A stretch of DNA of 64,000 nucleotides, taken from an uncultured archaeon. GTDB lineage: Archaea > Asgardarchaeota > Thorarchaeia > Thorarchaeales > Thorarchaeaceae. Each line of letters begins with the position of its first letter. Position 1 is the stretch's first letter. Below the pieces are notes generated by a model. That model searched no databases. It had not been told where the DNA came from and saw nothing but the letters and a program-made list of their open reading frames with translations. A program made the position numbers and the translations under genes. Shown here piece by piece: positions 1 through 64,000 of this stretch. Location of the stretch: contig CAYYQL010000001.1 in the NCBI GenBank assembly GCA_964473825.1, positions 32,001 to 96,000 of the forward strand. The letters run 5' to 3'.

Positions 1-99
1 TTGAGAAGAGGCCAGAAGAATGTGTCATGCATACGATGTAACAGATGTCTGGGCCCTGAAGTATTCGGCAAAGAGATGCTGAAATGTCACATAGACTAG
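1..99 (+). CDS. 3' end of a gene truncated by the window edge; probably NADH:flavin oxidoreductase (OYE-like)
   Basis: Frame 1 reads ...VSCIRCNRCLGPEVFGKEMLKCHID*; CIxCNxC is the usual C-terminal motif of this family. Confidence 0.5.
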   Translation: MRRGQKNVSCIRCNRCLGPEVFGKEMLKCHID

Positions 100-144
100 G
101 GCATCCAAGAACGGATAGAGGCGCAGGAAACTCGCTTGAGCAAA

Positions 145-528
145 CTACCTCCGATGCAATACTCTGAACCATGTGTATAATGACATGGCGAAGAAGAAAT
201 CCGCCACAATACTGAATCCACCACCAACCGTGCTGAAACCAATCAGTCCTTGACTCAGACTCTGGATCAAATAGTGTATAGACCACGCTGTCCCCATTAC
301 GGCAAGAACAACACCCACAATGACAAGACGGCTGTCAAGAACGAATAGTCCAATCAGTAGGATGATGCTGAATCCCACGATCTGGATGATGAAGACAGTC
401 GATTCAGAAACATCAAGACTTGTGATCAGCCCTCCTATGTAGTAAAAGAGCAGGCCAAATATTGGAAACACCCGTAGAAATTTCTGCAAACCATCCGACG
501 TTACTGATTCTTTCATCTCGAACACCAC
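145..528 (-). CDS. Hypothetical 4-TM membrane protein
   Basis: 127-aa ORF with four hydrophobic segments. Confidence 0.75.
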   Translation of the reverse strand: MVFEMKESVTSDGLQKFLRVFPIFGLLFYYIGGLITSLDVSESTVFIIQIVGFSIILLIGLFVLDSRLVIVGVVLAVMGTAWSIHYLIQSLSQGLIGFSTVGGGFSIVADFFFAMSLYTWFRVLHRR

Positions 529-678
529 TCATCACTTAACAGGATTCTAGGTGACATATACACGACCCACTTCTGCTTAAATCTGCTTCTTGTTGTTCTC
601 TAGAATTCGTTGACCATAGCCTTTAAATCCTCAATGCTATGCGGTCTGTTCATAAGACCCTAAGGGAGACAGACCAAA

Positions 679-1071
679 TTGTGGTTCGAGATTACAATGG
701 TTCCATTGATCCTGTTGCTTGTGCTCTTCCTCATCTTCTTCATCGTCCAGGAAGGATCGAAATGGCAGAAACACAGACATCTCGGAGTGTTCGCTAGATT
801 CATTCAGACTAGTCCTCGCCGAGGTTTCTTGACCTTTTTCATTCTGACTATTCTGATAATTCCTTCCACACTCATGGTCCTTCACGGCTGGTGGTTAGAC
901 CAACTCGCAGGACCTGGAATGCCTAGCACACAGGTGCCCATCGTCAATACGCTTCTTATCCTTATTATCCTCCTAGCCGCAACAATTCCCGTCATGTGGG
1001 GCAGCTTCAGAACTTGGCGTCAAGCAGTGAGGAGTTCAGCGGACATGCGGGTCAGAACTACATCCGATTAG
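679..1071 (+). CDS. Hypothetical 3-TM membrane protein
   Basis: 130-aa ORF with three hydrophobic segments; TATA-like TTTAAA and GGGAG upstream. Confidence 0.75.
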   Translation: MWFEITMVPLILLLVLFLIFFIVQEGSKWQKHRHLGVFARFIQTSPRRGFLTFFILTILIIPSTLMVLHGWWLDQLAGPGMPSTQVPIVNTLLILIILLAATIPVMWGSFRTWRQAVRSSADMRVRTTSD

Positions 1072-1420
1072 TAGTAGATATCAAAGCTTTCGAAGTGGTC
1101 CCCTCGGGGATCACTTTTCCTTCAATCTTGTCGTCTAGTCATCACGTTCTACTGCTTCATTGCAGGATGCACAATCTAGGACACAAGAGTCACATATGTC
1201 CATTCGACGGCCATGGGACAGTTCTGCGGCACCCATGGAGCGACAGGTTAGCCCGGTCTCAAGTGACTGTAAGTATGGTGTATGACTCCACCAGTTGTCT
1301 CGTCCAGTAATCTGCTTCACTTCTAGGTTTCACAAGTATGGCAAAGAATACTCTGAGCTGTTGTAGACTTGAATAACGAAAGATTGATTAACTATTGTTA
1401 TTGATACACCCTGAGTGAAC

Positions 1421-3520
1421 ATGACTTCAGAGAAAGAAGCAGAATCTGGAAACCGCTTGGCTGGAGAGAGTAGCCCTTATCTTCTCCAACATGCAGATAA
1501 CCCAGTCGATTGGTATCCATGGTCGGAGGAGGCCTTCGAGCAGGCACGAAGAGAGAACAAGCCGATTTTCTTGTCAATAGGTTACTCAACCTGCCATTGG
1601 TGTCACGTTATGGCTCACGAGTCATTCGAAGACGATGGTGTTGCTAGCCTCATGAATGAAAGCTTCATCAATATCAAGGTGGACCGAGAAGAGAGACCAG
1701 ATATCGACAAGGCATACATGAAAGTGGCGCAGATGATGACGGGGAGAGGTGGTTGGCCCCTTACAATCATCATGACACCGGACAGGGAGCCCTTCTTCGC
1801 AGGAACATACATACCAAAGAACAATCGATATGGGCAGATTGGACTAGAGTCACTCATACCAAAGATCAAGGAACTGTGGGACAATGATCAGAACAATATC
1901 CAAGAGGTCATAGCCAGAATCAAGTCAGCTCTCCAACGAGACCTGCAAACAAGCGGAGGTTCTATGCCCAGTGAACGACTAGTAACTCAAGCTGTATCAG
2001 CTCTCGCTACGCGGTTCGATGATGAGAGAGGTGGATTCGGGAGAGCTCCCAAATTCCCATCCCCCCACAACATTCTCTTGCTTCTTAGACACTGGAAAAA
2101 CACAGACGAAACCAGCGCACTGAAGATGGTCGAGAAGACACTCCGAGAGATGCGGAGAGGAGGCATCTTCGACCAAATTGGAAAGGGATTTCACCGTTAT
2201 TCTACGGACAACGAATGGCTTGTCCCGCATTTCGAGAAGATGCTCTATGACCAAGCTATGATGATGATCGCTTATGTGGAGGCATACGTGGCTACTGGAA
2301 ACCGAGTGTATGCTGATGTAGTGGATGAAATTGCAGCCTATGTAAGTAGAGAGCTTAGAGATGAGAAGGGTGGTTTCTTCTCGGCCCAGGATGCCGACTC
2401 TGAAGGAGAAGAGGGCAGATTCTATGTCTGGGAATATGAAGAGATTGAGTCGCTCTTGGAACCAGAGGAAATGAAGGTCTTCGTTGAAGCATACAACATC
2501 AGGCCGGGTGGAAACTTCAGGGACGAGTCCACTGGTAAGAATACAGGCAAGAACATTCCACATCGCTCACGTGGGATTGATGGAGTTGCAGAAAGACTGT
2601 CCAAGTCCCCAGAAGAGGTCACCCATCTTCTAGAGAGCGCAATATCCACACTGTTCAAATCTCGAGAAGAGAGGATTAAGCCGCATCTTGACGATAAGAT
2701 CCTCACAGACTGGAATGCTCTCATGATAGCGGCTCTGGCAATGGCAGGACGATTCATTAACGACCGGTATACCTCGCTCGCCACTGAAGCCATAGAATTT
2801 GTTCTCACGCATCACCAACGTCAAGGCAAATTGTTGCATCGTTATCGAGACGGTGAAGCCGGCATCCCTGGCTTTCTCGATGACTATGTTTTCTTGACTT
2901 GGGCCCTTATTGAGCTCTATCAGACAACATTCGAAACGGAGTATCTCAAGGAGGCCATCCGTCTACAAGACATTACCAATGAAGAATTCTGGGATCAGGA
3001 CGCGGGTGGATTCTTCTTCACTGGAAAGAATTCTGAAGAGCTCATTACACGAGAGAAGAATGCATACGACGGAGCCATCCCTTCAGGAAATTCGATTGCT
3101 GCGCTCAACCTAATCAGATTGTCGCGGCTTACGGGCAAGACGGAATTTGAAAGCTACTCAGAAGGAGTCTTCAAGGCATTTGCCTCCGACCTTGAAGCTG
3201 CACCTGGAGGCTACTCCATGATGATGGTCGCTCTGCAGTACATGACCCAGCAGTCATTAGAGATCGTCATCGCAGGAGATCCCGAAGACGAGCGGACCAT
3301 GGAAATGATAGAAGTCATTCGCAGTGCCTATCTGCCCCAATCTGTTGTCATTCTGAAAGGCGACCAAAGACAAATCAAGGAAATAGACAGGTTGGCTTCC
3401 TATGCTCGATTCTATAACGAAGTCGATGGAAAGCCGACTGCCCACGTCTGTATTGACCACAACTGCAAACTACCAACCCATGACATCGAGAGAGTGAGAG
3501 AGCTGCTTCGAATCACCTGA
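1421..3520 (+). CDS. Thioredoxin domain-containing protein, YyaL/SSP411 family
   Basis: [43 protein letters not shown] and DDKILTDWN motifs. Confidence 0.95.
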
Positions 3521-3626
3521 CGAATCCGATAAACACAAGCGTCTATCCATACTCTTATTTTGTGAGTTCAATGCAACAGAGGGCAAGCCGTTTTGGGCTT
3601 GGACTTTGCTATGGAGAACCCTTTGA

Positions 3627-5774
3627 ATGAACCGACGACGGACGACGACCACCTTGGTTCTTGCACTGGCCATTATGATGCTCGGGCTTTTCTCACCAAT
3701 CTTGGGTACAACCCACATGGAATCCCTCCAAGGTATTGACGGCGACTTTGTCACGACTGAGAACAGCGAGTATCCAATCTATAGTATAGGAACGCTGGAA
3801 CAAATCCAAGTCATTGAATACTCCACAATATATGATGCCTTACAGGCGGTCAACGAAGGAGAGGCGGACTTGTTCGGACACAGAATACAAGCCGCGGACT
3901 ACTCAATTCTCGACGGTTTCACGGATGTCGTCAGGCAGTGGGCACACGACAAACAACAATGCTGGCTTTCACTGAATGCTAAGACGTATCCCCTGAGCTC
4001 CTATCACTTGCGGCAGGCAATTGCATATGCGATCAACAAGACAGAGATTGCCGAGCTCTCTTTCAACAATCAAGTTGATCCTGTAGACTTACCCATTTTT
4101 CTTGGAGACCCTCTCTCAGTAGAAAGAGAGGAGGGCGGGCAGTATTACAATTCTGATGTGAATGCAGCGCAATCGGTGCTGGGTCAAGGAGGCATGTTAG
4201 ATGTTGATGATGACGGATATGTGGAAGCCCCGAATGGCAGCGATTTCTCGCTGAAGCTGACATACCCCAGTGATGTTCAGGGACTGGCTGCTGCTGCAGG
4301 AATTGTCCATTCCAACCTTCATTCCGTCGGAATCAACTGCACCATGGAATCTGAGTTGAATACAATCATTCAGAGTGGACTAGAGGCCCATAATCTCAGC
4401 TACGACATGGCAATCACCACTGTGAATTTCAGCATGAGTAACCCACAATGGGGCCTCACAACTTTCCATTCATCAAGGCGGAGTGAAATAGGAGAGAATA
4501 TGGCACAGATATCTGACGGCGAGATAAACAGTGCTGTCTTCCAGTATGAAGACTCGTTCTCACTCAAAGCCAGACAAACTGCAGTGATGGACGGCATGAG
4601 AGTGATCAGAGACAGATGCCCGGTCATACCCCTCTTCAACTATCGCTGGCTCTCGGTATATAGCACTGCTAACTTCGACAACTGGCCTGATGACTGGAAT
4701 GGCGGTGCCTTTGGGGTCTGGACCCCCGTTAAAGTCACCGCGAGACCTGATAGTGACAACACCCTCCGAGTCGCAGTACTACCAGAGTATTTCACTGATT
4801 TCTTCAAGACTCCTAACCCGTTGGATTCTTCTGATACTCTTGACCACGATTGGGCGGTCATGGAGCAATTCAACCCCTATCTTCTGGTCTATGATGCTGC
4901 GGTAGTATTGTCACCTGAAAGAAAGTACGTGCCCAGAGCATCCACATCATGGGATGTCTTGTATCGCGGCGCCATATCTGATATCAGACCAGATCAGACG
5001 CGCGTGAGGTTCTATAGCGATCCAAATGCAAACTGGACAGATGAAGTCAATCTGAATAGCGAGGATTATCGCTTCACTTACAACCTATTAGTGAATCAGT
5101 CGAAGGTCGAGTATGCGAATCTGACAGCAGGACTGAAGACAACTGGAGAATTCATGGCGGGAATAACGGTTGACAGTCTCAATCCATTCTACTATAGGCT
5201 CTACTCTCAATTGCCGATTCTTCCCAGACATATCTGGGAACCTCAGAATCTTTCAATCTGGAATCCATCTATCGAAGATGCTGTTGGATCCGGGCCTTAC
5301 ATAATAACTGAGTTCACTCCGGGTTCCTCACTCACATTAGTGATGAATGGAGGGTACTATCCACTCATTGATGAAGAGCCTCCAGAACTCAACAGGTTCA
5401 ACCAGTATCCTGAAAATCCAATACCGGCTGAAAGAGTGGTCATACGGGCCTATATCAATGACCGATCGCGCATCCAAAATGTGACTCTTGAATGGACGCA
5501 TAGAGTAGGGCACTTGAATTTCACATCCTCGGCAGCCATGAATGAAACAGTGTTCGGATACTTGGGAACAATACCTTCCCGGATAACAGCCACATCCACA
5601 GAATGGGTCATCACCGCCACAGACATCTGGGGAAACACGGCTGAGATTGCATCAGGCTACTATGAACGTTCAACAAGCGAAGCCCAAAACGACAACTATC
5701 TTGTTTCTGCGGTGGCTCTAGCAGTCGGCTTCGCATCAGTTGGCATATTCTTGGTTCTTAGGAGAAAGCAGTGA
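3627..5774 (+). CDS. ABC transporter family-5 (peptide/nickel) solute-binding protein, membrane anchored
   Basis: Signal peptide; LRQAIAYAINK, GSGPY and WTD..LNSEDYRFTY motifs; C-terminal TM with basic tail. Confidence 0.85.
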   Translation: MNRRRTTTTLVLALAIMMLGLFSPILGTTHMESLQGIDGDFVTTENSEYPIYSIGTLEQIQVIEYSTIYDALQAVNEGEADLFGHRIQAADYSILDGFTDVVRQWAHDKQQCWLSLNAKTYPLSSYHLRQAIAYAINKTEIAELSFNNQVDPVDLPIFLGDPLSVEREEGGQYYNSDVNAAQSVLGQGGMLDVDDDGYVEAPNGSDFSLKLTYPSDVQGLAAAAGIVHSNLHSVGINCTMESELNTIIQSGLEAHNLSYDMAITTVNFSMSNPQWGLTTFHSSRRSEIGENMAQISDGEINSAVFQYEDSFSLKARQTAVMDGMRVIRDRCPVIPLFNYRWLSVYSTANFDNWPDDWNGGAFGVWTPVKVTARPDSDNTLRVAVLPEYFTDFFKTPNPLDSSDTLDHDWAVMEQFNPYLLVYDAAVVLSPERKYVPRASTSWDVLYRGAISDIRPDQTRVRFYSDPNANWTDEVNLNSEDYRFTYNLLVNQSKVEYANLTAGLKTTGEFMAGITVDSLNPFYYRLYSQLPILPRHIWEPQNLSIWNPSIEDAVGSGPYIITEFTPGSSLTLVMNGGYYPLIDEEPPELNRFNQYPENPIPAERVVIRAYINDRSRIQNVTLEWTHRVGHLNFTSSAAMNETVFGYLGTIPSRITATSTEWVITATDIWGNTAEIASGYYERSTSEAQNDNYLVSAVALAVGFASVGIFLVLRRKQ

Positions 5775-5782
5775 TACGACAG

Positions 5783-7267
5783 TCACTGCGAGTCTGACTT
5801 GCGAATGAAGTACACTACAGTGATTACGACAGCTGCGACCCCCACCACACCGAAGACCAAGAAAGAGCCGTATACAATGAGCGGGTTACTTGGCCAGATT
5901 TCGGCCAGAGCATTCCCCGAATCAAGCCACGCATCAGCAATGCCGAGGAGATGATAGGATATTTGTTCTAGCTCGGCCCGGTAGGTCTCAAGAACTGCTT
6001 CGAGGTCTCCAGATGAGTTGAACGAGTCAGCAAGACCTCCGAAGGTTGAGGATATCAGGCTGTCATGAATGGATAGATTCCCAATCTGAACAAGAGTTCT
6101 GTTCTCAGATAGTGCCTCGAAGTGTGGAAGGGCATTATCGGCCTTATCCAAGAAGGTGGAGATGTCTGTATCGAGGAAGAAACGGTCAATAGTCTGAAGG
6201 GCTCCTCTATAAGCAAGATACTGAAGTGTGACCTCGGAACCTAGGCCCAAGCCGATGAATTTCAGAAGTGCGGCCTTGAATGATATCTCATTGTTCATGC
6301 CATCAAAGACACTGAGGTAAGTCCTGAGGCCATCTGGCGTGATATCCCGAGCGAGAGCCCGGAATGCTTTTTCACCAAAATTCCAAAGGTAGGCACTCGG
6401 GCTTCCCGGGGCATAAACGTCTCCCACCCCCAGAAGACAGTCGCGGATGTACGGGCCCAGCTGCTCAGATACGCTTTCAGGAGCGCTGCCGTCCGGTTTG
6501 ATCAGAATCGAGATGTATTCCCTTGAAGACCAGGCGAGGTTGAGATTTGCGTAGCTGATTTCGGAATAGTTACCTCTGCCATCAACAGGATAGCCAAAGT
6601 CATCGCCGAAGGAACCAACCCCGGGGTCCAGTATCGTTGCTCTTCCAGAGGTGTCATTGTAGCCTGCAATTATGATAGCATGTCCTCCACCCGAGAGGCC
6701 ATTCTCCCTAAGGAAGTTATAATCATCGGCTGGCAGCCACAGAGGGTCAACACTCGCAATCACTGGATTCCCATCATCAATAGAATTCTTCATGAAGCTG
6801 AATGCTTCGTTTTCTCCGTCAAGCAAGCCAGCATCGATCCCCCAACTCTTGAGGAGACTCACTTGTTGGTCTATCCCTTCGATTCCTGAACTGAAGTATA
6901 CCGAGTAGTTCATACCAACAAGCTCACAGGCTAGATTCGCTGGATCAATCTGCTGGTATAATGCCCCTGGAAACATCAGGAGTGTGTCATTGTACCGGAT
7001 ATACGCAAAGGCGAACCCTATGCCAGAGAGAGCAAATAGATCATGCAACGTGATATCGGCCCCATGATATTGCATGACCGATGATGTTGCAGCCCACGCA
7101 CAGAATCCGTTGATCTCCTGCCACACGTATGGAACACCTGATATCAGTACGTCTTCTTGGGCGACAATCTGCATTGCTGGTATATCGGCCCTCACATCCG
7201 AGGAATAGCTGGAAGGAAGCATCACCGCAAGCATCAGAACCAAGAACAGAACTTGAAGCCGTTTCAT
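5783..7267 (-). CDS. Secreted/anchored papain-like (C39/BtrH-like) peptidase
   Basis: Signal peptide from MKRLQVL; Q..GFCAWA, GGHAIIIAGY and ILDP catalytic-type motifs; C-terminal TM. Confidence 0.75.
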   Translation of the reverse strand: MKRLQVLFLVLMLAVMLPSSYSSDVRADIPAMQIVAQEDVLISGVPYVWQEINGFCAWAATSSVMQYHGADITLHDLFALSGIGFAFAYIRYNDTLLMFPGALYQQIDPANLACELVGMNYSVYFSSGIEGIDQQVSLLKSWGIDAGLLDGENEAFSFMKNSIDDGNPVIASVDPLWLPADDYNFLRENGLSGGGHAIIIAGYNDTSGRATILDPGVGSFGDDFGYPVDGRGNYSEISYANLNLAWSSREYISILIKPDGSAPESVSEQLGPYIRDCLLGVGDVYAPGSPSAYLWNFGEKAFRALARDITPDGLRTYLSVFDGMNNEISFKAALLKFIGLGLGSEVTLQYLAYRGALQTIDRFFLDTDISTFLDKADNALPHFEALSENRTLVQIGNLSIHDSLISSTFGGLADSFNSSGDLEAVLETYRAELEQISYHLLGIADAWLDSGNALAEIWPSNPLIVYGSFLVFGVVGVAAVVITVVYFIRKSDSQ

Positions 7268-7707
7268 CAGATGTTCGCCGCGCTCAGAGGTCACAGTGCA
7301 GACATAAGCGTGTTGATGGGACCCTAATCGTTCTTTACTACTTGGGCCATCGTTCATCATCAACAACCATGCCAAACTCTATGAGCTAGTTGAGTTCGTC
7401 AAGAAGGGAATCCTCAGGGATTTCATTCGTTTCAGAGAACGCTCCGTCCCCGGTACTTCTTTGTTGGAACATTCTTCACAACTGTGACGCCGCATACTTC
7501 CTTTCATCGTTCTCCATCCCAATTGGACTATTTGACCACATGATTGCTTCTATCGTCATCTTGGGTGGAATCATCTTCAGCTGGCTTGAAACCTATCGAC
7601 TATGGCAGTTGAGATATCATTAGCATAAGCAGGGTCGCTGGACCGTGTCTCAAAGACAAGACTTATCGCGGATATCTCTGGGCTTTTATTTCAGGACTGA
7701 GTGTGAA

Positions 7708-8790
7708 TTGAACTACCATATCGTGCTCACGAAGAGGTGCAATCTCAACTGTACTTACTGCCTTGAGGGTGAGGAGGATATGGCGGATACCGAGATTCGG
7801 TACTCGATGGACCAGCTAGCGGAATTCCTTGACCAAGATGAGAATCTACAACTCATGTTCTACGGGGGAGAACCAACCCTTCGGATCCCTCTTATGATGG
7901 AAATCATGGACCGATTCGAAGAAGCTAGATTCATGCTGCAGACCAACGCACTCCTTCTTCACAAGATTCCTGAGGAATACATCCGGCGCATGCATTCAAT
8001 CCTTGTGTCAATCGATGGCACAAAGGAAACCACAGACCTCTATCGGTCAGCTGGTGTATACGATAGGGTCATCAAGAATGTTCGCTGGCTGCGAGCTATC
8101 GCGTACGAGGGAGATGTGGTGGCTCGGATGGCGGTGTCGGAAGAAAGCGATATCTTCAGAGATGTGACTCATCTCCTCAAACTGGAAGACCCCCATTTCG
8201 ATAATGTGCACTGGCAACTCAATGTGGTATGGGATGCTGAAGGAAACTGGACAGACTTCGATGGCTGGCTGAGAAACTCCTACAAGCCGGGACTGGAAAG
8301 ACTGGCGGAGTACTGGGCGAAGAAGATGCACTCAGGGAAGGTACCGGGGATTGTGCCCTTCCTACCTACCATGTATACCATATTGACTGGCACGAAGACC
8401 AGACTGAGATGCGGGTCCGGAATAGACACCTTTGCCATTCATCTGGATGGAAGTATCGGTGTGTGTCCTATATCCCCTGACTGGGACTTCTCTATTGTAG
8501 GACACATATCCAGAACACGGCCCCAAGACCTTGAGAACATCATGCAGATAGAAGAGCCATGCCCATCCTGCGATATTTATGACATCTGTGGAGGACGGTG
8601 TCTCTTTGCAAACAGACAGAGACTCTGGGGCGAGGAAGGCTTCAGAAAGGTATGCAGTACTGTTGAACATCTTGTAGATGTCCTCAGAGATTCAGAAGAA
8701 CAAATACGTGAACTCATAGAACAAGGTGTTGTAAGTCTCGCAGATTTCCGGTATCCTGAGTACAATAACGGTTGTGAAATCATTCCTTGA
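7708..8790 (+). CDS. Radical SAM/SPASM protein, TIGR04084-like
   Basis: CNLNCTYC, FYGGEP, CPSC..CGGRC SPASM cysteines, terminal NNGCEIIP; start uncertain (7645 or 7708). Confidence 0.9.
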   Translation: MNYHIVLTKRCNLNCTYCLEGEEDMADTEIRYSMDQLAEFLDQDENLQLMFYGGEPTLRIPLMMEIMDRFEEARFMLQTNALLLHKIPEEYIRRMHSILVSIDGTKETTDLYRSAGVYDRVIKNVRWLRAIAYEGDVVARMAVSEESDIFRDVTHLLKLEDPHFDNVHWQLNVVWDAEGNWTDFDGWLRNSYKPGLERLAEYWAKKMHSGKVPGIVPFLPTMYTILTGTKTRLRCGSGIDTFAIHLDGSIGVCPISPDWDFSIVGHISRTRPQDLENIMQIEEPCPSCDIYDICGGRCLFANRQRLWGEEGFRKVCSTVEHLVDVLRDSEEQIRELIEQGVVSLADFRYPEYNNGCEIIP

Positions 8791-8817
8791 GTCTGGGAAC
8801 GATGCCTACAGCGACCT

Positions 8818-9363
8818 CTAATAGTCATCCTCGATGATCGCTTCTTCCTCTAAGTCTTTCTCCATAACGACAATCTCTTCACCGGCCCGCTCATGGCGGC
8901 TTTTCTCTTCGTATCCCAGTTTTCTGTAGAAGTCAATCTGCGGATCAATTGCACCATAGACCTCTAGCTCAATAGATCTGGCGTTGTTGGAACTCAAAAG
9001 GCTCTCGGCGTAGTCCATAAGGGCCGTGCCTATGCGTCTACCCCTGAATCTCTCTCGCACAGCAACTCGGCTTATCACACCGAGCCTCCCGCGTAGTTCG
9101 GCACGCATGGTGCCAGCGATAATGTCACCCACCAATGCCACGTAGATGTTCCCCATCTGAATGTGCCGAGCTATCTTATCCATGCCTTCCTGAAGCGCTG
9201 CGGGCGGACGACATAGCTGTTTCATGATGGGCTTGTATGCCTCCTGTATTATGTCTCTGACAACATCCACCTCATTCATTCCAGCACGACGTACCCGAAC
9301 TTCTGCATAGTTGTAGATTAGATGCACCACCTTAAAGACTGCTAAGTAATGGAGAGGTATCAC
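8818..9363 (-). CDS. GNAT N-acetyltransferase
   Basis: VAVRERFRGRRIGTALM acetyl-CoA motif and FYRKLGY; true start probably downstream of 9363. Confidence 0.85.
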   Translation of the reverse strand: MIPLHYLAVFKVVHLIYNYAEVRVRRAGMNEVDVVRDIIQEAYKPIMKQLCRPPAALQEGMDKIARHIQMGNIYVALVGDIIAGTMRAELRGRLGVISRVAVRERFRGRRIGTALMDYAESLLSSNNARSIELEVYGAIDPQIDFYRKLGYEEKSRHERAGEEIVVMEKDLEEEAIIEDDY

Positions 9364-9417
9364 AACGACATAAACTATTTGGAATAGAACCCCTAGGAGC
9401 TACTAGTGATTGTTCCC

Positions 9418-9899
9418 ATGTCGAGGATATGCGTAAGAAAGGCAACAAAGCAAGACCAGCAATGGATTGATTGGGTTACCAGAGAGAAGTGGGTAGGAGA
9501 CTTCATTGTATCACGAGGACACAAGCATATCCCAAGCAGATTGCCCGGCCTTGTTGCCACAATAGATGAAAAGCCATGCGGTCTGCTCACTTTCCATGTC
9601 ATTGATAATGAATTTGAGATTGTGACTCTGAACAGACTCCAAGAGCGAAGAGGCATCGGCAAGGCTCTGGTCAGAATGCGATTAAGGCGGCAGAGAAGAG
9701 GGGTTGCAGGCGCGTGTGGCGGATAACCACAAATGACAATACTGATGTGATGCGGTTCTACCAGAAGCTCGGCTTCCGTTTCTCAGTGATACATCGCGAC
9801 GGAATCGTACAGGCTCGAAAGCTGAAACAGTCTATTCCACAATACGGGCATTCGGGGATAAGAGTCGTTGATGAAGTCGAAATGGACTACCGAGTGTAG
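9418..9899 (+). pseudogene. Frameshifted GNAT acetyltransferase
   Basis: ERRGIGKALV in one frame continues as NAIKAAEKRGCRRVWRITTNDN...FYQKLGF in another; shift near 9673. Confidence 0.75.
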
Positions 9900-9973
9900 C
9901 CTTCTCGCAGATGGCTTGTGAAGACGCTTAGCTTAATTAGGGAAAAGGCCTGAATATGAGAGGAGATACAAAC

Positions 9974-10126
9974 ATGACCGAAGATGAAAGAAACGAAGAA
10001 GAGATACTAGAGTCACAGAAGCTCTCATCCAAAGACAAACAAGAGATCCAAGAGGGTCTCTGTGTCAACTGTGCTGTGGTGATGTTCATCTTCATGATCA
10101 TAGCTCTCACTACATTTGTGCTGTGA
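9974..10126 (+). CDS. Small tail-anchored membrane protein (50 aa; not in ORF track)
   Basis: AGGAG RBS; MTEDERNEEEILESQKLSSKDKQEIQEGLCVNCAVVMFIFMIIALTTFVL*. Confidence 0.65.
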   Translation: MTEDERNEEEILESQKLSSKDKQEIQEGLCVNCAVVMFIFMIIALTTFVL

Positions 10127-10144
10127 CGTGGAAGTGACGACTAG

Positions 10145-10317
10145 GTGACTTTTCTTATAGACCCGCCCTTGCTGGTCACGTTCGGTTTCATCTCCTATGC
10201 GATTGGTGCTAGGCTACAGGATTGCACAGATCTTCCCATAGGTAAAATCCTGGCACTGTTCAGCACAGTCACAATAATCTTCACAAGCACTTCTCTGTAT
10301 CTGAACCTCTGGTACAT
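10145..10317 (+). pseudogene. 5' half of host membrane-protein gene disrupted by the element
   Basis: MTFLIDPP...LYLNLWY ends at the left direct repeat and joins in frame to the 26552 ORF. Confidence 0.85.
10308..10317 (+). repeat. attL core TCTGGTACAT
   Basis: Identical to 26544-26553. Confidence 0.9.
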
Positions 10318-10523
10318 AGCAGACAATTCCCTCTCAATATGTAACGGATAATGCCCTTTAGAGATATCATTGCGATATTTTGTGTAGATTCTACCCCCAC
10401 CCCCGTGATATATATCTCACTGAGCTCTCCGGATACCTGGTCCCTCAACTCGTTGGTAAAAGCAGAGAGCATGTCTGAGATGTTCTTGAGGAGTGCTCGG
10501 CGAGGACTCCTATAGGGAGTGGT

Positions 10524-10841
10524 TCAGTCCAGAACGTGAGAGTCGCCCATGTCAGACTCTTCTGACTTGGAGGATGCCTTGAGATGACTGATACGCGCAA
10601 CAAAATCGATATCACGGAGGAACTGAAGAACGCAGTTCTCGAACTGGTTGGCAGTTTTCTTCGTGAGGCCCGTTCCATGTGCTCTAGCGACGAGGAGTTC
10701 TATCGAGTGATCGACTGGCTGATCTCGCGCGATAAGAAGTGACTCGTTGGTAAGAAGAGAGGTCTCCTTGTCTGATGTTGCTGGGTAACTAGCGGCCAAC
10801 AGCTCGAGGGCTAGTTGCAGGGTAACGACTCGAGAATGCAT
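10524..10841 (-). CDS. Hypothetical protein (tentative)
   Basis: 105-aa ORF with no recognisable motif; overlaps repeat copies. Confidence 0.3.
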   Translation of the reverse strand: MHSRVVTLQLALELLAASYPATSDKETSLLTNESLLIARDQPVDHSIELLVARAHGTGLTKKTANQFENCVLQFLRDIDFVARISHLKASSKSEESDMGDSHVLD

Positions 10842-10847
10842 CCCTCC

Positions 10848-10867
10848 GAGTTGGCGCCCGCCAACTC
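10848..10867. repeat. Palindrome GAGTTGGCG-CC-CGCCAACTC (also 11636-11653 and 14846-14863)
   Basis: Inverted repeat read directly; two of the three copies overlap the 14-bp motif. Confidence 0.9.
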
Positions 10868-11228
10868 TCTGAGTCTTCTCTCTACGAGACTAAATAGTAC
10901 CGAGGACCTAGACCACTTGGACCACCTAGACCGGAGAGTACTCATGCTCAAGGAGATCTCATCTGAGACTGCCAGTTACCAACGAGTGAGAAGTCCGCCG
11001 TTTCTGAGCAGATAGGTATAGCTGAACCCATTTCACGGGGATAAAAATGCATGGGCCTCTCATTGGTAAGAATGCCCTTGAGAGCGTCTCTGAGACTCGG
11101 CCAATCATCAAGAGTCCTGTAGTCTGGTTCCTCACCCGGTAGCTGAGTCGTCTTCTGTGGTGCCGAGAGCGTGATTTGACCTCCTTAATAGTCCTGTAGA
11201 ATCACCTTTTGATAGGACTGTGCTGATT

Positions 11229-11510
11229 ATGACAGACAACGATGAGAGCCCGCTCCTGGTCAGGATCCCTGGACGAGATGAGGACCGGTCCGCCGCGAAG
11301 CATCCCCGGCCCCGATGTGGGATCTGTGGACGTCCAACAGTGGTCGCCACCATAGACCGGGGCAAGACCGAGAAGAAGGGGAAGAGGCCAGTGGGCCGAC
11401 CCAGGAAGGGCGCAAGATACACTCGCTACCGAAAGATCGGGAGGTACTGCGCCTATTGCGAGATCTTCTACTATCCCAACGGCACCCCTGACTACAGGTT
11501 GAGAGGCTAG
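11229..11510 (+). CDS. C4 zinc-ribbon protein with AT-hook-like motif
   Basis: CGIC...KRPVGRPRK...CAYC. Confidence 0.7.
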   Translation: MTDNDESPLLVRIPGRDEDRSAAKHPRPRCGICGRPTVVATIDRGKTEKKGKRPVGRPRKGARYTRYRKIGRYCAYCEIFYYPNGTPDYRLRG

Positions 11511-11922
11511 AGAAGAATAGCTTCTCCAAGTTCACGGGGCACGGTCTCCTGTCCTGGTGAACCTTGGTCTCCCTCGAGCATCGAGGCCCACACGTATGGA
11601 TCAACACTCGTTGGTAACTGCTGAGCAGCTGAGGAAGTTGGCGCCCGCCAACTCGTTGGTAACTGTAGAGAACATATCCATCGTCCTGCCTTACTCATAC
11701 ACTATAGCTGAAGAGCAAGAAGACGGGCGACTTTTCACTCACCCTCTGATAACAGCCTCGAAACGGCCTCTCGCGCTTGTCTACGATTCGTCTGGGCAGA
11801 CTTGGTCCAGAGAAGAATTTGCCTTCCATACGATCTCTCCGCTGAAGATTCGGCATCGGAGGGTTGTGCGAGCTCCCCGAGGTTCCCAGAAGAAGGTCTC
11901 AGAACTCGTTGGTAACTGGACG

Positions 11923-12093
11923 TCAGGTGTCCTTCTCCCTGTAGGTCGCAATGAGATCCTCGAGTCGCTTTCTGATTGCCTCTTTGACGAACTCAGCAAA
12001 GGACGTGTAGCCGAGGCCGATCTCTTCATTCTTCTTCTCAACAAGATCCCTCAAGGACTCGGGAATGCGTACCGTGATGTATTCGTCAGACAT
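11923..12093 (-). CDS. Ribbon-helix-helix (CopG/NikR-like) regulator, 56 aa (not in ORF track)
   Basis: MSDEYITVRIPESLRDLVEKKNEEIGLGYTSFAEFVKEAIRKRLEDLIATYREKDT*. Confidence 0.85.
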   Translation of the reverse strand: MSDEYITVRIPESLRDLVEKKNEEIGLGYTSFAEFVKEAIRKRLEDLIATYREKDT

Positions 12094-12184
12094 GATTCAT
12101 CCGAGACCACCGCGAGAGATAATCCCTTCCTATCAATATTGAATCACCTATGACGCAAAGGCTTAAGTATCACGGATGAATCAT
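12092..12184. promoter_or_regulatory. Divergent promoter region with 12-bp inverted repeats and a central palindrome
   Basis: ATGATTCATCCG (12092-12103) / CGGATGAATCAT (12173-12184); TCAATATTGA at 12133-12142; TATA-like TTAAGTA at 12163. Confidence 0.7.
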
Positions 12185-12186
12185 AG

Positions 12187-12351
12187 ATGGCTATGACTGA
12201 ATACAAGGGCGTCAAGATCCCGGCTGAACTGGCTGAGATCATTGACGTTAAACTGGTCAAGGAATCCGGCTACACTTCTCGAGCAGACTACATCAAGGAG
12301 TGCATCCGCAACGATCTCAGAAAGCGTGGGCTCCTGGGAGGGTCGGAGTGA
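12187..12351 (+). CDS. Ribbon-helix-helix regulator, 54 aa (not in ORF track)
   Basis: MAMTEYKGVKIPAELAEIIDVKLVKESGYTSRADYIKECIRNDLRKRGLLGGSE*; TGATG coupling to the next gene. Confidence 0.85.
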   Translation: MAMTEYKGVKIPAELAEIIDVKLVKESGYTSRADYIKECIRNDLRKRGLLGGSE

Positions 12352-12635
12352 TGCGTAGGGTCGACACCGACTACTTCTCCGTCGAGTACCCCGAGGACGT
12401 GACCTGCAGGCCCTTCGCGGTGCAGGAACCTCCGCTCCTCATGATGGTCTTTCGCAGAAGGGACGGACAGGAGATACACTTCGAGACCAAGCCCGGGGCC
12501 AGGGCCAAGACTATTCTCTTCGACAAGGACATCCTCATCATTGTTGTACGTCGCGACGCAGATACCCCCGATCTTGGCGACGGAGAGCAGGTCCCTGATA
12601 TCATCTCGAGAAGACTCTCAGGGGAGGGCAACTGA
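12351..12635 (+). CDS. Hypothetical protein
   Basis: Stop/start overlap (TGATG) on both sides; GGAGGG RBS. Confidence 0.7.
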   Translation: MRRVDTDYFSVEYPEDVTCRPFAVQEPPLLMMVFRRRDGQEIHFETKPGARAKTILFDKDILIIVVRRDADTPDLGDGEQVPDIISRRLSGEGN

Positions 12636-12988
12636 TGGACTGCTATGAGTTTTCCTCGATTTCTCGGGTATCAGACACGACCGGCTTCCATCCGATCAAG
12701 AGCGGAAGGGACTATGCCTTCGAGCCAGACAGGGAGTTCGTGACCTTCTCCCAGGAGATCAACCTCGGTAACACTCCCCTGGAGAACTGCGCTGCACTCT
12801 TGGTGAGGACTCGGAGCCCTGCCGCTGATGTCGCGAGAAGCATCAAGAAGACTGAGACCGACAGGGAGCATGCCTGGGCCGATACCTCATTCTCGAGTGC
12901 TGTGGGCCTCATCCACGTGGTCTCCGACGTGGAGGTCTCACTCTCAGTGGTCCGACCCGACCTGCTCCTGGTCTTCCTGCAGAAGTGA
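12635..12988 (+). CDS. Hypothetical protein
   Basis: 117 aa; translationally coupled; GGAGGG RBS. Confidence 0.7.
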   Translation: MDCYEFSSISRVSDTTGFHPIKSGRDYAFEPDREFVTFSQEINLGNTPLENCAALLVRTRSPAADVARSIKKTETDREHAWADTSFSSAVGLIHVVSDVEVSLSVVRPDLLLVFLQK

Positions 12989-12997
12989 TCTAGGAGG

Positions 12998-13129
12998 ATG
13001 ATGAGTCTGCCAGATCCAACAAAGCAAGAGGTCCTTGCGTGGTATCGAAAGGTCGCTCGAGAAGAAGTCAAGAAGGTCCTCGGGGAGATCAGTCCCAAGC
13101 AGCGGAGAACCCTCCAGGAGGGGATGTAG
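12998..13129 (+). CDS. Small hypothetical protein (43 aa; not in ORF track)
   Basis: AGGAGG RBS; MMSLPDPTKQEVLAWYRKVAREEVKKVLGEISPKQRRTLQEGM*. Confidence 0.6.
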   Translation: MMSLPDPTKQEVLAWYRKVAREEVKKVLGEISPKQRRTLQEGM

Positions 13130-13130
13130 T

Positions 13131-13472
13131 GTGGAGCGGCCTGATTCTATCTCTATTGCGAAGGGCCATGTTGCTCCTGCGAATAGCCTACAGAACAAGC
13201 AGCCACTCTGTCAATCCTGTGCCAAGCGACACTTCTGCAACCAGTTCGTCTGGCAAGTTGCTCCCATGACTACCTGTGAGATGCGGATAGCCTATAGCCT
13301 GTCCTCAGAGTTATGGCTTCTATGGCTCTACCATCTTGCTCCACTCTGCCATGAATGCGCTATCTACCTGGACTGCGAGGAAGAATGCTGCGAAGAGTAC
13401 CACGATCCCCCGGCGGTCTGGTATCTCATGCTTGCCTATTCGTGGCTTGAGAAGTACAAGGAGGAGAACTAG
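13131..13472 (+). CDS. Cys-rich putative metal-binding protein
   Basis: GTG after GGAGGGG; duplicated PLCxxC motif (PLCQSCAKRHFC / PLCHECAIYLDC). Confidence 0.6.
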   Translation: MERPDSISIAKGHVAPANSLQNKQPLCQSCAKRHFCNQFVWQVAPMTTCEMRIAYSLSSELWLLWLYHLAPLCHECAIYLDCEEECCEEYHDPPAVWYLMLAYSWLEKYKEEN

Positions 13473-14444
13473 ATGCAGGTACTGGTCAGGAATCAACATC
13501 TCTGCACCGAGTGTGGAGCTCCCCTCATCTCCCACAATGGGGCTCTCGTCTGCAGAGAGTGTGGTCTCGAGCACAGACGCGAACTGGTCCCAGGGACATT
13601 CAAGATCGGGGAGTCCATTGACTACGGCGAGGACTACTCCGCAAGCAGGTCGACGTCCGTCAACGATGCAGATGTCCTCGTAGATGGTGATGGTCTCGGG
13701 ACTTATATCTCCAGCTCGGTGAGAATGAGCTCCAGTTACCAACGAGCCAAGATCTACCGACTGCAGCAGCTCAATCGTCGCATCGCCTTGAAGCACCTGG
13801 AGCAAGAACGCAAGGTCCTTGTCTGGCTGGGTCGCTACGCCTCTGAGCTCGGACTCTCAGGCCAGATAGTGAGAAGAGCCAAGCATCTCTGCAAGCAGGC
13901 AATGAGACGCCTTCAGCAGGTCGGCGACGAGTTCAACAACTGCAGTCTGAACCGGGTCATCCTGGGCTGCTCTTCAACGATCTTCGCAGCTCGAGAGGCA
14001 AGAGTCCCGATGGATCCCCAGGAGATCATTGACGTCTGGGCCCAGCGTCATCGGGTCACTCTCTGCAACGTCAGGAAGGGCCTGTACTGGATCCAGAAAC
14101 AGACAGGGATTCCGTTCTCCTTCTCGAGGCCGATCGATTATGTTGACAAGACGGTCTCCGAGCTCAGGGCCTGCAATGAACTGATGGAACGAATCAGTGA
14201 CAGGGGACTTGATCTAGAGCGACTGATGCAGAGGCTGCGGCAAGATCTCAGCATGATTCTCAGTGCTACTCCCTCGGTTGTCTATCAGGGACGAAAGCCC
14301 TCAACCCTGACCCCAGCCCTTGCGTACGTTCTGCTGAAACGGCAGTGTGTCGGGGTGAGCCAGAAGGTGGTCGCTAGGGCCTGCGGAATCAGCTACCTGA
14401 CAATGCGGTACGGCTCTAGCCTTTGGAGGGAATACCTGAGATGA
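13473..14444 (+). CDS. tfb: Divergent transcription initiation factor IIB (TFB) homologue
   Basis: N-terminal CxxC..VCxxCG zinc ribbon; cyclin-repeat motifs GRKPSTL and SQKVVARACGISYLTMR. Confidence 0.8.
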   Translation: MQVLVRNQHLCTECGAPLISHNGALVCRECGLEHRRELVPGTFKIGESIDYGEDYSASRSTSVNDADVLVDGDGLGTYISSSVRMSSSYQRAKIYRLQQLNRRIALKHLEQERKVLVWLGRYASELGLSGQIVRRAKHLCKQAMRRLQQVGDEFNNCSLNRVILGCSSTIFAAREARVPMDPQEIIDVWAQRHRVTLCNVRKGLYWIQKQTGIPFSFSRPIDYVDKTVSELRACNELMERISDRGLDLERLMQRLRQDLSMILSATPSVVYQGRKPSTLTPALAYVLLKRQCVGVSQKVVARACGISYLTMRYGSSLWREYLR

Positions 14445-14641
14445 CGATCAGGATCATCGGTCGGGAGCAGGTGGTCTGTGACTGCACCGGCAACACCTCT
14501 GAGACCTACCAGGACAGGCTTCTGGTGGGCATATCCCACAGCAGGGACAGCATTATCGTCCGGGTGTTCTGTCCCGAGTGCGACGCGACCCGTGATTTCA
14601 CCATCAGGAGTGGTCTGCACCTGGACTGGATGTCTCACTAG
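14441..14641 (+). CDS. Small zinc-finger protein
   Basis: ATGA overlap with the TFB stop; CDC...CPEC. Confidence 0.65.
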   Translation: MTIRIIGREQVVCDCTGNTSETYQDRLLVGISHSRDSIIVRVFCPECDATRDFTIRSGLHLDWMSH

Positions 14642-14925
14642 TTACCAACGAGTTGAACCGACCAGGAGAGATTTCCTCCCTGGCGGGAATTCGCTCTATC
14701 GAGCGAGGTGATGAATGGGAACTGACGGACCTGGAGTACACTGTCATGCTCTCGGCCTCTCTCAGCTAGAACAGGCGGTTTCAGATCGCCCTCTCCTATT
14801 TCTTGAGATGGTGCTTAGCCAGAGGTCACGTCGACCAGCTTGACAAGTTGGCGCGCGCCAACTCGTTGGTAACTTGAAACAGCTGCAGAAGTTAGCGCGC
14901 CAAGTGTCAGAGGATAAAAGGGGGG

Positions 14926-15381
14926 CTAATCAGGTATTCTACTGGACGAAGACACATCAGATACATTCGTTGATGAAACAACATAGACGGGCTCTTGGAA
15001 CTGGTTAATGCGAGATGATCTGACAACCCTTGATACGATTAGTCTGACCTTCAGAATGTCTCCATTCTCCAGTCGATGTGTATTCCACACTTCCTTAACT
15101 GGCTCGAAATCAACCATTGTCCGAGTTTCTTCAATTCCTTCCTCTTCAGACAAGGCAAGTGATTTTGCTTCTTTGGATACTCTCACACTGGTGACATTGG
15201 TAGCAGCATAGGCAATAAGAGGTCCGCCCGATATCTTGAGCTGGTGGGTGTCGAAGACTTTGAATACGATGGGTCTGATTCTCATCCTCGAACCATCTAC
15301 TAAATCATATTCATTCCATCCTTCATGGATGGGTTCGAAATCAAGTTCTGTAGCTTCTTCGCTGAGTTTCCTTATCTCCAA
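14926..15381 (-). CDS. Hypothetical protein with an internal tandem domain duplication
   Basis: DFEPIHEGWNEYDLVDGSRMRIRPIV / DFEPVKEVWNTHRLENGDILKVRLIV. Confidence 0.8.
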   Translation of the reverse strand: MEIRKLSEEATELDFEPIHEGWNEYDLVDGSRMRIRPIVFKVFDTHQLKISGGPLIAYAATNVTSVRVSKEAKSLALSEEEGIEETRTMVDFEPVKEVWNTHRLENGDILKVRLIVSRVVRSSRINQFQEPVYVVSSTNVSDVSSSSRIPD

Positions 15382-15383
15382 TG

Positions 15384-15947
15384 CTATCCTCTCATCTTGT
15401 TTGCCTTCACATCATAAATCTTGATTGGATGTGTGTCTGACCAGAATCCCTTGTCAAATGTGGCCAGATAGTCACATCCGAAGTAGCATGCAAGCGAAAT
15501 ATGGAATGCATCGTTTCCACCAATCCCCACCAGCTTCTGGTTCGAGCCTCTCATGGCGACACGGTAGTTGGAATTCCTTAGCTGGTCCAGACCAAGCTCT
15601 AGCACTGCCCATACAAGGGGAGCATTTCTTCCTAGAATTGACAGCTCAAACTGAGTACCTGAAACAAACTCAAGATTCTTTAGAGCCATGATCTTTCCGA
15701 CTCCTTGTACTACATCCTGCTCAATGACTCCATAGTTCGTGTAGTTCTTGCGGACACAAGCTTTCCGAATGACGCTAATCATCTCCATCAATGCCCAAGT
15801 TGAAACAATCCCTGTTGCTGTTCCTTGTGCTATCTGCTGAAAGAAAGCCTTAGTGGCTCGTCTATCTCTACTGCGTCCGTAGCCGCTGAGATAGTTTAGA
15901 AGGACCGATGTATCGATGTAACAGAAACCGGCGGGAATCGAAGACAT
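15384..15947 (-). CDS. PIN-domain (VapC-like) nuclease
   Basis: YIDTSVL, STWALMEM, NDAFH and LATFDKGF acidic PIN motifs. Confidence 0.88.
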   Translation of the reverse strand: MSSIPAGFCYIDTSVLLNYLSGYGRSRDRRATKAFFQQIAQGTATGIVSTWALMEMISVIRKACVRKNYTNYGVIEQDVVQGVGKIMALKNLEFVSGTQFELSILGRNAPLVWAVLELGLDQLRNSNYRVAMRGSNQKLVGIGGNDAFHISLACYFGCDYLATFDKGFWSDTHPIKIYDVKANKMRG

Positions 15948-15960
15948 CCTTTCTCCCTCT

Positions 15961-16359
15961 CTACTTGAGTCTGACCTCTCTCAGCAGGTCCTCGACAGTC
16001 TTATCTTCCTCTCCATCGAATAGATGGGCAAGTGAGCCAAACCCATCTTCAATTGATTCAAAGCATGGATGAGGTAAGGGTCTATCCCCGGCTATAATCC
16101 TCCAGATGCGTTGTCTGCTGTGCTCGGCAACACGCCGTCCCTCTACGGACGTAGTTAGTGAATATGTAGGAACTATGGACACCTGTAGTTGAAGCATGGA
16201 GAAATGTTGTCTTGAATCGGTAGAGCACTCGACAGGATTCTGGGTTTCTTCAGGAGCAACTCGGACTAGAACGCAGTCCATCAGGTTCTCCGACGTTTCC
16301 GGGGATATCTGAAGAATGGATTCATTTTGTTCTTTTGAAACCAGCACTGGACCCACCAC
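15961..16359 (-). CDS. Hypothetical protein, putative antitoxin
   Basis: Directly upstream of PIN; acidic tail FGSLAHLFDGEEDKTVEDLLREVR; BRE/TATA-like GAAAAACCCTTTTATC upstream. Confidence 0.5.
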   Translation of the reverse strand: MVGPVLVSKEQNESILQISPETSENLMDCVLVRVAPEETQNPVECSTDSRQHFSMLQLQVSIVPTYSLTTSVEGRRVAEHSRQRIWRIIAGDRPLPHPCFESIEDGFGSLAHLFDGEEDKTVEDLLREVRLK

Positions 16360-16578
16360 CAGGAGTACCTCTCCGAATTCTAGTATGCCTTCCTCAGATA
16401 AAAGGGTTTTTCGTCAGGGCAATCAGGTCAACCCTATTAGAATCCACAGTGTATCCAGTACCCTATCCACCTTGACCAAGAACTAGAGGGCACTCCTGCT
16501 TGAATGGTCACAGGACTATTCAACTCGTTGGTAACTACGACTTGAGGTTGTTAAAAGGCATTGGCACTACTAGAGACC

Positions 16579-17289
16579 ATGAGTCTAACAGGTGGGATCT
16601 ATCGAACCCAGGATGAGAATGCGAATCTCCTGACGGTGATCTACATCGTCGCTGGTGCATTGACTGCGACCTTCTCGGCTCGAGCAGTCATGAATGACCC
16701 TACTCAGCTCAGCCGATGGCTACTCTTCTTGGTGTGGCTGGCATTGGGCATCAGTATCGCTGCACTCATCGGCGTGCAGGCTCGACCCGAGCGGGTCATC
16801 GGAGAGGGCTTTGCTCTCTCGATTGGTATCATAGGCTACTCGGTCATCATGGTGATCCAGTACTGCATGGTGCTGGTCTCGGCCTTCATGCCCTTCTCCC
16901 AGATGAACTTCTACTTCGCGATTTTGGCCCCGATATCGGAGACCTTCTTTTTCACGGTCACGCTGTACAGGATCATCCGCGTGGCCCTTCCTGCCTTCAC
17001 CTGGCTCTTCTCGAACCTGATCTCGTCGATTACCTTCGCGCTGTATCACTACTTCGTCTATGGTCTGGACCCGATTTCGCTCATCGTCCTCTTCTTGGGC
17101 AACACCGTCCTCAACTACACCTTTGAACTGACGAAGAACCCTGCAGCACCCATCACGGCACATCTCCTCGTGAATCTGACGCCCTACTGGTGGGACGTCG
17201 CGGGTCTCTTGGTTGCCAACTGGTGGATGATTGCACTCCCGATCTTCCTCACTGTGGTGTGCATCATCTGCGGCGGGACCCGGCGCTAG
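16579..17289 (+). CDS. CPBP/CAAX (Abi) family intramembrane protease-like protein
   Basis: Multi-TM; APISET, FALYH and HLLVN motifs (motif 1 degenerate). Confidence 0.75.
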   Translation: MSLTGGIYRTQDENANLLTVIYIVAGALTATFSARAVMNDPTQLSRWLLFLVWLALGISIAALIGVQARPERVIGEGFALSIGIIGYSVIMVIQYCMVLVSAFMPFSQMNFYFAILAPISETFFFTVTLYRIIRVALPAFTWLFSNLISSITFALYHYFVYGLDPISLIVLFLGNTVLNYTFELTKNPAAPITAHLLVNLTPYWWDVAGLLVANWWMIALPIFLTVVCIICGGTRR

Positions 17290-17814
17290 TTACCAACGAG
17301 TGGACTGAGACCGTCCTCTCATCTCCTTGCTTCATGTTGCTCAGTAACTACTGGCCAGTTACCAACGAGTCAGAAGAAGCGATTCTCGACCTGTGACACT
17401 GTCTTGTTGCTCCCCTCAGCATTCAACAGTGACGAAGTTATTAAGAATCGGTCATATCTTGATAGTGTGACCTAAGGTGCTTCTTGACCCAGAGAGCGGG
17501 AGGGACCGCTGCTATCTGTTCTCTATGTTTGACACCACTGAGAGTGGTGGTAGTCTAGACACTTCAGGGAGTCGGTGTCAACCACTGAGATTTTCGCGAA
17601 AAACGAGAATCCGTCTACACCCTTCTCTTCATTGGCGCGGAGGAGATGGGGCAGGGGATCTCTGGGGACAGGTGGGAGGGCTGGAGGGGAACGGGAGCGC
17701 CAGGGACCAGGAGCGGAGGGGCGAGAGGGCGGTGGTGGGGGCGCCATGAAATTTTTGCGGAGGAGGGGGAGTGTAGACGATTAACTATGAAGAATCTCAA
17801 GGAGACGATAGACG

Positions 17815-18102
17815 GTGACCACTGAGAAACCTAACTTCGTGGAGAGGAATCTGGATGAGGCGACGGCTGAGGTTTTTGCCCTGCTTGCAGAGCAGCGACG
17901 TCGCACAGGGACCTTCCTGATATCGCAGAAGGCTCTTCGGAAACAGATTCAAGACCGATTCGGCGGGAGTCCCACGCAGGCCGGCTACCTTGCCAGGGGT
18001 GTGATGAAACGCTTGCAGGAGCGGGGAATCGCGGAGATCTGGGACCAAGAGAAGATGTCCAGCTTCAAGAAGAAGATCTACAAGGTCCATGCGGAGGTCT
18101 GA
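17815..18102 (+). CDS. Small basic protein, probable winged helix (paralog A)
   Basis: AAGGAG RBS; VMKRLQERGI..W...IYKV wing pattern. Confidence 0.7.
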   Translation: MTTEKPNFVERNLDEATAEVFALLAEQRRRTGTFLISQKALRKQIQDRFGGSPTQAGYLARGVMKRLQERGIAEIWDQEKMSSFKKKIYKVHAEV

Positions 18103-18104
18103 CT

Positions 18105-18374
18105 GTGACAAGATATGTCGAGCAGAATCTCGAGGAGGCCTACCAGGAGGTTCTCAGCATCCTGGAGGAGCAACGACGCCGCATGGGAACATTCGTTATC
18201 TCGCTGAAACGCATCAGGACCTATGTATCCGAGAGGGTCGGGGGACACAAGAGCCAGGTGGGACGTCTGAGCCGGGCAGTGATGGAACGGCTCGAGCAGG
18301 AGGGCGTTGTCCAGATCTGGGATGAGTGGGAGATGAGGAAGTACAATCGCCGGGTCTACCAGGTCCGTGCCTGA
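18105..18374 (+). CDS. Small basic protein, probable winged helix (paralog B)
   Basis: GGAGG RBS; clearly similar to 17815-18102 (EQRRR.GTF.IS, VM.RL...G...IWD). Confidence 0.7.
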   Translation: MTRYVEQNLEEAYQEVLSILEEQRRRMGTFVISLKRIRTYVSERVGGHKSQVGRLSRAVMERLEQEGVVQIWDEWEMRKYNRRVYQVRA

Positions 18375-18908
18375 GACCCTGAAGGTAAGTTTATTAAGTC
18401 TAGACGGAATCGTAATAACATGCCTTGCGAAATCCTCCCCGGACTTCTTGAAGCAAGGTATTCCTCTCGTGATTTCTGGTCCTGATCTCATCATCAGGAC
18501 CTCTTTTCCTTGTTCATCAAAAGAGCATTATTTACCAACGACGGCTTTTTATATTTCTAGACAGAAGGACTGAGTGTCTTTTCTCTCGGGGAGGGACGAA
18601 AGGACTCGCGCCTCGGCGCGGATTTGCATAGGAAATCATGAGATGAAAAGAATGAAAACTGCCCTACGTGAAGTTGGGACTGGGCGTGGAAGAGCCCTAG
18701 CCTCTCAAAAGCAAGGCTCTCGTCACGACTGCTGCAGTCCCAGAAAGAACAAAGCTGACTCCCCTTATGAAGGCAGCTGTAATACCAGTGGCGTCAGCCA
18801 CTGCGGCAAGATACTGTTTCTCAAGTACTCCAGGGTCTGTTTCGAGAGGCTTTATGGTCCTCTGCATAGTTTCCGGAGTCCGAGCGACATCATCCAGGGG
18901 GTGCATTC

Positions 18909-19631
18909 TTGAACTCCAAGAATGAGTCCACATATATCGTTGAGGCTCAGCCTGTCGAGATTCCGACTCTCTGGATCGACAAGACCAAACACGCTCTCAA
19001 GGAGCTCGAGCGCTTCAAGCGAGAGATAGCGACTCCTGATGACTATCAGACCATCAGGGGCAAGCCGTGGCCCACGAAATCATTCTCTCGAAAGATGGGC
19101 CTGTCGGCCAATCTCCGCGATGAGATTGTAGAGAAAGAGAGAATTGACCGGCAGGACGAGAGCTTTGTGTGGTTTCTAACCGTGAGAGTGACTGCTCCGA
19201 ACGGCCGGTTCTGCACTGCTGTCGGTGCTTGCGACAGTAGGGAGCGGAACTTCAACCACGTAGAGCATGATGTCTTTGCCACTGCCCACACGAGGGCAAA
19301 GAACAGGGCGATTCTGGATATGGTCGGCGGGGGAATGATCTCCGCTGAAGAGATTGAGTCGATTCCTAGTGAAGAGTCGGCCTCGCATGAATCTTCAGCA
19401 ATAGGTAACGAGTCATTATCCGGGGAGAAAATCATCGACACGGTGCAGGGACACGGCCTTGAGACCGATGGAATGGAGGTATCCACGGAGAACGGCCAGC
19501 TCATCGTCCTGCTCAAGGGCTATGTTGGGCGTGACCTCTGGGACCGGTACGACGCAATCATGCGCCAGCTGGGCCTTGCCTATACCAAGCCAGAGGGCAA
19601 GGATAGGGGATTCTGGGGGGTGATTGCTTGA
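18909..19631 (+). CDS. Putative Rad52-superfamily single-strand annealing protein
   Basis: VRVTAPNGR...GAC...ATAHTRAKNRAILDMVG..SAEE resembles the Rad52/SSAP helix motif; upstream of a helicase. Confidence 0.6.
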   Translation: MNSKNESTYIVEAQPVEIPTLWIDKTKHALKELERFKREIATPDDYQTIRGKPWPTKSFSRKMGLSANLRDEIVEKERIDRQDESFVWFLTVRVTAPNGRFCTAVGACDSRERNFNHVEHDVFATAHTRAKNRAILDMVGGGMISAEEIESIPSEESASHESSAIGNESLSGEKIIDTVQGHGLETDGMEVSTENGQLIVLLKGYVGRDLWDRYDAIMRQLGLAYTKPEGKDRGFWGVIA

Positions 19632-21826
19632 CCATCGAAGACCTCGGAGACAGCATCGAGCTAGACGCGAACAACCTCGCAGTGAGGATAGCCCTATCTG
19701 TCGAGCAAGACGGCGGGTTCCTCTTCCACGACGGAGGAGAGCCCTATGTCCACATGGCCGACAACGGTCGGTCTGAGATCACCCACCTTCGCAACGCGCG
19801 TTTCCGCAGTATGCTAACTCATAAGTCGATGAGATATGAGGGGCTACCCGCAGGGAAGGAAACCGTCGAGAACGCAATCCGAATCCTAGAGGCTGTCGCG
19901 CTGTTCAGTAGTCCAGAGATCCGGTTGCATAACCGGGTTGCCATGCAGGACGGGGGTATCTACTTCGACCTCTCAGACATGGGGGGCCGATGTGTACATA
20001 TCACGCCGGACGGCTGGGAGATTGAGAAGGCGCCTATCCTCTTCAGGCGATACAAGCACCAACGCCCGGCGGTCCTTCCAAGCAAGAGCGAGCGTCCCAT
20101 CAAGGAACGACTGGAGAGCTTCTTGGAGCTGGTCAACTATGACCGCGACACCGAGCTCTTGCACCTGGTTGAGCTGGTCTTCAGCTTTGTCCCTGACGTC
20201 CCGCATCCTATCCCGGTTGTGTACGGGCAACAGGGCTCTGCGAAGTCCTCATTCTTCAGAGTCTGGGGTCGCCTGGTTGACCCCTCAGACCTTGAGGATG
20301 CGGTGCTTCCGCGCAAGGAGGTCGAGATGATCCAGAAGCTGGAGCACCACTGGTTTCTTGCTTTTGATAACGTTTCTAAGCTGTGGGAGTGGCAATCTGA
20401 CGATCTGTGTCGCGCAGCCACCGGCACCGGGTTCTCAAAGCGCAAGCTCTACAGTGACGATGAGGATATCATCTATAAGTACAAGAGAGTCGTGGGACTC
20501 AATGGTATCAATGTCGCAGCCGAGAGACCGGACCTTCTGGACCGGTCGATACTGCATGAGTTCCCCGAGATACCCCTAGAGGACCGGATGGAAGAGCGCG
20601 AGATCTGGGAGAGGTTCGAACGGGCTGCACCTGATATCATGGGTGCAATCTTTGACGCACTCTCTGAGGCATTACGAATACTGCCTACTGTAAATCTTAC
20701 CGGCCTCTACCGAATGGCGGACTTCACACGGTGGGGTTGTGCCATAGCCGAGGCCATTGGCTACAGCCAACAGGACTTTCTGAATGAGTATTGCAACAAC
20801 ATCAACACGCAGAACACGGAGGCCTTGGAGAACAACCCGGTCGGTACTGCAGTACTGTCGTTCTGGAATAGCCTGGACCTGATTGACGAACGGTGGAGAA
20901 ATACCCCGACCCAGGCGTACCAGACCCTGACAAAACACGCCGAGGGACTCGATATCAAGGTGTCCGGGAAGGACTGGCCGAAGAGCCCCGCAGCCATGAG
21001 TCGGGAACTAAACCGCCTCAAGACGAACCTCAAGAAGGAGGGGATCCTGTTCGAACGGCCACGAGAGGGGAATGTCCGATACTGGCAACTGAGCCCCGTA
21101 GAAGGTTCCGAGTATGTCGTCACAGTCGTCATGTCGTCACAGAGCAGCGCAGAAGGCGAAATTCCGCCTTCTAACGATGACGATACTTGTGACGATATTA
21201 GCGATACCCGAGAATGTCGTCATAATGTCGTCACCGAGAACGGGCCCGAAACGGCCTCTCCTGATGATTGTGACGCTGTGACGACAATGACGATAAAGTC
21301 GGAAACACTTGGGGGCACCCCGGAAGAGCTCAGAGCCTTCGTGGGTAAGGACCAGTACTCAGTCAGGTTCCTGATAGGTCGCGGTTTCAGCCTTGGAACG
21401 ATGCAGGAGCTACACAGTCAGGGACGAGGAGAGATCGTCAGGGTCGGATCTGGTGAGATACACTTCAGACTGACAGAGAATGGCCGTCAACAGCCTTGTG
21501 AACCGGAGACGCGGTCGCGTCAACCACTACTGAATAGCGCCGGGAACCCAGATCATGACGGTCAAACGGCGGACGTGGACAACCCGGGGATCTCGAGCAC
21601 CACACCCAGACTCTTCGAGCAATTTCTCGACTGGCTCAAGGCTCACGGCCTCGATATGCGAGGTAAGGCGATCACGCGACAGGAGATAGAGGCCTTCTGG
21701 CATGGCCCAGATAAGCAGCTGCATGACTGGATGTTCAAGGCACTCGATGAAAACTACATTAGAGAAGTGGAACCCGGCGTCTATTGCTGGGACACCCGGG
21801 CAACGCGGGAGGGGGTGGTCTCCTGA
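19628..21826 (+). CDS. P-loop ATPase / putative replicative helicase (SF3/Cch-like) with C-terminal wH domain
   Basis: Walker A GQQGSAKS, Walker B LAFDN, RKLYSD, LNGI, DLLDR. Confidence 0.75.
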   Translation: MTIEDLGDSIELDANNLAVRIALSVEQDGGFLFHDGGEPYVHMADNGRSEITHLRNARFRSMLTHKSMRYEGLPAGKETVENAIRILEAVALFSSPEIRLHNRVAMQDGGIYFDLSDMGGRCVHITPDGWEIEKAPILFRRYKHQRPAVLPSKSERPIKERLESFLELVNYDRDTELLHLVELVFSFVPDVPHPIPVVYGQQGSAKSSFFRVWGRLVDPSDLEDAVLPRKEVEMIQKLEHHWFLAFDNVSKLWEWQSDDLCRAATGTGFSKRKLYSDDEDIIYKYKRVVGLNGINVAAERPDLLDRSILHEFPEIPLEDRMEEREIWERFERAAPDIMGAIFDALSEALRILPTVNLTGLYRMADFTRWGCAIAEAIGYSQQDFLNEYCNNINTQNTEALENNPVGTAVLSFWNSLDLIDERWRNTPTQAYQTLTKHAEGLDIKVSGKDWPKSPAAMSRELNRLKTNLKKEGILFERPREGNVRYWQLSPVEGSEYVVTVVMSSQSSAEGEIPPSNDDDTCDDISDTRECRHNVVTENGPETASPDDCDAVTTMTIKSETLGGTPEELRAFVGKDQYSVRFLIGRGFSLGTMQELHSQGRGEIVRVGSGEIHFRLTENGRQQPCEPETRSRQPLLNSAGNPDHDGQTADVDNPGISSTTPRLFEQFLDWLKAHGLDMRGKAITRQEIEAFWHGPDKQLHDWMFKALDENYIREVEPGVYCWDTRATREGVVS
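21116..21294. repeat. Intragenic heptamer array (GTCGTCA / TGACGAY), candidate iteron origin
   Basis: About 10 copies in two facing sets, plus hairpin AGAAGGCG...CGCCTTCT at 21151-21172. Confidence 0.6.
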
Positions 21827-21886
21827 TGTCTGCGGCAGAGAAGGAGAGTCTCAAGCCTCTTGTCCGCGCAAAGGGGATTGAGAAAC

Positions 21887-22612
21887 CTACTTGGGATCCA
21901 GACCATCCCGTCCATGTCGTTCGAGGGGATCTACATACATGGCTTCTTCGAGTTTCCAAATCCTAGAGAATTGCTGCTCTAGATGCGCCTGGTATTGAAT
22001 GAAGAACCACTCAAGGTATCTGTCAAGATCGTGACGTCGTATCAGTTTCTTGACAACAAACTGTGCCTCAAGCGGAACCAGATTCTCCTTTGCCAGATCT
22101 GAATGCCACGGTGGCAATCTCGCGGGAGGAATCACCAAGTATGTGAGGAAGGTTCGCTCAAAAGCGTCTTGATATACTTCTTGGTCTGCGAGTTCCTCGG
22201 GATACTCTCCCTCCCAGTGAATCATCCGTTTGACGGTGATCTGTAGCACATGTAGCACATCAGAGAGCATCAGTGTAATTGTAGCCTCGTTCCCCGGACC
22301 GATCGAGTTGAAGACAGCAAATACACGCGGGAAAAGACCCTTCCAATGGTCGGCCAGTAGTATAGTTGCAGGATTATCGCTGATTGCCAATGCATGAATT
22401 AGGCCTCGATGTGTCAAGGAGAGAAGGTCAGATGGGTGAGTATGGGGCTGCAAATCATGGACTCCGTAATCACCGGTTACCAATTTCTTCTCTTTGAGCA
22501 ATCCCGCTGCTCGGGAGGCATTAGACACGCCACCCATTCGATTCCCAATAGAAGACCCCTGAAGGGCCAGATGTAGCAGCATGGCCTTCTCGTCCTTTGT
22601 TTTATCATACAT
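21887..22612 (-). CDS. Hypothetical protein with probable N-terminal winged HTH (repressor-like position)
   Basis: 241 aa; LKEKKLV...LSLTHRGL wing motif; divergent from an RHH gene. Confidence 0.6.
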   Translation of the reverse strand: MYDKTKDEKAMLLHLALQGSSIGNRMGGVSNASRAAGLLKEKKLVTGDYGVHDLQPHTHPSDLLSLTHRGLIHALAISDNPATILLADHWKGLFPRVFAVFNSIGPGNEATITLMLSDVLHVLQITVKRMIHWEGEYPEELADQEVYQDAFERTFLTYLVIPPARLPPWHSDLAKENLVPLEAQFVVKKLIRRHDLDRYLEWFFIQYQAHLEQQFSRIWKLEEAMYVDPLERHGRDGLDPK

Positions 22613-22689
22613 TAGAAGTTATACACCTCGCGCCTTACTTCTGTAGAGCATCTAACTGGTTAATAATACTTACTGCATGGCTTGTATTC

Positions 22690-22899
22690 ATGAAAGATAG
22701 TATTGTCACGAGCTTTCGCTTGTCTAGGGATACTCACAGTCTGGTTTCTCAGGTGTGTGAGAGCAGGAGCGAAACCCTGGGCACTTTCATCCGCAGAGCA
22801 ATTCTGAAAGAACTCGCGAATCTGAGTTTTCTCCCCGATGAGCAGAAGAAGGCTCTGGGTATCGAAGTCCCAGACGAGGCGTCTACAGGAGGGCAGTGA
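22690..22899 (+). CDS. Ribbon-helix-helix protein
   Basis: VTSFRLSRDTHSLV...TLGTFIRRAILKEL. Confidence 0.8.
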   Translation: MKDSIVTSFRLSRDTHSLVSQVCESRSETLGTFIRRAILKELANLSFLPDEQKKALGIEVPDEASTGGQ

Positions 22900-22902
22900 T
22901 CT

Positions 22903-23217
22903 GTGGATGCCTACAACGAGGCCAACCTAGCGGTGCTCCGCGAGAAAGCAGAACTTGCAGACCAGAGAGCCGAGGAGGTCCAACGTCTTCAGCAACAGAT
23001 CATCCGCATGGCAGCAACCAACAATACTCTCGAGAGCGAGCTCAAGGCTCTTCGCAAGAATGCTGAGCTCCTGGCGGTCGAAGATGCTTGGATCCGGGAC
23101 GGCTCATCGGCCTATGACTTCTGTGGCTGCGGCGGCAAGAAGAAGACCTGCTATGAGATCATCATGACGGAGTGCCTGGAATGCGGAGAGGAGATCCGGG
23201 CCTTTCCCGATGAGTAG
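22903..23217 (+). CDS. Coiled-coil plus zinc-ribbon protein
   Basis: Heptad-rich N-terminus; CGC...CLEC; GGAGG RBS. Confidence 0.7.
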   Translation: MDAYNEANLAVLREKAELADQRAEEVQRLQQQIIRMAATNNTLESELKALRKNAELLAVEDAWIRDGSSAYDFCGCGGKKKTCYEIIMTECLECGEEIRAFPDE

Positions 23218-23228
23218 GGGGAGAGAGA

Positions 23229-23366
23229 GTGAATAACACAGCTGAGACCCCGATGCGGGATCTTGTTCTGCAGATCATGAGAGAGACCCGAAAGCAGTGC
23301 AGCCGAGAGGAGTTCCAGGAGCTGCTAGACGAGTTTGAGACCATGCTCGACGAGGTCGAGGAATAG
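23229..23366 (+). CDS. Small acidic hypothetical protein (45 aa; not in ORF track)
   Basis: Purine-rich RBS; fills the operon gap; MNNTAETPMRDLVLQIMRE...DEVEE*. Confidence 0.55.
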   Translation: MNNTAETPMRDLVLQIMRETRKQCSREEFQELLDEFETMLDEVEE

Positions 23367-23382
23367 GAGGTCTTGCACACGC

Positions 23383-23619
23383 ATGAGTAATGACATCATC
23401 GAACGCCTAGACTTTGACCCCGGCGACTGGAACTACATCAAGTCGCGAGAAGACCTGATTGAGGAGCTTCGCGACTACAAGCGCGAGTTCCAGATCAATG
23501 AGTGGACTGAGGAAACGATCAGCCACTTCCTGCAGCTCAAGGACTGGCTCATCAGCCAGGGCCCACATCTGCGACATATCAGGACCCTCTACACGATCCT
23601 GTCGGAGGTCGACCTCTAG
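23383..23619 (+). CDS. Hypothetical protein
   Basis: AGGAGG RBS; abuts the helicase start. Confidence 0.65.
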   Translation: MSNDIIERLDFDPGDWNYIKSREDLIEELRDYKREFQINEWTEETISHFLQLKDWLISQGPHLRHIRTLYTILSEVDL

Positions 23620-25329
23620 ATGCCGGAGATAACGGACAAGCGAATACTGAGTATTCCTGCAGATGTACGAAAATTCGTAGATGTGGAAAGGTGCCAGAGT
23701 ATTCCTTCTTCTGTCTACCCTGTCTCCGAGGACTTGCCGGAAATCTCTCTGGATGAGGTCGCCGACGTACTTAGCTCCACAATTGCCAAGGACTGGACCA
23801 CAAAACTCGTCACCTTTATGGTCCTGTTGCTGACCTACACACACGAGGATCAGACAGGAATTCTCTATCAGGCTGGGTCCAGCACCGGCAAGTCACATAA
23901 TGCACTTGAAGTCACAAAGGGATACTTCCCGGCAGAGGATGTTATTAAGAAGGACTATGCCTCTCCAACTGCGTTCTTTCACAAGCAGACTGAGCTATGC
24001 GTTCGCAGCCGCGACGACTGTTTCTATCCTGTCCTCTCGAAGCGAGAGTATGTCAATCGCCAGATGCAAGAGTGGGATAAGGCAAATCCCAAACCAGAAG
24101 AACGGGGAGAGAAGACAGAGCACAGAAACCATCGGAATGCTGCGAAGGGGAGGTTCGCCGACGAGTGGGATAGCCTAGAGAAAGTGTGGTTCTGGGATTT
24201 ATCACGTAGAATTCTTCTCTTCAAAGATATGCCTCATGACCTGGTTTTGGCGAATCTGAGACCTTTGATTTCGAAAGACGAGCAATACTTTGAAGCAGAT
24301 ATCACGGACAAGAGTACATCTGGGCAACATGCCACTAAGACCATCGTTCTGAAGGGTTTCTCTACCTTCCTCTTCTGTTCTGCGTCATACTCTCAGGATG
24401 AGCAGGAACGCACACGATTCTTTCTACTTAGTCCCGAGGTCCAGAGTGAGAAAATCAAGGCGGGAGTCAGAATGGCAATTCAGCGTTCCTGCAATCGCCC
24501 TAGATTCGAGGGGAATATTAGAAAAGATGAGAGGAGGGCAGCACTTCGAGAGCGTGTTCTCAGCATTCGCGCAGCATCTATCACAGACGTAATCATTCCT
24601 GATGACCTCACGCAAGAGATTGAGAACAGAATCTTCGACGAACATGATAGCCTGCAACCACGTCTCATGCGAGATGCCCCCAGGATGATTGCCCTTATGA
24701 AAGCTCACGCACTTCTGAACTTCTCGAACCGGCAACAGAGAAACGGCATCATCGTAGCGACGGAGCGCGATGTCCAGGTTGGCTACGAGCTCTATAGACC
24801 CATTGCTGAAGCAAACGAGAGAGGAGTACCGCCTCAGGTCTATGACTTCTACGAGAAGCGACTAGAACCTTCGATTAGGGCCAAAGCAGAAGAGGACGGT
24901 ATCCAGGGAATCTCCAGAAAGGACTTTGTCCGTCTCTGGTTTGATGAATTCAATGAGCAGATTGGCTACAAACGCATGGTAGAGATTCTCCATCTCATGG
25001 ACAACGCCGGACTTGCATCTGAGAGAGAGAATCCAGCAGACAAGCGCGAGAAGCTGATATATATCCCTGGGGGTGGGGTAGAATCTGCACAAAAAGAAGC
25101 AATGCCTTCAGCGCCTTTTGACAGGTTTCTCTCATGGCTGATCACTCATGGTCTGGATATGCGAGGTAAGACGGTCTCGAGGGCTGAGATCGCCTCAGCA
25201 TGGGAAGAGTCTGATGAGAAGCTGAATGACTACCTCTTCAAGGCCCTGGACGAGGAATACCTGAGAGAGACCGAACCAGGCGTCTATCACTGGGGGTCGA
25301 GAGCCACGAAAGAGGGAATCGTGGACTGA
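23620..25329 (+). CDS. Divergent MCM-like AAA+ helicase with C-terminal wH domain
   Basis: Walker A GSSTGKS, ILLFKD, arginine finger RTRF, sensor-2 R in MRDAPR, MCM-like AHALL..ATERDV. Confidence 0.7.
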   Translation: MPEITDKRILSIPADVRKFVDVERCQSIPSSVYPVSEDLPEISLDEVADVLSSTIAKDWTTKLVTFMVLLLTYTHEDQTGILYQAGSSTGKSHNALEVTKGYFPAEDVIKKDYASPTAFFHKQTELCVRSRDDCFYPVLSKREYVNRQMQEWDKANPKPEERGEKTEHRNHRNAAKGRFADEWDSLEKVWFWDLSRRILLFKDMPHDLVLANLRPLISKDEQYFEADITDKSTSGQHATKTIVLKGFSTFLFCSASYSQDEQERTRFFLLSPEVQSEKIKAGVRMAIQRSCNRPRFEGNIRKDERRAALRERVLSIRAASITDVIIPDDLTQEIENRIFDEHDSLQPRLMRDAPRMIALMKAHALLNFSNRQQRNGIIVATERDVQVGYELYRPIAEANERGVPPQVYDFYEKRLEPSIRAKAEEDGIQGISRKDFVRLWFDEFNEQIGYKRMVEILHLMDNAGLASERENPADKREKLIYIPGGGVESAQKEAMPSAPFDRFLSWLITHGLDMRGKTVSRAEIASAWEESDEKLNDYLFKALDEEYLRETEPGVYHWGSRATKEGIVD

Positions 25330-25331
25330 GA

Positions 25332-26474
25332 TCAGTCAGACTTCTCTCGTTGCTCCTTCGCGTACGCCTTGGCAAAGGCCTCAGCAAAGCTCTGCATGAG
25401 CTCGGGGTCTTCCTTGATCTGTGAAACGATCATCTGACCCGCGGAGTCAGTCGCGAGAGCCTTGTCCTGCAGCGTGTTGCAGTTGGGACAGTACTGCGAG
25501 TCTGCGCCGATTATGAAACCACAGTTCCAGCACTTGACCCTCTTCTTGACCTCGCGTTCCTGGACAATCCCAAGCGCCTCAAGCTCCTCCCTCTCATAGT
25601 CCTGGTCGAAGTACTGATGGTAGTGCTGCTCGAACACTTTTGAGTCCCGGGTATGCCCAAGCCTTCTCCTGATTGCGGAGTCCGTCAGAAGATCCTCATT
25701 CTTCCAGTGGGTTGAGGCCGACTTTCTGAACAGCGTTGCGTAGAGCTCCATGCCAAGGACTCTGCTTGCCCGCCGGTAGGCATCCGAGATATCGTGGGGT
25801 TGGATCCTGTTCCCCTTGCCATTGACAAAGAGTGGGCCGGTTCCCTTATGCGTTCGATAGTAGAACTGGAACCATTGAAGCCCTAGCTCGGTGATCATCC
25901 GCAGGGCTCGAGTCTTGGTCTTGGAGTCCTGGATGTGAAGGACATAGCCATGCTGGTCCCTGATCACGTCGTCATAGTCCAGGCTACAGAGCTCGGACGG
26001 TCTCATGCCGGTGTCCCAGAGGACTGCAGTTATCGCCTTCCAGACATGGGTGTAGTGATAGTCAATCACTCGTTCCACGTCCTCAGGAGTCAGGAGGTCC
26101 TTTGCCGTCTTGACTCGCCTGGCAGTCCTGGACCGGGACTTGAGCATGTCTTTGTAGGGCTCTTTGGATGCATCTATCCCGTGGAACCCAAGCCAGTATC
26201 GCAGGCCTTGGGCTGCAGTGTTGAAAGTGTTGTTGGAGACCCTACCCCGCTTGAGCTGATTGCCTCCCTCTGAGAATGTCCTTGAGACCTTGTAGTTGAG
26301 TCGTCTGGTCAGGACTCCCCTGATATCGTCGGGAGAGGGTCTCTTCAGGGGTAGATCGAAGTAGGTCAGTAGAGCCCTGATCGCATCAGTGTTGGTCTTG
26401 ATGGATCTCTCTCGAGCCTGACCACCGACCTCAGCCCGGAGGTAGTCTCCGAATCTGTCCAGTGTTGCCTGCAT
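25332..26474 (-). CDS. int: Tyrosine recombinase/integrase with C-terminal zinc ribbon
   Basis: DTGMRPSEL, SKT, TLFRKS, LGH, HYHQY; CWNC...CPNC; 70 bp from attR. Confidence 0.93.
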   Translation of the reverse strand: MQATLDRFGDYLRAEVGGQARERSIKTNTDAIRALLTYFDLPLKRPSPDDIRGVLTRRLNYKVSRTFSEGGNQLKRGRVSNNTFNTAAQGLRYWLGFHGIDASKEPYKDMLKSRSRTARRVKTAKDLLTPEDVERVIDYHYTHVWKAITAVLWDTGMRPSELCSLDYDDVIRDQHGYVLHIQDSKTKTRALRMITELGLQWFQFYYRTHKGTGPLFVNGKGNRIQPHDISDAYRRASRVLGMELYATLFRKSASTHWKNEDLLTDSAIRRRLGHTRDSKVFEQHYHQYFDQDYEREELEALGIVQEREVKKRVKCWNCGFIIGADSQYCPNCNTLQDKALATDSAGQMIVSQIKEDPELMQSFAEAFAKAYAKEQREKSD

Positions 26475-26543
26475 TGAATCACCAGGATACCAAGGACAAC
26501 GGTCTCAGATAAGTCTTTCATGTTCAGGTTTAGTTATGTCTTA

Positions 26544-26553
26544 TCTGGTACAT
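26544..26553 (+). repeat. attR core TCTGGTACAT
   Basis: Identical to 10308-10317. Confidence 0.9.
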
Positions 26554-26743
26554 GGATTGGTTCTGGATACCCTTCTATCCAGCCGTGACATCGGGGAGGG
26601 ATCTCATGATTAACTCTGGCATCTTTTCTCTTGAAGCTGTGAACACTCAAGGCATAATTGACGTCTTGGCCATGTTACAGATTGCCCTCTATCCTCTCTG
26701 GGTCATCTTAGGCACGCAGGCCTATCGGCGGCATAATCGTTAG
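26544..26743 (+). pseudogene. 3' half of the disrupted host membrane-protein gene
   Basis: WY-MDWFWIPFYP...YRRHNR* continues the 10145 frame across the att site. Confidence 0.85.
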
Positions 26744-27071
26744 GTCTTAGCTAAGTGCTCTTCAGATTGCCGCCCCGACACAGTGCGTACAACAGCGTCA
26801 TCTGACGATAGACACTCGATAGACTTGTGACATCCGCTCCTATTGAGATGAAATACATCAACAATCGGTGTATCAGATGATCTGGATAAAGAAGAAACAA
26901 TACCAGGCCTGTCCCGGGTTACACCAATTCAACTATTGGTGACGGCATAAGAGTACTGCGCCCAGAAGAGCTAGCTCATATTCAATAATACTAATTAGGT
27001 CAGAATCCGAGCTCTGTTATGCGCAACGGGACACATTCGATTAGAAGGTAGAAAAGGATTCTCTAAGGTGA

Positions 27072-27578
27072 ATGACGAAAATGCAGGATAACACCGACCT
27101 ACTGGAGGGACCCATTGTCAGGCTCTTCGCAAAGCTCTCAGAATGGGTTGGATTGTCAGACAATATCGCACCAGCGGCAGCATCTCTCTTTCTCCAGAGA
27201 TATGGAGACGAAAAGCCGTTGGGTTCTGAAGACATCTGTGAGATCACGGGCTACTCAAGAGCGAATGCAGGCCTAATCATATCTCAACTAGAGGCACTTG
27301 GTGTCATCAGTGGTCAGAGGGACTATCAACAGACAGGTCGGGGACGTAAACGCCTGCTATACAAAACTGACATGAACATTGAAGGATTCTTCGCACTGGG
27401 TGTAGAGAGGGTTGTTGATCAACTTCAGTCTATGCTGAGCGATATTGATGCAGTAGAAGAAGAATTCGGCGAAAAGGACAAGCGCCTACTCAAGATGATG
27501 AAAGAATTGAGGGATGAGATTGAAAATAATCTGGCTATTTTCAAGGAGCTCCCAGCAGTTCAATCGACACCAGCATAG
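27072..27578 (+). CDS. GbsR/MarR-type HTH transcriptional regulator
   Basis: SEDICEITGYSRANAGLIISQLEALG HTH, GRGRKRLLY wing, coiled-coil tail. Confidence 0.8.
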   Translation: MTKMQDNTDLLEGPIVRLFAKLSEWVGLSDNIAPAAASLFLQRYGDEKPLGSEDICEITGYSRANAGLIISQLEALGVISGQRDYQQTGRGRKRLLYKTDMNIEGFFALGVERVVDQLQSMLSDIDAVEEEFGEKDKRLLKMMKELRDEIENNLAIFKELPAVQSTPA

Positions 27579-27669
27579 CGTCCAAGTCCTCATCCGAACA
27601 ACTAACATGCATTCAGAGAGTAGGCTTTCAGAAGAAAGAAGTAGGGGGAGAGTGTCCCCCATGCAGTGA

Positions 27670-29058
27670 CTAGTCTTCTTCCTCGTCGTCCCCCAGACGC
27701 TTGGCTTTTCCGAGGCGACGACTCTTACCCACACTGAGGCGTTTCGAGTCCGGAGCTGATAACGAGTGCCCGGGGCGCCCTTCCTTGATCCCCTCCGCTT
27801 TCTCTGAGGGCCAGGCTTCGCCAGGAGAAGGAGCACGCTCAGCAATCTCCTCGTCCACTTCACCTAGTTCGAAAGTTTCGCCTGAATCACGAGCTCGAGT
27901 GACGATGCGCTCGACCCGCTCCACTCGTAAGTAGTACAGGCTGGTTAGAATCGCGACCACCGGGAATGCCATCAGCTTGGCGATATCACGAAACAGGAAT
28001 GTTGCATAGGTCACGCTTGCGTCCCAGTTGAACCAACTTGCGATGAGTGTACCCTCAGTTGATGTGACGGCAATTATGCTGTCCACAAAGAAGAAGCCGC
28101 TAGCAAGGAAGAATGTCAGGAGAGGACCGAAATCGCGGAGTCTTCGCCGTGATTCCTCAACAGCCTCAGTCACGGTTCTACCTATGCCACTCATAGCGTA
28201 GACAAGGAAGAAAAGAGACATCCCAATGTCAACTGGAGTCATCGACGGCGCCCCTGATCTTCTGAGAACATTGAACAGGAAGTAGCCTGAGTAGATGGCT
28301 ATGAAAACCGTCAACAGGGCGACATTGAGTGCTGCCCCCTTTCGCGCGTACTTGAAGAACGACAATAGCGAAACCAGTGCAAAGAGTGCCAGGAAACCCA
28401 TGGCCGCCAAAAGGAACGGCCAGTGTGTCGTGATGTTGGTCTGATAGAGACTGAAGATTGAACCTAGGATGTCACCGATTCCAAAGAGATTGTTGGGAAT
28501 AATCACAAGTGCGAGGAGAATCTCTGCACCGATAATCCCTATTCCGATAAATAGGATGATGAAGCTACCGATGCCAATCGCAATTCCACCCTTTTTCGGC
28601 TCCGCTATCGAAGCCAGTCTAAGGCTTGTTCGAGATGAGAGGTAAGCCTGAAAAGCGATCCATCCGACCCAACAGAACATCGAGAAAACGAGCAGGGTCC
28701 CGACATCAGTGAAGACAGACAGAAATACTGACAGGGCGAACGAAACAGCTAGCCATGCCACTCCCTTCATCTCGGTTGCCTTACCTCTTCCCCTTCGGGT
28801 TATCCAGATTCTGTCTAGCTTGAGACCTGTAATCAGTGATCCTAGGCCGAAATAGATCGTACCCGTCGCACCAATATAGACGAAGAAGTTCACGAGAATC
28901 AGTTCGATAGACGAGCCTACGTAAGCGGTCATCAGCCATGAAACGAACAACGCCAAGAAGGTCGAAGCTACGAAGATGATCAGATATGCCACATATCGTT
29001 TCGTCTCGAAGAAGACCTTCAGACCTGCTATGATACTTGATAGTATGGGAATTTCCAC
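27670..29058 (-). CDS. Polytopic membrane protein
   Basis: 462 aa, about 10 TM segments, charged tail. Confidence 0.85.
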   Translation of the reverse strand: MEIPILSSIIAGLKVFFETKRYVAYLIIFVASTFLALFVSWLMTAYVGSSIELILVNFFVYIGATGTIYFGLGSLITGLKLDRIWITRRGRGKATEMKGVAWLAVSFALSVFLSVFTDVGTLLVFSMFCWVGWIAFQAYLSSRTSLRLASIAEPKKGGIAIGIGSFIILFIGIGIIGAEILLALVIIPNNLFGIGDILGSIFSLYQTNITTHWPFLLAAMGFLALFALVSLLSFFKYARKGAALNVALLTVFIAIYSGYFLFNVLRRSGAPSMTPVDIGMSLFFLVYAMSGIGRTVTEAVEESRRRLRDFGPLLTFFLASGFFFVDSIIAVTSTEGTLIASWFNWDASVTYATFLFRDIAKLMAFPVVAILTSLYYLRVERVERIVTRARDSGETFELGEVDEEIAERAPSPGEAWPSEKAEGIKEGRPGHSLSAPDSKRLSVGKSRRLGKAKRLGDDEEED

Positions 29059-29569
29059 ATATAGTCCTCCCTTTTGACTTCAAGTGTAGAGTATGATGAT
29101 TTAAGCTTTGCACAGATATCGCTGAAACACTGTTCTAGGCTGTGAAATACGCATCAGGATTAGACAAGCTTATTAGGCACTATTCAGAGCATTAGTTCGT
29201 GGTCAGGTATCAATACGGCAGGGCCTAGTTTTGTAACATGCCCTCATTACACAAACTCCCCCCCTCCTACCACATAAGCTCTGTCGTGCCTGGCCACACC
29301 TCGGGGGACGAAACGAGATGCTACAAATACTTTCACTTCCACGCCATGCAAGTCACTTTGGAGAGATTACGAAACAAATCTGTCCGTGTATCGATAAATC
29401 GGTCTTTCTATATCATAACTCTGGGAAACGGACTATCAGCTATATTTCAGTCATTGTTTTCAACCTATTGAGGAATAAGCAAAGCTCAAACTTGTACGAA
29501 TTCAGCAAGGAAACACTTCGAGTTGTTAAGACTAGATGAGTGGTCCAAGGTTTTCCTCTAATGATCCTT

Positions 29570-30499
29570 TCAACTAGACTGGCCATGACTAAGTGACCGT
29601 ATTGCCTTTTGCAAGCCCCTTATCCCTGAAACTACTCTACCCATTCGTGAGAGAGGAATACCAACGTACATTTCATTATCGCCAAGTTTTCCTGCCGAGC
29701 GACAACCATAACATCCAAGACTGAAATTGATTGTGTTGCTCAGTATAGGCAGAGCTGTAACATCACCACATGATGCTTGCATACCTGCAAAGTTTGCTGT
29801 GATTCTTGGACCTCCTGCGTAAAAGAGAAGGGCATTGGCAACCCACATCGCTTGTCTGGGTGTTAGAATCAGAATAATTACATCTGGCTCAAATCGAGTA
29901 TTCTCAAGTGAAGATACAAGAGTTCCCTTGGTAGTTCCTAGTTCCACACGTGGAATTTCCTTCATGATTCTCGATGCGGCTTCTTGGCTACTAGCAAGAC
30001 CATGCATGTATGGGACTGTGCCGTTTTGGACCTTCTGAGGCAGTGGTGCTATGCCAAGAGCAGCCTTAGCGGCGCTACAAGCATGTGCTTCTGCGGGTAG
30101 AAGAAGGGCAGCACCTTGAGAAGCCATGTTTACAGAAATACAGTGCCGCAGTGGTGCCTTCATGGTCATTATATCTGCCGGAGCTTGTTCGTCATTTCTG
30201 ACAAGTCGAACAGCTACAGGATCTTTTCTCAACCCGAGCGTGTCCTTGAGGATTCTTGCCCATTCACAATATTCTTTCCTACCTTCCATTCTTGTGAAAA
30301 AACCAGAAATGTCAGAGTGATTTTGAACCACGATGGCATTTACTGGGCATTGATCTGCACATACACCACAGAGTGTGCATGAATCTTCATCAATAACCAT
30401 GGGGAAATCATCATGAATCTCAAAGACATCTGCGGGGCAAATCTCGACACATCGGCCACATGAGGTGCATCTTTCATTATTCAGTTGAATCTTCGACAA
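29570..30499 (-). CDS. 2x[4Fe-4S] ferredoxin fused to a DUF169-like domain
   Basis: Two CxxCxxCxxxCP motifs; PVAV, RHC, QASC and SLGCYGCR DUF169-type motifs. Confidence 0.85.
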   Translation of the reverse strand: MSKIQLNNERCTSCGRCVEICPADVFEIHDDFPMVIDEDSCTLCGVCADQCPVNAIVVQNHSDISGFFTRMEGRKEYCEWARILKDTLGLRKDPVAVRLVRNDEQAPADIMTMKAPLRHCISVNMASQGAALLLPAEAHACSAAKAALGIAPLPQKVQNGTVPYMHGLASSQEAASRIMKEIPRVELGTTKGTLVSSLENTRFEPDVIILILTPRQAMWVANALLFYAGGPRITANFAGMQASCGDVTALPILSNTINFSLGCYGCRSAGKLGDNEMYVGIPLSRMGRVVSGIRGLQKAIRSLSHGQSS

Positions 30500-30573
30500 G
30501 AGCCAGTCAATCCTATTTGGTTTACAACACTAATCATATCAGATACTGAAACAACATCTTCATCCCTTTCTCA

Positions 30574-30700
30574 CTACGCGCTTACAATGGCCATTATCGC
30601 CCTCTCCAAGTCATCCTGTGATATGTAATCTAAGAAAGGCTTAGGAGTTGCTGCCAAGGGCGCTCGCTGCTCTTGGGATCCATATCACGGCTCAAGAAGA
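30574..30700 (-). pseudogene. Remnant of a second DGC-domain gene
   Basis: PKPFLDYISQDDLERAIMAIVSA* resembles PKPVMEYIAPDDLEKVAELIVEA of the upstream gene; frameshift/stop upstream. Confidence 0.55.
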
Positions 30701-30754
30701 AAGCCCTCCGTGCGTCGTCTGGACTCGCTGAGAACTACTCATTGCAGTGATGGA

Positions 30755-31186
30755 CTATGATATTTCTCCTATTGCCTCGACAATCAATTCTGCTACCTTT
30801 TCAAGATCATCAGGAGCAATATACTCCATGACCGGTTTTGGCTCACCAGCGAGGTCTCTTGCGAGACTGATCTTTGATATATCCGTATCTCGTGTGATGC
30901 ATATTGACGCCGTCGGTGTATATCCCGCTTTTTCAACAAGACGTTTGGCACATTCCTTGGGACACCCGTCAACTGTGATGATGCCTTTAGCTGAACGAGA
31001 CTTGTCATGAGCCGGCTGGTCGTCACATGCAAGTGAAGCCAGACATGAAATGCACGCTTTTCTCAAACCAACTTCTTTGACAGCCTCAAGTGCTGCAAGC
31101 CCTGCAATAAGTCCAGTATTCGATAATCCGCCATAACAGGTATAGATCAGAGATTCATGATTAACTGACATGATTTTGTTCCTCAT
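30755..31186 (-). CDS. DGC-domain putative zinc-binding protein
   Basis: CYGGLSNTG, ISCLA, TVDGCPKECA. Confidence 0.9.
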   Translation of the reverse strand: MRNKIMSVNHESLIYTCYGGLSNTGLIAGLAALEAVKEVGLRKACISCLASLACDDQPAHDKSRSAKGIITVDGCPKECAKRLVEKAGYTPTASICITRDTDISKISLARDLAGEPKPVMEYIAPDDLEKVAELIVEAIGEIS

Positions 31187-31580
31187 CTATTCATCGATAA
31201 ATCGCTATATTTAATATATTCGATTGTTGCTTCAAGGTCTAAAGGCTAATCCCTCTTGTTCCTGTCTGATGTTTCTCTTCGTGTAGAACCGTACGTTAAA
31301 TGTCAAACAACCGCTGATGGTGATGACAAGCATAAGGATGCCATCTGAACGTCTGAAGTGGGTATGCGAAGGGTCGCGTTAGAAGCACATCTACTCAAAG
31401 CTGAATGATCTCATGCAACCACTACAGCTCCAGAACAGTGACTATCACGCTGCTACTCGCAATCTGTCTTGGTCTATCGAAGCAGGTTACATCTTGTGAC
31501 TCGTAGTCCGCTCGATTATTGCAACTCGGGACATTTCTTTGGTTTCAAAGTCTAGTGTCCACGAACATATCATTTATATG

Positions 31581-31595
31581 TATAACAATGTTATA
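31581..31595. promoter_or_regulatory. Palindromic operator/TATA region of the PadR-ABC operon
   Basis: TATAACA-A-TGTTATA just upstream of the PadR start. Confidence 0.5.
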
Positions 31596-31611
31596 TATGT
31601 ACGTGATGTAT

Positions 31612-31992
31612 ATGTGCGAACCACGACATGGTTTCTGTCATTTTCCCGGTAGAGGTCATGTTCAGTTACTGATTCTGCGACTGCTACATGCTAGTCCTTC
31701 GCATGGCTATCAGATAATGGAGGACTTGGAGCGGATCACCGCCGGAAATTATGTCCCCGAAACAGGCTCAATCTACACAATCCTCAGGAGGATGGAAAAG
31801 AAGGGGCTTGTGACATCGAAATGGAAAGACAACGAGTCGGGTGCTGATCGCAGAGTCTATACACTCACGAAAGATGGAATCAAAGTATTGCGGGAAGGGT
31901 TGAAGATGGTGAGGCAAAGAAGGCAATTGATGGATAGTCTCGTTCAGTATTACGACAAGCACTTTGCAGAACCGAAGGAAGGAGATGAGTGA
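31612..31992 (+). CDS. PadR family regulator
   Basis: SHGYQIM, GSIYTILRRMEKKGLV, RRVYTLT. Confidence 0.92.
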   Translation: MCEPRHGFCHFPGRGHVQLLILRLLHASPSHGYQIMEDLERITAGNYVPETGSIYTILRRMEKKGLVTSKWKDNESGADRRVYTLTKDGIKVLREGLKMVRQRRQLMDSLVQYYDKHFAEPKEGDE

Positions 31993-32950
31993 TTTGGAAA
32001 AAGCGATTGAAAGCAAGAATCTGACGAAGTATTATGGAAACCTCCTAGCGGTAGACCACGTCACCTTCGAAGTTAAGAAAGGCGAGATATTCGGCTTCCT
32101 GGGCCCTAATGGCGCGGGTAAGACCACTACTGTTAGGATGTTCACGGGCTTGACTCAACCAAGCGATGGAACAGCGAGCATATTCGGGCATGATATTGGA
32201 AGCGATACGATTGCCGCTAAGACACACGTGGGAATCGTACCAGAGACTTCCAACGTGTACAACGACCTCTCTGCTTGGGACAACATGATGTTTACCGGTG
32301 AGCTCTATCAAGTTAGCAGGTCAGAGAGGGAAAGGAGAGCTAAAGAGCTCCTAGAGATGTTTGACCTCTATGACCGCAGAAAGGACAAGGCCAAAAGCTT
32401 CTCAAAGGGAATGAAGCGGCGTCTTGCAATCTCGATGGGCTTGATAAACGATCCCCAGTTGCTCTTCTTAGACGAACCAACATCGGGCCTGGATGTCCAG
32501 AGCGTCCTAATAATCAAGGATGTGATTAGCCAGCTTAACGAATCAGGGGTGACGATATTCCTGACAACGCACGACATCGAGGAAGCAAGTTTAATCTGCA
32601 ATAGAGTCGCAATCATCCATAAAGGGAAGATAGCCGCAATAGATAGTCCCGAAAAACTGAAGCAGACAATCGAGAGCGTTCACTCCATAGAAATCGCGTT
32701 TGATGATCCGTCATCCATCAGTATGGACGAACTTGAAGCAATCCAGACGGTGAACGAAGTCCAAAAGGTTGGAAACAGATTTCGGTTGTATACTCATGAC
32801 ACAGCAGCAGCTCTTTGGCATTTGTGGGAATACCTTAGAAATGGTAACTTGCGTCCCATCACCATCAACACATATGGCCCCAATCTCGAAGATGTTTTTG
32901 TCAGACTTACTGAAATAGATGCGAAACAGAAAAAGGAGGAACGAAATTGA
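31985..32950 (+). CDS. ABC-2 type exporter ATP-binding protein
   Basis: GPNGAGKTT, FSKGMKRR, LFLDEPTSGLD. Confidence 0.95.
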   Translation: MSDLEKAIESKNLTKYYGNLLAVDHVTFEVKKGEIFGFLGPNGAGKTTTVRMFTGLTQPSDGTASIFGHDIGSDTIAAKTHVGIVPETSNVYNDLSAWDNMMFTGELYQVSRSERERRAKELLEMFDLYDRRKDKAKSFSKGMKRRLAISMGLINDPQLLFLDEPTSGLDVQSVLIIKDVISQLNESGVTIFLTTHDIEEASLICNRVAIIHKGKIAAIDSPEKLKQTIESVHSIEIAFDDPSSISMDELEAIQTVNEVQKVGNRFRLYTHDTAAALWHLWEYLRNGNLRPITINTYGPNLEDVFVRLTEIDAKQKKEERN

Positions 32951-33771
32951 AAGACAGTACAACTACTGCAACACAAGTAATGCGTGATCTAAGGGCCTCA
33001 TGGGCAATCATGAAGAAAGATGCCCGAATCTACTACCTAAACCCCGGTACTCTCATGTTCGCGATATTGTTCCCACTCTTCATGTTCCTTTCATTCGCCG
33101 TCGGGAAGAATGCACCGGTGGACACCTTGATTCCGGGATTAATATCTATCACAATTCTGTTCAGTTCGTCCTCAATTGGACCGATGGCTATTCCAAGTGA
33201 AAGGAGATCGAAGACATTTGAAAGGCTAGTATCTGCGCCAGTATCGTTCAATTCGATATTGCTTGGCAAGACATTGGCAGGTTTCTTCTTCAGCATTATC
33301 ATAGGAGTTATTCCGTTGGTCATAGGTCTTGTATGGTTTGGGGTTCAAATCACCAGCATCGTATTCTTGATAGCCGGTCTGACACTTGCTTCTTTTTGTT
33401 TTGCAATGGTAGGAATAATGTTTGGTTCAATTCCTACAGAGAATCCTGGTGACGTCATGATGCTCCTTAACTTTGTTCGTCTGCCAATGATATTCATCAG
33501 TGGATTATTCATACCTATCGAAAGCCTGCCAGAATGGGGGCAAATGATAGCAGCTCTTTCGCCGCTTTCGTACGCAAATGACTTGCTCAGATATGCACTT
33601 CAAGGAATAACGCTCTATGGACCACTAATAGATTCAATCGTTCTAGTTCTCTTCACAGGCTTCTTCTTTTGGTTGAGCATTAGAATCAAGAGCAAATGGA
33701 GCGAAGAAAGCGATATGAAAGGAAAGGGGATGAACATGAAGAAAGAGAGGATGAAAAAAGGGAATCGGTGA
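32947..33771 (+). CDS. ABC-2 type permease
   Basis: Six TM; ERRSKTFERL, FISGLFIPIESLP, PLSY. Confidence 0.92.
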   Translation: MKDSTTTATQVMRDLRASWAIMKKDARIYYLNPGTLMFAILFPLFMFLSFAVGKNAPVDTLIPGLISITILFSSSSIGPMAIPSERRSKTFERLVSAPVSFNSILLGKTLAGFFFSIIIGVIPLVIGLVWFGVQITSIVFLIAGLTLASFCFAMVGIMFGSIPTENPGDVMMLLNFVRLPMIFISGLFIPIESLPEWGQMIAALSPLSYANDLLRYALQGITLYGPLIDSIVLVLFTGFFFWLSIRIKSKWSEESDMKGKGMNMKKERMKKGNR

Positions 33772-34343
33772 AATAGTACTTCGAGCGGATTCATTCGTGT
33801 AAGTATGAGCAACGGATGAATCCTTGCGGTAATCATTCTACAAGTCCGGTGAGGGGCTCAAGGATAACCTAAGAGGAGGGCATCCATCCCCTCCTTTTTG
33901 TATTCAGAAACTCGAAATCTCTAGCAGAGCTGTCAGATTCAGCATATGAGTATTCCAAGCAAGAAACACGAACTGATACACGAGATTGACCGTCAATGGT
34001 TCGCGCGTCGACAACAACGACAGCCTCGGAAGCTCGCATACTAGACATGATCGAGTCCCAACAGAATCTGAACATGCCAAGTCCACCGTTGGGAATGACA
34101 CTATCTCTGCTGATTACACGGAATTCGCAAAACTTTGAATATTACAAGCGGGTGCATTGTCCTCAGGACCCGTTTGACATGCTTCATCTATCCCGTTTGA
34201 CCACCGCAATTCTGTCTCCTGCTGGTGACTGATTGAGCCTCTTATCTGGCGACAAGAGACAAATGAATCGGTTGCCGCTTCCTTGGTGGCTTCAGGAGTA
34301 GCGGCTGCATATTCTAAACAATACAGAGCGATTAGTCGATAGG

Positions 34344-34712
34344 TCAATCCTGCTCTTCAAGGTGCTCTTCGAATGAATCAAACAAGTCAGCAGCACGGAT
34401 AGGTTTGGTCAAGAAACCGATAGCACCGGCGTCGATGGCCTCATCAACAACCGAATCATCTGCACTGAGGAAAAGAATTTTCACATCATGGTCAATGCGC
34501 TTGATTTCTCGGGTTGCTATGATCCCATTCATGACCGGCATCCGATGATCCATCAGAATGATATGAGGTCGAGGATTCGCCTTCATGAACTCCTCGATGG
34601 CCTCTTCACCGTTGGCGGCATGGCTAACGACTCGATGACCCCCTATTGCTAGGATTCGGTCCAGCACTTTGTGTAGAAATGCATCGTCGTCAACAATCAT
34701 TACCCGTGTCAT
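34344..34712 (-). CDS. Stand-alone response regulator receiver
   Basis: IVDDD, MDHRMP, FLTKP. Confidence 0.93.
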   Translation of the reverse strand: MTRVMIVDDDAFLHKVLDRILAIGGHRVVSHAANGEEAIEEFMKANPRPHIILMDHRMPVMNGIIATREIKRIDHDVKILFLSADDSVVDEAIDAGAIGFLTKPIRAADLFDSFEEHLEEQD

Positions 34713-34714
34713 AT

Positions 34715-35803
34715 TCAGCCCTCCTCCGCTTGCTCGCTGCGCTTGTATCGTAGGAGCATCACAAAATTTGCACCCTTTGTGTGATCATTGGCTACGCGGT
34801 CTTCTACTCGAATGAAACCACCGTTGTTCTCAAGGATCTTCTTTACCAGTGTCAAGCCCAGTCCAAGACCTAAGATACTCTCGCGGCGATGGGATAGCTC
34901 CGAGAAGACCCTCTCCTTATCATGATCAGATATCCCAGGGCCGAAGTCTTTAACCTCAACTCTAAGAAATGGAGTATGCGTCACTTCTTCAGCGTCTACG
35001 ATAATCTTCACTCTGTCACTTTTATCAAACTTCATTGAATTGTGGAATAAACTGTAGAATACATCGTCGAGGTATTGATCAGCGATGATATAGTATTCGC
35101 CCGCTTCGACATTTGTTTCTAAGTCAAGTTCCTTATCTTCAAAGGATTTACTCACTGACTCGGCGGCTTTTGCTACTGTTTCGGTCAGCTCCCATTCCTT
35201 CTTGACTGGTGGGAGAGCATCTAGACGCGTAATCTTTCGCACGCCTGAAATGAGTTTTGAAGCACGATCAATCTCATCAAGTCCCTCGCGAATGAATCCC
35301 TCCAGTTGCCGGGGCAAAGAAGGATTGTAGAGGAGTACTTCAAGGGTGGAGAGAATCTCTTGGTTTATATTTGTGAGGTCGTGAACCATCAAGTCGGCAA
35401 GGAATTCGATCCGTGCTCTTGATTCCTTCAGTTCTTTCGCGGCTCTCTTCCGTTCAGTAGTATCACGGAAAAAGCCAGTGGCCGCAACAATGCTGTTCCC
35501 CTCTTTTCTAGGGAAGAGATTGCCTTCCACATGTACCGCATCTCCGTGCTTCGTGATGAAGGTAGTCTGAACATCGGTTCGACTCATCCCGTTGAGAATC
35601 TGGGAGACCACTTCTTGATGTTTTTTCATTTCGCCGGGAAACAGTATGTCCTTGAGTCCAAGCTGGTCAATCTCGTCGCTATCATATTCCATTCTCTCAA
35701 GCCAAGCTCTATTGACAAATTCGAAGCTACCGTCAGGCGTTACGCTATGGATGAGATCGTTGGTTCCCTCAATTAGAGACACCAACAGCTGTAAATCTTC
35801 CAT
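34715..35803 (-). CDS. PAS-domain histidine kinase
   Basis: PAS; HDLTNINQ H-box; DFGPGI; GLGLGL. Confidence 0.93.
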   Translation of the reverse strand: MEDLQLLVSLIEGTNDLIHSVTPDGSFEFVNRAWLERMEYDSDEIDQLGLKDILFPGEMKKHQEVVSQILNGMSRTDVQTTFITKHGDAVHVEGNLFPRKEGNSIVAATGFFRDTTERKRAAKELKESRARIEFLADLMVHDLTNINQEILSTLEVLLYNPSLPRQLEGFIREGLDEIDRASKLISGVRKITRLDALPPVKKEWELTETVAKAAESVSKSFEDKELDLETNVEAGEYYIIADQYLDDVFYSLFHNSMKFDKSDRVKIIVDAEEVTHTPFLRVEVKDFGPGISDHDKERVFSELSHRRESILGLGLGLTLVKKILENNGGFIRVEDRVANDHTKGANFVMLLRYKRSEQAEEG

Positions 35804-36277
35804 TCCGTCATTCCTCGATTGGTTTAATCGATGGGTGCCTAAGCCATCTGGACACCAGGCTAACCTTCGAAGAGAATCTTATAATCGTATCTTATGCGTA
35901 AACAAACCGAATTTTGCCAAACGAGATACTTCGCATGAAATACTGCACCTGCAGGGGCTCTCTCAATCAGTGTCACTGCAATCCTAGAAGGCGAGCACGA
36001 TGCCAAACTCGCTATCTTCCGTATTGATGGAATCTCGGCAGCCCACAGTTGCCATCGTTGTAGCTAACGATGAATCATTCTTAGGAGGCCCATGCGGGTC
36101 AGTATAGCTGGTCTTACCGGCAACCAAGGATTTTGAGAGGTAATGGCAAATCCAACCAGCTGAAGTTTATTAAGCACATGGCGTTCCTTAGTAGCGCATC
36201 TGCACAAGAATTTATGTTGGTTAGCCTGCTGTCACCAGGTCACTGGCCACAAGGAGAAGTTATTCGCGGAGGATACA

Positions 36278-39200
36278 TGATGAAGAATAAGGTTTTCATG
36301 GTTGTTGTGTTTGCAATCTTAGTTGCCCAGCCACTCGTGATTACGTCTGGCATCTTCACGCCAGAGGCGGGGACTCAACTATCAAAGACTAAGCCGAACA
36401 TACCGGCACAAGATGTGGGTACTCGGCTGACTCCAGAGGAGCACACTAACCGTGTCCCCATACTCATAGAGGGAGAGGAGGACTTCGTGAGTCAGTCTTG
36501 GCCCGGTGACGGGTCTTCCGATTCCCCCTACGTCATTGAGGGTCTAAACATCACTTACGACATCAGCCAGATCCTAATCAGGGTCTACAACACAACGTCG
36601 TACTTCGTTATCAGGGACTGCTATATCGGCCAATTGTCTTTGGACAGATACGCTATCGAAGTGGTGAATGCCACCAACGCTGTGATTGAATATGTCACCG
36701 TTGTTTCCGAAGGCTATGGTATTCGCCTCGAGAATGTCACGGATGCACGAGTTGCCCATGTTGATTCTCACGTTGATCAAGTGTCATACATGGAACTCGT
36801 TGAGTGTGAGAACATCGAGGTAGACTTCAACTCGCTTGTAGGTCACGGGTTATCTATCACTGATTGTACAGGCATCGGAGTCACAGGCAATCAGATATCA
36901 CAGGCTGGAGCAATGGGACTCTTCATCAAGCAATCAAACGGAACACTGGTCCAGTCCAATCTAGTCAATGTCACTACGGGTTCTGGGCTGCGACTGGATA
37001 ATAGCAGTCATTGCGATGTTCGAGCCAATCAGATTCTCAATGCAAGTGCGGCGGGAATCCATCTGACACTCTCCGAAAACGTCACTATAGAAGACAATAG
37101 GGTGCTTAGTTCTGGAGGAAGCGGCATTCAATTCACAAGTCATCAGTGGATCAGCATTGTTGGTAACCACTTCAACTCATCAGGTGCTTATCCAATCTAT
37201 ACCACGGCTTCGGAGAATGGAATCATATCTGGAAACATCATTGCGAATACGCCCAGCTACGGGGGAATTGTCTTTCAAAGCAGTGCTGAGAATTTCACAA
37301 TCTCAGATAACCACATCGAGAACACTTATGGAGGATTCATCACATTCTCGGGTGCAAATCTGGATATTGTCAGGAATACCATAAACAATGTCGGCAACCA
37401 CTTCATTGCCCCCAGTGGAGTCTTAGATGCGAAGGTAATCAACAACACCTGTAAGGATTCTAGCCTGTTTGCAATCTACTTGAGTAACTCTCATCGTGCA
37501 ATTGTATCAGGAAATGTTGTGAACAGCTCCTATAACCAAGGAATCCTTGGAGATGGCATCAATCTGACGATCAGTGATAATCTGCTCTACGAAAACGCCA
37601 TTGGTGTTACTTTGTCCAGTATATCCACCAACGCAAGGGTGTCTAACAACTGGATACGGGAAACAGAAACTGGTGTACGCATAGAAGCCAGTGATGCAGA
37701 AGTCGAGTCCAACTCTATATCCTATGCCCTAACAGGAATAGGGGTTTACGGGACCGCCCATAGAGCTCAAATAGTTGACAACACAATTGACACGGTGTCC
37801 ACCGGTATATTTGTGAGAAACACAAACCAGAGTGTGGTTGGCAACACGATATCCAATGCAGTTATTGGAGTTGACCTGAACACCGCTACAGCACCCTGGA
37901 TCGGAAGCAACACAATACAAGATAGCGAAACCGGTATTCAGGTCTCCGCGACAACCCAAGGGTTATTCGAGAACAATAACATGACAGGCTGCGGTTTCTA
38001 CTTCCCGCCAGGGCAATCATTAGCTCAGCTCAATCACACGCTTCTAGATAATTATGTTGACGAGAAGCCCGTCTTTTATGACTTGAATAGCGTTGGCCTG
38101 ACGCTTGACGATTCTTATGGTGAATACATTCTTGTGAATAGCACGGATGTGGCCATCACAGGGGGCCTCTTCTCGCATACAACTGCTGCCGTTCTTGCAT
38201 ACCTCACTGACGAACTGACCATCTCTGATATGTTCACAGTCGATCTGATCTACCCCTTCGTATTCGACAGGTGTGAGAATGTCACTCTCCAGAACTCGGT
38301 TTTGGAGGATCTCTACTCGGGTGATGGAGTGACCGTCATCGGTTCAGTCAGATTCGTTGCTGACAATGTTTCTATCTCTCGTGGCAGTCACAATGGCTTC
38401 ATGCTTGACGGTTCTTCATTGTCCACCATCCAGAACTGCGATATCTCGGACCTCGATGGCGCCGGAGTGTATTCCCATAGTTCTGAATATGGTCTCGTAG
38501 AATCCAACCTGATGTCCAACTGTACATATGGGGTTAGAATCGAATTCACTGTTTACTCAAGCATCCGAGCAAATCACATGCAGTGGTGCGAGTACGGAAT
38601 CTTTTCGTCTTCAGAGTCTGACCTCAACAACGCCACGTTCAACAACATACACGATGGTCTCTACGGAATCCGAATGGACGACAGCTTCACATGGTACATC
38701 TACAACAACACCATCCGCTGGAACTCCTATGGCCTGTACATTACTCAGACGGACGATGACCAGTATATCTACAACAACACCTTTGCACTGAACAGGATTC
38801 TCAATGGTTTTGACTCTGGTTCTGACCAGTGGGACGACCGTGTAGATAGTGGCAATTACTGGGACGACTACAGCGGAACAGGCGTGTATAACATACCTGG
38901 TGGTTCATCGGTTGACAACTATCCCTACCAGTATATCGTAACCAAGCCCATCATCAACAGCCCAATCGACCTCTGGTATGCGGAAGGATCAGTTGGTAAC
39001 ACAATCGTCTGGTTCCCGTATGACGACTCGCTTCGCAACTGGCGGGTTGAGATTGATGGGGCTGAATGGACACGGGATGCGTGGAACTTCGACAACGTAA
39101 CTGTCAATGTCGATGGCCTCTCTTACGGCACGCACACAGTTACCCTGACAGTGTGGGACATGTATCAGAACTACGTTAACGATACCGTTCTGGTTCATGT

Positions 39201-39882
39201 ATTCGACGACACGCCACCCGTCATTGACAGCCCGGCAGATCAGTGGTTGTTTGGAGACCTAACTGGCCAGACAATCGACTGGGAGGTAAGCGACCTCAAT
39301 CCGGACACCTACACGGTGTTTGTGGATGGTATCGAGTTTGAAACTGGCACATGGAGTACAGGAATTCTGTCCGTAAACGTCGATGCAATCCCTGTAGGAA
39401 GGCATGATGTCGTATTGGTAATCTATGATGTTGACGGAAACTCGGCCAGTGATTCAGTGGCTGTCCTCGTCATTCAGGACGATGAAGCACCTACCATAGA
39501 CAGCCCCGCCGACCTGGTCTATATTGAAGGCACGACAGGAAACAGAATCGCCTGGAATCCCAGTGACGCACATCCTGATAGATATGAGATTGTTTCGGAT
39601 GGTTCGGTGGTAGAGGAGGGAGTGTGGGCAGGCAGTCGAATCGCGTTCAGCGTTGATGGATACAGTGTGGGTAACTATACCTTTACCATCACAGTCTATG
39701 ACAAGTCTGGTCGCTCGGCGAGCGATACTGTCACTCTGAACGTGTTAGCTGTCACACCGACAGAAACCCCGACCGAGCCTGCTGATTACTCGATGCTGGC
39801 CATAATCGCAGGCGCAGCTGTGGTGGCAGTTGTCGTGATAGCCGTGCTCTATTATCTGACAAAACGAAGAGGTTCTGGTTAG
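36278..39882 (+). CDS. Large surface protein: NosD/parallel beta-helix repeats, Ig-like repeats, C-terminal TM (paralog 1)
   Basis: Signal peptide at MMKNKV; many GI.L...N.I..N repeats; GNYWDDY; three DDxPPxIDSPAD repeats. Confidence 0.9.
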
Positions 39883-39887
39883 GGGAA

Positions 39888-39916
39888 GAAGGCCCGGGCA
39901 GAGATTCGGGCCTTTC
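39888..39916 (+). terminator. GC-rich hairpin after paralog 1
   Basis: AAGGCCCGG...TCGGGCCTT followed by pyrimidines. Confidence 0.5.
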
Positions 39917-40207
39917 CTCATTTCTCTGATCCATCTGAGTCAGGGTGTCTGGAGAAGACGACTCCAGCGCGCACACAGTCCTACTAGTCAGTGATAGATG
40001 GTCAGCCTACCGCATAGTATACGAAAATACCGTTATCATACCGAACAGATTGTTGGTAGGATATCTGTTCACACTGAAAGCAACATTGGGCATAACTCCG
40101 TAGAATGGCGTCCTTGGCATCAAAGAAGCGATACTTGAAACTTATTAGGCACTCAATCCAATCCATTGGTGTCAAAGCGCCCACAATAATTAAGAGGACG
40201 GCCGTGG

Positions 40208-43200
40208 TTGCCCTCATCGAAGCTTCGCAAGAGGCAGTGGTCACGCATAGGAGCTCGAGATGAATGGGTTATCACCTTCGGATTCTTAAAGCATGCCACG
40301 GGGCGTACAGACCACTGTTTGGAGGAGATTGAAATTAGGAAAGTAACAGCTATTCTATTGCTAGTAGTCATTGCTCTGCAGCCATTCCTCATCTTTTCAG
40401 GAATGGTGGCACCAAAGACATTGACCCAAACGCCGCGTCATCTGACTGCTCAGGAGCCGGGCCCTCGGCTGGAACCGGAGGAGTTCATCAACCATGTACC
40501 CATCTACATCAACGGCACAGACGATTTCGAAGCTCAGAACTGGCCAGGATCCGGGACCGATGTTGACCCATATGTGATATCTGGGTTGAACATCACCTAC
40601 GGCATTGGGGTTCCACTCATTCAGATAGAGAATACCGACGCCTACTTCGTGATCCAGGACTGCTTCATGAACCAGCTTTCAGCAACTTGGGCCGTTTCTC
40701 TCTACAACGTGTCCCATGGCAGCATTGTTTACACTTACATGGAATCGAACTGGGGAGGAGCCTTGCTGGAAAGGGCGAACGGCACTCTAATCGACCACGT
40801 CTATACTCTTTCAGGTGACTACCTTGCAGTATATCTCCCAATCTCTACGGACTGTATTCTAACACATTCAGTCTTTAACTCGACAAACTCAGGGTCAATA
40901 CGGGCAGAACAAGCGCACCAACTACGGATTGAAGACACAGTCAGTCAATGTCACACAGGAGCCCGAAATCTCTATTTGCTCCAATCGAATCACACCACGA
41001 TACAGAGCACCCAGTTGTTCTATGGGACCTACGCAATAAGTGCAGTCGGATGTCACTGGTTCGCAGTTGATGATCTATTCGTGGATGACCCACAGACAGG
41101 TCTCGACCTAGTTCTCTCCCCGAATTCCATCCTTACGGATATCCACGGGACCGTCACTTCCGGTGCTGTATTGGAGATCGACGACTCTCAGAACAGTACC
41201 ATCGATGGCTTCACATTCCTTGAGGCAGGAACAGGAATGTACATATCAAGTTCCAATGATACGCGGGTTGCTAACTGCATTCTAGAGGACGTGACTGACG
41301 TCGGTATAGAGATGCATATCTCTCATCGTTGCAATATCACCAACAATGCCGTATCCATGTGTGCCGACGGAATCTACACAGCAGACTCTCATGACTTGAT
41401 TCTCAGCGGCAATACAGTGACGAACTCGGCAGGATACGGAATCGTAATTGAGAATGGTGACCGCGTCATTGTTGATTCGAACTCAGTCCATGACACTGGC
41501 CTCATAGGCATTCATCTAGATACTGGTGAGAACTGCACCTTCTCCAACAATGCGGTTGACCTGACTGAGGAAGCGGGCATCTTACTCCTCGATGCACCAA
41601 ATGTGATAGTGGAATACAATACGGTTTCTAACACGGACGAATACGGCATTCTTCTCGCCGGCTGTCAAAAGGCTCTGGTCCAAGAGAACACCATCATTCA
41701 TACGCTGGACGAGGGACTAAGCTGTGACACGTGCCCTGATTTACAGGTCTTGCGTAATGTCGTTATCGAATCAGAATCAACGGGGTTGTACTTCACCGAC
41801 TCTCCAAGGGCGATAGTCTTTGGAAACGAAGTGTTGCGTGCCGATGACGGCATCTACATCGATACATCGGTGAATATCTCGATTCTGGAGAACACGATTA
41901 CAGAAGTGAGGTACTCGGGGATAACTGCATGGGGGGCTTATAACGGGGTGATTGCGAATAACACGATAGATGCAAGAACATCCTCTTTTGGCCTTCGAGT
42001 GGAATTCACTCGGAATGCGACGATAGCATCTAATGACCTCACGGGCTGTGGAATCTACCTGGGTGACCAACCGGCACTGATTTGGGTCAACCACACTATT
42101 CATGACAACACTGTAAACAGCAAACCATTCCTGTATCTGATTAGCGAATCAGACCTCATCGTTTCTGGCGGCGATTACGGCCAGATTGCTATGGTCGATT
42201 GCACAAACATCACAGTCTCAGGAGGTGTCTTCGAGTATTGCAGCGTCCCGATTGTAATCTACACAGGAGAGTACATCCATATCGAAGGCATAGAATCTGT
42301 AGGCAATTACTATGGGTGTATCGCCAATCCGGCACAAAACCTCACTCTCATAGACTCGCACTTTGAGGGGGTGGCCAATGGCAGAGGCCTGGGACTGTAT
42401 GAATCAGATGACGCCCACGTTGAAGGCTGCACCTTCAGGAAGTTTAGTGGTATGAACGGATATGGCATCGATTCGTACGAGTCTTCGAGATTCGTTCTCA
42501 TTTCAAGTATCCTGGAGTACAATCATAGAGGCCTTTACCTCCGACATGGTGATGACGCCCTCATTGCCGGATGTGACTTTAATCACAACGAGTATACCGG
42601 AATCTATGCCGCCCAGTCAGCTGATCGGGCAACAGTTGAAGACTGCTACTTCCTGAACAGCACGATGGGTATCTATGTTGATAACTCGGACTATTGGAAC
42701 ATAACCGATTGCGAAGTCCGACATTGTACAACAGGAATCTACATTGCGGGATCCTCTGCAGACTTCAACAACGTGACATCCAGCATTGTAGAGAGCTGTG
42801 GCTATGGCATTCGAGTGAGCAACGGTGACAACGCCACAATCACAAACAATACAGTCCGCTGGTGTACGACCTATGGAATCTATCTCTCCAATTCAGACGG
42901 ATCTGAGGTCTACTATAACACGATCGCATTCAATTCGATCAACGGTTATGACAACGACCCACACAATTGGGACGACGGGGTATCAGAAGGGAACTGGTGG
43001 GGAGATTACACACCACCTCCCCCATATTCCATAACGGCCGGGGGCGGCGGCGCAGTTGACAACTACCCCAACCTGTGCGCTCCGACAACTCCAGTCATCG
43101 ATCAGCCAATGGACCTCTATTACGCTGAAGGTTCAACAGGCAATGAACTTACTTGGAATCCGCGTGACGACGAGCTGCGTGACTGGACCGTCAAAATCGA

Positions 43201-44023
43201 TAGTCAGTTCTGGGCATCGGGTGCTTGGAACTTCGATGACATCACAGTAGAAGTTGATGGCTTGCCCTATGGCACCCACATGCTCGACATAATTGTCTAT
43301 GATGTGGACCAGAATAACGTGACAGACCAAGTGCTGATACATGTCTACGACGACACTCCGCCGGTTCTAAAGAGTCAACAAGATACAATTGCCTTTGAGG
43401 GTGCCACTGGCCAGACCATCACTTGGAGTGCTTCGGATTTGAATCCAGATAGCTATGTCGTCCGCCTCAACGGCGAGATTGATGCTGAAGGAACATGGAC
43501 TGATGAAGTGACTTACAGTCTTGACGAGCTGGTCGCGGGAATGTACGAAGTCGAACTGACTATCTACGACCTCGACAGAAACAGCGACTCTGATGTCGTC
43601 ACGGTTCTTTTTGTGTATGATGACGCTCCTCCCGCTATAGACTCTCCCTCGGACACGACCATCTATGAGGGCAGGACGGGGACAAGTGTTGTGTGGACAG
43701 CAACAGACGACTGGCCAGCAAGCTACCAGATTGAGTCAAATGGCTCTGTCGTGGCTTCAGGACCATGGGCTGGAGCCCGAATCATCTTCAGCTTGGACGG
43801 GATTGAGATCGGTAGTCACAGTTTTGAGGTCACAGTGTATGACCAGAGCGGAAACTCAGCTAGTGACATCGTTGAGGTCACAGTACTTGCTTTGCCCATA
43901 GCAGAAGAGGAAGATGTGGTGCCAATGGATCCAATGCTTCTCTTGTTGATTGTGGGCGGGATTGCAGCAGTTGTTGCGGTATCTATCGCAGGATATCTGT
44001 TCAACAAACGAAGGGGTACCTAG
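40208..44023 (+). CDS. Large beta-helix surface protein (paralog 2); true start probably near 40328-40334
   Basis: Same architecture; HVPIYINGTDDF..QNWPGSG; signal peptide begins after GGAGG at 40321. Confidence 0.88.
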   Translation: MPSSKLRKRQWSRIGARDEWVITFGFLKHATGRTDHCLEEIEIRKVTAILLLVVIALQPFLIFSGMVAPKTLTQTPRHLTAQEPGPRLEPEEFINHVPIYINGTDDFEAQNWPGSGTDVDPYVISGLNITYGIGVPLIQIENTDAYFVIQDCFMNQLSATWAVSLYNVSHGSIVYTYMESNWGGALLERANGTLIDHVYTLSGDYLAVYLPISTDCILTHSVFNSTNSGSIRAEQAHQLRIEDTVSQCHTGARNLYLLQSNHTTIQSTQLFYGTYAISAVGCHWFAVDDLFVDDPQTGLDLVLSPNSILTDIHGTVTSGAVLEIDDSQNSTIDGFTFLEAGTGMYISSSNDTRVANCILEDVTDVGIEMHISHRCNITNNAVSMCADGIYTADSHDLILSGNTVTNSAGYGIVIENGDRVIVDSNSVHDTGLIGIHLDTGENCTFSNNAVDLTEEAGILLLDAPNVIVEYNTVSNTDEYGILLAGCQKALVQENTIIHTLDEGLSCDTCPDLQVLRNVVIESESTGLYFTDSPRAIVFGNEVLRADDGIYIDTSVNISILENTITEVRYSGITAWGAYNGVIANNTIDARTSSFGLRVEFTRNATIASNDLTGCGIYLGDQPALIWVNHTIHDNTVNSKPFLYLISESDLIVSGGDYGQIAMVDCTNITVSGGVFEYCSVPIVIYTGEYIHIEGIESVGNYYGCIANPAQNLTLIDSHFEGVANGRGLGLYESDDAHVEGCTFRKFSGMNGYGIDSYESSRFVLISSILEYNHRGLYLRHGDDALIAGCDFNHNEYTGIYAAQSADRATVEDCYFLNSTMGIYVDNSDYWNITDCEVRHCTTGIYIAGSSADFNNVTSSIVESCGYGIRVSNGDNATITNNTVRWCTTYGIYLSNSDGSEVYYNTIAFNSINGYDNDPHNWDDGVSEGNWWGDYTPPPPYSITAGGGGAVDNYPNLCAPTTPVIDQPMDLYYAEGSTGNELTWNPRDDELRDWTVKIDSQFWASGAWNFDDITVEVDGLPYGTHMLDIIVYDVDQNNVTDQVLIHVYDDTPPVLKSQQDTIAFEGATGQTITWSASDLNPDSYVVRLNGEIDAEGTWTDEVTYSLDELVAGMYEVELTIYDLDRNSDSDVVTVLFVYDDAPPAIDSPSDTTIYEGRTGTSVVWTATDDWPASYQIESNGSVVASGPWAGARIIFSLDGIEIGSHSFEVTVYDQSGNSASDIVEVTVLALPIAEEEDVVPMDPMLLLLIVGGIAAVVAVSIAGYLFNKRRGT

Positions 44024-44029
44024 AGTCTT

Positions 44030-44062
44030 ATTGGGAACCCGGGCGCATTGCCCGGGCCCAAT
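44030..44062 (+). terminator. GC-rich hairpin after paralog 2
   Basis: CCCGGGC-GCATT-GCCCGGG with outer ATTGGG/CCCAAT. Confidence 0.5.
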
Positions 44063-44282
44063 GCTTCGCTCTTATCGAGGAGAAGGCACCTAAGTACCTG
44101 TGAAGTTTATTAGTGAGTTTACCCAGAGGAAAGCAGCACGTCTTGATGCATTAGCGTGAAGGTAAGGAAGGCGAGTTCCACTCGTCGCACCATATGGACA
44201 ACACAGTCACATCACTGCGCTTGTTCAGTTCTTTCACATGCCTCAACGATGCTTCATGAAAAGACTCCCGGAGGAGTGGAGA

Positions 44283-47200
44283 TTGCAGAAACGGATTATG
44301 ACTGGAATACTTGCGTTCATGTTACTTGTTCAGCCTTTTGTGTTGACCGGATACTTCGTAACGAAACCTGCCGTACTTGATGCGGCTCCCGAGAGAGATA
44401 TCAGGTTGGCACAAGAACCTGGAATACGTCTTGACTCTGAAGACCTCACCGACCACGTTCCGATATTCATCAACGGCACAGATGATTTTGTGGGACAGGG
44501 TTGGCCCGGCAGCGGCAGTGAGGTTGACCCCTTCATCATGGAAGCCCTCAATATCACATATGACATCGGGAAAGTGGCAATTCACATCATCAATACGGAT
44601 GCATACTTCATTGTCCGAGACTGTTATGTCAACCAGATGTCAAATGAGGTTGGCATCGCCTTTCACAACGTATCGAATGGACTTGTTGAGTATTGCAGCA
44701 TTGTGTCAGCAGGTCGCGGGGTTGAAGCCTTCAATACTGGCAACACAGAGATCATGCACTGCGATGTTCTTGCAACGCAGATTGCAGTCTATGTCAATGC
44801 ATCGTCAGAGTCCAAAGTTAGCTGGAACAATATAAACTCAACAACCCACCGAGCGCTTACAAGTGAGTACTGCACAGGCCTGACACTTTCCCATAACACC
44901 CTTGCGGGTAATGCTCCTGGTTGGTACACGGCAGTAGTCCGCTATTCCAATCACACGACGGTAACTGATGAATTCAGCAGCGGCCTTCTGACAGGATACG
45001 CATTCGAGTTCGATATCGATGTCGACGTAAGCAATGTTGTCATACCTGAAAGTAACCAAGGATACGGTATCCGTTTGTACACAGTGGAGAATGTAAGCAT
45101 TTCGGCCAGTGAGGCGCATGGAACGAATCAGCCGGGGCTACAAATCTACAAGTGCAACAACACCGATGTGACTGGGTCCACCTTCAGCTCGGAAGCAGAT
45201 ATCGGTATCGAAATCGATTGGTCGAACTACACAACGCTCTCCTCCTGCACCATTGCATCGAGTGGAGAACAGGGCGTCGTTATCAGCGACTCTTGGCAGA
45301 CCTCAGTAAATGGGCTGACTTTGACACATGCCGAGGCCACGGGAATCCTGGTGGATAACTCCCCCGATACCGAGATTACTGGCGGCTCAGTATTCAATAC
45401 CACAAGGTTTGGAATCGAGATTACCGAGTCAAATCGGACAACGCTCAACGGTAACACCATCGATTTGACAGGTGGCTCCGGTGTTTATGCCAACTATTCC
45501 TACCCAATCGAAATTTCAGACAATAGTATCTCAAATCTTGGTGCATACGGCCTAGTTCTCGACCACTGCGAAAACACCACTATAGCGTCAAATGACATCT
45601 CCAATTGTGTTGGCGTGGGCATTCGAGTGCTGGCATCACCCCAATCTACGATTGAGGGGAACACCGTCACCCGTAGTACTAACATAGGAATCTCCACAAT
45701 AGAATGCCCGGACAGTAGCATCCGGGAGAATGATGTCTCAATGGCCGTCGCTTATGGAATCCAAGTCCAGACTGGACCACGGTCGACCGTAGCGGACAAC
45801 TGGGTGAATGGAAGCCAGTCGCATGGCCTGTACATGCAGAACTCGCATAATACAACGGTATCCGGTAATACGGTGGAGGGCGGAGGAGAGGCACTCTATC
45901 TTGCAGGCTGTGACAATACAGTGGTGTCCGGCAATTCCATAGTCGGAACCGGCCTAGAAGCCGCCGGGTTGTACACTTCAACAAACGTCACGTTCTCGGG
46001 AAACACCATTGACTTCCCGGCCGAACAGGGAATATACATCTATGGCCTAGCAGACTCAGCCTTTGTGAATAATACACTCACAGGGTGTGGATTCGTCTTC
46101 GAGCTGGTGGGACTCTCACTGTATGAGCACGAGTTCTCTGGAAACATTGTCAACGGCAAGCCGGTCTACTACTGTTGGAACGGCTCCGGCATAGATCTCG
46201 ACGGTGATAGCTATGGACAGATCATCCTTATGAATTGCTCAGGCTGCACAGTGACAGGAGGCGATTTTGATCGCGCCTCCGTACCGATTGCCGGATACTA
46301 CACCAACAATCTGCTCATCCAAGATGCTCACTTTTCTAACAACCTTGCAGCGTACATTGGCTCCGAGGCAGAAAACGTGACAATTCTCAACTGCGTTTCA
46401 GAAGGCAAGGCGAACAGATGGGGCATCGCGACATTCTACGTCGATAACGTGACCGTCAGTGGAACCACCATCTCTGACTGTGACAGCCCGACCGGCGTTG
46501 GCCTAAGGCTCTGGTATGGCTCGAACATCAACATCACTGACTGTCTTGTCACGGGCTCGACGACTGGGGCATCCATTGTCCAGGGATCCGACCTGTTTCT
46601 CAGTTCGTGCGACTTTGAGCACATTAGTGGTACAGGCGTGGCCTTGGACAACTTCGACAATGTTGAACTCAAGGACTCCACGTTCACCAACGTGTCGCGC
46701 GGTGTCTACCTCTATTACTCGGACAACGTGTCCTTGAGCGACTCAACGTTCATGTACTGTAATGATCATGCAATCTATTCGACAACGTCATACGGATTGA
46801 ATGTCACGACCAACACCATTGAGAACAACGGATATGGGATGTATGTAAGTGGTGGTGGAAACATCTATGTCCTCAATAACTCGATCAGATGGAACTTGGA
46901 TTATGGCCTGTACGTTAACTCAGCAGTGAACGTTTCTGTCTACTACAACGTCTTTGTGATGAACATAGCAGGAAACGGCTATGACACCTCCATTAGGAAC
47001 TGGGATGACAACGTGAGCCTTGGCAACTATTGGTATCCATTCTCTGGTGCACCAGTCATTGTCGGTAATGCACAGGACAGGTATCCACAGGAATTCCTTC
47101 CCACCACGCCCATCATCAACCGGCCTCAGGACGTGTCCTACGCAGAGGGCTCCACCGGAAATACCATCACGTGGTACCCTGTTGATGATAACCTCCGTAA

Positions 47201-48038
47201 CTGGGAAGTTGAGGTCAACTCGGAGTACTGGGACGGGGATGCATGGAACTACACTAGTATCATTGTCAACATTGATGGATTGCCATACGGCACCCATACT
47301 TTGGTGATCACTGTATGGGATATCCATGACAATTATGTAACAGATACTGTCAACATACACGTGTACGATGCGACTCCGCCCACCATCAGCAGTGCACCGG
47401 ATAGAGAAGCCTTTGTGGGCGCAACTGGTCAGACAGTGACGTGGACTGTGGAGGACTTGAACCCCGACAACTACGTTCTCTATGTGGATGACGTTGAATC
47501 GGAAACAGGATCATGGACTTCAGGAGTTCTTGAAGTAAGTATTGATGGCCTCTCAGAGGGGCTCCGTATCCTCCGGATAGTCATCTATGACGTTGACGGA
47601 AACACGGCAGAAGACGCTTTGAGAGTGCTGGTGATCAATGATGACGTCGGTCCCACCATCGACTCGCCCGCCGACATCGTGTATGTCGAGGGCACAGTGG
47701 GTAACACCATCACGTGGACACCCTCGGATCAATACCCCGCCTCTTTCGAGGTGACGGAGAATTCCACAGCATACGCATCAGGTAGTTGGGGAGGCGGCAA
47801 GGTTGTCGTGAACGTCAATGGACTTGACCCCGGAAATTATGAGTTCGAGATAACAGTCGCAGACAAGAGCGGAAATACTGCAACCGATACAGTCGCTCTC
47901 ACGGTCGTAGCGGCTGTAGCTACAACAACACCTCCACCTCCAGACGTTGATCAGTTGTTCCTACTTGCTGGAGTCGTGGGCGTTATCGCAGTGGTAGTTG
48001 CTCTAGTCTGGTATATCCGAAAGAGAAGACCTAGCTAA
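44283..48038 (+). CDS. Large beta-helix surface protein (paralog 3)
   Basis: Same architecture; TTG start after GGAGGAGTGGAG. Confidence 0.88.
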   Translation: MQKRIMTGILAFMLLVQPFVLTGYFVTKPAVLDAAPERDIRLAQEPGIRLDSEDLTDHVPIFINGTDDFVGQGWPGSGSEVDPFIMEALNITYDIGKVAIHIINTDAYFIVRDCYVNQMSNEVGIAFHNVSNGLVEYCSIVSAGRGVEAFNTGNTEIMHCDVLATQIAVYVNASSESKVSWNNINSTTHRALTSEYCTGLTLSHNTLAGNAPGWYTAVVRYSNHTTVTDEFSSGLLTGYAFEFDIDVDVSNVVIPESNQGYGIRLYTVENVSISASEAHGTNQPGLQIYKCNNTDVTGSTFSSEADIGIEIDWSNYTTLSSCTIASSGEQGVVISDSWQTSVNGLTLTHAEATGILVDNSPDTEITGGSVFNTTRFGIEITESNRTTLNGNTIDLTGGSGVYANYSYPIEISDNSISNLGAYGLVLDHCENTTIASNDISNCVGVGIRVLASPQSTIEGNTVTRSTNIGISTIECPDSSIRENDVSMAVAYGIQVQTGPRSTVADNWVNGSQSHGLYMQNSHNTTVSGNTVEGGGEALYLAGCDNTVVSGNSIVGTGLEAAGLYTSTNVTFSGNTIDFPAEQGIYIYGLADSAFVNNTLTGCGFVFELVGLSLYEHEFSGNIVNGKPVYYCWNGSGIDLDGDSYGQIILMNCSGCTVTGGDFDRASVPIAGYYTNNLLIQDAHFSNNLAAYIGSEAENVTILNCVSEGKANRWGIATFYVDNVTVSGTTISDCDSPTGVGLRLWYGSNINITDCLVTGSTTGASIVQGSDLFLSSCDFEHISGTGVALDNFDNVELKDSTFTNVSRGVYLYYSDNVSLSDSTFMYCNDHAIYSTTSYGLNVTTNTIENNGYGMYVSGGGNIYVLNNSIRWNLDYGLYVNSAVNVSVYYNVFVMNIAGNGYDTSIRNWDDNVSLGNYWYPFSGAPVIVGNAQDRYPQEFLPTTPIINRPQDVSYAEGSTGNTITWYPVDDNLRNWEVEVNSEYWDGDAWNYTSIIVNIDGLPYGTHTLVITVWDIHDNYVTDTVNIHVYDATPPTISSAPDREAFVGATGQTVTWTVEDLNPDNYVLYVDDVESETGSWTSGVLEVSIDGLSEGLRILRIVIYDVDGNTAEDALRVLVINDDVGPTIDSPADIVYVEGTVGNTITWTPSDQYPASFEVTENSTAYASGSWGGGKVVVNVNGLDPGNYEFEITVADKSGNTATDTVALTVVAAVATTTPPPPDVDQLFLLAGVVGVIAVVVALVWYIRKRRPS

Positions 48039-48289
48039 GGAGAGCATACGGCGGTGAGGGCCTCGCTCTCATCGCTGCCTTCGTTTTTTTTCCTCATGGT
48101 TACAAGAGAGGGCCTCTTCTTTCAAATATTTGAGGGGCGTTCTTTTTTCGGAGGACATGTTCTTCTCAGAGTCACATCCACGGCTCAGAGAAAGCACTGT
48201 CGATTTAATCACAGAAGAAACTATATTCAGAAACTAATATCACCAATAGAAGCTTCATCCAATTCGGATGAGTTGGGGAGCGGTGCCAA

Positions 48290-49804
48290 GTGCCACCAGA
48301 ACTGAAGAAGCGTTATTATGACTCAATCATAGGATTAGCCTTTGCTGTGCTACTGGGTGGCATGCTTCTGGTCACAGGATCCGGTCTGGCCTGGTCCATC
48401 GTCGAAGCACAGGAGTCAGCATTCTGGCTGAGTGTTCTGGTGGCTATGCTGGCAACTACATCCGGGATTGTCGCCACATATAGCTTCGTCCGCTACACAC
48501 AGCAACCCAACCTAAGAAGCATAATCATTATGTTCCTCGGTGCCAACGTGGTACTCTTCTCGTTTGCCTACCTAGTCACTCATCCGATAATCGCACTCTC
48601 AGTAATAGCAACTCGCGACAGGAATCGCACTATTGTATCAGGACTCGCGTTCCTTCTGACACCAGGCGTATTAGCAGGCTCGGTGCCGGGTGACGCAGAG
48701 ATTACCCCTAAGAAGAAGAGATTGGTGATTCTCTGGGGAGCTGTCTTACAGCCTCTATTCTTTATCTTGCTTCTAGCATCTCCAGTCCCCTTGTTCAGAG
48801 TTACAGATCCCCAAGGAGGCTTGTTCGGACTCACTCCTGTTGGGCTCATTCTTACAGGGGTTGTCGGAAGCAGCGCAACCCTAGCACTGCTCAGATACAT
48901 ACTTGAATGGTACCGTAGTAGAAGCCGCACGATTCTGGCATCAACTCTAGCACTGGTTCTGTGGATGGGCGCCTTCATCATCTACACTCTACTAGAAGAC
49001 CCCCGCCAGATTGCGGAGATTCTCTGGTTAGGTGGCATCTTCGCCGGTTTCGTCATTTTGGCCTTGGGAATGATTCTAACATCAATAATCGAACCCCACC
49101 GTATTCTTGAGTCACTTGTTGAAAGGAGAACAGCGGAGCTTCAGACTGCCAGAAGGGAGAGCGACTTCTATCTTCATATGTGGACTCACAAGATGGGCAA
49201 TCTCCTGCAGGGCATCGTGACATATCTCGAACTCCTCTCGCATGCAGAGCGAAACACAAGTCAGGAAGGACCACACAAGGAGGCGGTTGCACTGAGCAAT
49301 GAAGCCACCCTCTTCAACAGACAGGTATCAAAGCTTTCGGAAATCAAGTCTGCCAAGGATGTGAAGCTCGTCCCGGTTGTAGCCCAAACCTACATGATGA
49401 GGGGTCTTGAAACCGTCAAACAGACATTTCAGGAAAGGCCAGTTTCCGCCAAGGTCACGATTGACAAGAGATTGATTGTAAGGGCTGACATGATGCTGAC
49501 TGACCTGTTTGCCAATCTAATCATCCAAGCCTATAGATTAGCATCCGAAGATCATATCCAGCTGAAGATATCAGGTTCCCCTCAGAATGGAGAAGTCAGC
49601 ATCTATATCGAGAGCTGTGGTAGACCTCTCTCGGACGCTGATAAGCGATTTTTGATCGGCTCTGACCTTCCCGAGCTCTCAACCCTGAATATCCACCTCT
49701 ATACCGCCCGTATTCTAATCGACAGGTACGGAGGTCAGATCCGTTATTTCAGAAAGGAGAACGAATCTAAGAACATCTTTGAGATCAATCTGGATAGCGG
49801 CTAG
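48290..49804 (+). CDS. Membrane sensor with degenerate histidine-kinase domain
   Basis: About 8 TM; HKMGNLLQ H-box-like; ATP-binding G boxes eroded. Confidence 0.7.
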   Translation: MPPELKKRYYDSIIGLAFAVLLGGMLLVTGSGLAWSIVEAQESAFWLSVLVAMLATTSGIVATYSFVRYTQQPNLRSIIIMFLGANVVLFSFAYLVTHPIIALSVIATRDRNRTIVSGLAFLLTPGVLAGSVPGDAEITPKKKRLVILWGAVLQPLFFILLLASPVPLFRVTDPQGGLFGLTPVGLILTGVVGSSATLALLRYILEWYRSRSRTILASTLALVLWMGAFIIYTLLEDPRQIAEILWLGGIFAGFVILALGMILTSIIEPHRILESLVERRTAELQTARRESDFYLHMWTHKMGNLLQGIVTYLELLSHAERNTSQEGPHKEAVALSNEATLFNRQVSKLSEIKSAKDVKLVPVVAQTYMMRGLETVKQTFQERPVSAKVTIDKRLIVRADMMLTDLFANLIIQAYRLASEDHIQLKISGSPQNGEVSIYIESCGRPLSDADKRFLIGSDLPELSTLNIHLYTARILIDRYGGQIRYFRKENESKNIFEINLDSG

Positions 49805-49858
49805 TACATCTACGGGCAATCTCTATCCGTAGACGCATTCAGATGATTCGAAAAGCAA

Positions 49859-50560
49859 TCATTCTGCATCCCATGCAATCCATATCAGGTCAACATCACT
49901 GACCGCCTTGACCTGATGAAGAACATTCCGCGGGATGTAATATACCGTGTTAGGGGCAAGCTCCTGCTCTTCTTCTTCGATACGTACTGTGCCGGTTCCG
50001 GCCAAGATCACAAACGCTTGAGGCCAGGGGTCGTGCTCACCCTCCTCATTGAGGGTTGTATCCGACGGGATTCGATACCAAGCAAGGCGAAGGCCCTGCC
50101 AGTACACAATCGGGATTGGTTTCGCACCATGAGCCTCACCTGCCCGTTCTACTGCAAGTTTCTTTGTCTTTATTCGTCCAGGCAGAAAGAAAAAGGTTGC
50201 CAAGCTCTTGATTGCCTCCATGGAGTCCTTGGCACGGTCTCGTTCAAGGAACTCGAAGTTGATTGGACGAACCTCATCCATGCTTGACCTCCCTGCTAGC
50301 GCAAATGCGTCAGCCTCTTCATCTAGGATCCTCTGAAGTGTGGCCGAGTCTAGAGTTATCTTGAGGCTTACCGAAGAAACGCCCTCTTCTATGCTCACCA
50401 CGCCATCTCCCTGCTTCAATATCATTGTCGCCGTTTCGCCGGTGTCGGTGAGCTCCACTGCTAACCTCAGAGGATTTTCCGACTCATGAAGAAGATCGTT
50501 GTAGAAACGCGAGTCCTTCTGGAGCTTTCTTAACGATTCAACTAGGCCAACCATACGCAA
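49859..50560 (-). CDS. SCP2-like plus cupin domain protein
   Basis: C-terminal H.WPQAFVILAGTG...YIPRNVLH cupin motifs. Confidence 0.7.
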   Translation of the reverse strand: MRMVGLVESLRKLQKDSRFYNDLLHESENPLRLAVELTDTGETATMILKQGDGVVSIEEGVSSVSLKITLDSATLQRILDEEADAFALAGRSSMDEVRPINFEFLERDRAKDSMEAIKSLATFFFLPGRIKTKKLAVERAGEAHGAKPIPIVYWQGLRLAWYRIPSDTTLNEEGEHDPWPQAFVILAGTGTVRIEEEEQELAPNTVYYIPRNVLHQVKAVSDVDLIWIAWDAE

Positions 50561-50641
50561 TCACAGTACTCAAGAGTCATCCAAATATCACTGTTTCCGA
50601 AAGCGCGATGTAGATGCAGAGTCATACTAAGGTTCACCACT

Positions 50642-51052
50642 TCATGATTCCTGAGCAATCCGATGTGCAAATATCTCATCAACCAACTCAATTATCGATC
50701 TTCCCAGAAGGGCACCGAAGCCCCCGAGGAGGCCACCCAGAACAACGCTGATTACGATGACTAACCACCCCAGACCGGAGATGCCCAGCAGACCGATGAA
50801 GAATTCAGCTATCTGTAGCGCTTGGGCTGTTACCGCGAGATAGGCAAAGAGTATCGACCAGGCCACTGCTACTCCAACGAATCCAGCAAGGAACGAGTGT
50901 GTGTGTTTCCGTGTTAGAAGGGCACCAAAGAATCCAGCAATTAACATGGTAGCCCATATACCACTCAACTGGAGAGACAAGCCGATTAGGGCTACAACTA
51001 CTGTTGCGGGAATGACTCCCACATCTGGGAATATGTCGTCAAGTCCTGTCAT
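50642..51052 (-). CDS. Small membrane protein
   Basis: Gly-rich hydrophobic helices; downstream of the acylase in the same operon. Confidence 0.75.
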   Translation of the reverse strand: MTGLDDIFPDVGVIPATVVVALIGLSLQLSGIWATMLIAGFFGALLTRKHTHSFLAGFVGVAVAWSILFAYLAVTAQALQIAEFFIGLLGISGLGWLVIVISVVLGGLLGGFGALLGRSIIELVDEIFAHRIAQES

Positions 51053-51063
51053 CCTGTCTCACC

Positions 51064-53637
51064 TCATGGGATGAATTTGATGTGTCGTTCAATGCCAGTT
51101 CCGGCCTCTAAGAACTCAGTAAATGAGGGATAGAAGTGTTCCTCAGTATAACCGTAGTGGTTAGTCACCTCATCGTACTCGTTCCAGAGAACGAAGAGAT
51201 CAGACCAGTGCTGACTGAACATGTTGCCACTCTGGCCACCGGGATACACTGTGTAGTAAGCGGGATTGGGTCCATGTCTGACAACCATCCGTCTCGATGG
51301 CCCCCCGTCAACTGTCCAACCCCCAGCAGCGTTCAGTGTGTACCTACTGCCGGGATGCGGTGTTCCGCCCAGATAGGTGAAACCGGCAAGATGCTCGACG
51401 TTCAGAATATGATGCTCGCCGTATGTCCAGTCCGCCATGTCTGTACCCATATCCTCAACAATCTCGTTGTAGCACTGATGCAGAGCCAGCACCATGATGT
51501 CATCTATGGACTCAGTCTTGACTGTGTCATGATTGTCGATGTAATACGCGTCGTCAGTCCTTAGGATCTGTTCGAGGACAGGAGTACGGACAGATGTTGG
51601 ATCCAACCCTGCTGCAAAAACCTCATCGAACATAGCATACTTCAAGGCTCCGAGGAGATACCACCAGATTGTCGGAGCTGCACTATCAGTCGACATCACG
51701 AAGTCCCAAGACGAGAGAATATTAACCATGTCCTGTATCGATACATTGTTCTCCTCGCTATCCTCCCAGCCGTTCACAACAAAACCAACCATGCTCTCAG
51801 CTGAAACGTCTAGGACGTCGGCTTGGTAGACCATCATGTCTTCAACTGTGATGTCTGAGTCGGTCGCTAGCAAATGGTCGATCCGACGGCCCCGGTAAGA
51901 GTCAGATTGAGGACCCAGTAGAGAATAAGCGTAGATTGCTGGATCTATGGAGAGTTGATTCGCCGACTGAAGATAGCCCTGTGAGGGATTCAAGCTTCTC
52001 GGCAGATAGGCGTATGGGATTGAACCCGTCATCCCAATCGAGTCATTCAAACCCTGCACTGGATACTTCCCTGAATACCCGCATCTCACCGGGAATCTGC
52101 CCGCCACCGTGATTGCGATGTTGCCAGAGTCATCCGCATAGATGAAATTATGAGGTGGCGAGTCCCACCAATAGAGTGCATCGTAGTATCCATCTAGATC
52201 ATTGGCCAGATTCAGCATCGAAACGGCCAGAATCTCATGAGTGACACCAGTTCCGGTCCAGTTCATCGAGAGGTTCACAACGCTGTCCTCAGCAGGGCCA
52301 TAGCCATCAATGAGTGAATCAATGCACGGACCATGGACACTCCATGTAACTGGGAATTCAATCATGTTTCCCTCAGCGGTATAGATTAGTTCGTTCACAA
52401 CCTGGAAGTCGACCCATTCCCCATTGTAACGGTACTGGCTGGAATTGGTTGGATTGACCTCTTCCACAAAGAGATCGAGAAGGTCCGCACCAACATTGGT
52501 CATCCCCCAAGAGATATGCTTAGTATGACCAATGAGCACAGCTGGCGTTCCTGCGAGGCTACCGCCCTGAACATTCAACTCACCCGGAACAACGAGGTGG
52601 ACCTCGTACCATAGTGATGGTAGCTGAAGCTGGAGATGCGGATCGTTAGCCAGGATTGGATACCCCGTAGCACTCTTGGATCCATCGACCGCCCAGCTGT
52701 TACTGCCAATCACTGAGATATCAGCAAATGGATTGATGACCTGCGAGTCATAGGCAAGAAGAGCCTCTAACTCAGTGGATTCCAGTTGCATGATGTCTGG
52801 CTCGGCAGCTCGCGAATCTAGTTCCGAGGTTGCAGGTGCTGGCCAACCAGCGGGACCATCCGGGTACTCAGTTATGCTGAGATTGTATTGCTCAGGAACT
52901 ATCGGCACGGCATAGGGCATTACATCGGGGTAGAGGTTCTCCAGCATCGTTTCATTGTCGAGTCCCTCGCGTAAGGTGTAGCGTATGATATCCCTTCTGA
53001 AGCCTCCAGAGAGGCCCCAAGTCATCATCTTCGACCATATGAAAATGTCAACAGGTTCCCATGCCTCAGGGATGAATCCAAGAATCTTGAGCTCGATTGG
53101 GGTCTCACGGCTGCTCATTGAGTGCAAGAACGTGTTGATTCCGGTGACGTATGCATCTATGTTCTCCATCACGTACGCAACATCAGGGTCGGTTTCCGCC
53201 ATCTCTAGAAACGCCTGATACGTCAGCTCAGCCGACCGGGCTAGGCCTATAGTACGATAGTACTTGTCTGAACTGACAGCCCTTCCGCCAACAATCTCAC
53301 TGATGCGTCCTGCAGCAAGGTACTTCTGCATGGTCATCTGAAACAGCCGATCTCGAGCATGCAAATATCCTAACACCAGAAAAGCATCGGATATGGTCTC
53401 CGCGTAGATATGAGGAATGTCCCATTCATCGAGGATCACGTCCACTGGACTGCCAAGGTCAGATAGAACCAGAGTCTGAGATGTTGTGTCATTCACTCCG
53501 ATTCCGACATCATAAATGCCTCCTATAGGCTGCAATATCCCCAAACCACCTGCGAGTGGACCTATTGGGATGGTCAATAGTACTATCATAACAATTGGAC
53601 CTACGGCAGAAAAAGCGACCTTCAAAGACTTCTTCAT
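51064..53637 (-). CDS. Penicillin acylase family (Ntn hydrolase)
   Basis: PHIYA, HARDRLFQM, GSNSWAV nucleophile, ANDPHL, PGGQSG. Confidence 0.95.
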   Translation of the reverse strand: MKKSLKVAFSAVGPIVMIVLLTIPIGPLAGGLGILQPIGGIYDVGIGVNDTTSQTLVLSDLGSPVDVILDEWDIPHIYAETISDAFLVLGYLHARDRLFQMTMQKYLAAGRISEIVGGRAVSSDKYYRTIGLARSAELTYQAFLEMAETDPDVAYVMENIDAYVTGINTFLHSMSSRETPIELKILGFIPEAWEPVDIFIWSKMMTWGLSGGFRRDIIRYTLREGLDNETMLENLYPDVMPYAVPIVPEQYNLSITEYPDGPAGWPAPATSELDSRAAEPDIMQLESTELEALLAYDSQVINPFADISVIGSNSWAVDGSKSATGYPILANDPHLQLQLPSLWYEVHLVVPGELNVQGGSLAGTPAVLIGHTKHISWGMTNVGADLLDLFVEEVNPTNSSQYRYNGEWVDFQVVNELIYTAEGNMIEFPVTWSVHGPCIDSLIDGYGPAEDSVVNLSMNWTGTGVTHEILAVSMLNLANDLDGYYDALYWWDSPPHNFIYADDSGNIAITVAGRFPVRCGYSGKYPVQGLNDSIGMTGSIPYAYLPRSLNPSQGYLQSANQLSIDPAIYAYSLLGPQSDSYRGRRIDHLLATDSDITVEDMMVYQADVLDVSAESMVGFVVNGWEDSEENNVSIQDMVNILSSWDFVMSTDSAAPTIWWYLLGALKYAMFDEVFAAGLDPTSVRTPVLEQILRTDDAYYIDNHDTVKTESIDDIMVLALHQCYNEIVEDMGTDMADWTYGEHHILNVEHLAGFTYLGGTPHPGSRYTLNAAGGWTVDGGPSRRMVVRHGPNPAYYTVYPGGQSGNMFSQHWSDLFVLWNEYDEVTNHYGYTEEHFYPSFTEFLEAGTGIERHIKFIP

Positions 53638-53864
53638 CTTTCTCCCTCAGACAGACGAACCAACCGTCTATACACAATCGAGGACTTAAGCTTTCTCAAA
53701 GATAGTGTCGACTGCGAAGTTACCAGAACGAACCATTTGATTGGCCAGGCGAGACCCATGTCATCTATCCCAACGTATCTGGTCAAGACGGAGTTTCATT
53801 GTTCTCACCACAAGAAGGTCTTGCTATAGATAGCACAGAAACACCATTATAGACTGAAAAACTC

Positions 53865-55388
53865 ATGTCAATCGGGTTAAAAATCGTGAGTGGAGTCCTA
53901 CATCTTGGTCTGCACGTTCTCTGCTACTCAGGATCGGGCATTATCCTCTATTCTTTGCGTCGGAAACTATCGCTAATACCGCTCTACATCTATCTCGGAA
54001 TCATTCTCGTCTTCACATCCATGATGAGCAGTTTCTATGTATTGCATGTGACCGAGGGAATCAGCGTAGGGGGCGGTAGTATTGCTTATGCTGCAGTCCT
54101 GTGGACAGTCCTCTATGTGTATGTGATGGAAAGAGACCTCTCAACCATCAAGTTCGTTATTCTAGGAGTCCTAGCAGTCCAGTTCATCTTCGTCTTGGCC
54201 TATCCATACTTCGGATGTCTACTTGATTACGGGGGGGTGACAAATCCCCTAGATATCCCTCCTGAGCTGTTCAATGTGAGCTTTGGAATATTCTGGGTTG
54301 GCAACGTATTGGCACTTATTGAGATGGTACTCATGATATTTCTTGTCGAGTGGATGCGAGAACGGCTCCCGAGTATTCCCCCCGTGATTCACGTTGCTGT
54401 TGTTTACAATCTCACGCTTCTCATTGATAGCGTCCTCTATCCGCTATTTGCATATCCTGTGACGCAATCCATATCCATCGTTCAGGGGCTGGCCTCGCTG
54501 CTGAGCAAGCTGCTTCTTGGGATGTTCTACAGCCTGATGCTCTTCGTTGGCATCATTCCTTTCAGGCCGAGGTACGGAAAAGGGGAAGATCATGCTCGTC
54601 TGAGCCTGAGCGACATGATATCACTACCCCAGACCAAGGTCATCGACGCATGGCGACAGGCACAGAAGAATCAGGAGCTTGTGAGCTTGCTACTTAGCAT
54701 TCTGGGTCATGACATCCGGAACTATAATGCAATGACGATCAGCACACTTGAAGCTCTCCTCATGGAGCATCCAGACTTGGACGATGATGTGCAGGACATG
54801 TTGACAGAGATTCAGAAAGTCCAGTATCAGTCGACAGAACTTCTCAAGAACACACTTACACTGGAATCTCTTCAAAAGGGTAACGTCGAAACGATACCCA
54901 TAGAAATCAGGAAGGTGCTAGTGGAAGCAAGAGGCAGAGTTGACGAATCATATCCTCATATCGCACTCCTGTTAGATGGTACCGAGGCTCTTACCGGTCT
55001 GCGAACTCGTGGAAACGAGTTATTCAATGTCGCTCTCTACAATATTCTGTCTAACATGGTGAAATACAGAAAGCCGAACCAGAACACTGTTACAGTGGAG
55101 ATCAGCTCAGAGGTAGAGAATGGGTTCTTGCATCTCGTTCTATGTGATCAAGGAATCGGAATTCCCGATGATACCAAGCAACAGGTCTTTGATAGCATCG
55201 AGACGCGGCCGCGCCATTCGAACTTTGGGCTCTATTTGGTCAAGAAGATACTGAGTCTGGCGGATTCCGGGATTCGTGTTGAGAACAGACCTGATTCTCC
55301 TAACGACTATTCGAAGGGAACTGCTTTTCACTTGAGATTACCCCTCGCAAAAGAGCGTCATGCTGAAACCCAAACCTCAGAGACCTGA
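53865..55388 (+). CDS. Membrane-bound histidine kinase
   Basis: About 7 TM; HDIRN H-box; NILSN; DQGIGI; FGLYLV. Confidence 0.88.
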   Translation: MSIGLKIVSGVLHLGLHVLCYSGSGIILYSLRRKLSLIPLYIYLGIILVFTSMMSSFYVLHVTEGISVGGGSIAYAAVLWTVLYVYVMERDLSTIKFVILGVLAVQFIFVLAYPYFGCLLDYGGVTNPLDIPPELFNVSFGIFWVGNVLALIEMVLMIFLVEWMRERLPSIPPVIHVAVVYNLTLLIDSVLYPLFAYPVTQSISIVQGLASLLSKLLLGMFYSLMLFVGIIPFRPRYGKGEDHARLSLSDMISLPQTKVIDAWRQAQKNQELVSLLLSILGHDIRNYNAMTISTLEALLMEHPDLDDDVQDMLTEIQKVQYQSTELLKNTLTLESLQKGNVETIPIEIRKVLVEARGRVDESYPHIALLLDGTEALTGLRTRGNELFNVALYNILSNMVKYRKPNQNTVTVEISSEVENGFLHLVLCDQGIGIPDDTKQQVFDSIETRPRHSNFGLYLVKKILSLADSGIRVENRPDSPNDYSKGTAFHLRLPLAKERHAETQTSET

Positions 55389-55465
55389 GAATTGTCTGTT
55401 CGAGGTCGGCGACAGCCATATCAATGTGGTTGCAGACAAGCAGGTCTCGTTCGGAATCATCTAGC

Positions 55466-57271
55466 CTAATCGAAATGTCGCAGAAAGAGCACCCGAAAGT
55501 CGGCCCCTCTAGTATGATCACCTGACACTCTATCCCGCACATAGACGAAACCCCCGTATTTCTCCGCTATCTGAGACACCTGATGAAGCCCCACACCCCC
55601 GTATCTTCTGCTAGGATCAAATAACTCGCTCTTCCTTGTATCTGGCAGGCCAGGACCATTATCCTTGACACTTAGCTCGTACCCCTTGATGACTTTCGTG
55701 AGCTGAACCCAGATGCGTTTATCCTGGCGGGGATTCGACTCAACCGCATTTTCGAGAAGGTTCGTCACCAAGTACTCCAGATTACTATCAGCGGCAATCG
55801 TTGGCTCATCAGGTTGAATCTCAACTTTGATCGTCACATCACTGTTCAAGTTCTGGATTCTCTTTACCGTGTTCAGAATTACCGTGTCGAGCCTTCGAGC
55901 TCTCAGAGGTTCTTGGGAAAGCTGTTCTGTCCGTTTGGCCTTGTCAATCAGACGCGCAATCTTGTGGACGCCTTCTTTTATTGCACTCAAGGATTCCTTG
56001 AAGAGTGCATCATCTTCTGATTCACACAACAGGTCGGTTCCGATAGAGATTCCCTGAAGATGATTCCGAACATCGTGACCAAGAAGATCAAGATAGAGGC
56101 GTGCAGAGTCTTCAGCTCTTTTGAGTTGAGTTATGTCCCTGAACAACCAGACTCGAACAGCAACGTCGTTGCCCTCCAGTATAGCGCTTGTGTAGTACTC
56201 GAACACCACTCCATTTCTGAATCTCAGAATCCCCTTCCCATCCACATCCGAGTTCTGAAGCTCTTCGAGTCGCATGAGAAACTCGTCTGCGTCTCTAATA
56301 CCTGTTCGAAGAGCCTCAAACACCTCACGGACTCGCATGATGTCCAGTTCAATACCAGGCAACGAAAAATTGTGATCGAATCTCGTGTTCCAGTGCATGG
56401 CATGCCCGGAGGAGTCCACCACGAGAATGCCTGCATCCACTGCCTCAATCGTGGCCGCGTAAAGTCCCTCGACGCTCTGGATTGCTCTCAGAGCCTCCCT
56501 TGTCTCGGTGATGTCTCGAACACCGACGACAACGCTGCCCTGCGCCTCAAGAAGAGAAAAAGTGGCCTCGAAGTGTCTTGTTCTGTCGTTCAATTCCAGC
56601 GTGTATTCCAGGGTTTCTACACCCCCATGCGCTCGCAAGCGCGCGATGGCTTGGAGATGTTCTCTGGCGACTTGAGGTGGAATAACTTCTCGCATATGCT
56701 TCCCAAGAAACTCTGAAGGGGACATGTATAGTAGACTCTCATCCGATGCGAAGTAGTCAGAGTAGTGATTATGCTCGTCTATTACAAAGACCAAATCGTG
56801 CAGAGCATAAATCAGGTCTCGGAACTTCTGTTCGCTCTCTCTCAGAGCCATCTCTGCCTGCCGTTTCTGGCGCAGTAGCTCGGTTCTTCTGAGGGTTTCG
56901 TCAATAGTTCCAAGGAGTTTGTCCATATCAATAGGTTTTGTTAGGTATGCTACAGCATTTGTGTTAAGGGAGTCTATTGCGGTCTCTATAGACGCGTAGC
57001 CCGTCATCACTATCACAGCCGTGTCTGGCTGCAGTTCTTCTAGATCCCTGAGCACTATGGTTCCTCCTTGGTCGGGAAGCCGCAAATCAAGAAGAACCAC
57101 ATCAAAATCCATGCTACGTGCCATTCTGAGAGCTTCGGCCCCTGTGTGAGCTGTGACGGTGGCATATCCCCGCCTAATGAATATGTTCTTCAGACTCTTG
57201 CATAGACTCTTATTGTCATCAACAACGAGGATTCTGGCTGTTTCAGCATAGCTCTCAGTACCGGCAGTCAG
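55466..57271 (-). CDS. Hybrid REC-PAS-PAS histidine kinase (probable CTG start)
   Basis: The frame is open upstream of 57124 through RILVVDDN; HDVRN, DNGPGL, GVGL. Confidence 0.85.
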   Translation of the reverse strand: MTAGTESYAETARILVVDDNKSLCKSLKNIFIRRGYATVTAHTGAEALRMARSMDFDVVLLDLRLPDQGGTIVLRDLEELQPDTAVIVMTGYASIETAIDSLNTNAVAYLTKPIDMDKLLGTIDETLRRTELLRQKRQAEMALRESEQKFRDLIYALHDLVFVIDEHNHYSDYFASDESLLYMSPSEFLGKHMREVIPPQVAREHLQAIARLRAHGGVETLEYTLELNDRTRHFEATFSLLEAQGSVVVGVRDITETREALRAIQSVEGLYAATIEAVDAGILVVDSSGHAMHWNTRFDHNFSLPGIELDIMRVREVFEALRTGIRDADEFLMRLEELQNSDVDGKGILRFRNGVVFEYYTSAILEGNDVAVRVWLFRDITQLKRAEDSARLYLDLLGHDVRNHLQGISIGTDLLCESEDDALFKESLSAIKEGVHKIARLIDKAKRTEQLSQEPLRARRLDTVILNTVKRIQNLNSDVTIKVEIQPDEPTIAADSNLEYLVTNLLENAVESNPRQDKRIWVQLTKVIKGYELSVKDNGPGLPDTRKSELFDPSRRYGGVGLHQVSQIAEKYGGFVYVRDRVSGDHTRGADFRVLFLRHFD

Positions 57272-57425
57272 GGCAGTACACCTCCACCCATTCTCCTGCG
57301 CCTCTTCGAACCAAACCGCTGCATGCGACGGAAATCATTATCTACATATGCGTTCGAGCATCTCAGAACAACAATCTGAGGACCATCCGCGTCAAGAACA
57401 CCACATAATCCGCCATCCGTTACAG

Positions 57426-58181
57426 TTATTGAGCATTCCCTCCTGAAATGACCTCTCTCACGGTGGCAAGGACTCTCTCAAGGTCAAGCGGCTTCCCGAA
57501 GTAGGCATAAGCAGAATGAGCGAGAGCGCGGTCTATCTGGTTACTCATCTCCTGAGGGAATCCAGTGATAATGACGACAACCATTGATGAATTGTCTTGT
57601 TTTATCGTGAGAAAAGTTTCGAAACCGCTCATCTTTGGAAGCTTCATGTCAAGAAAGACAATATCACATTCCTTCTCTTTCAAAATCTGAATGGCCTGTT
57701 CGCCTGTTTCAGCTTTCAGAACGGTCAATCCCTTTTTCTCTAACACCTTGGAGAACGTGTCTGTGAATGAACGATCGTCATCTACCACCAACACAAGCCT
57801 CTCCTGTCTGGATCCCGTGACCTCTGTTATGCGCCGCAAGACCTCTGCGAAGTCTATTGGCTTGTGTATGATGTCGTTTGCTCCTTCTTCAAAAGCATCC
57901 TGAATGAGGTTCTCGACTGAGTATCCCGTCATCATCACAACAACTGCTTTCGGTAAGACTGGCTTGATTTGTTTGAGCGCTTCGACCCCACCCATTTCAG
58001 GCATCTTGATGTCCATGAAGACCAAGTCGATATTCGGATGCTCTTTGGCTATCTCGACTGCCTCACTTCCACTGTTTGCGGTTATGACCGAGTGACCCAA
58101 CCGACTGAGGATGTGCGACATCGTCTTACTAACGCTCTCTCTGTCATCGACGACTAGTATACTGATAGAATCAGCCACCAC
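57426..58181 (-). CDS. Tandem double receiver protein
   Basis: Two REC domains (MDIKMP / LDMKLP, KP). Confidence 0.92.
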   Translation of the reverse strand: MVADSISILVVDDRESVSKTMSHILSRLGHSVITANSGSEAVEIAKEHPNIDLVFMDIKMPEMGGVEALKQIKPVLPKAVVVMMTGYSVENLIQDAFEEGANDIIHKPIDFAEVLRRITEVTGSRQERLVLVVDDDRSFTDTFSKVLEKKGLTVLKAETGEQAIQILKEKECDIVFLDMKLPKMSGFETFLTIKQDNSSMVVVIITGFPQEMSNQIDRALAHSAYAYFGKPLDLERVLATVREVISGGNAQ

Positions 58182-58183
58182 AA

Positions 58184-61100
58184 TCAGCCCTCCTCATAAC
58201 GGGGCAGGTAGACTGTGAAAGTCGTCCCCACTCTTATCTCGCTGGAAACCTCAATCCGTCCATCGTGTGCTTCAACCATCGACTTCGTTATCGCAAGCCC
58301 CAGACCAATCCCCTTTGCTTTAGTTGTAAAGAGGGGCTCAAAGATTCTACCCAAATCTTCTTCTTCTATGCCTGTCCCTGTGTCAGACACTGATATGGCC
58401 AGTTCATCAGTCGTCACACGATCGAGTGATACGCTGATCTTACCTTCTTCGGGTATCGCTTCAACTGCATTCGTGATAAGGTTCTGGAAAACGTGTTCAA
58501 GTTGTACAGGGTCAGCTAGGAGAATTGAGGATTCTCTATCGAACTCCGTCTGGAGATTAATCCTTGGTGGTATTTCGAGCTGTAGTATCAGTTTATTCAA
58601 GAGCTTTACGATATTTACTTTTTGTCTCGTTCGAGGTTCAGGACGGGCAAAACTGAGGAGACTCTCGATGATACTGACTGTGTTATTGACTTCTTTGTCA
58701 AGAATGTCCAGTGTCTCTTTGACATCTTCATCCGGGCTATCGATTGCCATTTGAAGGAAGTAGATTCCATTCTTGATTGCAGCCAACGGGTTTCGTATCT
58801 CGTGAGATATCCCGCCACTGAGCTGACCAAGGACAGCTAGGCGTTCTTTCCGCACTAACTCGTCCTGAAGCTGTTTCAATTCTGACAGGTCTCGAGCGAT
58901 AACAACAAAATGTGTCGGAACTCCCTCTTCATCTCTGAGGACACTCACATTCATTCTAGATGAAAGCGTGCTTCCGTCTTTTCGCACGAGCCCATATTCG
59001 CGATTGCGTAGAGCTCCTTCTTTCAGAATCGCCTCATTGTTCGCTATCACCCTTTCGCGATCTTCAGGAACAAACAGCGTGCGTGCATCCATACCTATCA
59101 TCTCATCCGAAGAATTGTAACCGTGCATCTCTGCGGCCATCTGATTTGCCATCACTATCTGCATGTCGAGATCGGTCACAACCACCGCGTCAGGCATCGT
59201 TTCGAGTGTCGTTCGATAAAGCTCTCCGCTGCGGCGAATCTCCGCAGTTCGCTCTTCCACCCTCTGCTCGAGGGTCTTATTCAGTTCTCTAAGAGCGTGC
59301 TCAGCTTGCTTGAGTTCCGTGATATCAACTGAAAGAACGAGGATTCTATCAATACTCCCGTCATCACTCTTGACCGGGATGGCTCTAATCAAGAACACTC
59401 TGCCGCCATACTCCCCCTCGAACTCGATCTTTTGTCCACCAAGTACCTTTTTGTACTGTTCAGCCACCGATTCAGCTATGTCCGGGGGGAGAATGTCAAA
59501 GATGGGTTTACCCACCAGCGTTTCATTATTGAGACCAAGAGATTCCAGCAACTCTCCAGCGCTGAAGACGTACTTGAGGTCCCTGTCCATGAGGTGGACT
59601 AGACCGCCAGGAATGCTGTCCGCAATGAGTTGGCGGTTGCGCTTCGCCTTCTTTCGCTCAGTGATATCCTGTACCTGTATGAAGAGCCGAACAGGGTGAC
59701 CATTAGCATCTCGAACAAGTGACGCATTTACGTCGGCAAACACAACACTCCCGTTCTGGTGCAGATATCGCATTTCGAAGCCGACTCCCCGCTTCTCGCC
59801 CTCTAGGAGGCGGTCGAATTCGTGTTTCGCGGTCTGTACGTCGTCAGGATAGGCATAATCCCAGAGTTTCTTCGCAGTGAGCTCCTCTTTCGGATAACCT
59901 GTCAACTTGGAAAATGATCTGTTGACATCAATGATATCACCATCCAAACCCAATGCTACAATTCCGAGGGCTGCATTTTCGATTGCCATGCTGAGGAGCT
60001 GTTCCCTCTCTCTGAGAGAATTATCAAGCTCCCTCATTGACAATGCGCGAGCAATCTGGTTGGTGATCTCATCGATGAGCGATAGTTCTTCATCGACGAA
60101 TGGCCCTAGTTCCTCTTCTGGTCGTTCCTCAGTGTAGGCTACTGCTACTTCCACTGGGGCACCCTGAGCTGTGTGTGTGCGCGATACTAGCATCCAATCT
60201 GTCTCTTGGAATCCGTCACTCAAGACAACGTCATCTTCGTGCTTGATACGAACCTCTGTGATGTCAGGATATTGCCACCCTTGGGCAACTGGCCCAATCA
60301 AATCATTCAGGATATCCAGAATGGGACGGGCTGTATCTCGCAGGACCTGGCTCACAGCATACAGGCAAGTCTGTTCTTTCACCCGCTCTCGAAGGGCGAT
60401 GTTGGTGTCCTGCAGTTCTTTCGTCCGGGCCTCAACACGCGACTCCAACTCAAGATTGAGCTCGCGTAGGCTCTCCTCACCCTCACGTCTTGCGCGTTCA
60501 GCCTGATTCTTTGACCAGGCGAAGGAAAGGTCGGCCGCGACTTCTCTAAGGAGGTCAATCTCCTGTTCGTCCAGAGTCTCCCTCTCCGTTACGAAGACCT
60601 GCAGAACGCCAATAGACCGTTCGTGTTCCGTCAATGGAAGAGTGATTGTGCAGTATGGTGTCTCTTGGTTGTCTGCACGAAAAGAGCACTCTACACATTC
60701 ATTGGCAGAATCAATCACCTGAGGCTCGCACGAGATGATGGCTTCTCGTATGCAGTCAGGGGCATATCCTTCACCCCCAGTGGTTACCGATATCTCGTCT
60801 CTCAGTCGGCATCCGCCGGAATGAGCCATCTCTCTAATCGTTTCTCCATCATCACTTACAAGTGCAATCGTACAACCAGCGTATCCCCTCGCTTTGACCA
60901 TGGACGAGGATGCCTTGTTCAGCATCTTGCCGAAATCCGGCTCCTGAACGATGATCTGATTGACGTCCCTAATCGCCTTGAGCAAGGAGTTCAGCCGACC
61001 CATCTGCATATGCATCTCTTGAAGGGATGATTCGGATTCGCTTTGAGAAGAGGAGCGCGTAAAGTGCCACAGAATGCCTGTGGGGCAGTCTGCATCATGA

Positions 61101-61405
61101 ATGAGAGAGCATTCCACGTTAAGCACTAGCGTCTGGTTCGCGGCTACATCGGGCACCATCTCGTCAGAGTAGGATGTTCTGCTGATTACCAGTTCCCTCA
61201 TTTCATCAGCCCTTGATGGCGACTTCCAGAGTCGGTTAACTGTCCCCCCTACAACCTCTTCCTCAGAATACCCCCACAACTCGAGAAGCGCCTTGTTGAC
61301 GAAGGTAACTATTCCGTCCAAATCACTAATGGCCAGAGGATGGACTATGGCATCTAGAAAACATCTAATAACGCTAGAACTGAGTTCAGATTCTGGCTCC
61401 CGCAT
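58184..61405 (-). CDS. Multi-PAS/GAF histidine kinase
   Basis: PAS, GAF, further PAS/PAC domains; HEIRNPL; DTGTGI; FTTKAKGIGLGL. Confidence 0.93.
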   Translation of the reverse strand: MREPESELSSSVIRCFLDAIVHPLAISDLDGIVTFVNKALLELWGYSEEEVVGGTVNRLWKSPSRADEMRELVISRTSYSDEMVPDVAANQTLVLNVECSLIHDADCPTGILWHFTRSSSQSESESSLQEMHMQMGRLNSLLKAIRDVNQIIVQEPDFGKMLNKASSSMVKARGYAGCTIALVSDDGETIREMAHSGGCRLRDEISVTTGGEGYAPDCIREAIISCEPQVIDSANECVECSFRADNQETPYCTITLPLTEHERSIGVLQVFVTERETLDEQEIDLLREVAADLSFAWSKNQAERARREGEESLRELNLELESRVEARTKELQDTNIALRERVKEQTCLYAVSQVLRDTARPILDILNDLIGPVAQGWQYPDITEVRIKHEDDVVLSDGFQETDWMLVSRTHTAQGAPVEVAVAYTEERPEEELGPFVDEELSLIDEITNQIARALSMRELDNSLREREQLLSMAIENAALGIVALGLDGDIIDVNRSFSKLTGYPKEELTAKKLWDYAYPDDVQTAKHEFDRLLEGEKRGVGFEMRYLHQNGSVVFADVNASLVRDANGHPVRLFIQVQDITERKKAKRNRQLIADSIPGGLVHLMDRDLKYVFSAGELLESLGLNNETLVGKPIFDILPPDIAESVAEQYKKVLGGQKIEFEGEYGGRVFLIRAIPVKSDDGSIDRILVLSVDITELKQAEHALRELNKTLEQRVEERTAEIRRSGELYRTTLETMPDAVVVTDLDMQIVMANQMAAEMHGYNSSDEMIGMDARTLFVPEDRERVIANNEAILKEGALRNREYGLVRKDGSTLSSRMNVSVLRDEEGVPTHFVVIARDLSELKQLQDELVRKERLAVLGQLSGGISHEIRNPLAAIKNGIYFLQMAIDSPDEDVKETLDILDKEVNNTVSIIESLLSFARPEPRTRQKVNIVKLLNKLILQLEIPPRINLQTEFDRESSILLADPVQLEHVFQNLITNAVEAIPEEGKISVSLDRVTTDELAISVSDTGTGIEEEDLGRIFEPLFTTKAKGIGLGLAITKSMVEAHDGRIEVSSEIRVGTTFTVYLPRYEEG

Positions 61406-61912
61406 AAGAATCCCTCACATCTGTGTTCAGACAACAGTTCTGAAATCAGACCATGGATATTTCAAGATGTAATTCACTTCATGGCTTATTAGTATAATTT
61501 GCATTGACCTCAATTCTTCCTATGGCACAGGAGACCTGTTCAGTGTATGTGTGCTCACGCGCGTCAGATGTGGTAGGTCGTACTTGAAGCATACCACTAG
61601 CTGCGCGACCATCGGAGCAAAGTGATCCGTCTATCCTTGTCCAGACAGAATGAGCATCTCTTCAGATCGTAGAGCTTTGAGTAATATAGGAGCCACCCCG
61701 AATGACGTGAAGGGCCAGTATGGCATTCCGCAATTATGATTCACTCAATCAATAGCAAGAACCAGAGCAATCACAAAGACTGCATCCCCACCTTTGTGGA
61801 TTTGCCAAGACTCTGAATGTGCCTTTGGCCGCTTCCCACTAGATTTATTCTTAAGGTCGTGCTTCGTCTAACACCTTACAGCAAGCCAAGCTAACCGGAC
61901 CGTGTATCCTCT

Positions 61913-63016
61913 ATGCCAACCAGTGAGAATATTGAGCTGTTCCGTTCTCTCATCCAAGGAACCAATGACCTTATCCATAGTGTCCGTCCAGATGGATCAA
62001 TAGAGTTCGTCAATGCAGCGTGGCTCAATGCTCTAGGGTATTCTCAGGACGAAGTCACAGATCTGCATCTCAGAGACATCATCTATGCAGACTCTTTGGA
62101 ACACTACACGGATATCCTAGAGAGCGCAATGTCCGGGGAGGTGAAGACCAATGTCCGAGCTACGCTTGTTGCAAAAAACGGCGATAGAATCTATGTTCAG
62201 GGCAATATATTCCCCCGACTCGATGATGGCGAGGTTGTTGCTGCTCAAGGTTTCTACCGAGACATAACGCAGCAGGTTAGGTCTAAACAAGAGCTTAAAG
62301 AGGAGCGCCAACGGACAGAATTCATAATTGACCTTATGACCCATGACTTGACAAATATCAACCAAGAGGTGTTGTCCACTCTTGAACTCCTGCTTCATGC
62401 CCCTCAATTTCCTGATGAATTCAAGTCATTTGTGGAAGGAGGATTGAATGAAGTCGAACGTGCGGCTCATATCATATCGAATATGAAGAAGATATCTTTA
62501 GTTGAACGCAAATCTCCAGAAGCCGCAGCAAGGAACCTGCAAGAAGCCATTCAAACTGCAGCCGAAGAAGTCCGTGAAGATTTTCCTGAGAAGGATCTGG
62601 AGATTCAGGTGGATGTTACTCCCCCTGACATAACTGTTCTGGCCGACCGATATCTCGAAGACATCTTCCATGCGCTATTCCACAATTCTATGAAGTTTGA
62701 CAGTCGGAAGAACGTCAATGTTGACGTCACGGCTGAGCCAATCAAGCACACACCATACGTCAGAATCGAGGTGGCAGACCACGGCCCCGGAATACTCGAT
62801 GAAAGCAAGGACGACATTTTCGCAACGCTTGAACACAGACGAGAAGGAATAACAGGGCTTGGTCTCGGGTTGACCCTCGTAAAGAGCATCGTGAAGAACT
62901 ATGGTGGTAACATCCAAGCAGAGGACAGAGTTGAAGGAGACTTCTCTAAAGGAGTGAAGATTGTCCTGATTCTTCGTCAACCACAGGACATCGCAGTTCA
63001 AGGAGGGAAACAGTAA
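61913..63016 (+). CDS. PAS histidine kinase, paralog of 34715-35803
   Basis: GTNDLIHSV, HDLTNINQE, DHGPGI, GLGLGL. Confidence 0.93.
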   Translation: MPTSENIELFRSLIQGTNDLIHSVRPDGSIEFVNAAWLNALGYSQDEVTDLHLRDIIYADSLEHYTDILESAMSGEVKTNVRATLVAKNGDRIYVQGNIFPRLDDGEVVAAQGFYRDITQQVRSKQELKEERQRTEFIIDLMTHDLTNINQEVLSTLELLLHAPQFPDEFKSFVEGGLNEVERAAHIISNMKKISLVERKSPEAAARNLQEAIQTAAEEVREDFPEKDLEIQVDVTPPDITVLADRYLEDIFHALFHNSMKFDSRKNVNVDVTAEPIKHTPYVRIEVADHGPGILDESKDDIFATLEHRREGITGLGLGLTLVKSIVKNYGGNIQAEDRVEGDFSKGVKIVLILRQPQDIAVQGGKQ

Positions 63017-63372
63017 TGGCATCCATTCTCATAGTTGACGACGACGAGTTCATTCACAAGGTCTTGGACCGTATCCTGTCATTCGGAGGACACAACGTAG
63101 TAGGACATGCATTCAACGGAGCAGAAGCCGTTGAGCAGTACACTCAGCTCGACCAGAAGCCCGATATCATACTGATGGACCATCGAATGCCTGTGATGAA
63201 CGGGACCATAGCAACACGTGAGATTCTTCATCAAGATCCTCAGGCCAGAATGGTGTTTTTGAGTGCAGATGAAACAGTCAGGGACGAGGCTCTTGAAGCA
63301 GGCGCCTTAGCGTTCTTGGTCAAACCAGTTCGTGCTAACACTCTGTTCGAAGCTATAAAGAGAATGATATGA
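63016..63372 (+). CDS. Stand-alone receiver, paralog of 34344-34712
   Basis: IVDDD, MDHRMPVMNG, FLVKP. Confidence 0.93.
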   Translation: MASILIVDDDEFIHKVLDRILSFGGHNVVGHAFNGAEAVEQYTQLDQKPDIILMDHRMPVMNGTIATREILHQDPQARMVFLSADETVRDEALEAGALAFLVKPVRANTLFEAIKRMI

Positions 63373-63430
63373 TATCACAGTGTTGGTGTTGCTGATGCCT
63401 ATCTTGACTGCATTTCAAAGGAGCTGAAAC

Positions 63431-64000
63431 TCAGGTCACCCATTCCCTGATGGGCAGTCTTATTTGGAAGGCAGCTCCTGAGGGACCATCGTTATTGATG
63501 AGTCTAATAGTGCCACCAATCCCCACAACTATCTGCTTCGATAAGTACAGCCCCAATCCTGAGCCAGAAGTTGTCACTCCCCTCTGAAATAGATCGTCAC
63601 GTATCTCTTCAGCAACCCCGGGCCCGTCATCAGAAACTACAATCTCCAGCCAGTCATCTGTTGTGGCCGCATCGATAGTCACATTTGGTTGGTCACCCGC
63701 ATATCTAGCAGCATTTCTTAGCAAATTATCAAAGACTGCCGGCAGAAGTCTGCTCACAGGAACTTGGGCCCTGCCCACCGAGTCATCTACATTCACATGA
63801 ACAGTGAGGTTCCTGTAAGTTTCTTCAGCCTTTGCTGCGACTTCGGGTAGCCACTCCTCAATACTCCCTTCGATTGCAAGCTGGGATTCACCAAGTGCTG
63901 AGATGAGAGCCAGCACTCTCTCACAGACGGCCTCTGTTGAGTCGATCACTCCATGCATCTCCCTGTCCTCTTCGTCGAGCAACATCCGTGCCAAATCTAT
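63431..64000 (-). CDS. Histidine kinase C-terminal part (truncated by the window edge)
   Basis: NLLRNA, DDGPGV, GSGLGLY. Confidence 0.85.
   Translation of the reverse strand: MDLARMLLDEEDREMHGVIDSTEAVCERVLALISALGESQLAIEGSIEEWLPEVAAKAEETYRNLTVHVNVDDSVGRAQVPVSRLLPAVFDNLLRNAARYAGDQPNVTIDAATTDDWLEIVVSDDGPGVAEEIRDDLFQRGVTTSGSGLGLYLSKQIVVGIGGTIRLINNDGPSGAAFQIRLPIREWVT

What the first reader, a model, noticed from the sequence alone, without database searches (positions are those of the whole stretch)
10145..26743. Element inserted into a protein-coding gene; excision would restore it exactly
Seen: joining at TCTGGTACAT gives ...LYLNL-WY-MDWFWIPFYP..., an uninterrupted 120-aa membrane protein with no stop in either half, which suggests a recent or still reversible insertion. 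Established: archaeal tyrosine integrases of the SSV, pNOB8 and SNJ2 types mostly target tRNA genes and use longer att repeats. Here the core is 10 bp and the target is disrupted. Inference: integration knocks out a membrane protein (possible receptor or exclusion effect) or acts as an excision-controlled switch. The predicted attP has only weak TGTCT/AGACA dyad symmetry.
Basis: partly seen in the sequence, partly recalled or inferred. Interest (0 to 1): 0.72.

Follow-up and report, generated by a model that had tools for sequence, protein, structure and literature searches.

The report
Mobile element splitting a Thorarchaeal membrane-protein gene
A 16.2-kb mobile element carrying its own integrase sits in the middle of a small conserved membrane-protein gene of a Thorarchaeota (Asgard) genome, and a sister species has the same gene uninterrupted; this is a clean but ordinary kind of event.

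Summary
TCTGGTACAT occurs only twice in the window (10308-10317 and 26544-26553), in the same codon phase. It flanks a 16,226-bp, GC-richer element.

Joining the flanks at the repeat gives a 120-aa ORF. That ORF aligns without gaps to an intact gene in a same-genus genome, G002 (N-half 88% and C-half 85% identity). All 22 other Thorarchaeaceae genomes that carry the gene have it in one frame, two of them cut by a contig end.

The element encodes an intact tyrosine integrase 70 bp from attR, two replicative-helicase-family ATPases, a TFIIB-like protein, a PIN protein and a CPBP protease. No virion genes were recognised. It has no terminal inverted repeats.

Two relatives of the integrase also sit at short cores in or next to protein-coding genes. 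One is at a 3' stop codon, with the empty site present in this very genome. The other is in a 5' region, where a second, diverged copy of the gene's 5' part lies beside the insertion. Both of those insertions leave the gene whole; this one does not.

The literature already reports short att sites and integration into coding regions in archaea, so this is a new member of a known kind. The proposed excision switch is untested. No attP or attB junction was found in the public contigs searched.

The scan had noted this same stretch in an overlapping window, but not on other DNA.

The parts
10145..10317 (+). N-terminal half (codons 1-57) of the disrupted 120-aa membrane-protein gene. The ORF runs 11 codons into the element and stops at 10351.
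   Evidence: 88% identical to the G002 orthologue; row in alignment A1.
10308..10317 (+). attL core, TCTGGTACAT
   Evidence: junction defined against the G002 empty site.
10318..26543 (.). Integrated element, 16,226 bp, GC about 0.55 in most 1-kb bins against about 0.48 in the flanks. Single copy in this genome.
26544..26553 (+). attR core, TCTGGTACAT
26552..26743 (+). C-terminal half (codons 58-120 plus stop) of the disrupted gene. Its first codon is the gene's own Met58.
25332..26474 (-). Tyrosine integrase, 380 aa, intact, with a C-terminal CxxC...CxxC zinc ribbon. Its start codon lies 70 bp from attR.
   Evidence: Pfam PF00589 at 57.9 bits (cut-off 27.1); phrog_1 integrase; P. abyssi XerA 4a8e at 4.7e-11; catalytic R, K, TxxR, H and Y conserved in the family alignment.
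23620..25329 (+). 569-aa P-loop ATPase of a family often fused to PrimPol or PriCT primase domains; ends in a wHTH-like domain shared with the 732-aa protein.
   Evidence: syntenic in L043, L044 and L045.
19628..21826 (+). 732-aa replicative-helicase-family protein
   Evidence: More than 1,200 homologues, many fused to PrimPol, PriCT_1, Toprim or zf-CHC2 domains; 26% identical to the helicase/primase of Microbacterium phage Zeta1847.
18574..19631 (+). 112-aa and 240-aa genes shared with the related G002 element
   Evidence: 52-63% identity by tblastx; phrog_22961, function unknown.
13473..14444 (+). TFIIB-like protein (Zn ribbon plus cyclin-like region) encoded by the element
   Evidence: NCBIfam PRK00423 at 4e-11 over positions 12-296 of 312, well below the curated cut-off; phrog_20431; 47-70% identical in the G002 element.
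15384..15947 (-). PIN-domain protein inside a low-GC, minus-strand module
   Evidence: Pfam PF01850 at 5e-7; GC 0.459 over 15001-16000.
16561..17289 (+). CPBP/Rce1-like intramembrane protease
   Evidence: Pfam PF02517 at 5.5e-10.
22597..22899 (+). RHH-like small regulator, syntenic with the ATPase in related contigs
   Evidence: Weak Pfam RHH_7 hit; conserved in L043-L045.
9956..10126 (+). Host 56-aa small membrane-protein gene directly upstream of the target; conserved in G002 and G159

Best explanation
This is a plasmid-like integrative element of a Thorarchaeota archaeon (a virus is not excluded). It entered the chromosome by site-specific recombination catalysed by its own tyrosine integrase. 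The integrase gene stays whole after integration. The attP core lies about 70 bp upstream of the integrase start codon. attP and attB share only the 10 bp TCTGGTACAT. Strand exchange is inferred to occur in a 6-8-bp overlap inside that block, plausibly TGGTACA, which in attP is flanked by imperfect inverted arms (TGTCTTATC and TAGCAGACA, 6 of 9 positions symmetric). attB lies on the most conserved motif (LNLWYMDWFW) of a 120-aa, three-TM membrane protein of unknown function. Integration cuts the gene after codon 57, between TM2 and the next helix. The N fragment gains 11 foreign codons and then stops. The C fragment is cut off from its promoter and from TM1-2. The gene is therefore most likely inactivated, as a by-product of target choice. 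It is an accessory gene, found in 23 of 86 family genomes. Shown here: the junctions, the empty site, the intact integrase and the replication genes. Inferred: the exchange positions, loss of gene function, and the capacity to excise.
For: The core occurs only twice in the window and is in phase at both copies. The rebuilt gene matches the G002 empty site without a gap. The gene is unsplit in every other genome that has it. The element is GC-richer than its flanks. The integrase domain and catalytic residues are present. Helicase-family replication genes are present. There are no terminal inverted repeats: 16 of 80 positions match. Two family members show the same layout, with the core within roughly 20-70 bp of the int start. 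One is the G002 element, with a 14-bp core and its empty site in G000:C24:21102-21115. The other is the G159 mini-element, with a roughly 16-bp core. The target's dN/dS of 0.18 equals that of intact neighbours, and both cores are identical, which fits a recent insertion. The att core is identical in G002 and differs by one base in G001.
Against: No excised circle (attP) and no conspecific empty site (attB) was found in the MAG, in JGI metagenome contigs or in IMG/VR, so mobility today is not shown. No excisionase was identified. The H of the HxxR motif is T in this integrase. Most element genes have no known family, so the virus-or-plasmid question stays open. Loss of target function is inferred only; a split protein could conceivably still assemble.
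Confidence: 0.8

Rival explanations
1. Reversible genetic switch ('active lysogeny'): the element excises under particular conditions to restore the membrane-protein gene and then reintegrates, as described for some bacterial prophages and for the cyanobacterial nifD element.
For: Exact in-frame restoration is possible. The integrase is intact. Both halves are undecayed, with dN/dS 0.17 and 0.19. The insertion is mid-gene, whereas the two mapped relatives leave their target gene whole.
Against: There is no evidence of excision anywhere. Only one of 23 genomes carrying the gene has the insertion, so no conserved host-element partnership is visible. The target's function is unknown. Lack of decay is equally explained by a recent insertion.
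Confidence: 0.08
2. Immobile remnant: the element integrated once and can no longer excise. The gene is simply a pseudogene in two pieces.
For: No attP or attB junctions were found in the searched collections. No recognisable excisionase. The HxxR histidine is replaced by T.
Against: The integrase ORF is full length with R, K, R, H and Y conserved. The long element ORFs are open. Both cores are identical. The gene halves show no relaxation of selection relative to neighbours.
Confidence: 0.08
3. A transposon or casposon-like element that made a 10-bp target-site duplication rather than recombining at a shared core.
For: A short direct repeat flanking an insertion is also what a target-site duplication looks like. 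attB and attP arms outside the 10 bp are dissimilar.
Against: No terminal inverted repeats (16 of 80 matches). No transposase or Cas1 in the Pfam, PHROGs or NCBIfam scans. A tyrosine integrase lies 70 bp from the repeat, in the same layout as in two relatives whose cores differ by 1-2 bases between copies, which a fresh duplication would not explain.
Confidence: 0.02
4. Assembly chimera: an episomal contig wrongly joined into the chromosome contig.
For: The genome is a metagenome-assembled genome of 103 contigs.
Against: A 10-bp overlap is far shorter than assembler k-mers. Two independent junctions fall at the same phase of one gene. The same architecture is seen for related elements in two other genomes.
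Confidence: 0.02

Closest known systems
Integrated mobile elements of Thaumarchaeota that use protein-coding genes (Krupovic et al. 2019, PMC6563490)
   Same: Archaeal elements borne by tyrosine recombinases. att sites are short (8-26 bp, median 17). 14 of 68 sites lie in protein-coding genes. Sites were verified by comparison with empty sites in relatives. Gene content is of the cryptic, plasmid-like type, with primase or helicase genes.
   Different: Those insertions are in the 3'-distal part of the gene, and the ORF is kept or rebuilt. Here the cut falls at codon 57 of 120 and nothing replaces the lost half. The host phylum and the integrase family also differ.
Atabeyarchaeia (Asgard) integrative elements such as Yucahu-i (PMC11529989)
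   Same: An Asgard host, a tyrosine integrase, an 11-bp att motif, an SF3-type helicase, and a size of 10-40 kb.
   Different: For Yucahu-i, excision and circular forms were shown by read mapping; none are shown here. No gene disruption was reported in the passages read. No close relative of the integrase or the 732-aa helicase turned up in IMG/VR viral contigs.
pNOB8-type archaeal integrases (review PMC8371274)
   Same: The int gene stays intact on integration. Most members of this Thorarchaeal family carry the R...YxxR...Y signature.
   Different: This copy has TxxR. All 13 aligned members carry a C-terminal zinc ribbon. Targets are protein-coding genes with 10-16-bp cores rather than tRNA genes with long att sites. 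The phylogenetic relation to pNOB8 Int was not tested.
Bacterial gene-interrupting elements that excise precisely (the nifD element with XisA; prophages acting as regulatory switches).
   Same: A tyrosine recombinase, a core of about 11 bp, a mid-gene insertion, and exact restoration on excision.
   Different: In those systems regulated excision and the function of the restored gene are demonstrated. Here neither is known, and the host is an archaeon.

Membership tests
Tyrosine recombinase / phage integrase superfamily | Catalytic domain PF00589 above the curated threshold | tested here: met
   57.9 bits against a cut-off of 27.1; phrog_1 at 6.8e-20; XerA 4a8e at 4.7e-11.
Tyrosine recombinase / phage integrase superfamily | Catalytic residues R, K, HxxR, H/W and the Y nucleophile | tested here: met
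   R (GMRPSE), K (SKTK), R (LFRK), H (LGH) and Y (EQHY) are conserved across 13 family members. The HxxR histidine is T here and Y in most relatives.
pNOB8-type (non-suicidal) archaeal integrases | attP lies outside the int ORF, so int is intact in the integrated state | tested here: met
   The 380-aa ORF is whole. The frame closes at 26505-26507, before the core at 26544.
pNOB8-type (non-suicidal) archaeal integrases | R...YxxR...Y signature (PMC8371274) | tested here: inconclusive
   Ten of 13 family members have YxxR. This copy and its two closest relatives have TxxR. No tree including pNOB8 Int was built.
SSV-type ('suicidal') integrases | attP inside the int gene, so integration splits int | tested here: not met
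   int is unsplit. Reading the reconstructed attP junction in all frames gives no ORF that continues into int.
SNJ2-type integrases | Integrase working with small accessory proteins at a tRNA-gene att site (PMC5861418; abstract and the review's mention only) | not tested
   The target here is not a tRNA gene: no tRNA in the window and no Rfam hit. Accessory proteins were not compared.
Thaumarchaeal-style integration into protein-coding genes | Short att (8-26 bp) verified against an empty site | tested here: met
   10-bp core; empty site in G002.
Thaumarchaeal-style integration into protein-coding genes | 3'-distal position with the ORF preserved or rebuilt | tested here: not met
   The cut is at codon 57 of 120. 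No element-borne copy of either half was found. The G002 and G159 relatives do preserve their target gene.
Prophage or element regulatory switch (active lysogeny) | Precise excision restores a functional gene | tested here: met
   Met in silico only: the rebuilt gene matches the orthologue without gaps and in frame.
Prophage or element regulatory switch (active lysogeny) | Excision occurs and is regulated, and the restored gene is needed under that condition | not testable with these tools
   No reads or cultures available. No attP or attB in the searched contigs.
Transposon / casposon | Terminal inverted repeats plus a transposase or Cas1 | tested here: not met
   16 of 80 end positions match. 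No such domain in the Pfam, PHROGs or NCBIfam scans.
Provirus | Capsid, portal, terminase or other virion genes | tested here: inconclusive
   None recognised by Pfam, PHROGs or NCBIfam, but most ORFs are orphans. No structure-based search of element proteins was run.

The most novel reading that the evidence does not exclude
The element is a reversible, integrase-driven on/off switch for a conserved Thorarchaeal membrane protein. That would be the first 'active lysogeny'-type gene switch in an Asgard archaeon. It would belong to a lineage-specific family of zinc-ribbon integrases that targets protein-coding genes rather than tRNA genes.
Probability: 0.08. Interest if true: 0.7.

Novelty: new member of a known kind. 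Interest (0 to 1): 0.38.

Why it matters
Few integrated elements of Asgard archaea have mapped borders, and the papers I searched held none for Thorarchaeota. This locus gives base-exact att sites for one element. With the two relatives found here, it outlines a Thorarchaeaceae-restricted integrase family with a C-terminal zinc ribbon. That family uses 10-16-bp cores at the 5' end, the middle or the 3' end of protein-coding genes. This helps in delimiting mobile DNA in Asgard MAGs and offers three attP/attB pairs for biochemical tests. The gene disruption itself is a common outcome of site-specific integration and is not surprising.

Tried and rejected
- **Junction searches.** Exact attP and attB junctions were sought in the MAG, in JGI metagenome contigs and in IMG/VR. 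None was found.
- **Close relatives in IMG/VR.** The integrase and the 732-aa helicase gave no hits.
- **Same target in relatives.** No related integrase lies within about 1.5 kb of a piece of this target gene.
- **SSV-type split integrase.** Rejected: a stop closes the int frame before the core, and no ORF reads through attP into int.
- **Target-site duplication.** Rejected for lack of inverted ends and of a transposase.
- **Function of the target.** No Pfam or NCBIfam family. Protein-atlas scores were 0.86 or lower, to unnamed bacterial clusters. The AlphaFold model (pLDDT 76.7, three long helices and two short ones) has no PDB fold match at E<=0.001.
- **G001:C278.** This holds a second, diverged copy of the C-half at a contig start, but host codons continue upstream of the core, so it is a contig break and not a junction.
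- **Spacers and paralogues.** None matching the element elsewhere in G000.
- **RNA.** No Rfam family across 9500-27500. The 61-nt block conserved with G002 does not fold better than shuffles.
- **Defence.** PADLOC found no defence family for the PIN, CPBP or ATPase proteins.
Full report
**1.

TCTGGTACAT is present exactly twice in the window, at 10308-10317 and 26544-26553, both on the + strand (0.12 expected; no shuffle of 100 gave two). The ORF 10145-10351 encodes 57 residues that end in ...LYLNLWY, then 11 unrelated residues and a stop. The ORF 26552-26743 starts with MDWFWIPFYP. Reading, both repeat copies begin at the second position of a codon, so joining them keeps the frame and gives a 120-codon gene.

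**2. An empty site exists**

The window is G000:C1:32001-96000. Record titles of the relatives name them Candidatus Thorarchaeota.

- Searches with each half in 41 related genomes found both halves abutting in one open frame in 12 further genomes. In the same-genus genome G002 that frame is exactly 120 aa, with 88% (N-half) and 85% (C-half) identity.
- A DNA alignment of the rebuilt site against G002 has no gap across the gene and stays conserved into both flanks. 553 of 664 columns are identical, and the only gap is in the downstream intergenic stretch. G002 carries the same 10-mer at the junction.
- Across 86 Thorarchaeaceae species genomes, 23 carry the gene. G000 is the only one in which it is split. 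Two partial extra matches lie at contig ends.
- The 5.8-billion-protein collection holds 35 full-length homologues of 113-170 aa, mostly 119-125 aa, nearly all labelled Thorarchaeota.
- In their alignment (A1, mean column identity 67%) the core falls on the conserved LYLN-x-WYMDWFW motif.

**3. What was inserted**

The 16,226 bp between the cores have GC of about 0.55 in most 1-kb bins, against about 0.48 in the flanks. The element encodes:

- **Integrase**, 25332-26474 (-), starting 70 bp from attR. It hits PF00589 at 57.9 bits, phrog_1, and P. abyssi XerA (PDB 4a8e) as the best solved relative.
- **Two P-loop ATPases**, 732 aa (19628-21826) and 569 aa (23620-25329). Their many homologues are often fused to PrimPol, PriCT_1, Toprim or zf-CHC2 primase domains. 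The only phage-collection match of the 732-aa protein is annotated as a helicase/primase. They are best read as replication proteins.
- **TFIIB-like protein**, 13473-14444.
- **PIN-domain protein**, 15384-15947, and a **CPBP/Rce1-like protease**, 16561-17289.
- **RHH-like small proteins**.

The rest are orphans in Pfam, PHROGs, NCBIfam and PADLOC. No capsid, portal or terminase gene was recognised. I call the element plasmid-like and cannot exclude a virus.

The element ends are not inverted repeats (16 of 80 positions match). The window holds no tRNA gene and no Rfam family. The element has no second copy and no spacer match in G000.

**4. The integrase family and its other sites**

At E<=1e-20 the integrase has relatives in 12 of 76 Thorarchaeaceae genomes and in none of the other 224 genomes sampled from the phylum. 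The best relative is 46% identical. An alignment of 13 members conserves R, K, [Y/T]xxR, H, the Y nucleophile, and a C-terminal CxxC...CxxC zinc ribbon. This copy has TxxR, whereas most members have YxxR, the signature the review PMC8371274 gives for pNOB8-type integrases.

Two members could be mapped.

- **G002 element.** G002:C1:~460,066-470,807 is a 10.7-kb element that shares the RHH gene, the TFIIB-like gene and the 112-aa plus 240-aa genes with ours. It is flanked by ATTATGTTTGTATT and ATTATGTTTGCATT. Its flanks, 90% identical, are contiguous in G000:C24 and overlap at 21102-21115, so G000 holds the empty site. The core overlaps by one base the stop codon of a 312-aa gene, which stays whole.
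- **G159 mini-element.** G159:C17 holds a 2.55-kb mini-element in a stretch syntenic with the window's left flank. It has a 403-aa integrase of the same architecture. It sits between TGCTTTACGGAGGAGA and TGCTCTACGGAGGGGA, in the 5' part of a gene that I read by eye as radical-SAM-like and that is orthologous to window 7645-8790. About 170 nt of that gene's 5' part is present twice, at 74% identity, and a whole gene remains.

In all three elements the core lies within roughly 20-70 bp upstream of the int start. The family thus uses short cores at protein-coding genes. Of the three mapped sites, only the one under study destroys its target.

Partial relatives of the right arm (RHH, ATPase, integrase fragment) occur on metagenome contigs L042-L045, but those contigs end before the att site.

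**5. Mechanism**

*Shown:* the junctions, the 10-bp identity, the intact integrase, and the absence of transposon features.

*Inferred from established tyrosine-recombinase chemistry* (a 6-8-bp overlap region flanked by inverted core-type binding sites; PMC8371274):

- Exchange occurs inside the 10 bp, plausibly in TGGTACA.
- In the reconstructed attP this spacer is flanked by TGTCTTATC and TAGCAGACA, symmetric at 6 of 9 positions.
- The corresponding attB arms are symmetric at only 3 of 9 positions and share little with attP (read).

The AlphaFold model of the target (pLDDT 76.7) has helices at 7-23, 32-52, 56-65, 72-77 and 90-119. The cut therefore falls just after the second long helix. The N fragment ends after 11 foreign codons. 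The C fragment keeps its own Met58 codon but has lost its promoter and the first two helices. Loss of function is likely but not shown.

On the minus strand of the circular form, int would lie downstream of the small left-end ORFs across attP. Integration may therefore uncouple int from their promoter; this is inference only.

**6. Age**

Between the rebuilt gene and G002, dN/dS is 0.18 (N-half 0.17, C-half 0.19; dS 0.38). The intact neighbours give 0.19 and 0.07. There are no stops or frameshifts, and the two cores are identical. The insertion is therefore young relative to the split of the two species, or the halves are still under selection. These data cannot tell the two apart.

**7. Tests of mobility**

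No attP or attB junction occurs in the MAG, in JGI metagenome contigs or in IMG/VR. No conspecific intact allele is in the protein collection; the best C-half match there is 76% identical. Excision today is therefore unproven.

**8. Comparison with what is known**

- Thaumarchaeal integrated elements have att sites of 8-26 bp, and 14 of 68 lie in the 3'-distal part of protein-coding genes (PMC6563490).
- An Atabeyarchaeia element uses an 11-bp att (PMC11529989).
- The review PMC8371274 lists further archaeal att sites in coding regions: BJ1, Msmi-Pro1 and NitGar-E6.

Neither the short core nor a protein-gene target is new. What is particular here is the mid-gene, non-restoring position, the Thorarchaeal host, and the zinc-ribbon integrase family. 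My paper searches found no described Thorarchaeal integrated element. I rate the finding a new member of a known kind. The switch hypothesis remains possible but has no evidence specific to it.

Noticed in passing
window 10446-18541: A 15-16-nt motif, CAACTCGTTGGTAACT, and its reverse complement occur more than ten times in the element's left and central parts. Two perfect direct copies (14859-14874 and 16521-16536) bracket the low-GC, minus-strand module that holds the PIN gene. That layout looks like a cassette boundary (GC). Other first-stage notes already cover this motif.
   Followed up: partly
window 10368-10416 and 25056-25104: A 49-nt inverted repeat, 82% complementary. The small minus-strand ORF at the element's left end (10472-10281, which reads across attL) carries a copy of the linker region of the 569-aa ATPase (EIYITGVGVESTQNIAM against LIYIPGGGVESAQKEAM). 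This may be a trace of recombination between related elements.
   Followed up: partly
G002:C1:~460066-470807 (L046/L047); empty site at G000:C24:21102-21115: A related 10.7-kb element in the sister species, flanked by a 14-bp core (13 of 14 identical). It abuts the stop codon of a 312-aa gene. The site is unoccupied in the window's own genome.
   Followed up: yes
L048 (G159:C17) 14361-17073: A 2.55-kb mini-element (integrase plus a few small ORFs) inserted in the 5' part of the orthologue of window 7645-8790. About 170 nt of that gene's 5' part is present twice, at 74% identity, so a whole gene remains.
   Followed up: yes
L048 19438-19607 compared with window 10126-27673: G159 lacks both the 120-aa target gene and the neighbouring 168-aa gene (27072-27578), although synteny holds on both sides. 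The pair behaves as an accessory indel.
   Followed up: partly
window 21809-21869: A 61-nt stretch just after the helicase stop codon is 93% identical to G002:C1:469512-469572, next to that element's integrase. It is far better conserved than the surrounding DNA. It does not fold better than shuffled sequence.
   Followed up: partly
window 19628-21826 and 23620-25329: The two ATPases end in the same wHTH-like domain of about 70 aa (FLDWLKAHGLDMRGK... against FLSWLITHGLDMRGK...), seen by eye. Another first-stage note also reports this.
   Followed up: no
window 17815-18102 and 18105-18374: Two tandem paralogous small genes (NLDEATAEVFALLAEQRRRTGTF... and NLEEAYQEVLSILEEQRRRMGTF...). One has a counterpart on the related contig L043.
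   Followed up: no
window 14926-15381 (-): The 151-aa protein downstream of the PIN gene is an internal duplication of two units of about 75 aa (FEPIHEGWNEYDL... and FEPVKEVWNTHRL...). The DNA repeat is at 15082-15113 and 15313-15344.
   Followed up: no

Follow-up and report, generated by a model that had tools for sequence, protein, structure and literature searches.

The window, the whole 64,000-nucleotide stretch analysed here, comes from an Asgard archaeon and contains a 16.2-kb element with a tyrosine integrase and att sites at 10308 and 26544. The genes and sites of the element that bear on our analysis are the following:

10308 to 10317, plus strand: attL core, TCTGGTACAT; on excision the host regains a 120-aa protein that is 57% identical to that of the intact gene in G035
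10368 to 10416, plus strand: 82% inverted copy of positions 25056-25104, from the 3' part of the ATPase/helicase gene, adjoining copy 1 of the motif described below; the related element G002 has a like layout with its own replication gene
10777 to 10789, 10814 to 10826 and 17336 to 17348: the word GTTGC-N3-GTAAC
10849 to 10866, 11636 to 11653 and 14846 to 14863: 18-bp palindrome AGTTGGCG-NN-CGCCAACT
11923 to 12093, minus strand: RHH1 repressor-like gene
12093 to 12183: divergent RHH promoter, with three TGA-W-TCA boxes that are likely RHH operators and zero motif copies
12187 to 12351, plus strand: RHH2 gene
13473 to 14444, plus strand: TFB-like gene (tfb), 54% identical to that of the sister element
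17815 to 18374, plus strand: two paralogous winged-helix-like (wH) genes, with weak fold matches (best E 0.013)
25332 to 26474, minus strand: tyrosine integrase, the sole one found in the genome; no match to the integron-integrase model
26544 to 26553, plus strand: attR core

The palindrome is a second cis word of the element family, present in 10 of 86 family genomes, while the reversed-pattern control gave 0. Besides, the segments 10763-10798 and 17322-17357 form a duplicated module (81%) that adjoins motif copies. CRISPR spacers gave no match to the element or the fetched loci.

The first-pass annotation had described twelve copies of a 14-bp motif in the left arm of the element. All of them are present between 10448 and 17370, on both strands: nine perfect, one at 13/14 and two at 12/14. 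By eye, the same annotation saw no full copy in the other 57 kb; it had missed a thirteenth copy (11/14) at 18530-18543. The complete set is:

10448 to 10461, plus strand: copy 1, 12/14; position-conserved, ~130 bp inside attL; 10446-10467 matches the only copy of G002 (L176:8249-8270), at the left end of that element, in 22/22 positions
10742 to 10755, plus strand: copy 2, 12/14; overlaps the stop of ORF 10584-10742 and reads against the proposed rule
10974 to 10987, minus strand: copy 3, intergenic
11606 to 11619, plus strand: copy 4, in a ~45-bp unit (motif-linker-palindrome)
11651 to 11664, plus strand: copy 5, overlapping the 18-bp palindrome
11904 to 11917, plus strand: copy 6, 5 nt past the RHH1 stop
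13734 to 13747, minus strand: copy 7, 13/14; within the TFB-like gene, with conservative point substitutions relative to the sister gene
14640 to 14653, minus strand: copy 8, overlapping the Zn-finger stop
14861 to 14874, plus strand: copy 9, 51 nt past the PIN operon, in the second ~45-bp unit
16523 to 16536, plus strand: copy 10, 42 nt 5' of the CPBP start and also 5' of a TATA-like TTAAAA
17288 to 17301, minus strand: copy 11, overlapping the CPBP stop
17357 to 17370, minus strand: copy 12
18530 to 18543, minus strand: copy 13, core intact, 11/14

Allowing up to 3 mismatches, the 14-mer gave 17 matches against 3.6 expected, a count that none of 100 shuffles reached. Its 10-bp core, TTACCAACGA, occurs 13 times in the 16.2-kb element and once in the remaining 3.25 Mb, inside a gene, while the 12 occurrences of the 11-mer CTCGTTGGTAA in the whole genome (3.27 Mb) all fall in the element. 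The host chromosome lacks the motif, and the core is neither enriched nor avoided there. No other dispersed, non-tandem 14-mer in the genome is as dense; higher densities belong to CRISPR or tandem arrays. Since positions 7844-14509 are matched at 100% by two independent Logan contigs, this part is not an assembly artefact. The edges of conservation are sharp, with 10 columns invariant in 13/13 copies and flanks at no more than 8/13. The two related ~45-bp units have the same 14-mer, but indels and substitutions separate their linkers and palindromes. The sharp edges, the invariant core, the retention in duplicated modules and the copy in the sister element support the earlier proposal of a nucleotide-level cis signal, specific to the element, that a protein may read.

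Regarding placement, the proposed association with gene ends is borne out: 12 of the 13 copies are non-coding (p=4e-6), three overlap a stop codon (p=4e-4, compared with randomly chosen non-coding positions) and four lie within 10 nt of one (p=0.001). The annotation was right about the overlap with the stops of the Zn finger (14640) and the CPBP gene (17288), the copy beyond the PIN operon (14861) and the one inside tfb (13734). It had also placed three copies just after the RHH stop; this is so for 11904, but 11606 and 11651 are closer to where the plus-strand AT-hook gene ends than they are to the RHH gene. The claim that orientation tracks transcription fared worse. With transcripts that are themselves predicted, 8 of 13 copies agreed with the nearest gene (p=0.29), and 7 of the 9 copies inside or just after a gene had the proposed sense (p=0.09). 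Copy 2 contradicts the rule, since it overlaps a stop codon in the opposite sense, a point that the annotation had missed. A one-way orientation of the motif lacks statistical support.

Adjacency to stop codons, together with the sense shared by these 7 of 9 copies, could point to a signal acting in RNA, such as a processing site, a site for an RNA-binding protein or an intrinsic terminator. The copies have no common RNA fold, however (z-scores from 0.0 to -2.3), and this lack of shared structure disfavours the processing or binding option raised in the annotation. Stems followed by T-runs, as predicted by a terminator scan, coincide with none of the copies, which have no U-tract, and Rfam gave no match for the motif. 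One copy is mid-gene, another is antisense at a stop, and relatives carry the motif in both orientations in promoter regions. We consider an RNA-level signal highly improbable.

Related elements carry the TTACCAA core in clusters with element-specific tails. Three of them were found without using the motif and hold four (L377, p=5e-4), four (L421, p=4e-5) and five cores (L379, p=1.5e-4). In relatives the core often forms inverted pairs, in promoters or adjoining integrases, and in G049 and G085 the clusters lie within divergent intergenic regions, in both orientations. The closest sister element, G002, whose proteins are ~30-65% identical, has one copy, at the same position (22/22). As the sister has a single copy, an array of 13 is not a requirement shared by the two elements. 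Across 150 relatives we found no 14-mer cluster as dense as the one here. The exact 14-mer was present in 106 IMG/VR stretches, and every one of the 80 listed was single-copy. Searches of GTDB, metagenome and viral contigs for close relatives through the TFB or the SSAP-like protein returned only the TFB of G002, and the single GTDB match with palindrome and motif together was unrelated. An uncontrolled metagenome scan for the inverted-pair pattern gave 101 loci, mostly unrelated bacterial or eukaryotic repeats, and carries little weight; one locus from it, L285, resembles the inverted-pair site of G049 and G085.

Tyrosine-recombinase core sites such as loxP and FRT have a 13-8-13 layout, and dif/pdif modules are likewise recombinase core sites. 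Five relatives (G049, G085, G003, G027 and L377) have inverted pairs of TTACCAA cores, exactly 18 nt apart and 34 bp in total, that share this geometry and occur near integrases and cargo genes, two of them within ~100 bp of an integrase gene. Hence, one could argue that the motif is one 13-bp arm of such a site, and that single arms, left over on either side of DNA inserted at secondary sites, mark the junctions of cargo cassettes. Truncated 3' remnants of a wH gene lie between cargo genes in G085, and the motif abuts them. In the window, the copies are oriented so as to give a valid nested bracketing, in which one inverted pair encloses the CPBP gene and another the RHH-to-Zn-finger block, but the chance probability of valid nesting is 0.25. 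For one of the inner pairs, 10742/10974, 6 of the 8 flanking bases agree in the predicted register, yet it is the only one of 33 pairs to reach this (~0.13 by chance). Moreover, all 13 copies here are single arms with no conserved spacer, and attP and attB of the element contain nothing motif-like. The 18-nt spacer appears in 6 of 33 cases across the family, without clear excess, and L377-family integrases in G049:C439 and G005:C27 have no such cluster. Recombination scars would not be expected to remain 14/14 identical, and a search for a conserved host dif-like pair found none, family counts being similar to the reversed control. The integrase is also the only tyrosine recombinase found in the genome. 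Across copy 7, tfb is collinear with the sister gene (SSYQRA vs STFRRA, with conservative codon changes); a crossover inside tfb was rejected, as a sharp identity breakpoint is absent. The recombination-site option keeps the inverted pairs of relatives in its favour, while most spacer tests failed in this element, and we hold the explanation by leftover arms, the main rival of our preferred reading, to be possible but unlikely. Its stronger form, in which the word is an arm of a 13-8-13 site for precise capture and swapping of cargo at gene ends, a gene-cassette system unrelated to integron attC that would have left nested single arms here, is quite unlikely. Integrons have an IntI-type integrase and an R''-L''-L'-R' hairpin behind each gene; an integron attC/IntI origin was rejected, with the integron-integrase model unmatched and no shared hairpin when the copies were folded as RNA. 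Relative to attC sites as outlined in a report on archaeal integrons (PMC9668308), the element has no attC boxes, hairpin or integron integrase.

The sites might also serve replication or inheritance of the excised circle, as auxiliary iterons, a P4-crr-like region or a dispersed centromere. In the element and in G002, the position-conserved copy abuts an inverted duplicate of the 3' region of a replication gene, each matching its own gene. ORF 19628-21826 resembles a D5/NrS-1-type helicase, a lead only, and has a C-terminal domain 59% identical to that of the second ATPase. However, the helicase gene has its own iteron-like repeats (21116-21290), the motif is kept between elements whose replication genes differ and the spacing of copies is irregular. 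The OB sites of plasmid RK2 are palindromic, and the site here is asymmetric. Still, the array resembles the twelve dispersed OB sites bound by KorB, whose distance to promoters is very variable and which combine regulation with inheritance (PMC3199767). OB sites need a ParB-family protein, and scans of Pfam, PHROGs and NCBIfam gave no ParA/ParB match here. Altogether, a replication or inheritance role seems unlikely.

Several copies lie within duplicated modules and related elements concatenate palindromic words, as might be seen with a passively spread repeat (REP-like, or moved by template switching or gene conversion) with no function of its own. On L213, a single bacterial contig unrelated to the element, a RAYT-like transposase gene, assigned by inspection, is flanked by a REP-like palindrome that has the same arm, but such metagenome matches were chosen by the query and are uncontrolled. 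The motif is restricted to the element rather than spread over the chromosome, and no Y1 transposase (PF01797) was found in G000, G002, G085 or G020 (assemblies 88-96% complete). A single motif cannot form a hairpin, there is no target duplication, flanks are not homogenised and the tfb copy arose without insertion. Passive spread is very unlikely.

In our preferred reading, the motif serves as a recognition site in double-stranded DNA, 12-14 bp long and with core TTACCAACGA, for a protein of the element family, and its copies form a regulatory, dispersed operator or roadblock set, stoperator-like; from the sequence evidence we judge this plausible, if not quite probable. The putative reader would be a sequence-specific protein of small integrative elements in this archaeal family, co-evolving with its site. 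One conserved copy near att may have expanded to 13 here, partly by duplication of 35-60-bp intergenic modules and, for at least one copy, probably by point substitution inside tfb. The bound protein might dampen transcription in the regulatory and cargo arm or insulate it, acting at operon ends, convergent junctions, one promoter and, in the excised circle, the stretch that leads from the RHH switch to the integrase. Against an operator set, polarity is not significant and the sister has a single copy; besides, silencing should cover the replication arm, yet one copy lies there, and the 18 bp between cores in the inverted pairs of relatives is unusually wide for a dimeric repressor.

Family scans and co-occurrence revealed no reader among the element proteins. 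Of the readers suggested by the annotation, co-occurrence argues against RHH1 and the wH pair, the TFB is also present in the sister with its single copy, and an AT-hook homologue is absent from the fetched loci. RHH1 homologues at 62-76% identity occur in loci that lack the 14-mer but have other boxes in common. Since RHH has its own TGA-N-TCA boxes, the RHH pair is improbable as reader. The winged-helix family does not co-occur with the motif, its loci L315-L317 and L418 having zero TTACCAA. As a candidate reader, ORF 12635-12988 gave a low-confidence beta-rich model (pLDDT 58) with a best match at TM no higher than 0.46.

Little is known about how Asgard archaeal mobile elements control themselves. 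The shared core with element-specific tails and the two companion palindromes in ~10 genomes narrow the search to a few proteins and a limited number of cis sites that can be synthesised, so these candidates can be tested in vitro without cultivating the host. If a recombination role were true, it would explain cargo swapping among these elements; a polar roadblock, if true, would be a new way of stopping archaeal RNA polymerase. Such a polar terminator, as the annotation proposed, is a possibility, but the orientation bias falls short of significance, tfb contains one copy and relatives use the core both ways, including in divergent promoters. The idea that this is the first archaeal polar stoperator system is unlikely. 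To call it a new cis-acting system is an overstatement, because dispersed asymmetric repressor sites of 11-14 bp are already known (L5 stoperators, SSV1 F55); the motif is a well-supported orphan putative binding site, and not a demonstrated new system.

In archaea, a close parallel is given by the F55 operators of SSV1, also an integrating element with a non-palindromic site in several copies; that site has 11 nt, and a protein of the element reads it to maintain the carrier state (PMC9608457). F55 sites lie in promoters (PMC9608457), whereas ours are mostly at gene ends and the RHH proteins apparently use other boxes: the RHH promoter is without the motif, and close RHH1 homologues keep TGA-W-TCA boxes and no 14-mer. 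Stoperators of Cluster A mycobacteriophages L5 and Bxb1 number 20-30 genome-wide with a strong orientation bias, compared with 13 sites in one arm and a non-significant bias here, and in those phages a two-domain HTH repressor is proven (PMC9283540, PMC6550527). In this archaeal element, family scans found no HTH plus Stoperator-domain repressor, the only candidates being RHH, wH and TFB-like. Even so, both systems have an asymmetric site of 13-14 bp in many element-specific copies, carried by a temperate element with an integrase, chiefly within short gaps between genes and with a consensus that differs between related elements (PMC9283540, PMC6550527). Stoperator consensus sequences diverge between phage groups as a shared core with specific tails (PMC6550527), the same pattern that we observed for TTACCAA.

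The first-pass annotation reported nine exact copies of the polar 14-mer, a tenth with a single mismatch and two more with two mismatches, and our counts (10448-17370) agree and are far above chance. A thirteenth copy, with its core intact, lies at 18530. Alignment of the 13 copies gave ten invariant columns, TTACCAACGA, with two well-conserved columns on either side and then unconserved flanks. Counting across the 3.27-Mb source genome, as had been proposed, we found the 10-bp core just once more, within a gene. A motif-like word (13/14) is located directly upstream of a host SAM-synthetase-like gene (G000:C1:263517); chance alone predicts one match of this kind. Positions 7844-14509 are matched at 100% by two Logan contigs. 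According to these results, the motif is a real, element-specific cis site, and related sites are spread across a single archaeal family. It is apparently undescribed, a search for the word yielding no description among the papers searched, and it is not established as a demonstrated new system.

The element harboring the motif, whose host is probably a Thorarchaeon, spans 16.2 kb between the two copies of a 10-bp direct repeat (10308 and 26544). Joining its flanks restores a 120-aa host protein with 57% identity to the intact gene in the family genome G035. It carries:

11923..12093 (minus strand) and 12187..12351 (plus strand), divergent RHH pair, RHH1 and RHH2
13473..14444 (plus strand), TFB-like protein (tfb)
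17815..18374 (plus strand), two winged-helix-like (wH) paralogues
19628-21826 and 23620-25329, two large ATPase/helicase-like genes
25332..26474 (minus strand), tyrosine integrase
PIN toxin-like gene
CPBP protease

The element is a chimera: its RHH-TFB block resembles the closest sister element, in G002 (locus L176), and its ATPase-integrase block one in G020. Because the two ATPase/helicase-like genes, otherwise unrelated, have a common ~70-aa C-terminal domain (59% identical), and a second divergent regulator pair is present (21887-22899), we read it as a fusion of two modules. Around eight GTCGTCA/TGACGA repeats within the linker of the helicase-like gene (21116-21290) are a likely replication origin. 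At the left end, the element's own replication-gene 3' stretch recurs in inverted form (10368-10416 vs 25056-25104). The G002 element has the same layout, derived from its own, different replication gene (L176:8200-8239 vs 17227-17266), and its single motif copy adjoins this inverted duplicate of the gene's 3' repeats. Hence, in the circle, integrase and attP would be bracketed by an inverted repeat co-varying with the replication gene. A 140-bp stretch (18735-18874), 84% conserved relative to G002 and above neighbouring genes, has open frames on both strands and is possibly an RNA or overlapping gene. In three elements, a G-rich non-coding tract precedes the wH gene (17640-17780; L316:125-150; L377:1620-1790) and is a possible packaging or transfer signal. 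The source genome has two CRISPR arrays (G000:C19:1-2900 and 17000-18700), whose spacers matched neither the element nor the fetched loci.

Regarding placement, the proposed link to gene ends was borne out, with 12 of the 13 copies being non-coding (p=4e-6). Three copies overlap a stop codon (p=4e-4), and for four the distance to one is at most 10 nt (p=0.001), both tested against random non-coding positions. The claimed polarity with transcription is weaker than stated: eight of 13 copies follow the nearest gene (p=0.29), seven of nine when gene-proximal (p=0.09), and copy 10742 overlaps a stop codon in the opposite sense. Left of RHH1, all five plus-strand copies are compatible with a transcript that, in the excised circle, would run leftward from RHH1 across attP as far as the integrase, an after-the-fact reading that would rescue polarity; in G020, RHH1 directly precedes the integrase. 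The copies gave no shared RNA fold and no Rfam family match, and none coincides with a predicted terminator; we consider an RNA signal very improbable.

Copies have also been duplicated. A ~45-bp unit is common to 11606-11664 and 14846-14905, with the 14-mer identical and the linker and palindrome drifted, and 10763-10798 and 17322-17357 form another duplicated module. The tfb copy is collinear with the G002 gene, differing by conservative substitutions adjoining a two-codon indel; identity falls off gradually, with no breakpoint. Judging from these alignments, duplication then retention, and gain or loss under coding constraint (two tfb sequences only), are both suggestive of selection acting on the DNA word as such. 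Passive spread of the copies is quite improbable.

Among relatives, the G002 copy shows 22-bp identity at the same position near att. Genomes G049 and G085, retrieved via the motif itself, contain clusters that share this core; among them are inverted pairs located between divergent genes. Three loci retrieved by protein homology (L377, L421 and L379) have TTACCAA clusters, each with its own tails, and eight further related loci have at most one. In five inverted pairs the cores are 18 nt apart, giving a 13-8-13 layout; two of these pairs adjoin integrase genes. Two companion words, an 18-bp palindrome (10/86 family genomes, control 0) and TTTCCACGTGGAAA, are often concatenated with the motif at cargo junctions. 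The copies could be recombinase arms at cargo junctions, which would explain the 13-8-13 pairs, the CPBP bracketing and G085's truncated wH remnants, but would leave unexplained the absence of second arms, the unmatched spacers, the motif-free att and the intact tfb; we find this unlikely.

The palindrome occurs at 10849, 11636 and 14846, and recurs with TTTCCACGTGGAAA, often concatenated, in L184, L190, L321 (in frame within a gene 3' end), L330-L335, L337, L377 and L379. In G085 (L178, L181), cargo genes are separated by recurring remnants of the 3' part of a winged-helix repressor gene, two of which are cut exactly at the motif. A 2.5-kb mini-element in G033 (L184:16861-19528), with an integrase and a few small ORFs, sits inside a radical-SAM gene; one stop is followed 3 nt later by a 12/14 motif copy, and another is overlapped by the palindrome. 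Low-GC bacterial contigs (L213, L197, L221, L247, L281, L292) carry, at gene ends, a REP-like palindrome of 29 bp that has the same arm; in L213 it flanks a RAYT-like gene, and in L221 it is in frame within a gene.

The motif is probably some form of dsDNA site bound by a protein. Slightly less than even confidence goes to a regulatory role, in which the copies would be dispersed operators or roadblocks and the bound protein would damp and insulate transcription in the arm with the regulatory and cargo genes. The reader, which may act in trans, is unlikely to be the RHH pair: RHH1 homologues (62-76% identity) keep TGA-N-TCA boxes in their promoters that vary together with the RHH recognition strand, and TTACCAA is absent from several of their loci, so other operators account for the pair. 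These boxes track T-x-R recognition strands (12093-12183; L377, L379, L383, L387, L434, L435), in elements whose strands differ the boxes differ too, and the pairing is a candidate clean repressor-operator code. The wH family is present in few genomes; four short wH-bearing loci lack the core, and L377 and L379 have both. TFB is common to our element and G002 only. For the conserved ORF 12635, structure modelling did not produce a fold that could be used. Searches for a ParB, a RAYT or an integron integrase came back empty, and a role in replication or partition seems rather improbable.

The most similar system is the stoperators of Cluster A mycobacteriophages, 13-14-bp asymmetric sites numbering 20-30 per genome, oriented with transcription and with a group-specific consensus (PMC9283540, PMC6550527). 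The motif set is not a member, however, as no repressor of that type turned up and the polarity is not proven. Among archaeal systems the closest is F55 of SSV1, whose 11-nt binding site occurs in several promoters (PMC9608457), and KorB of RK2 has twelve dispersed sites (PMC3199767).
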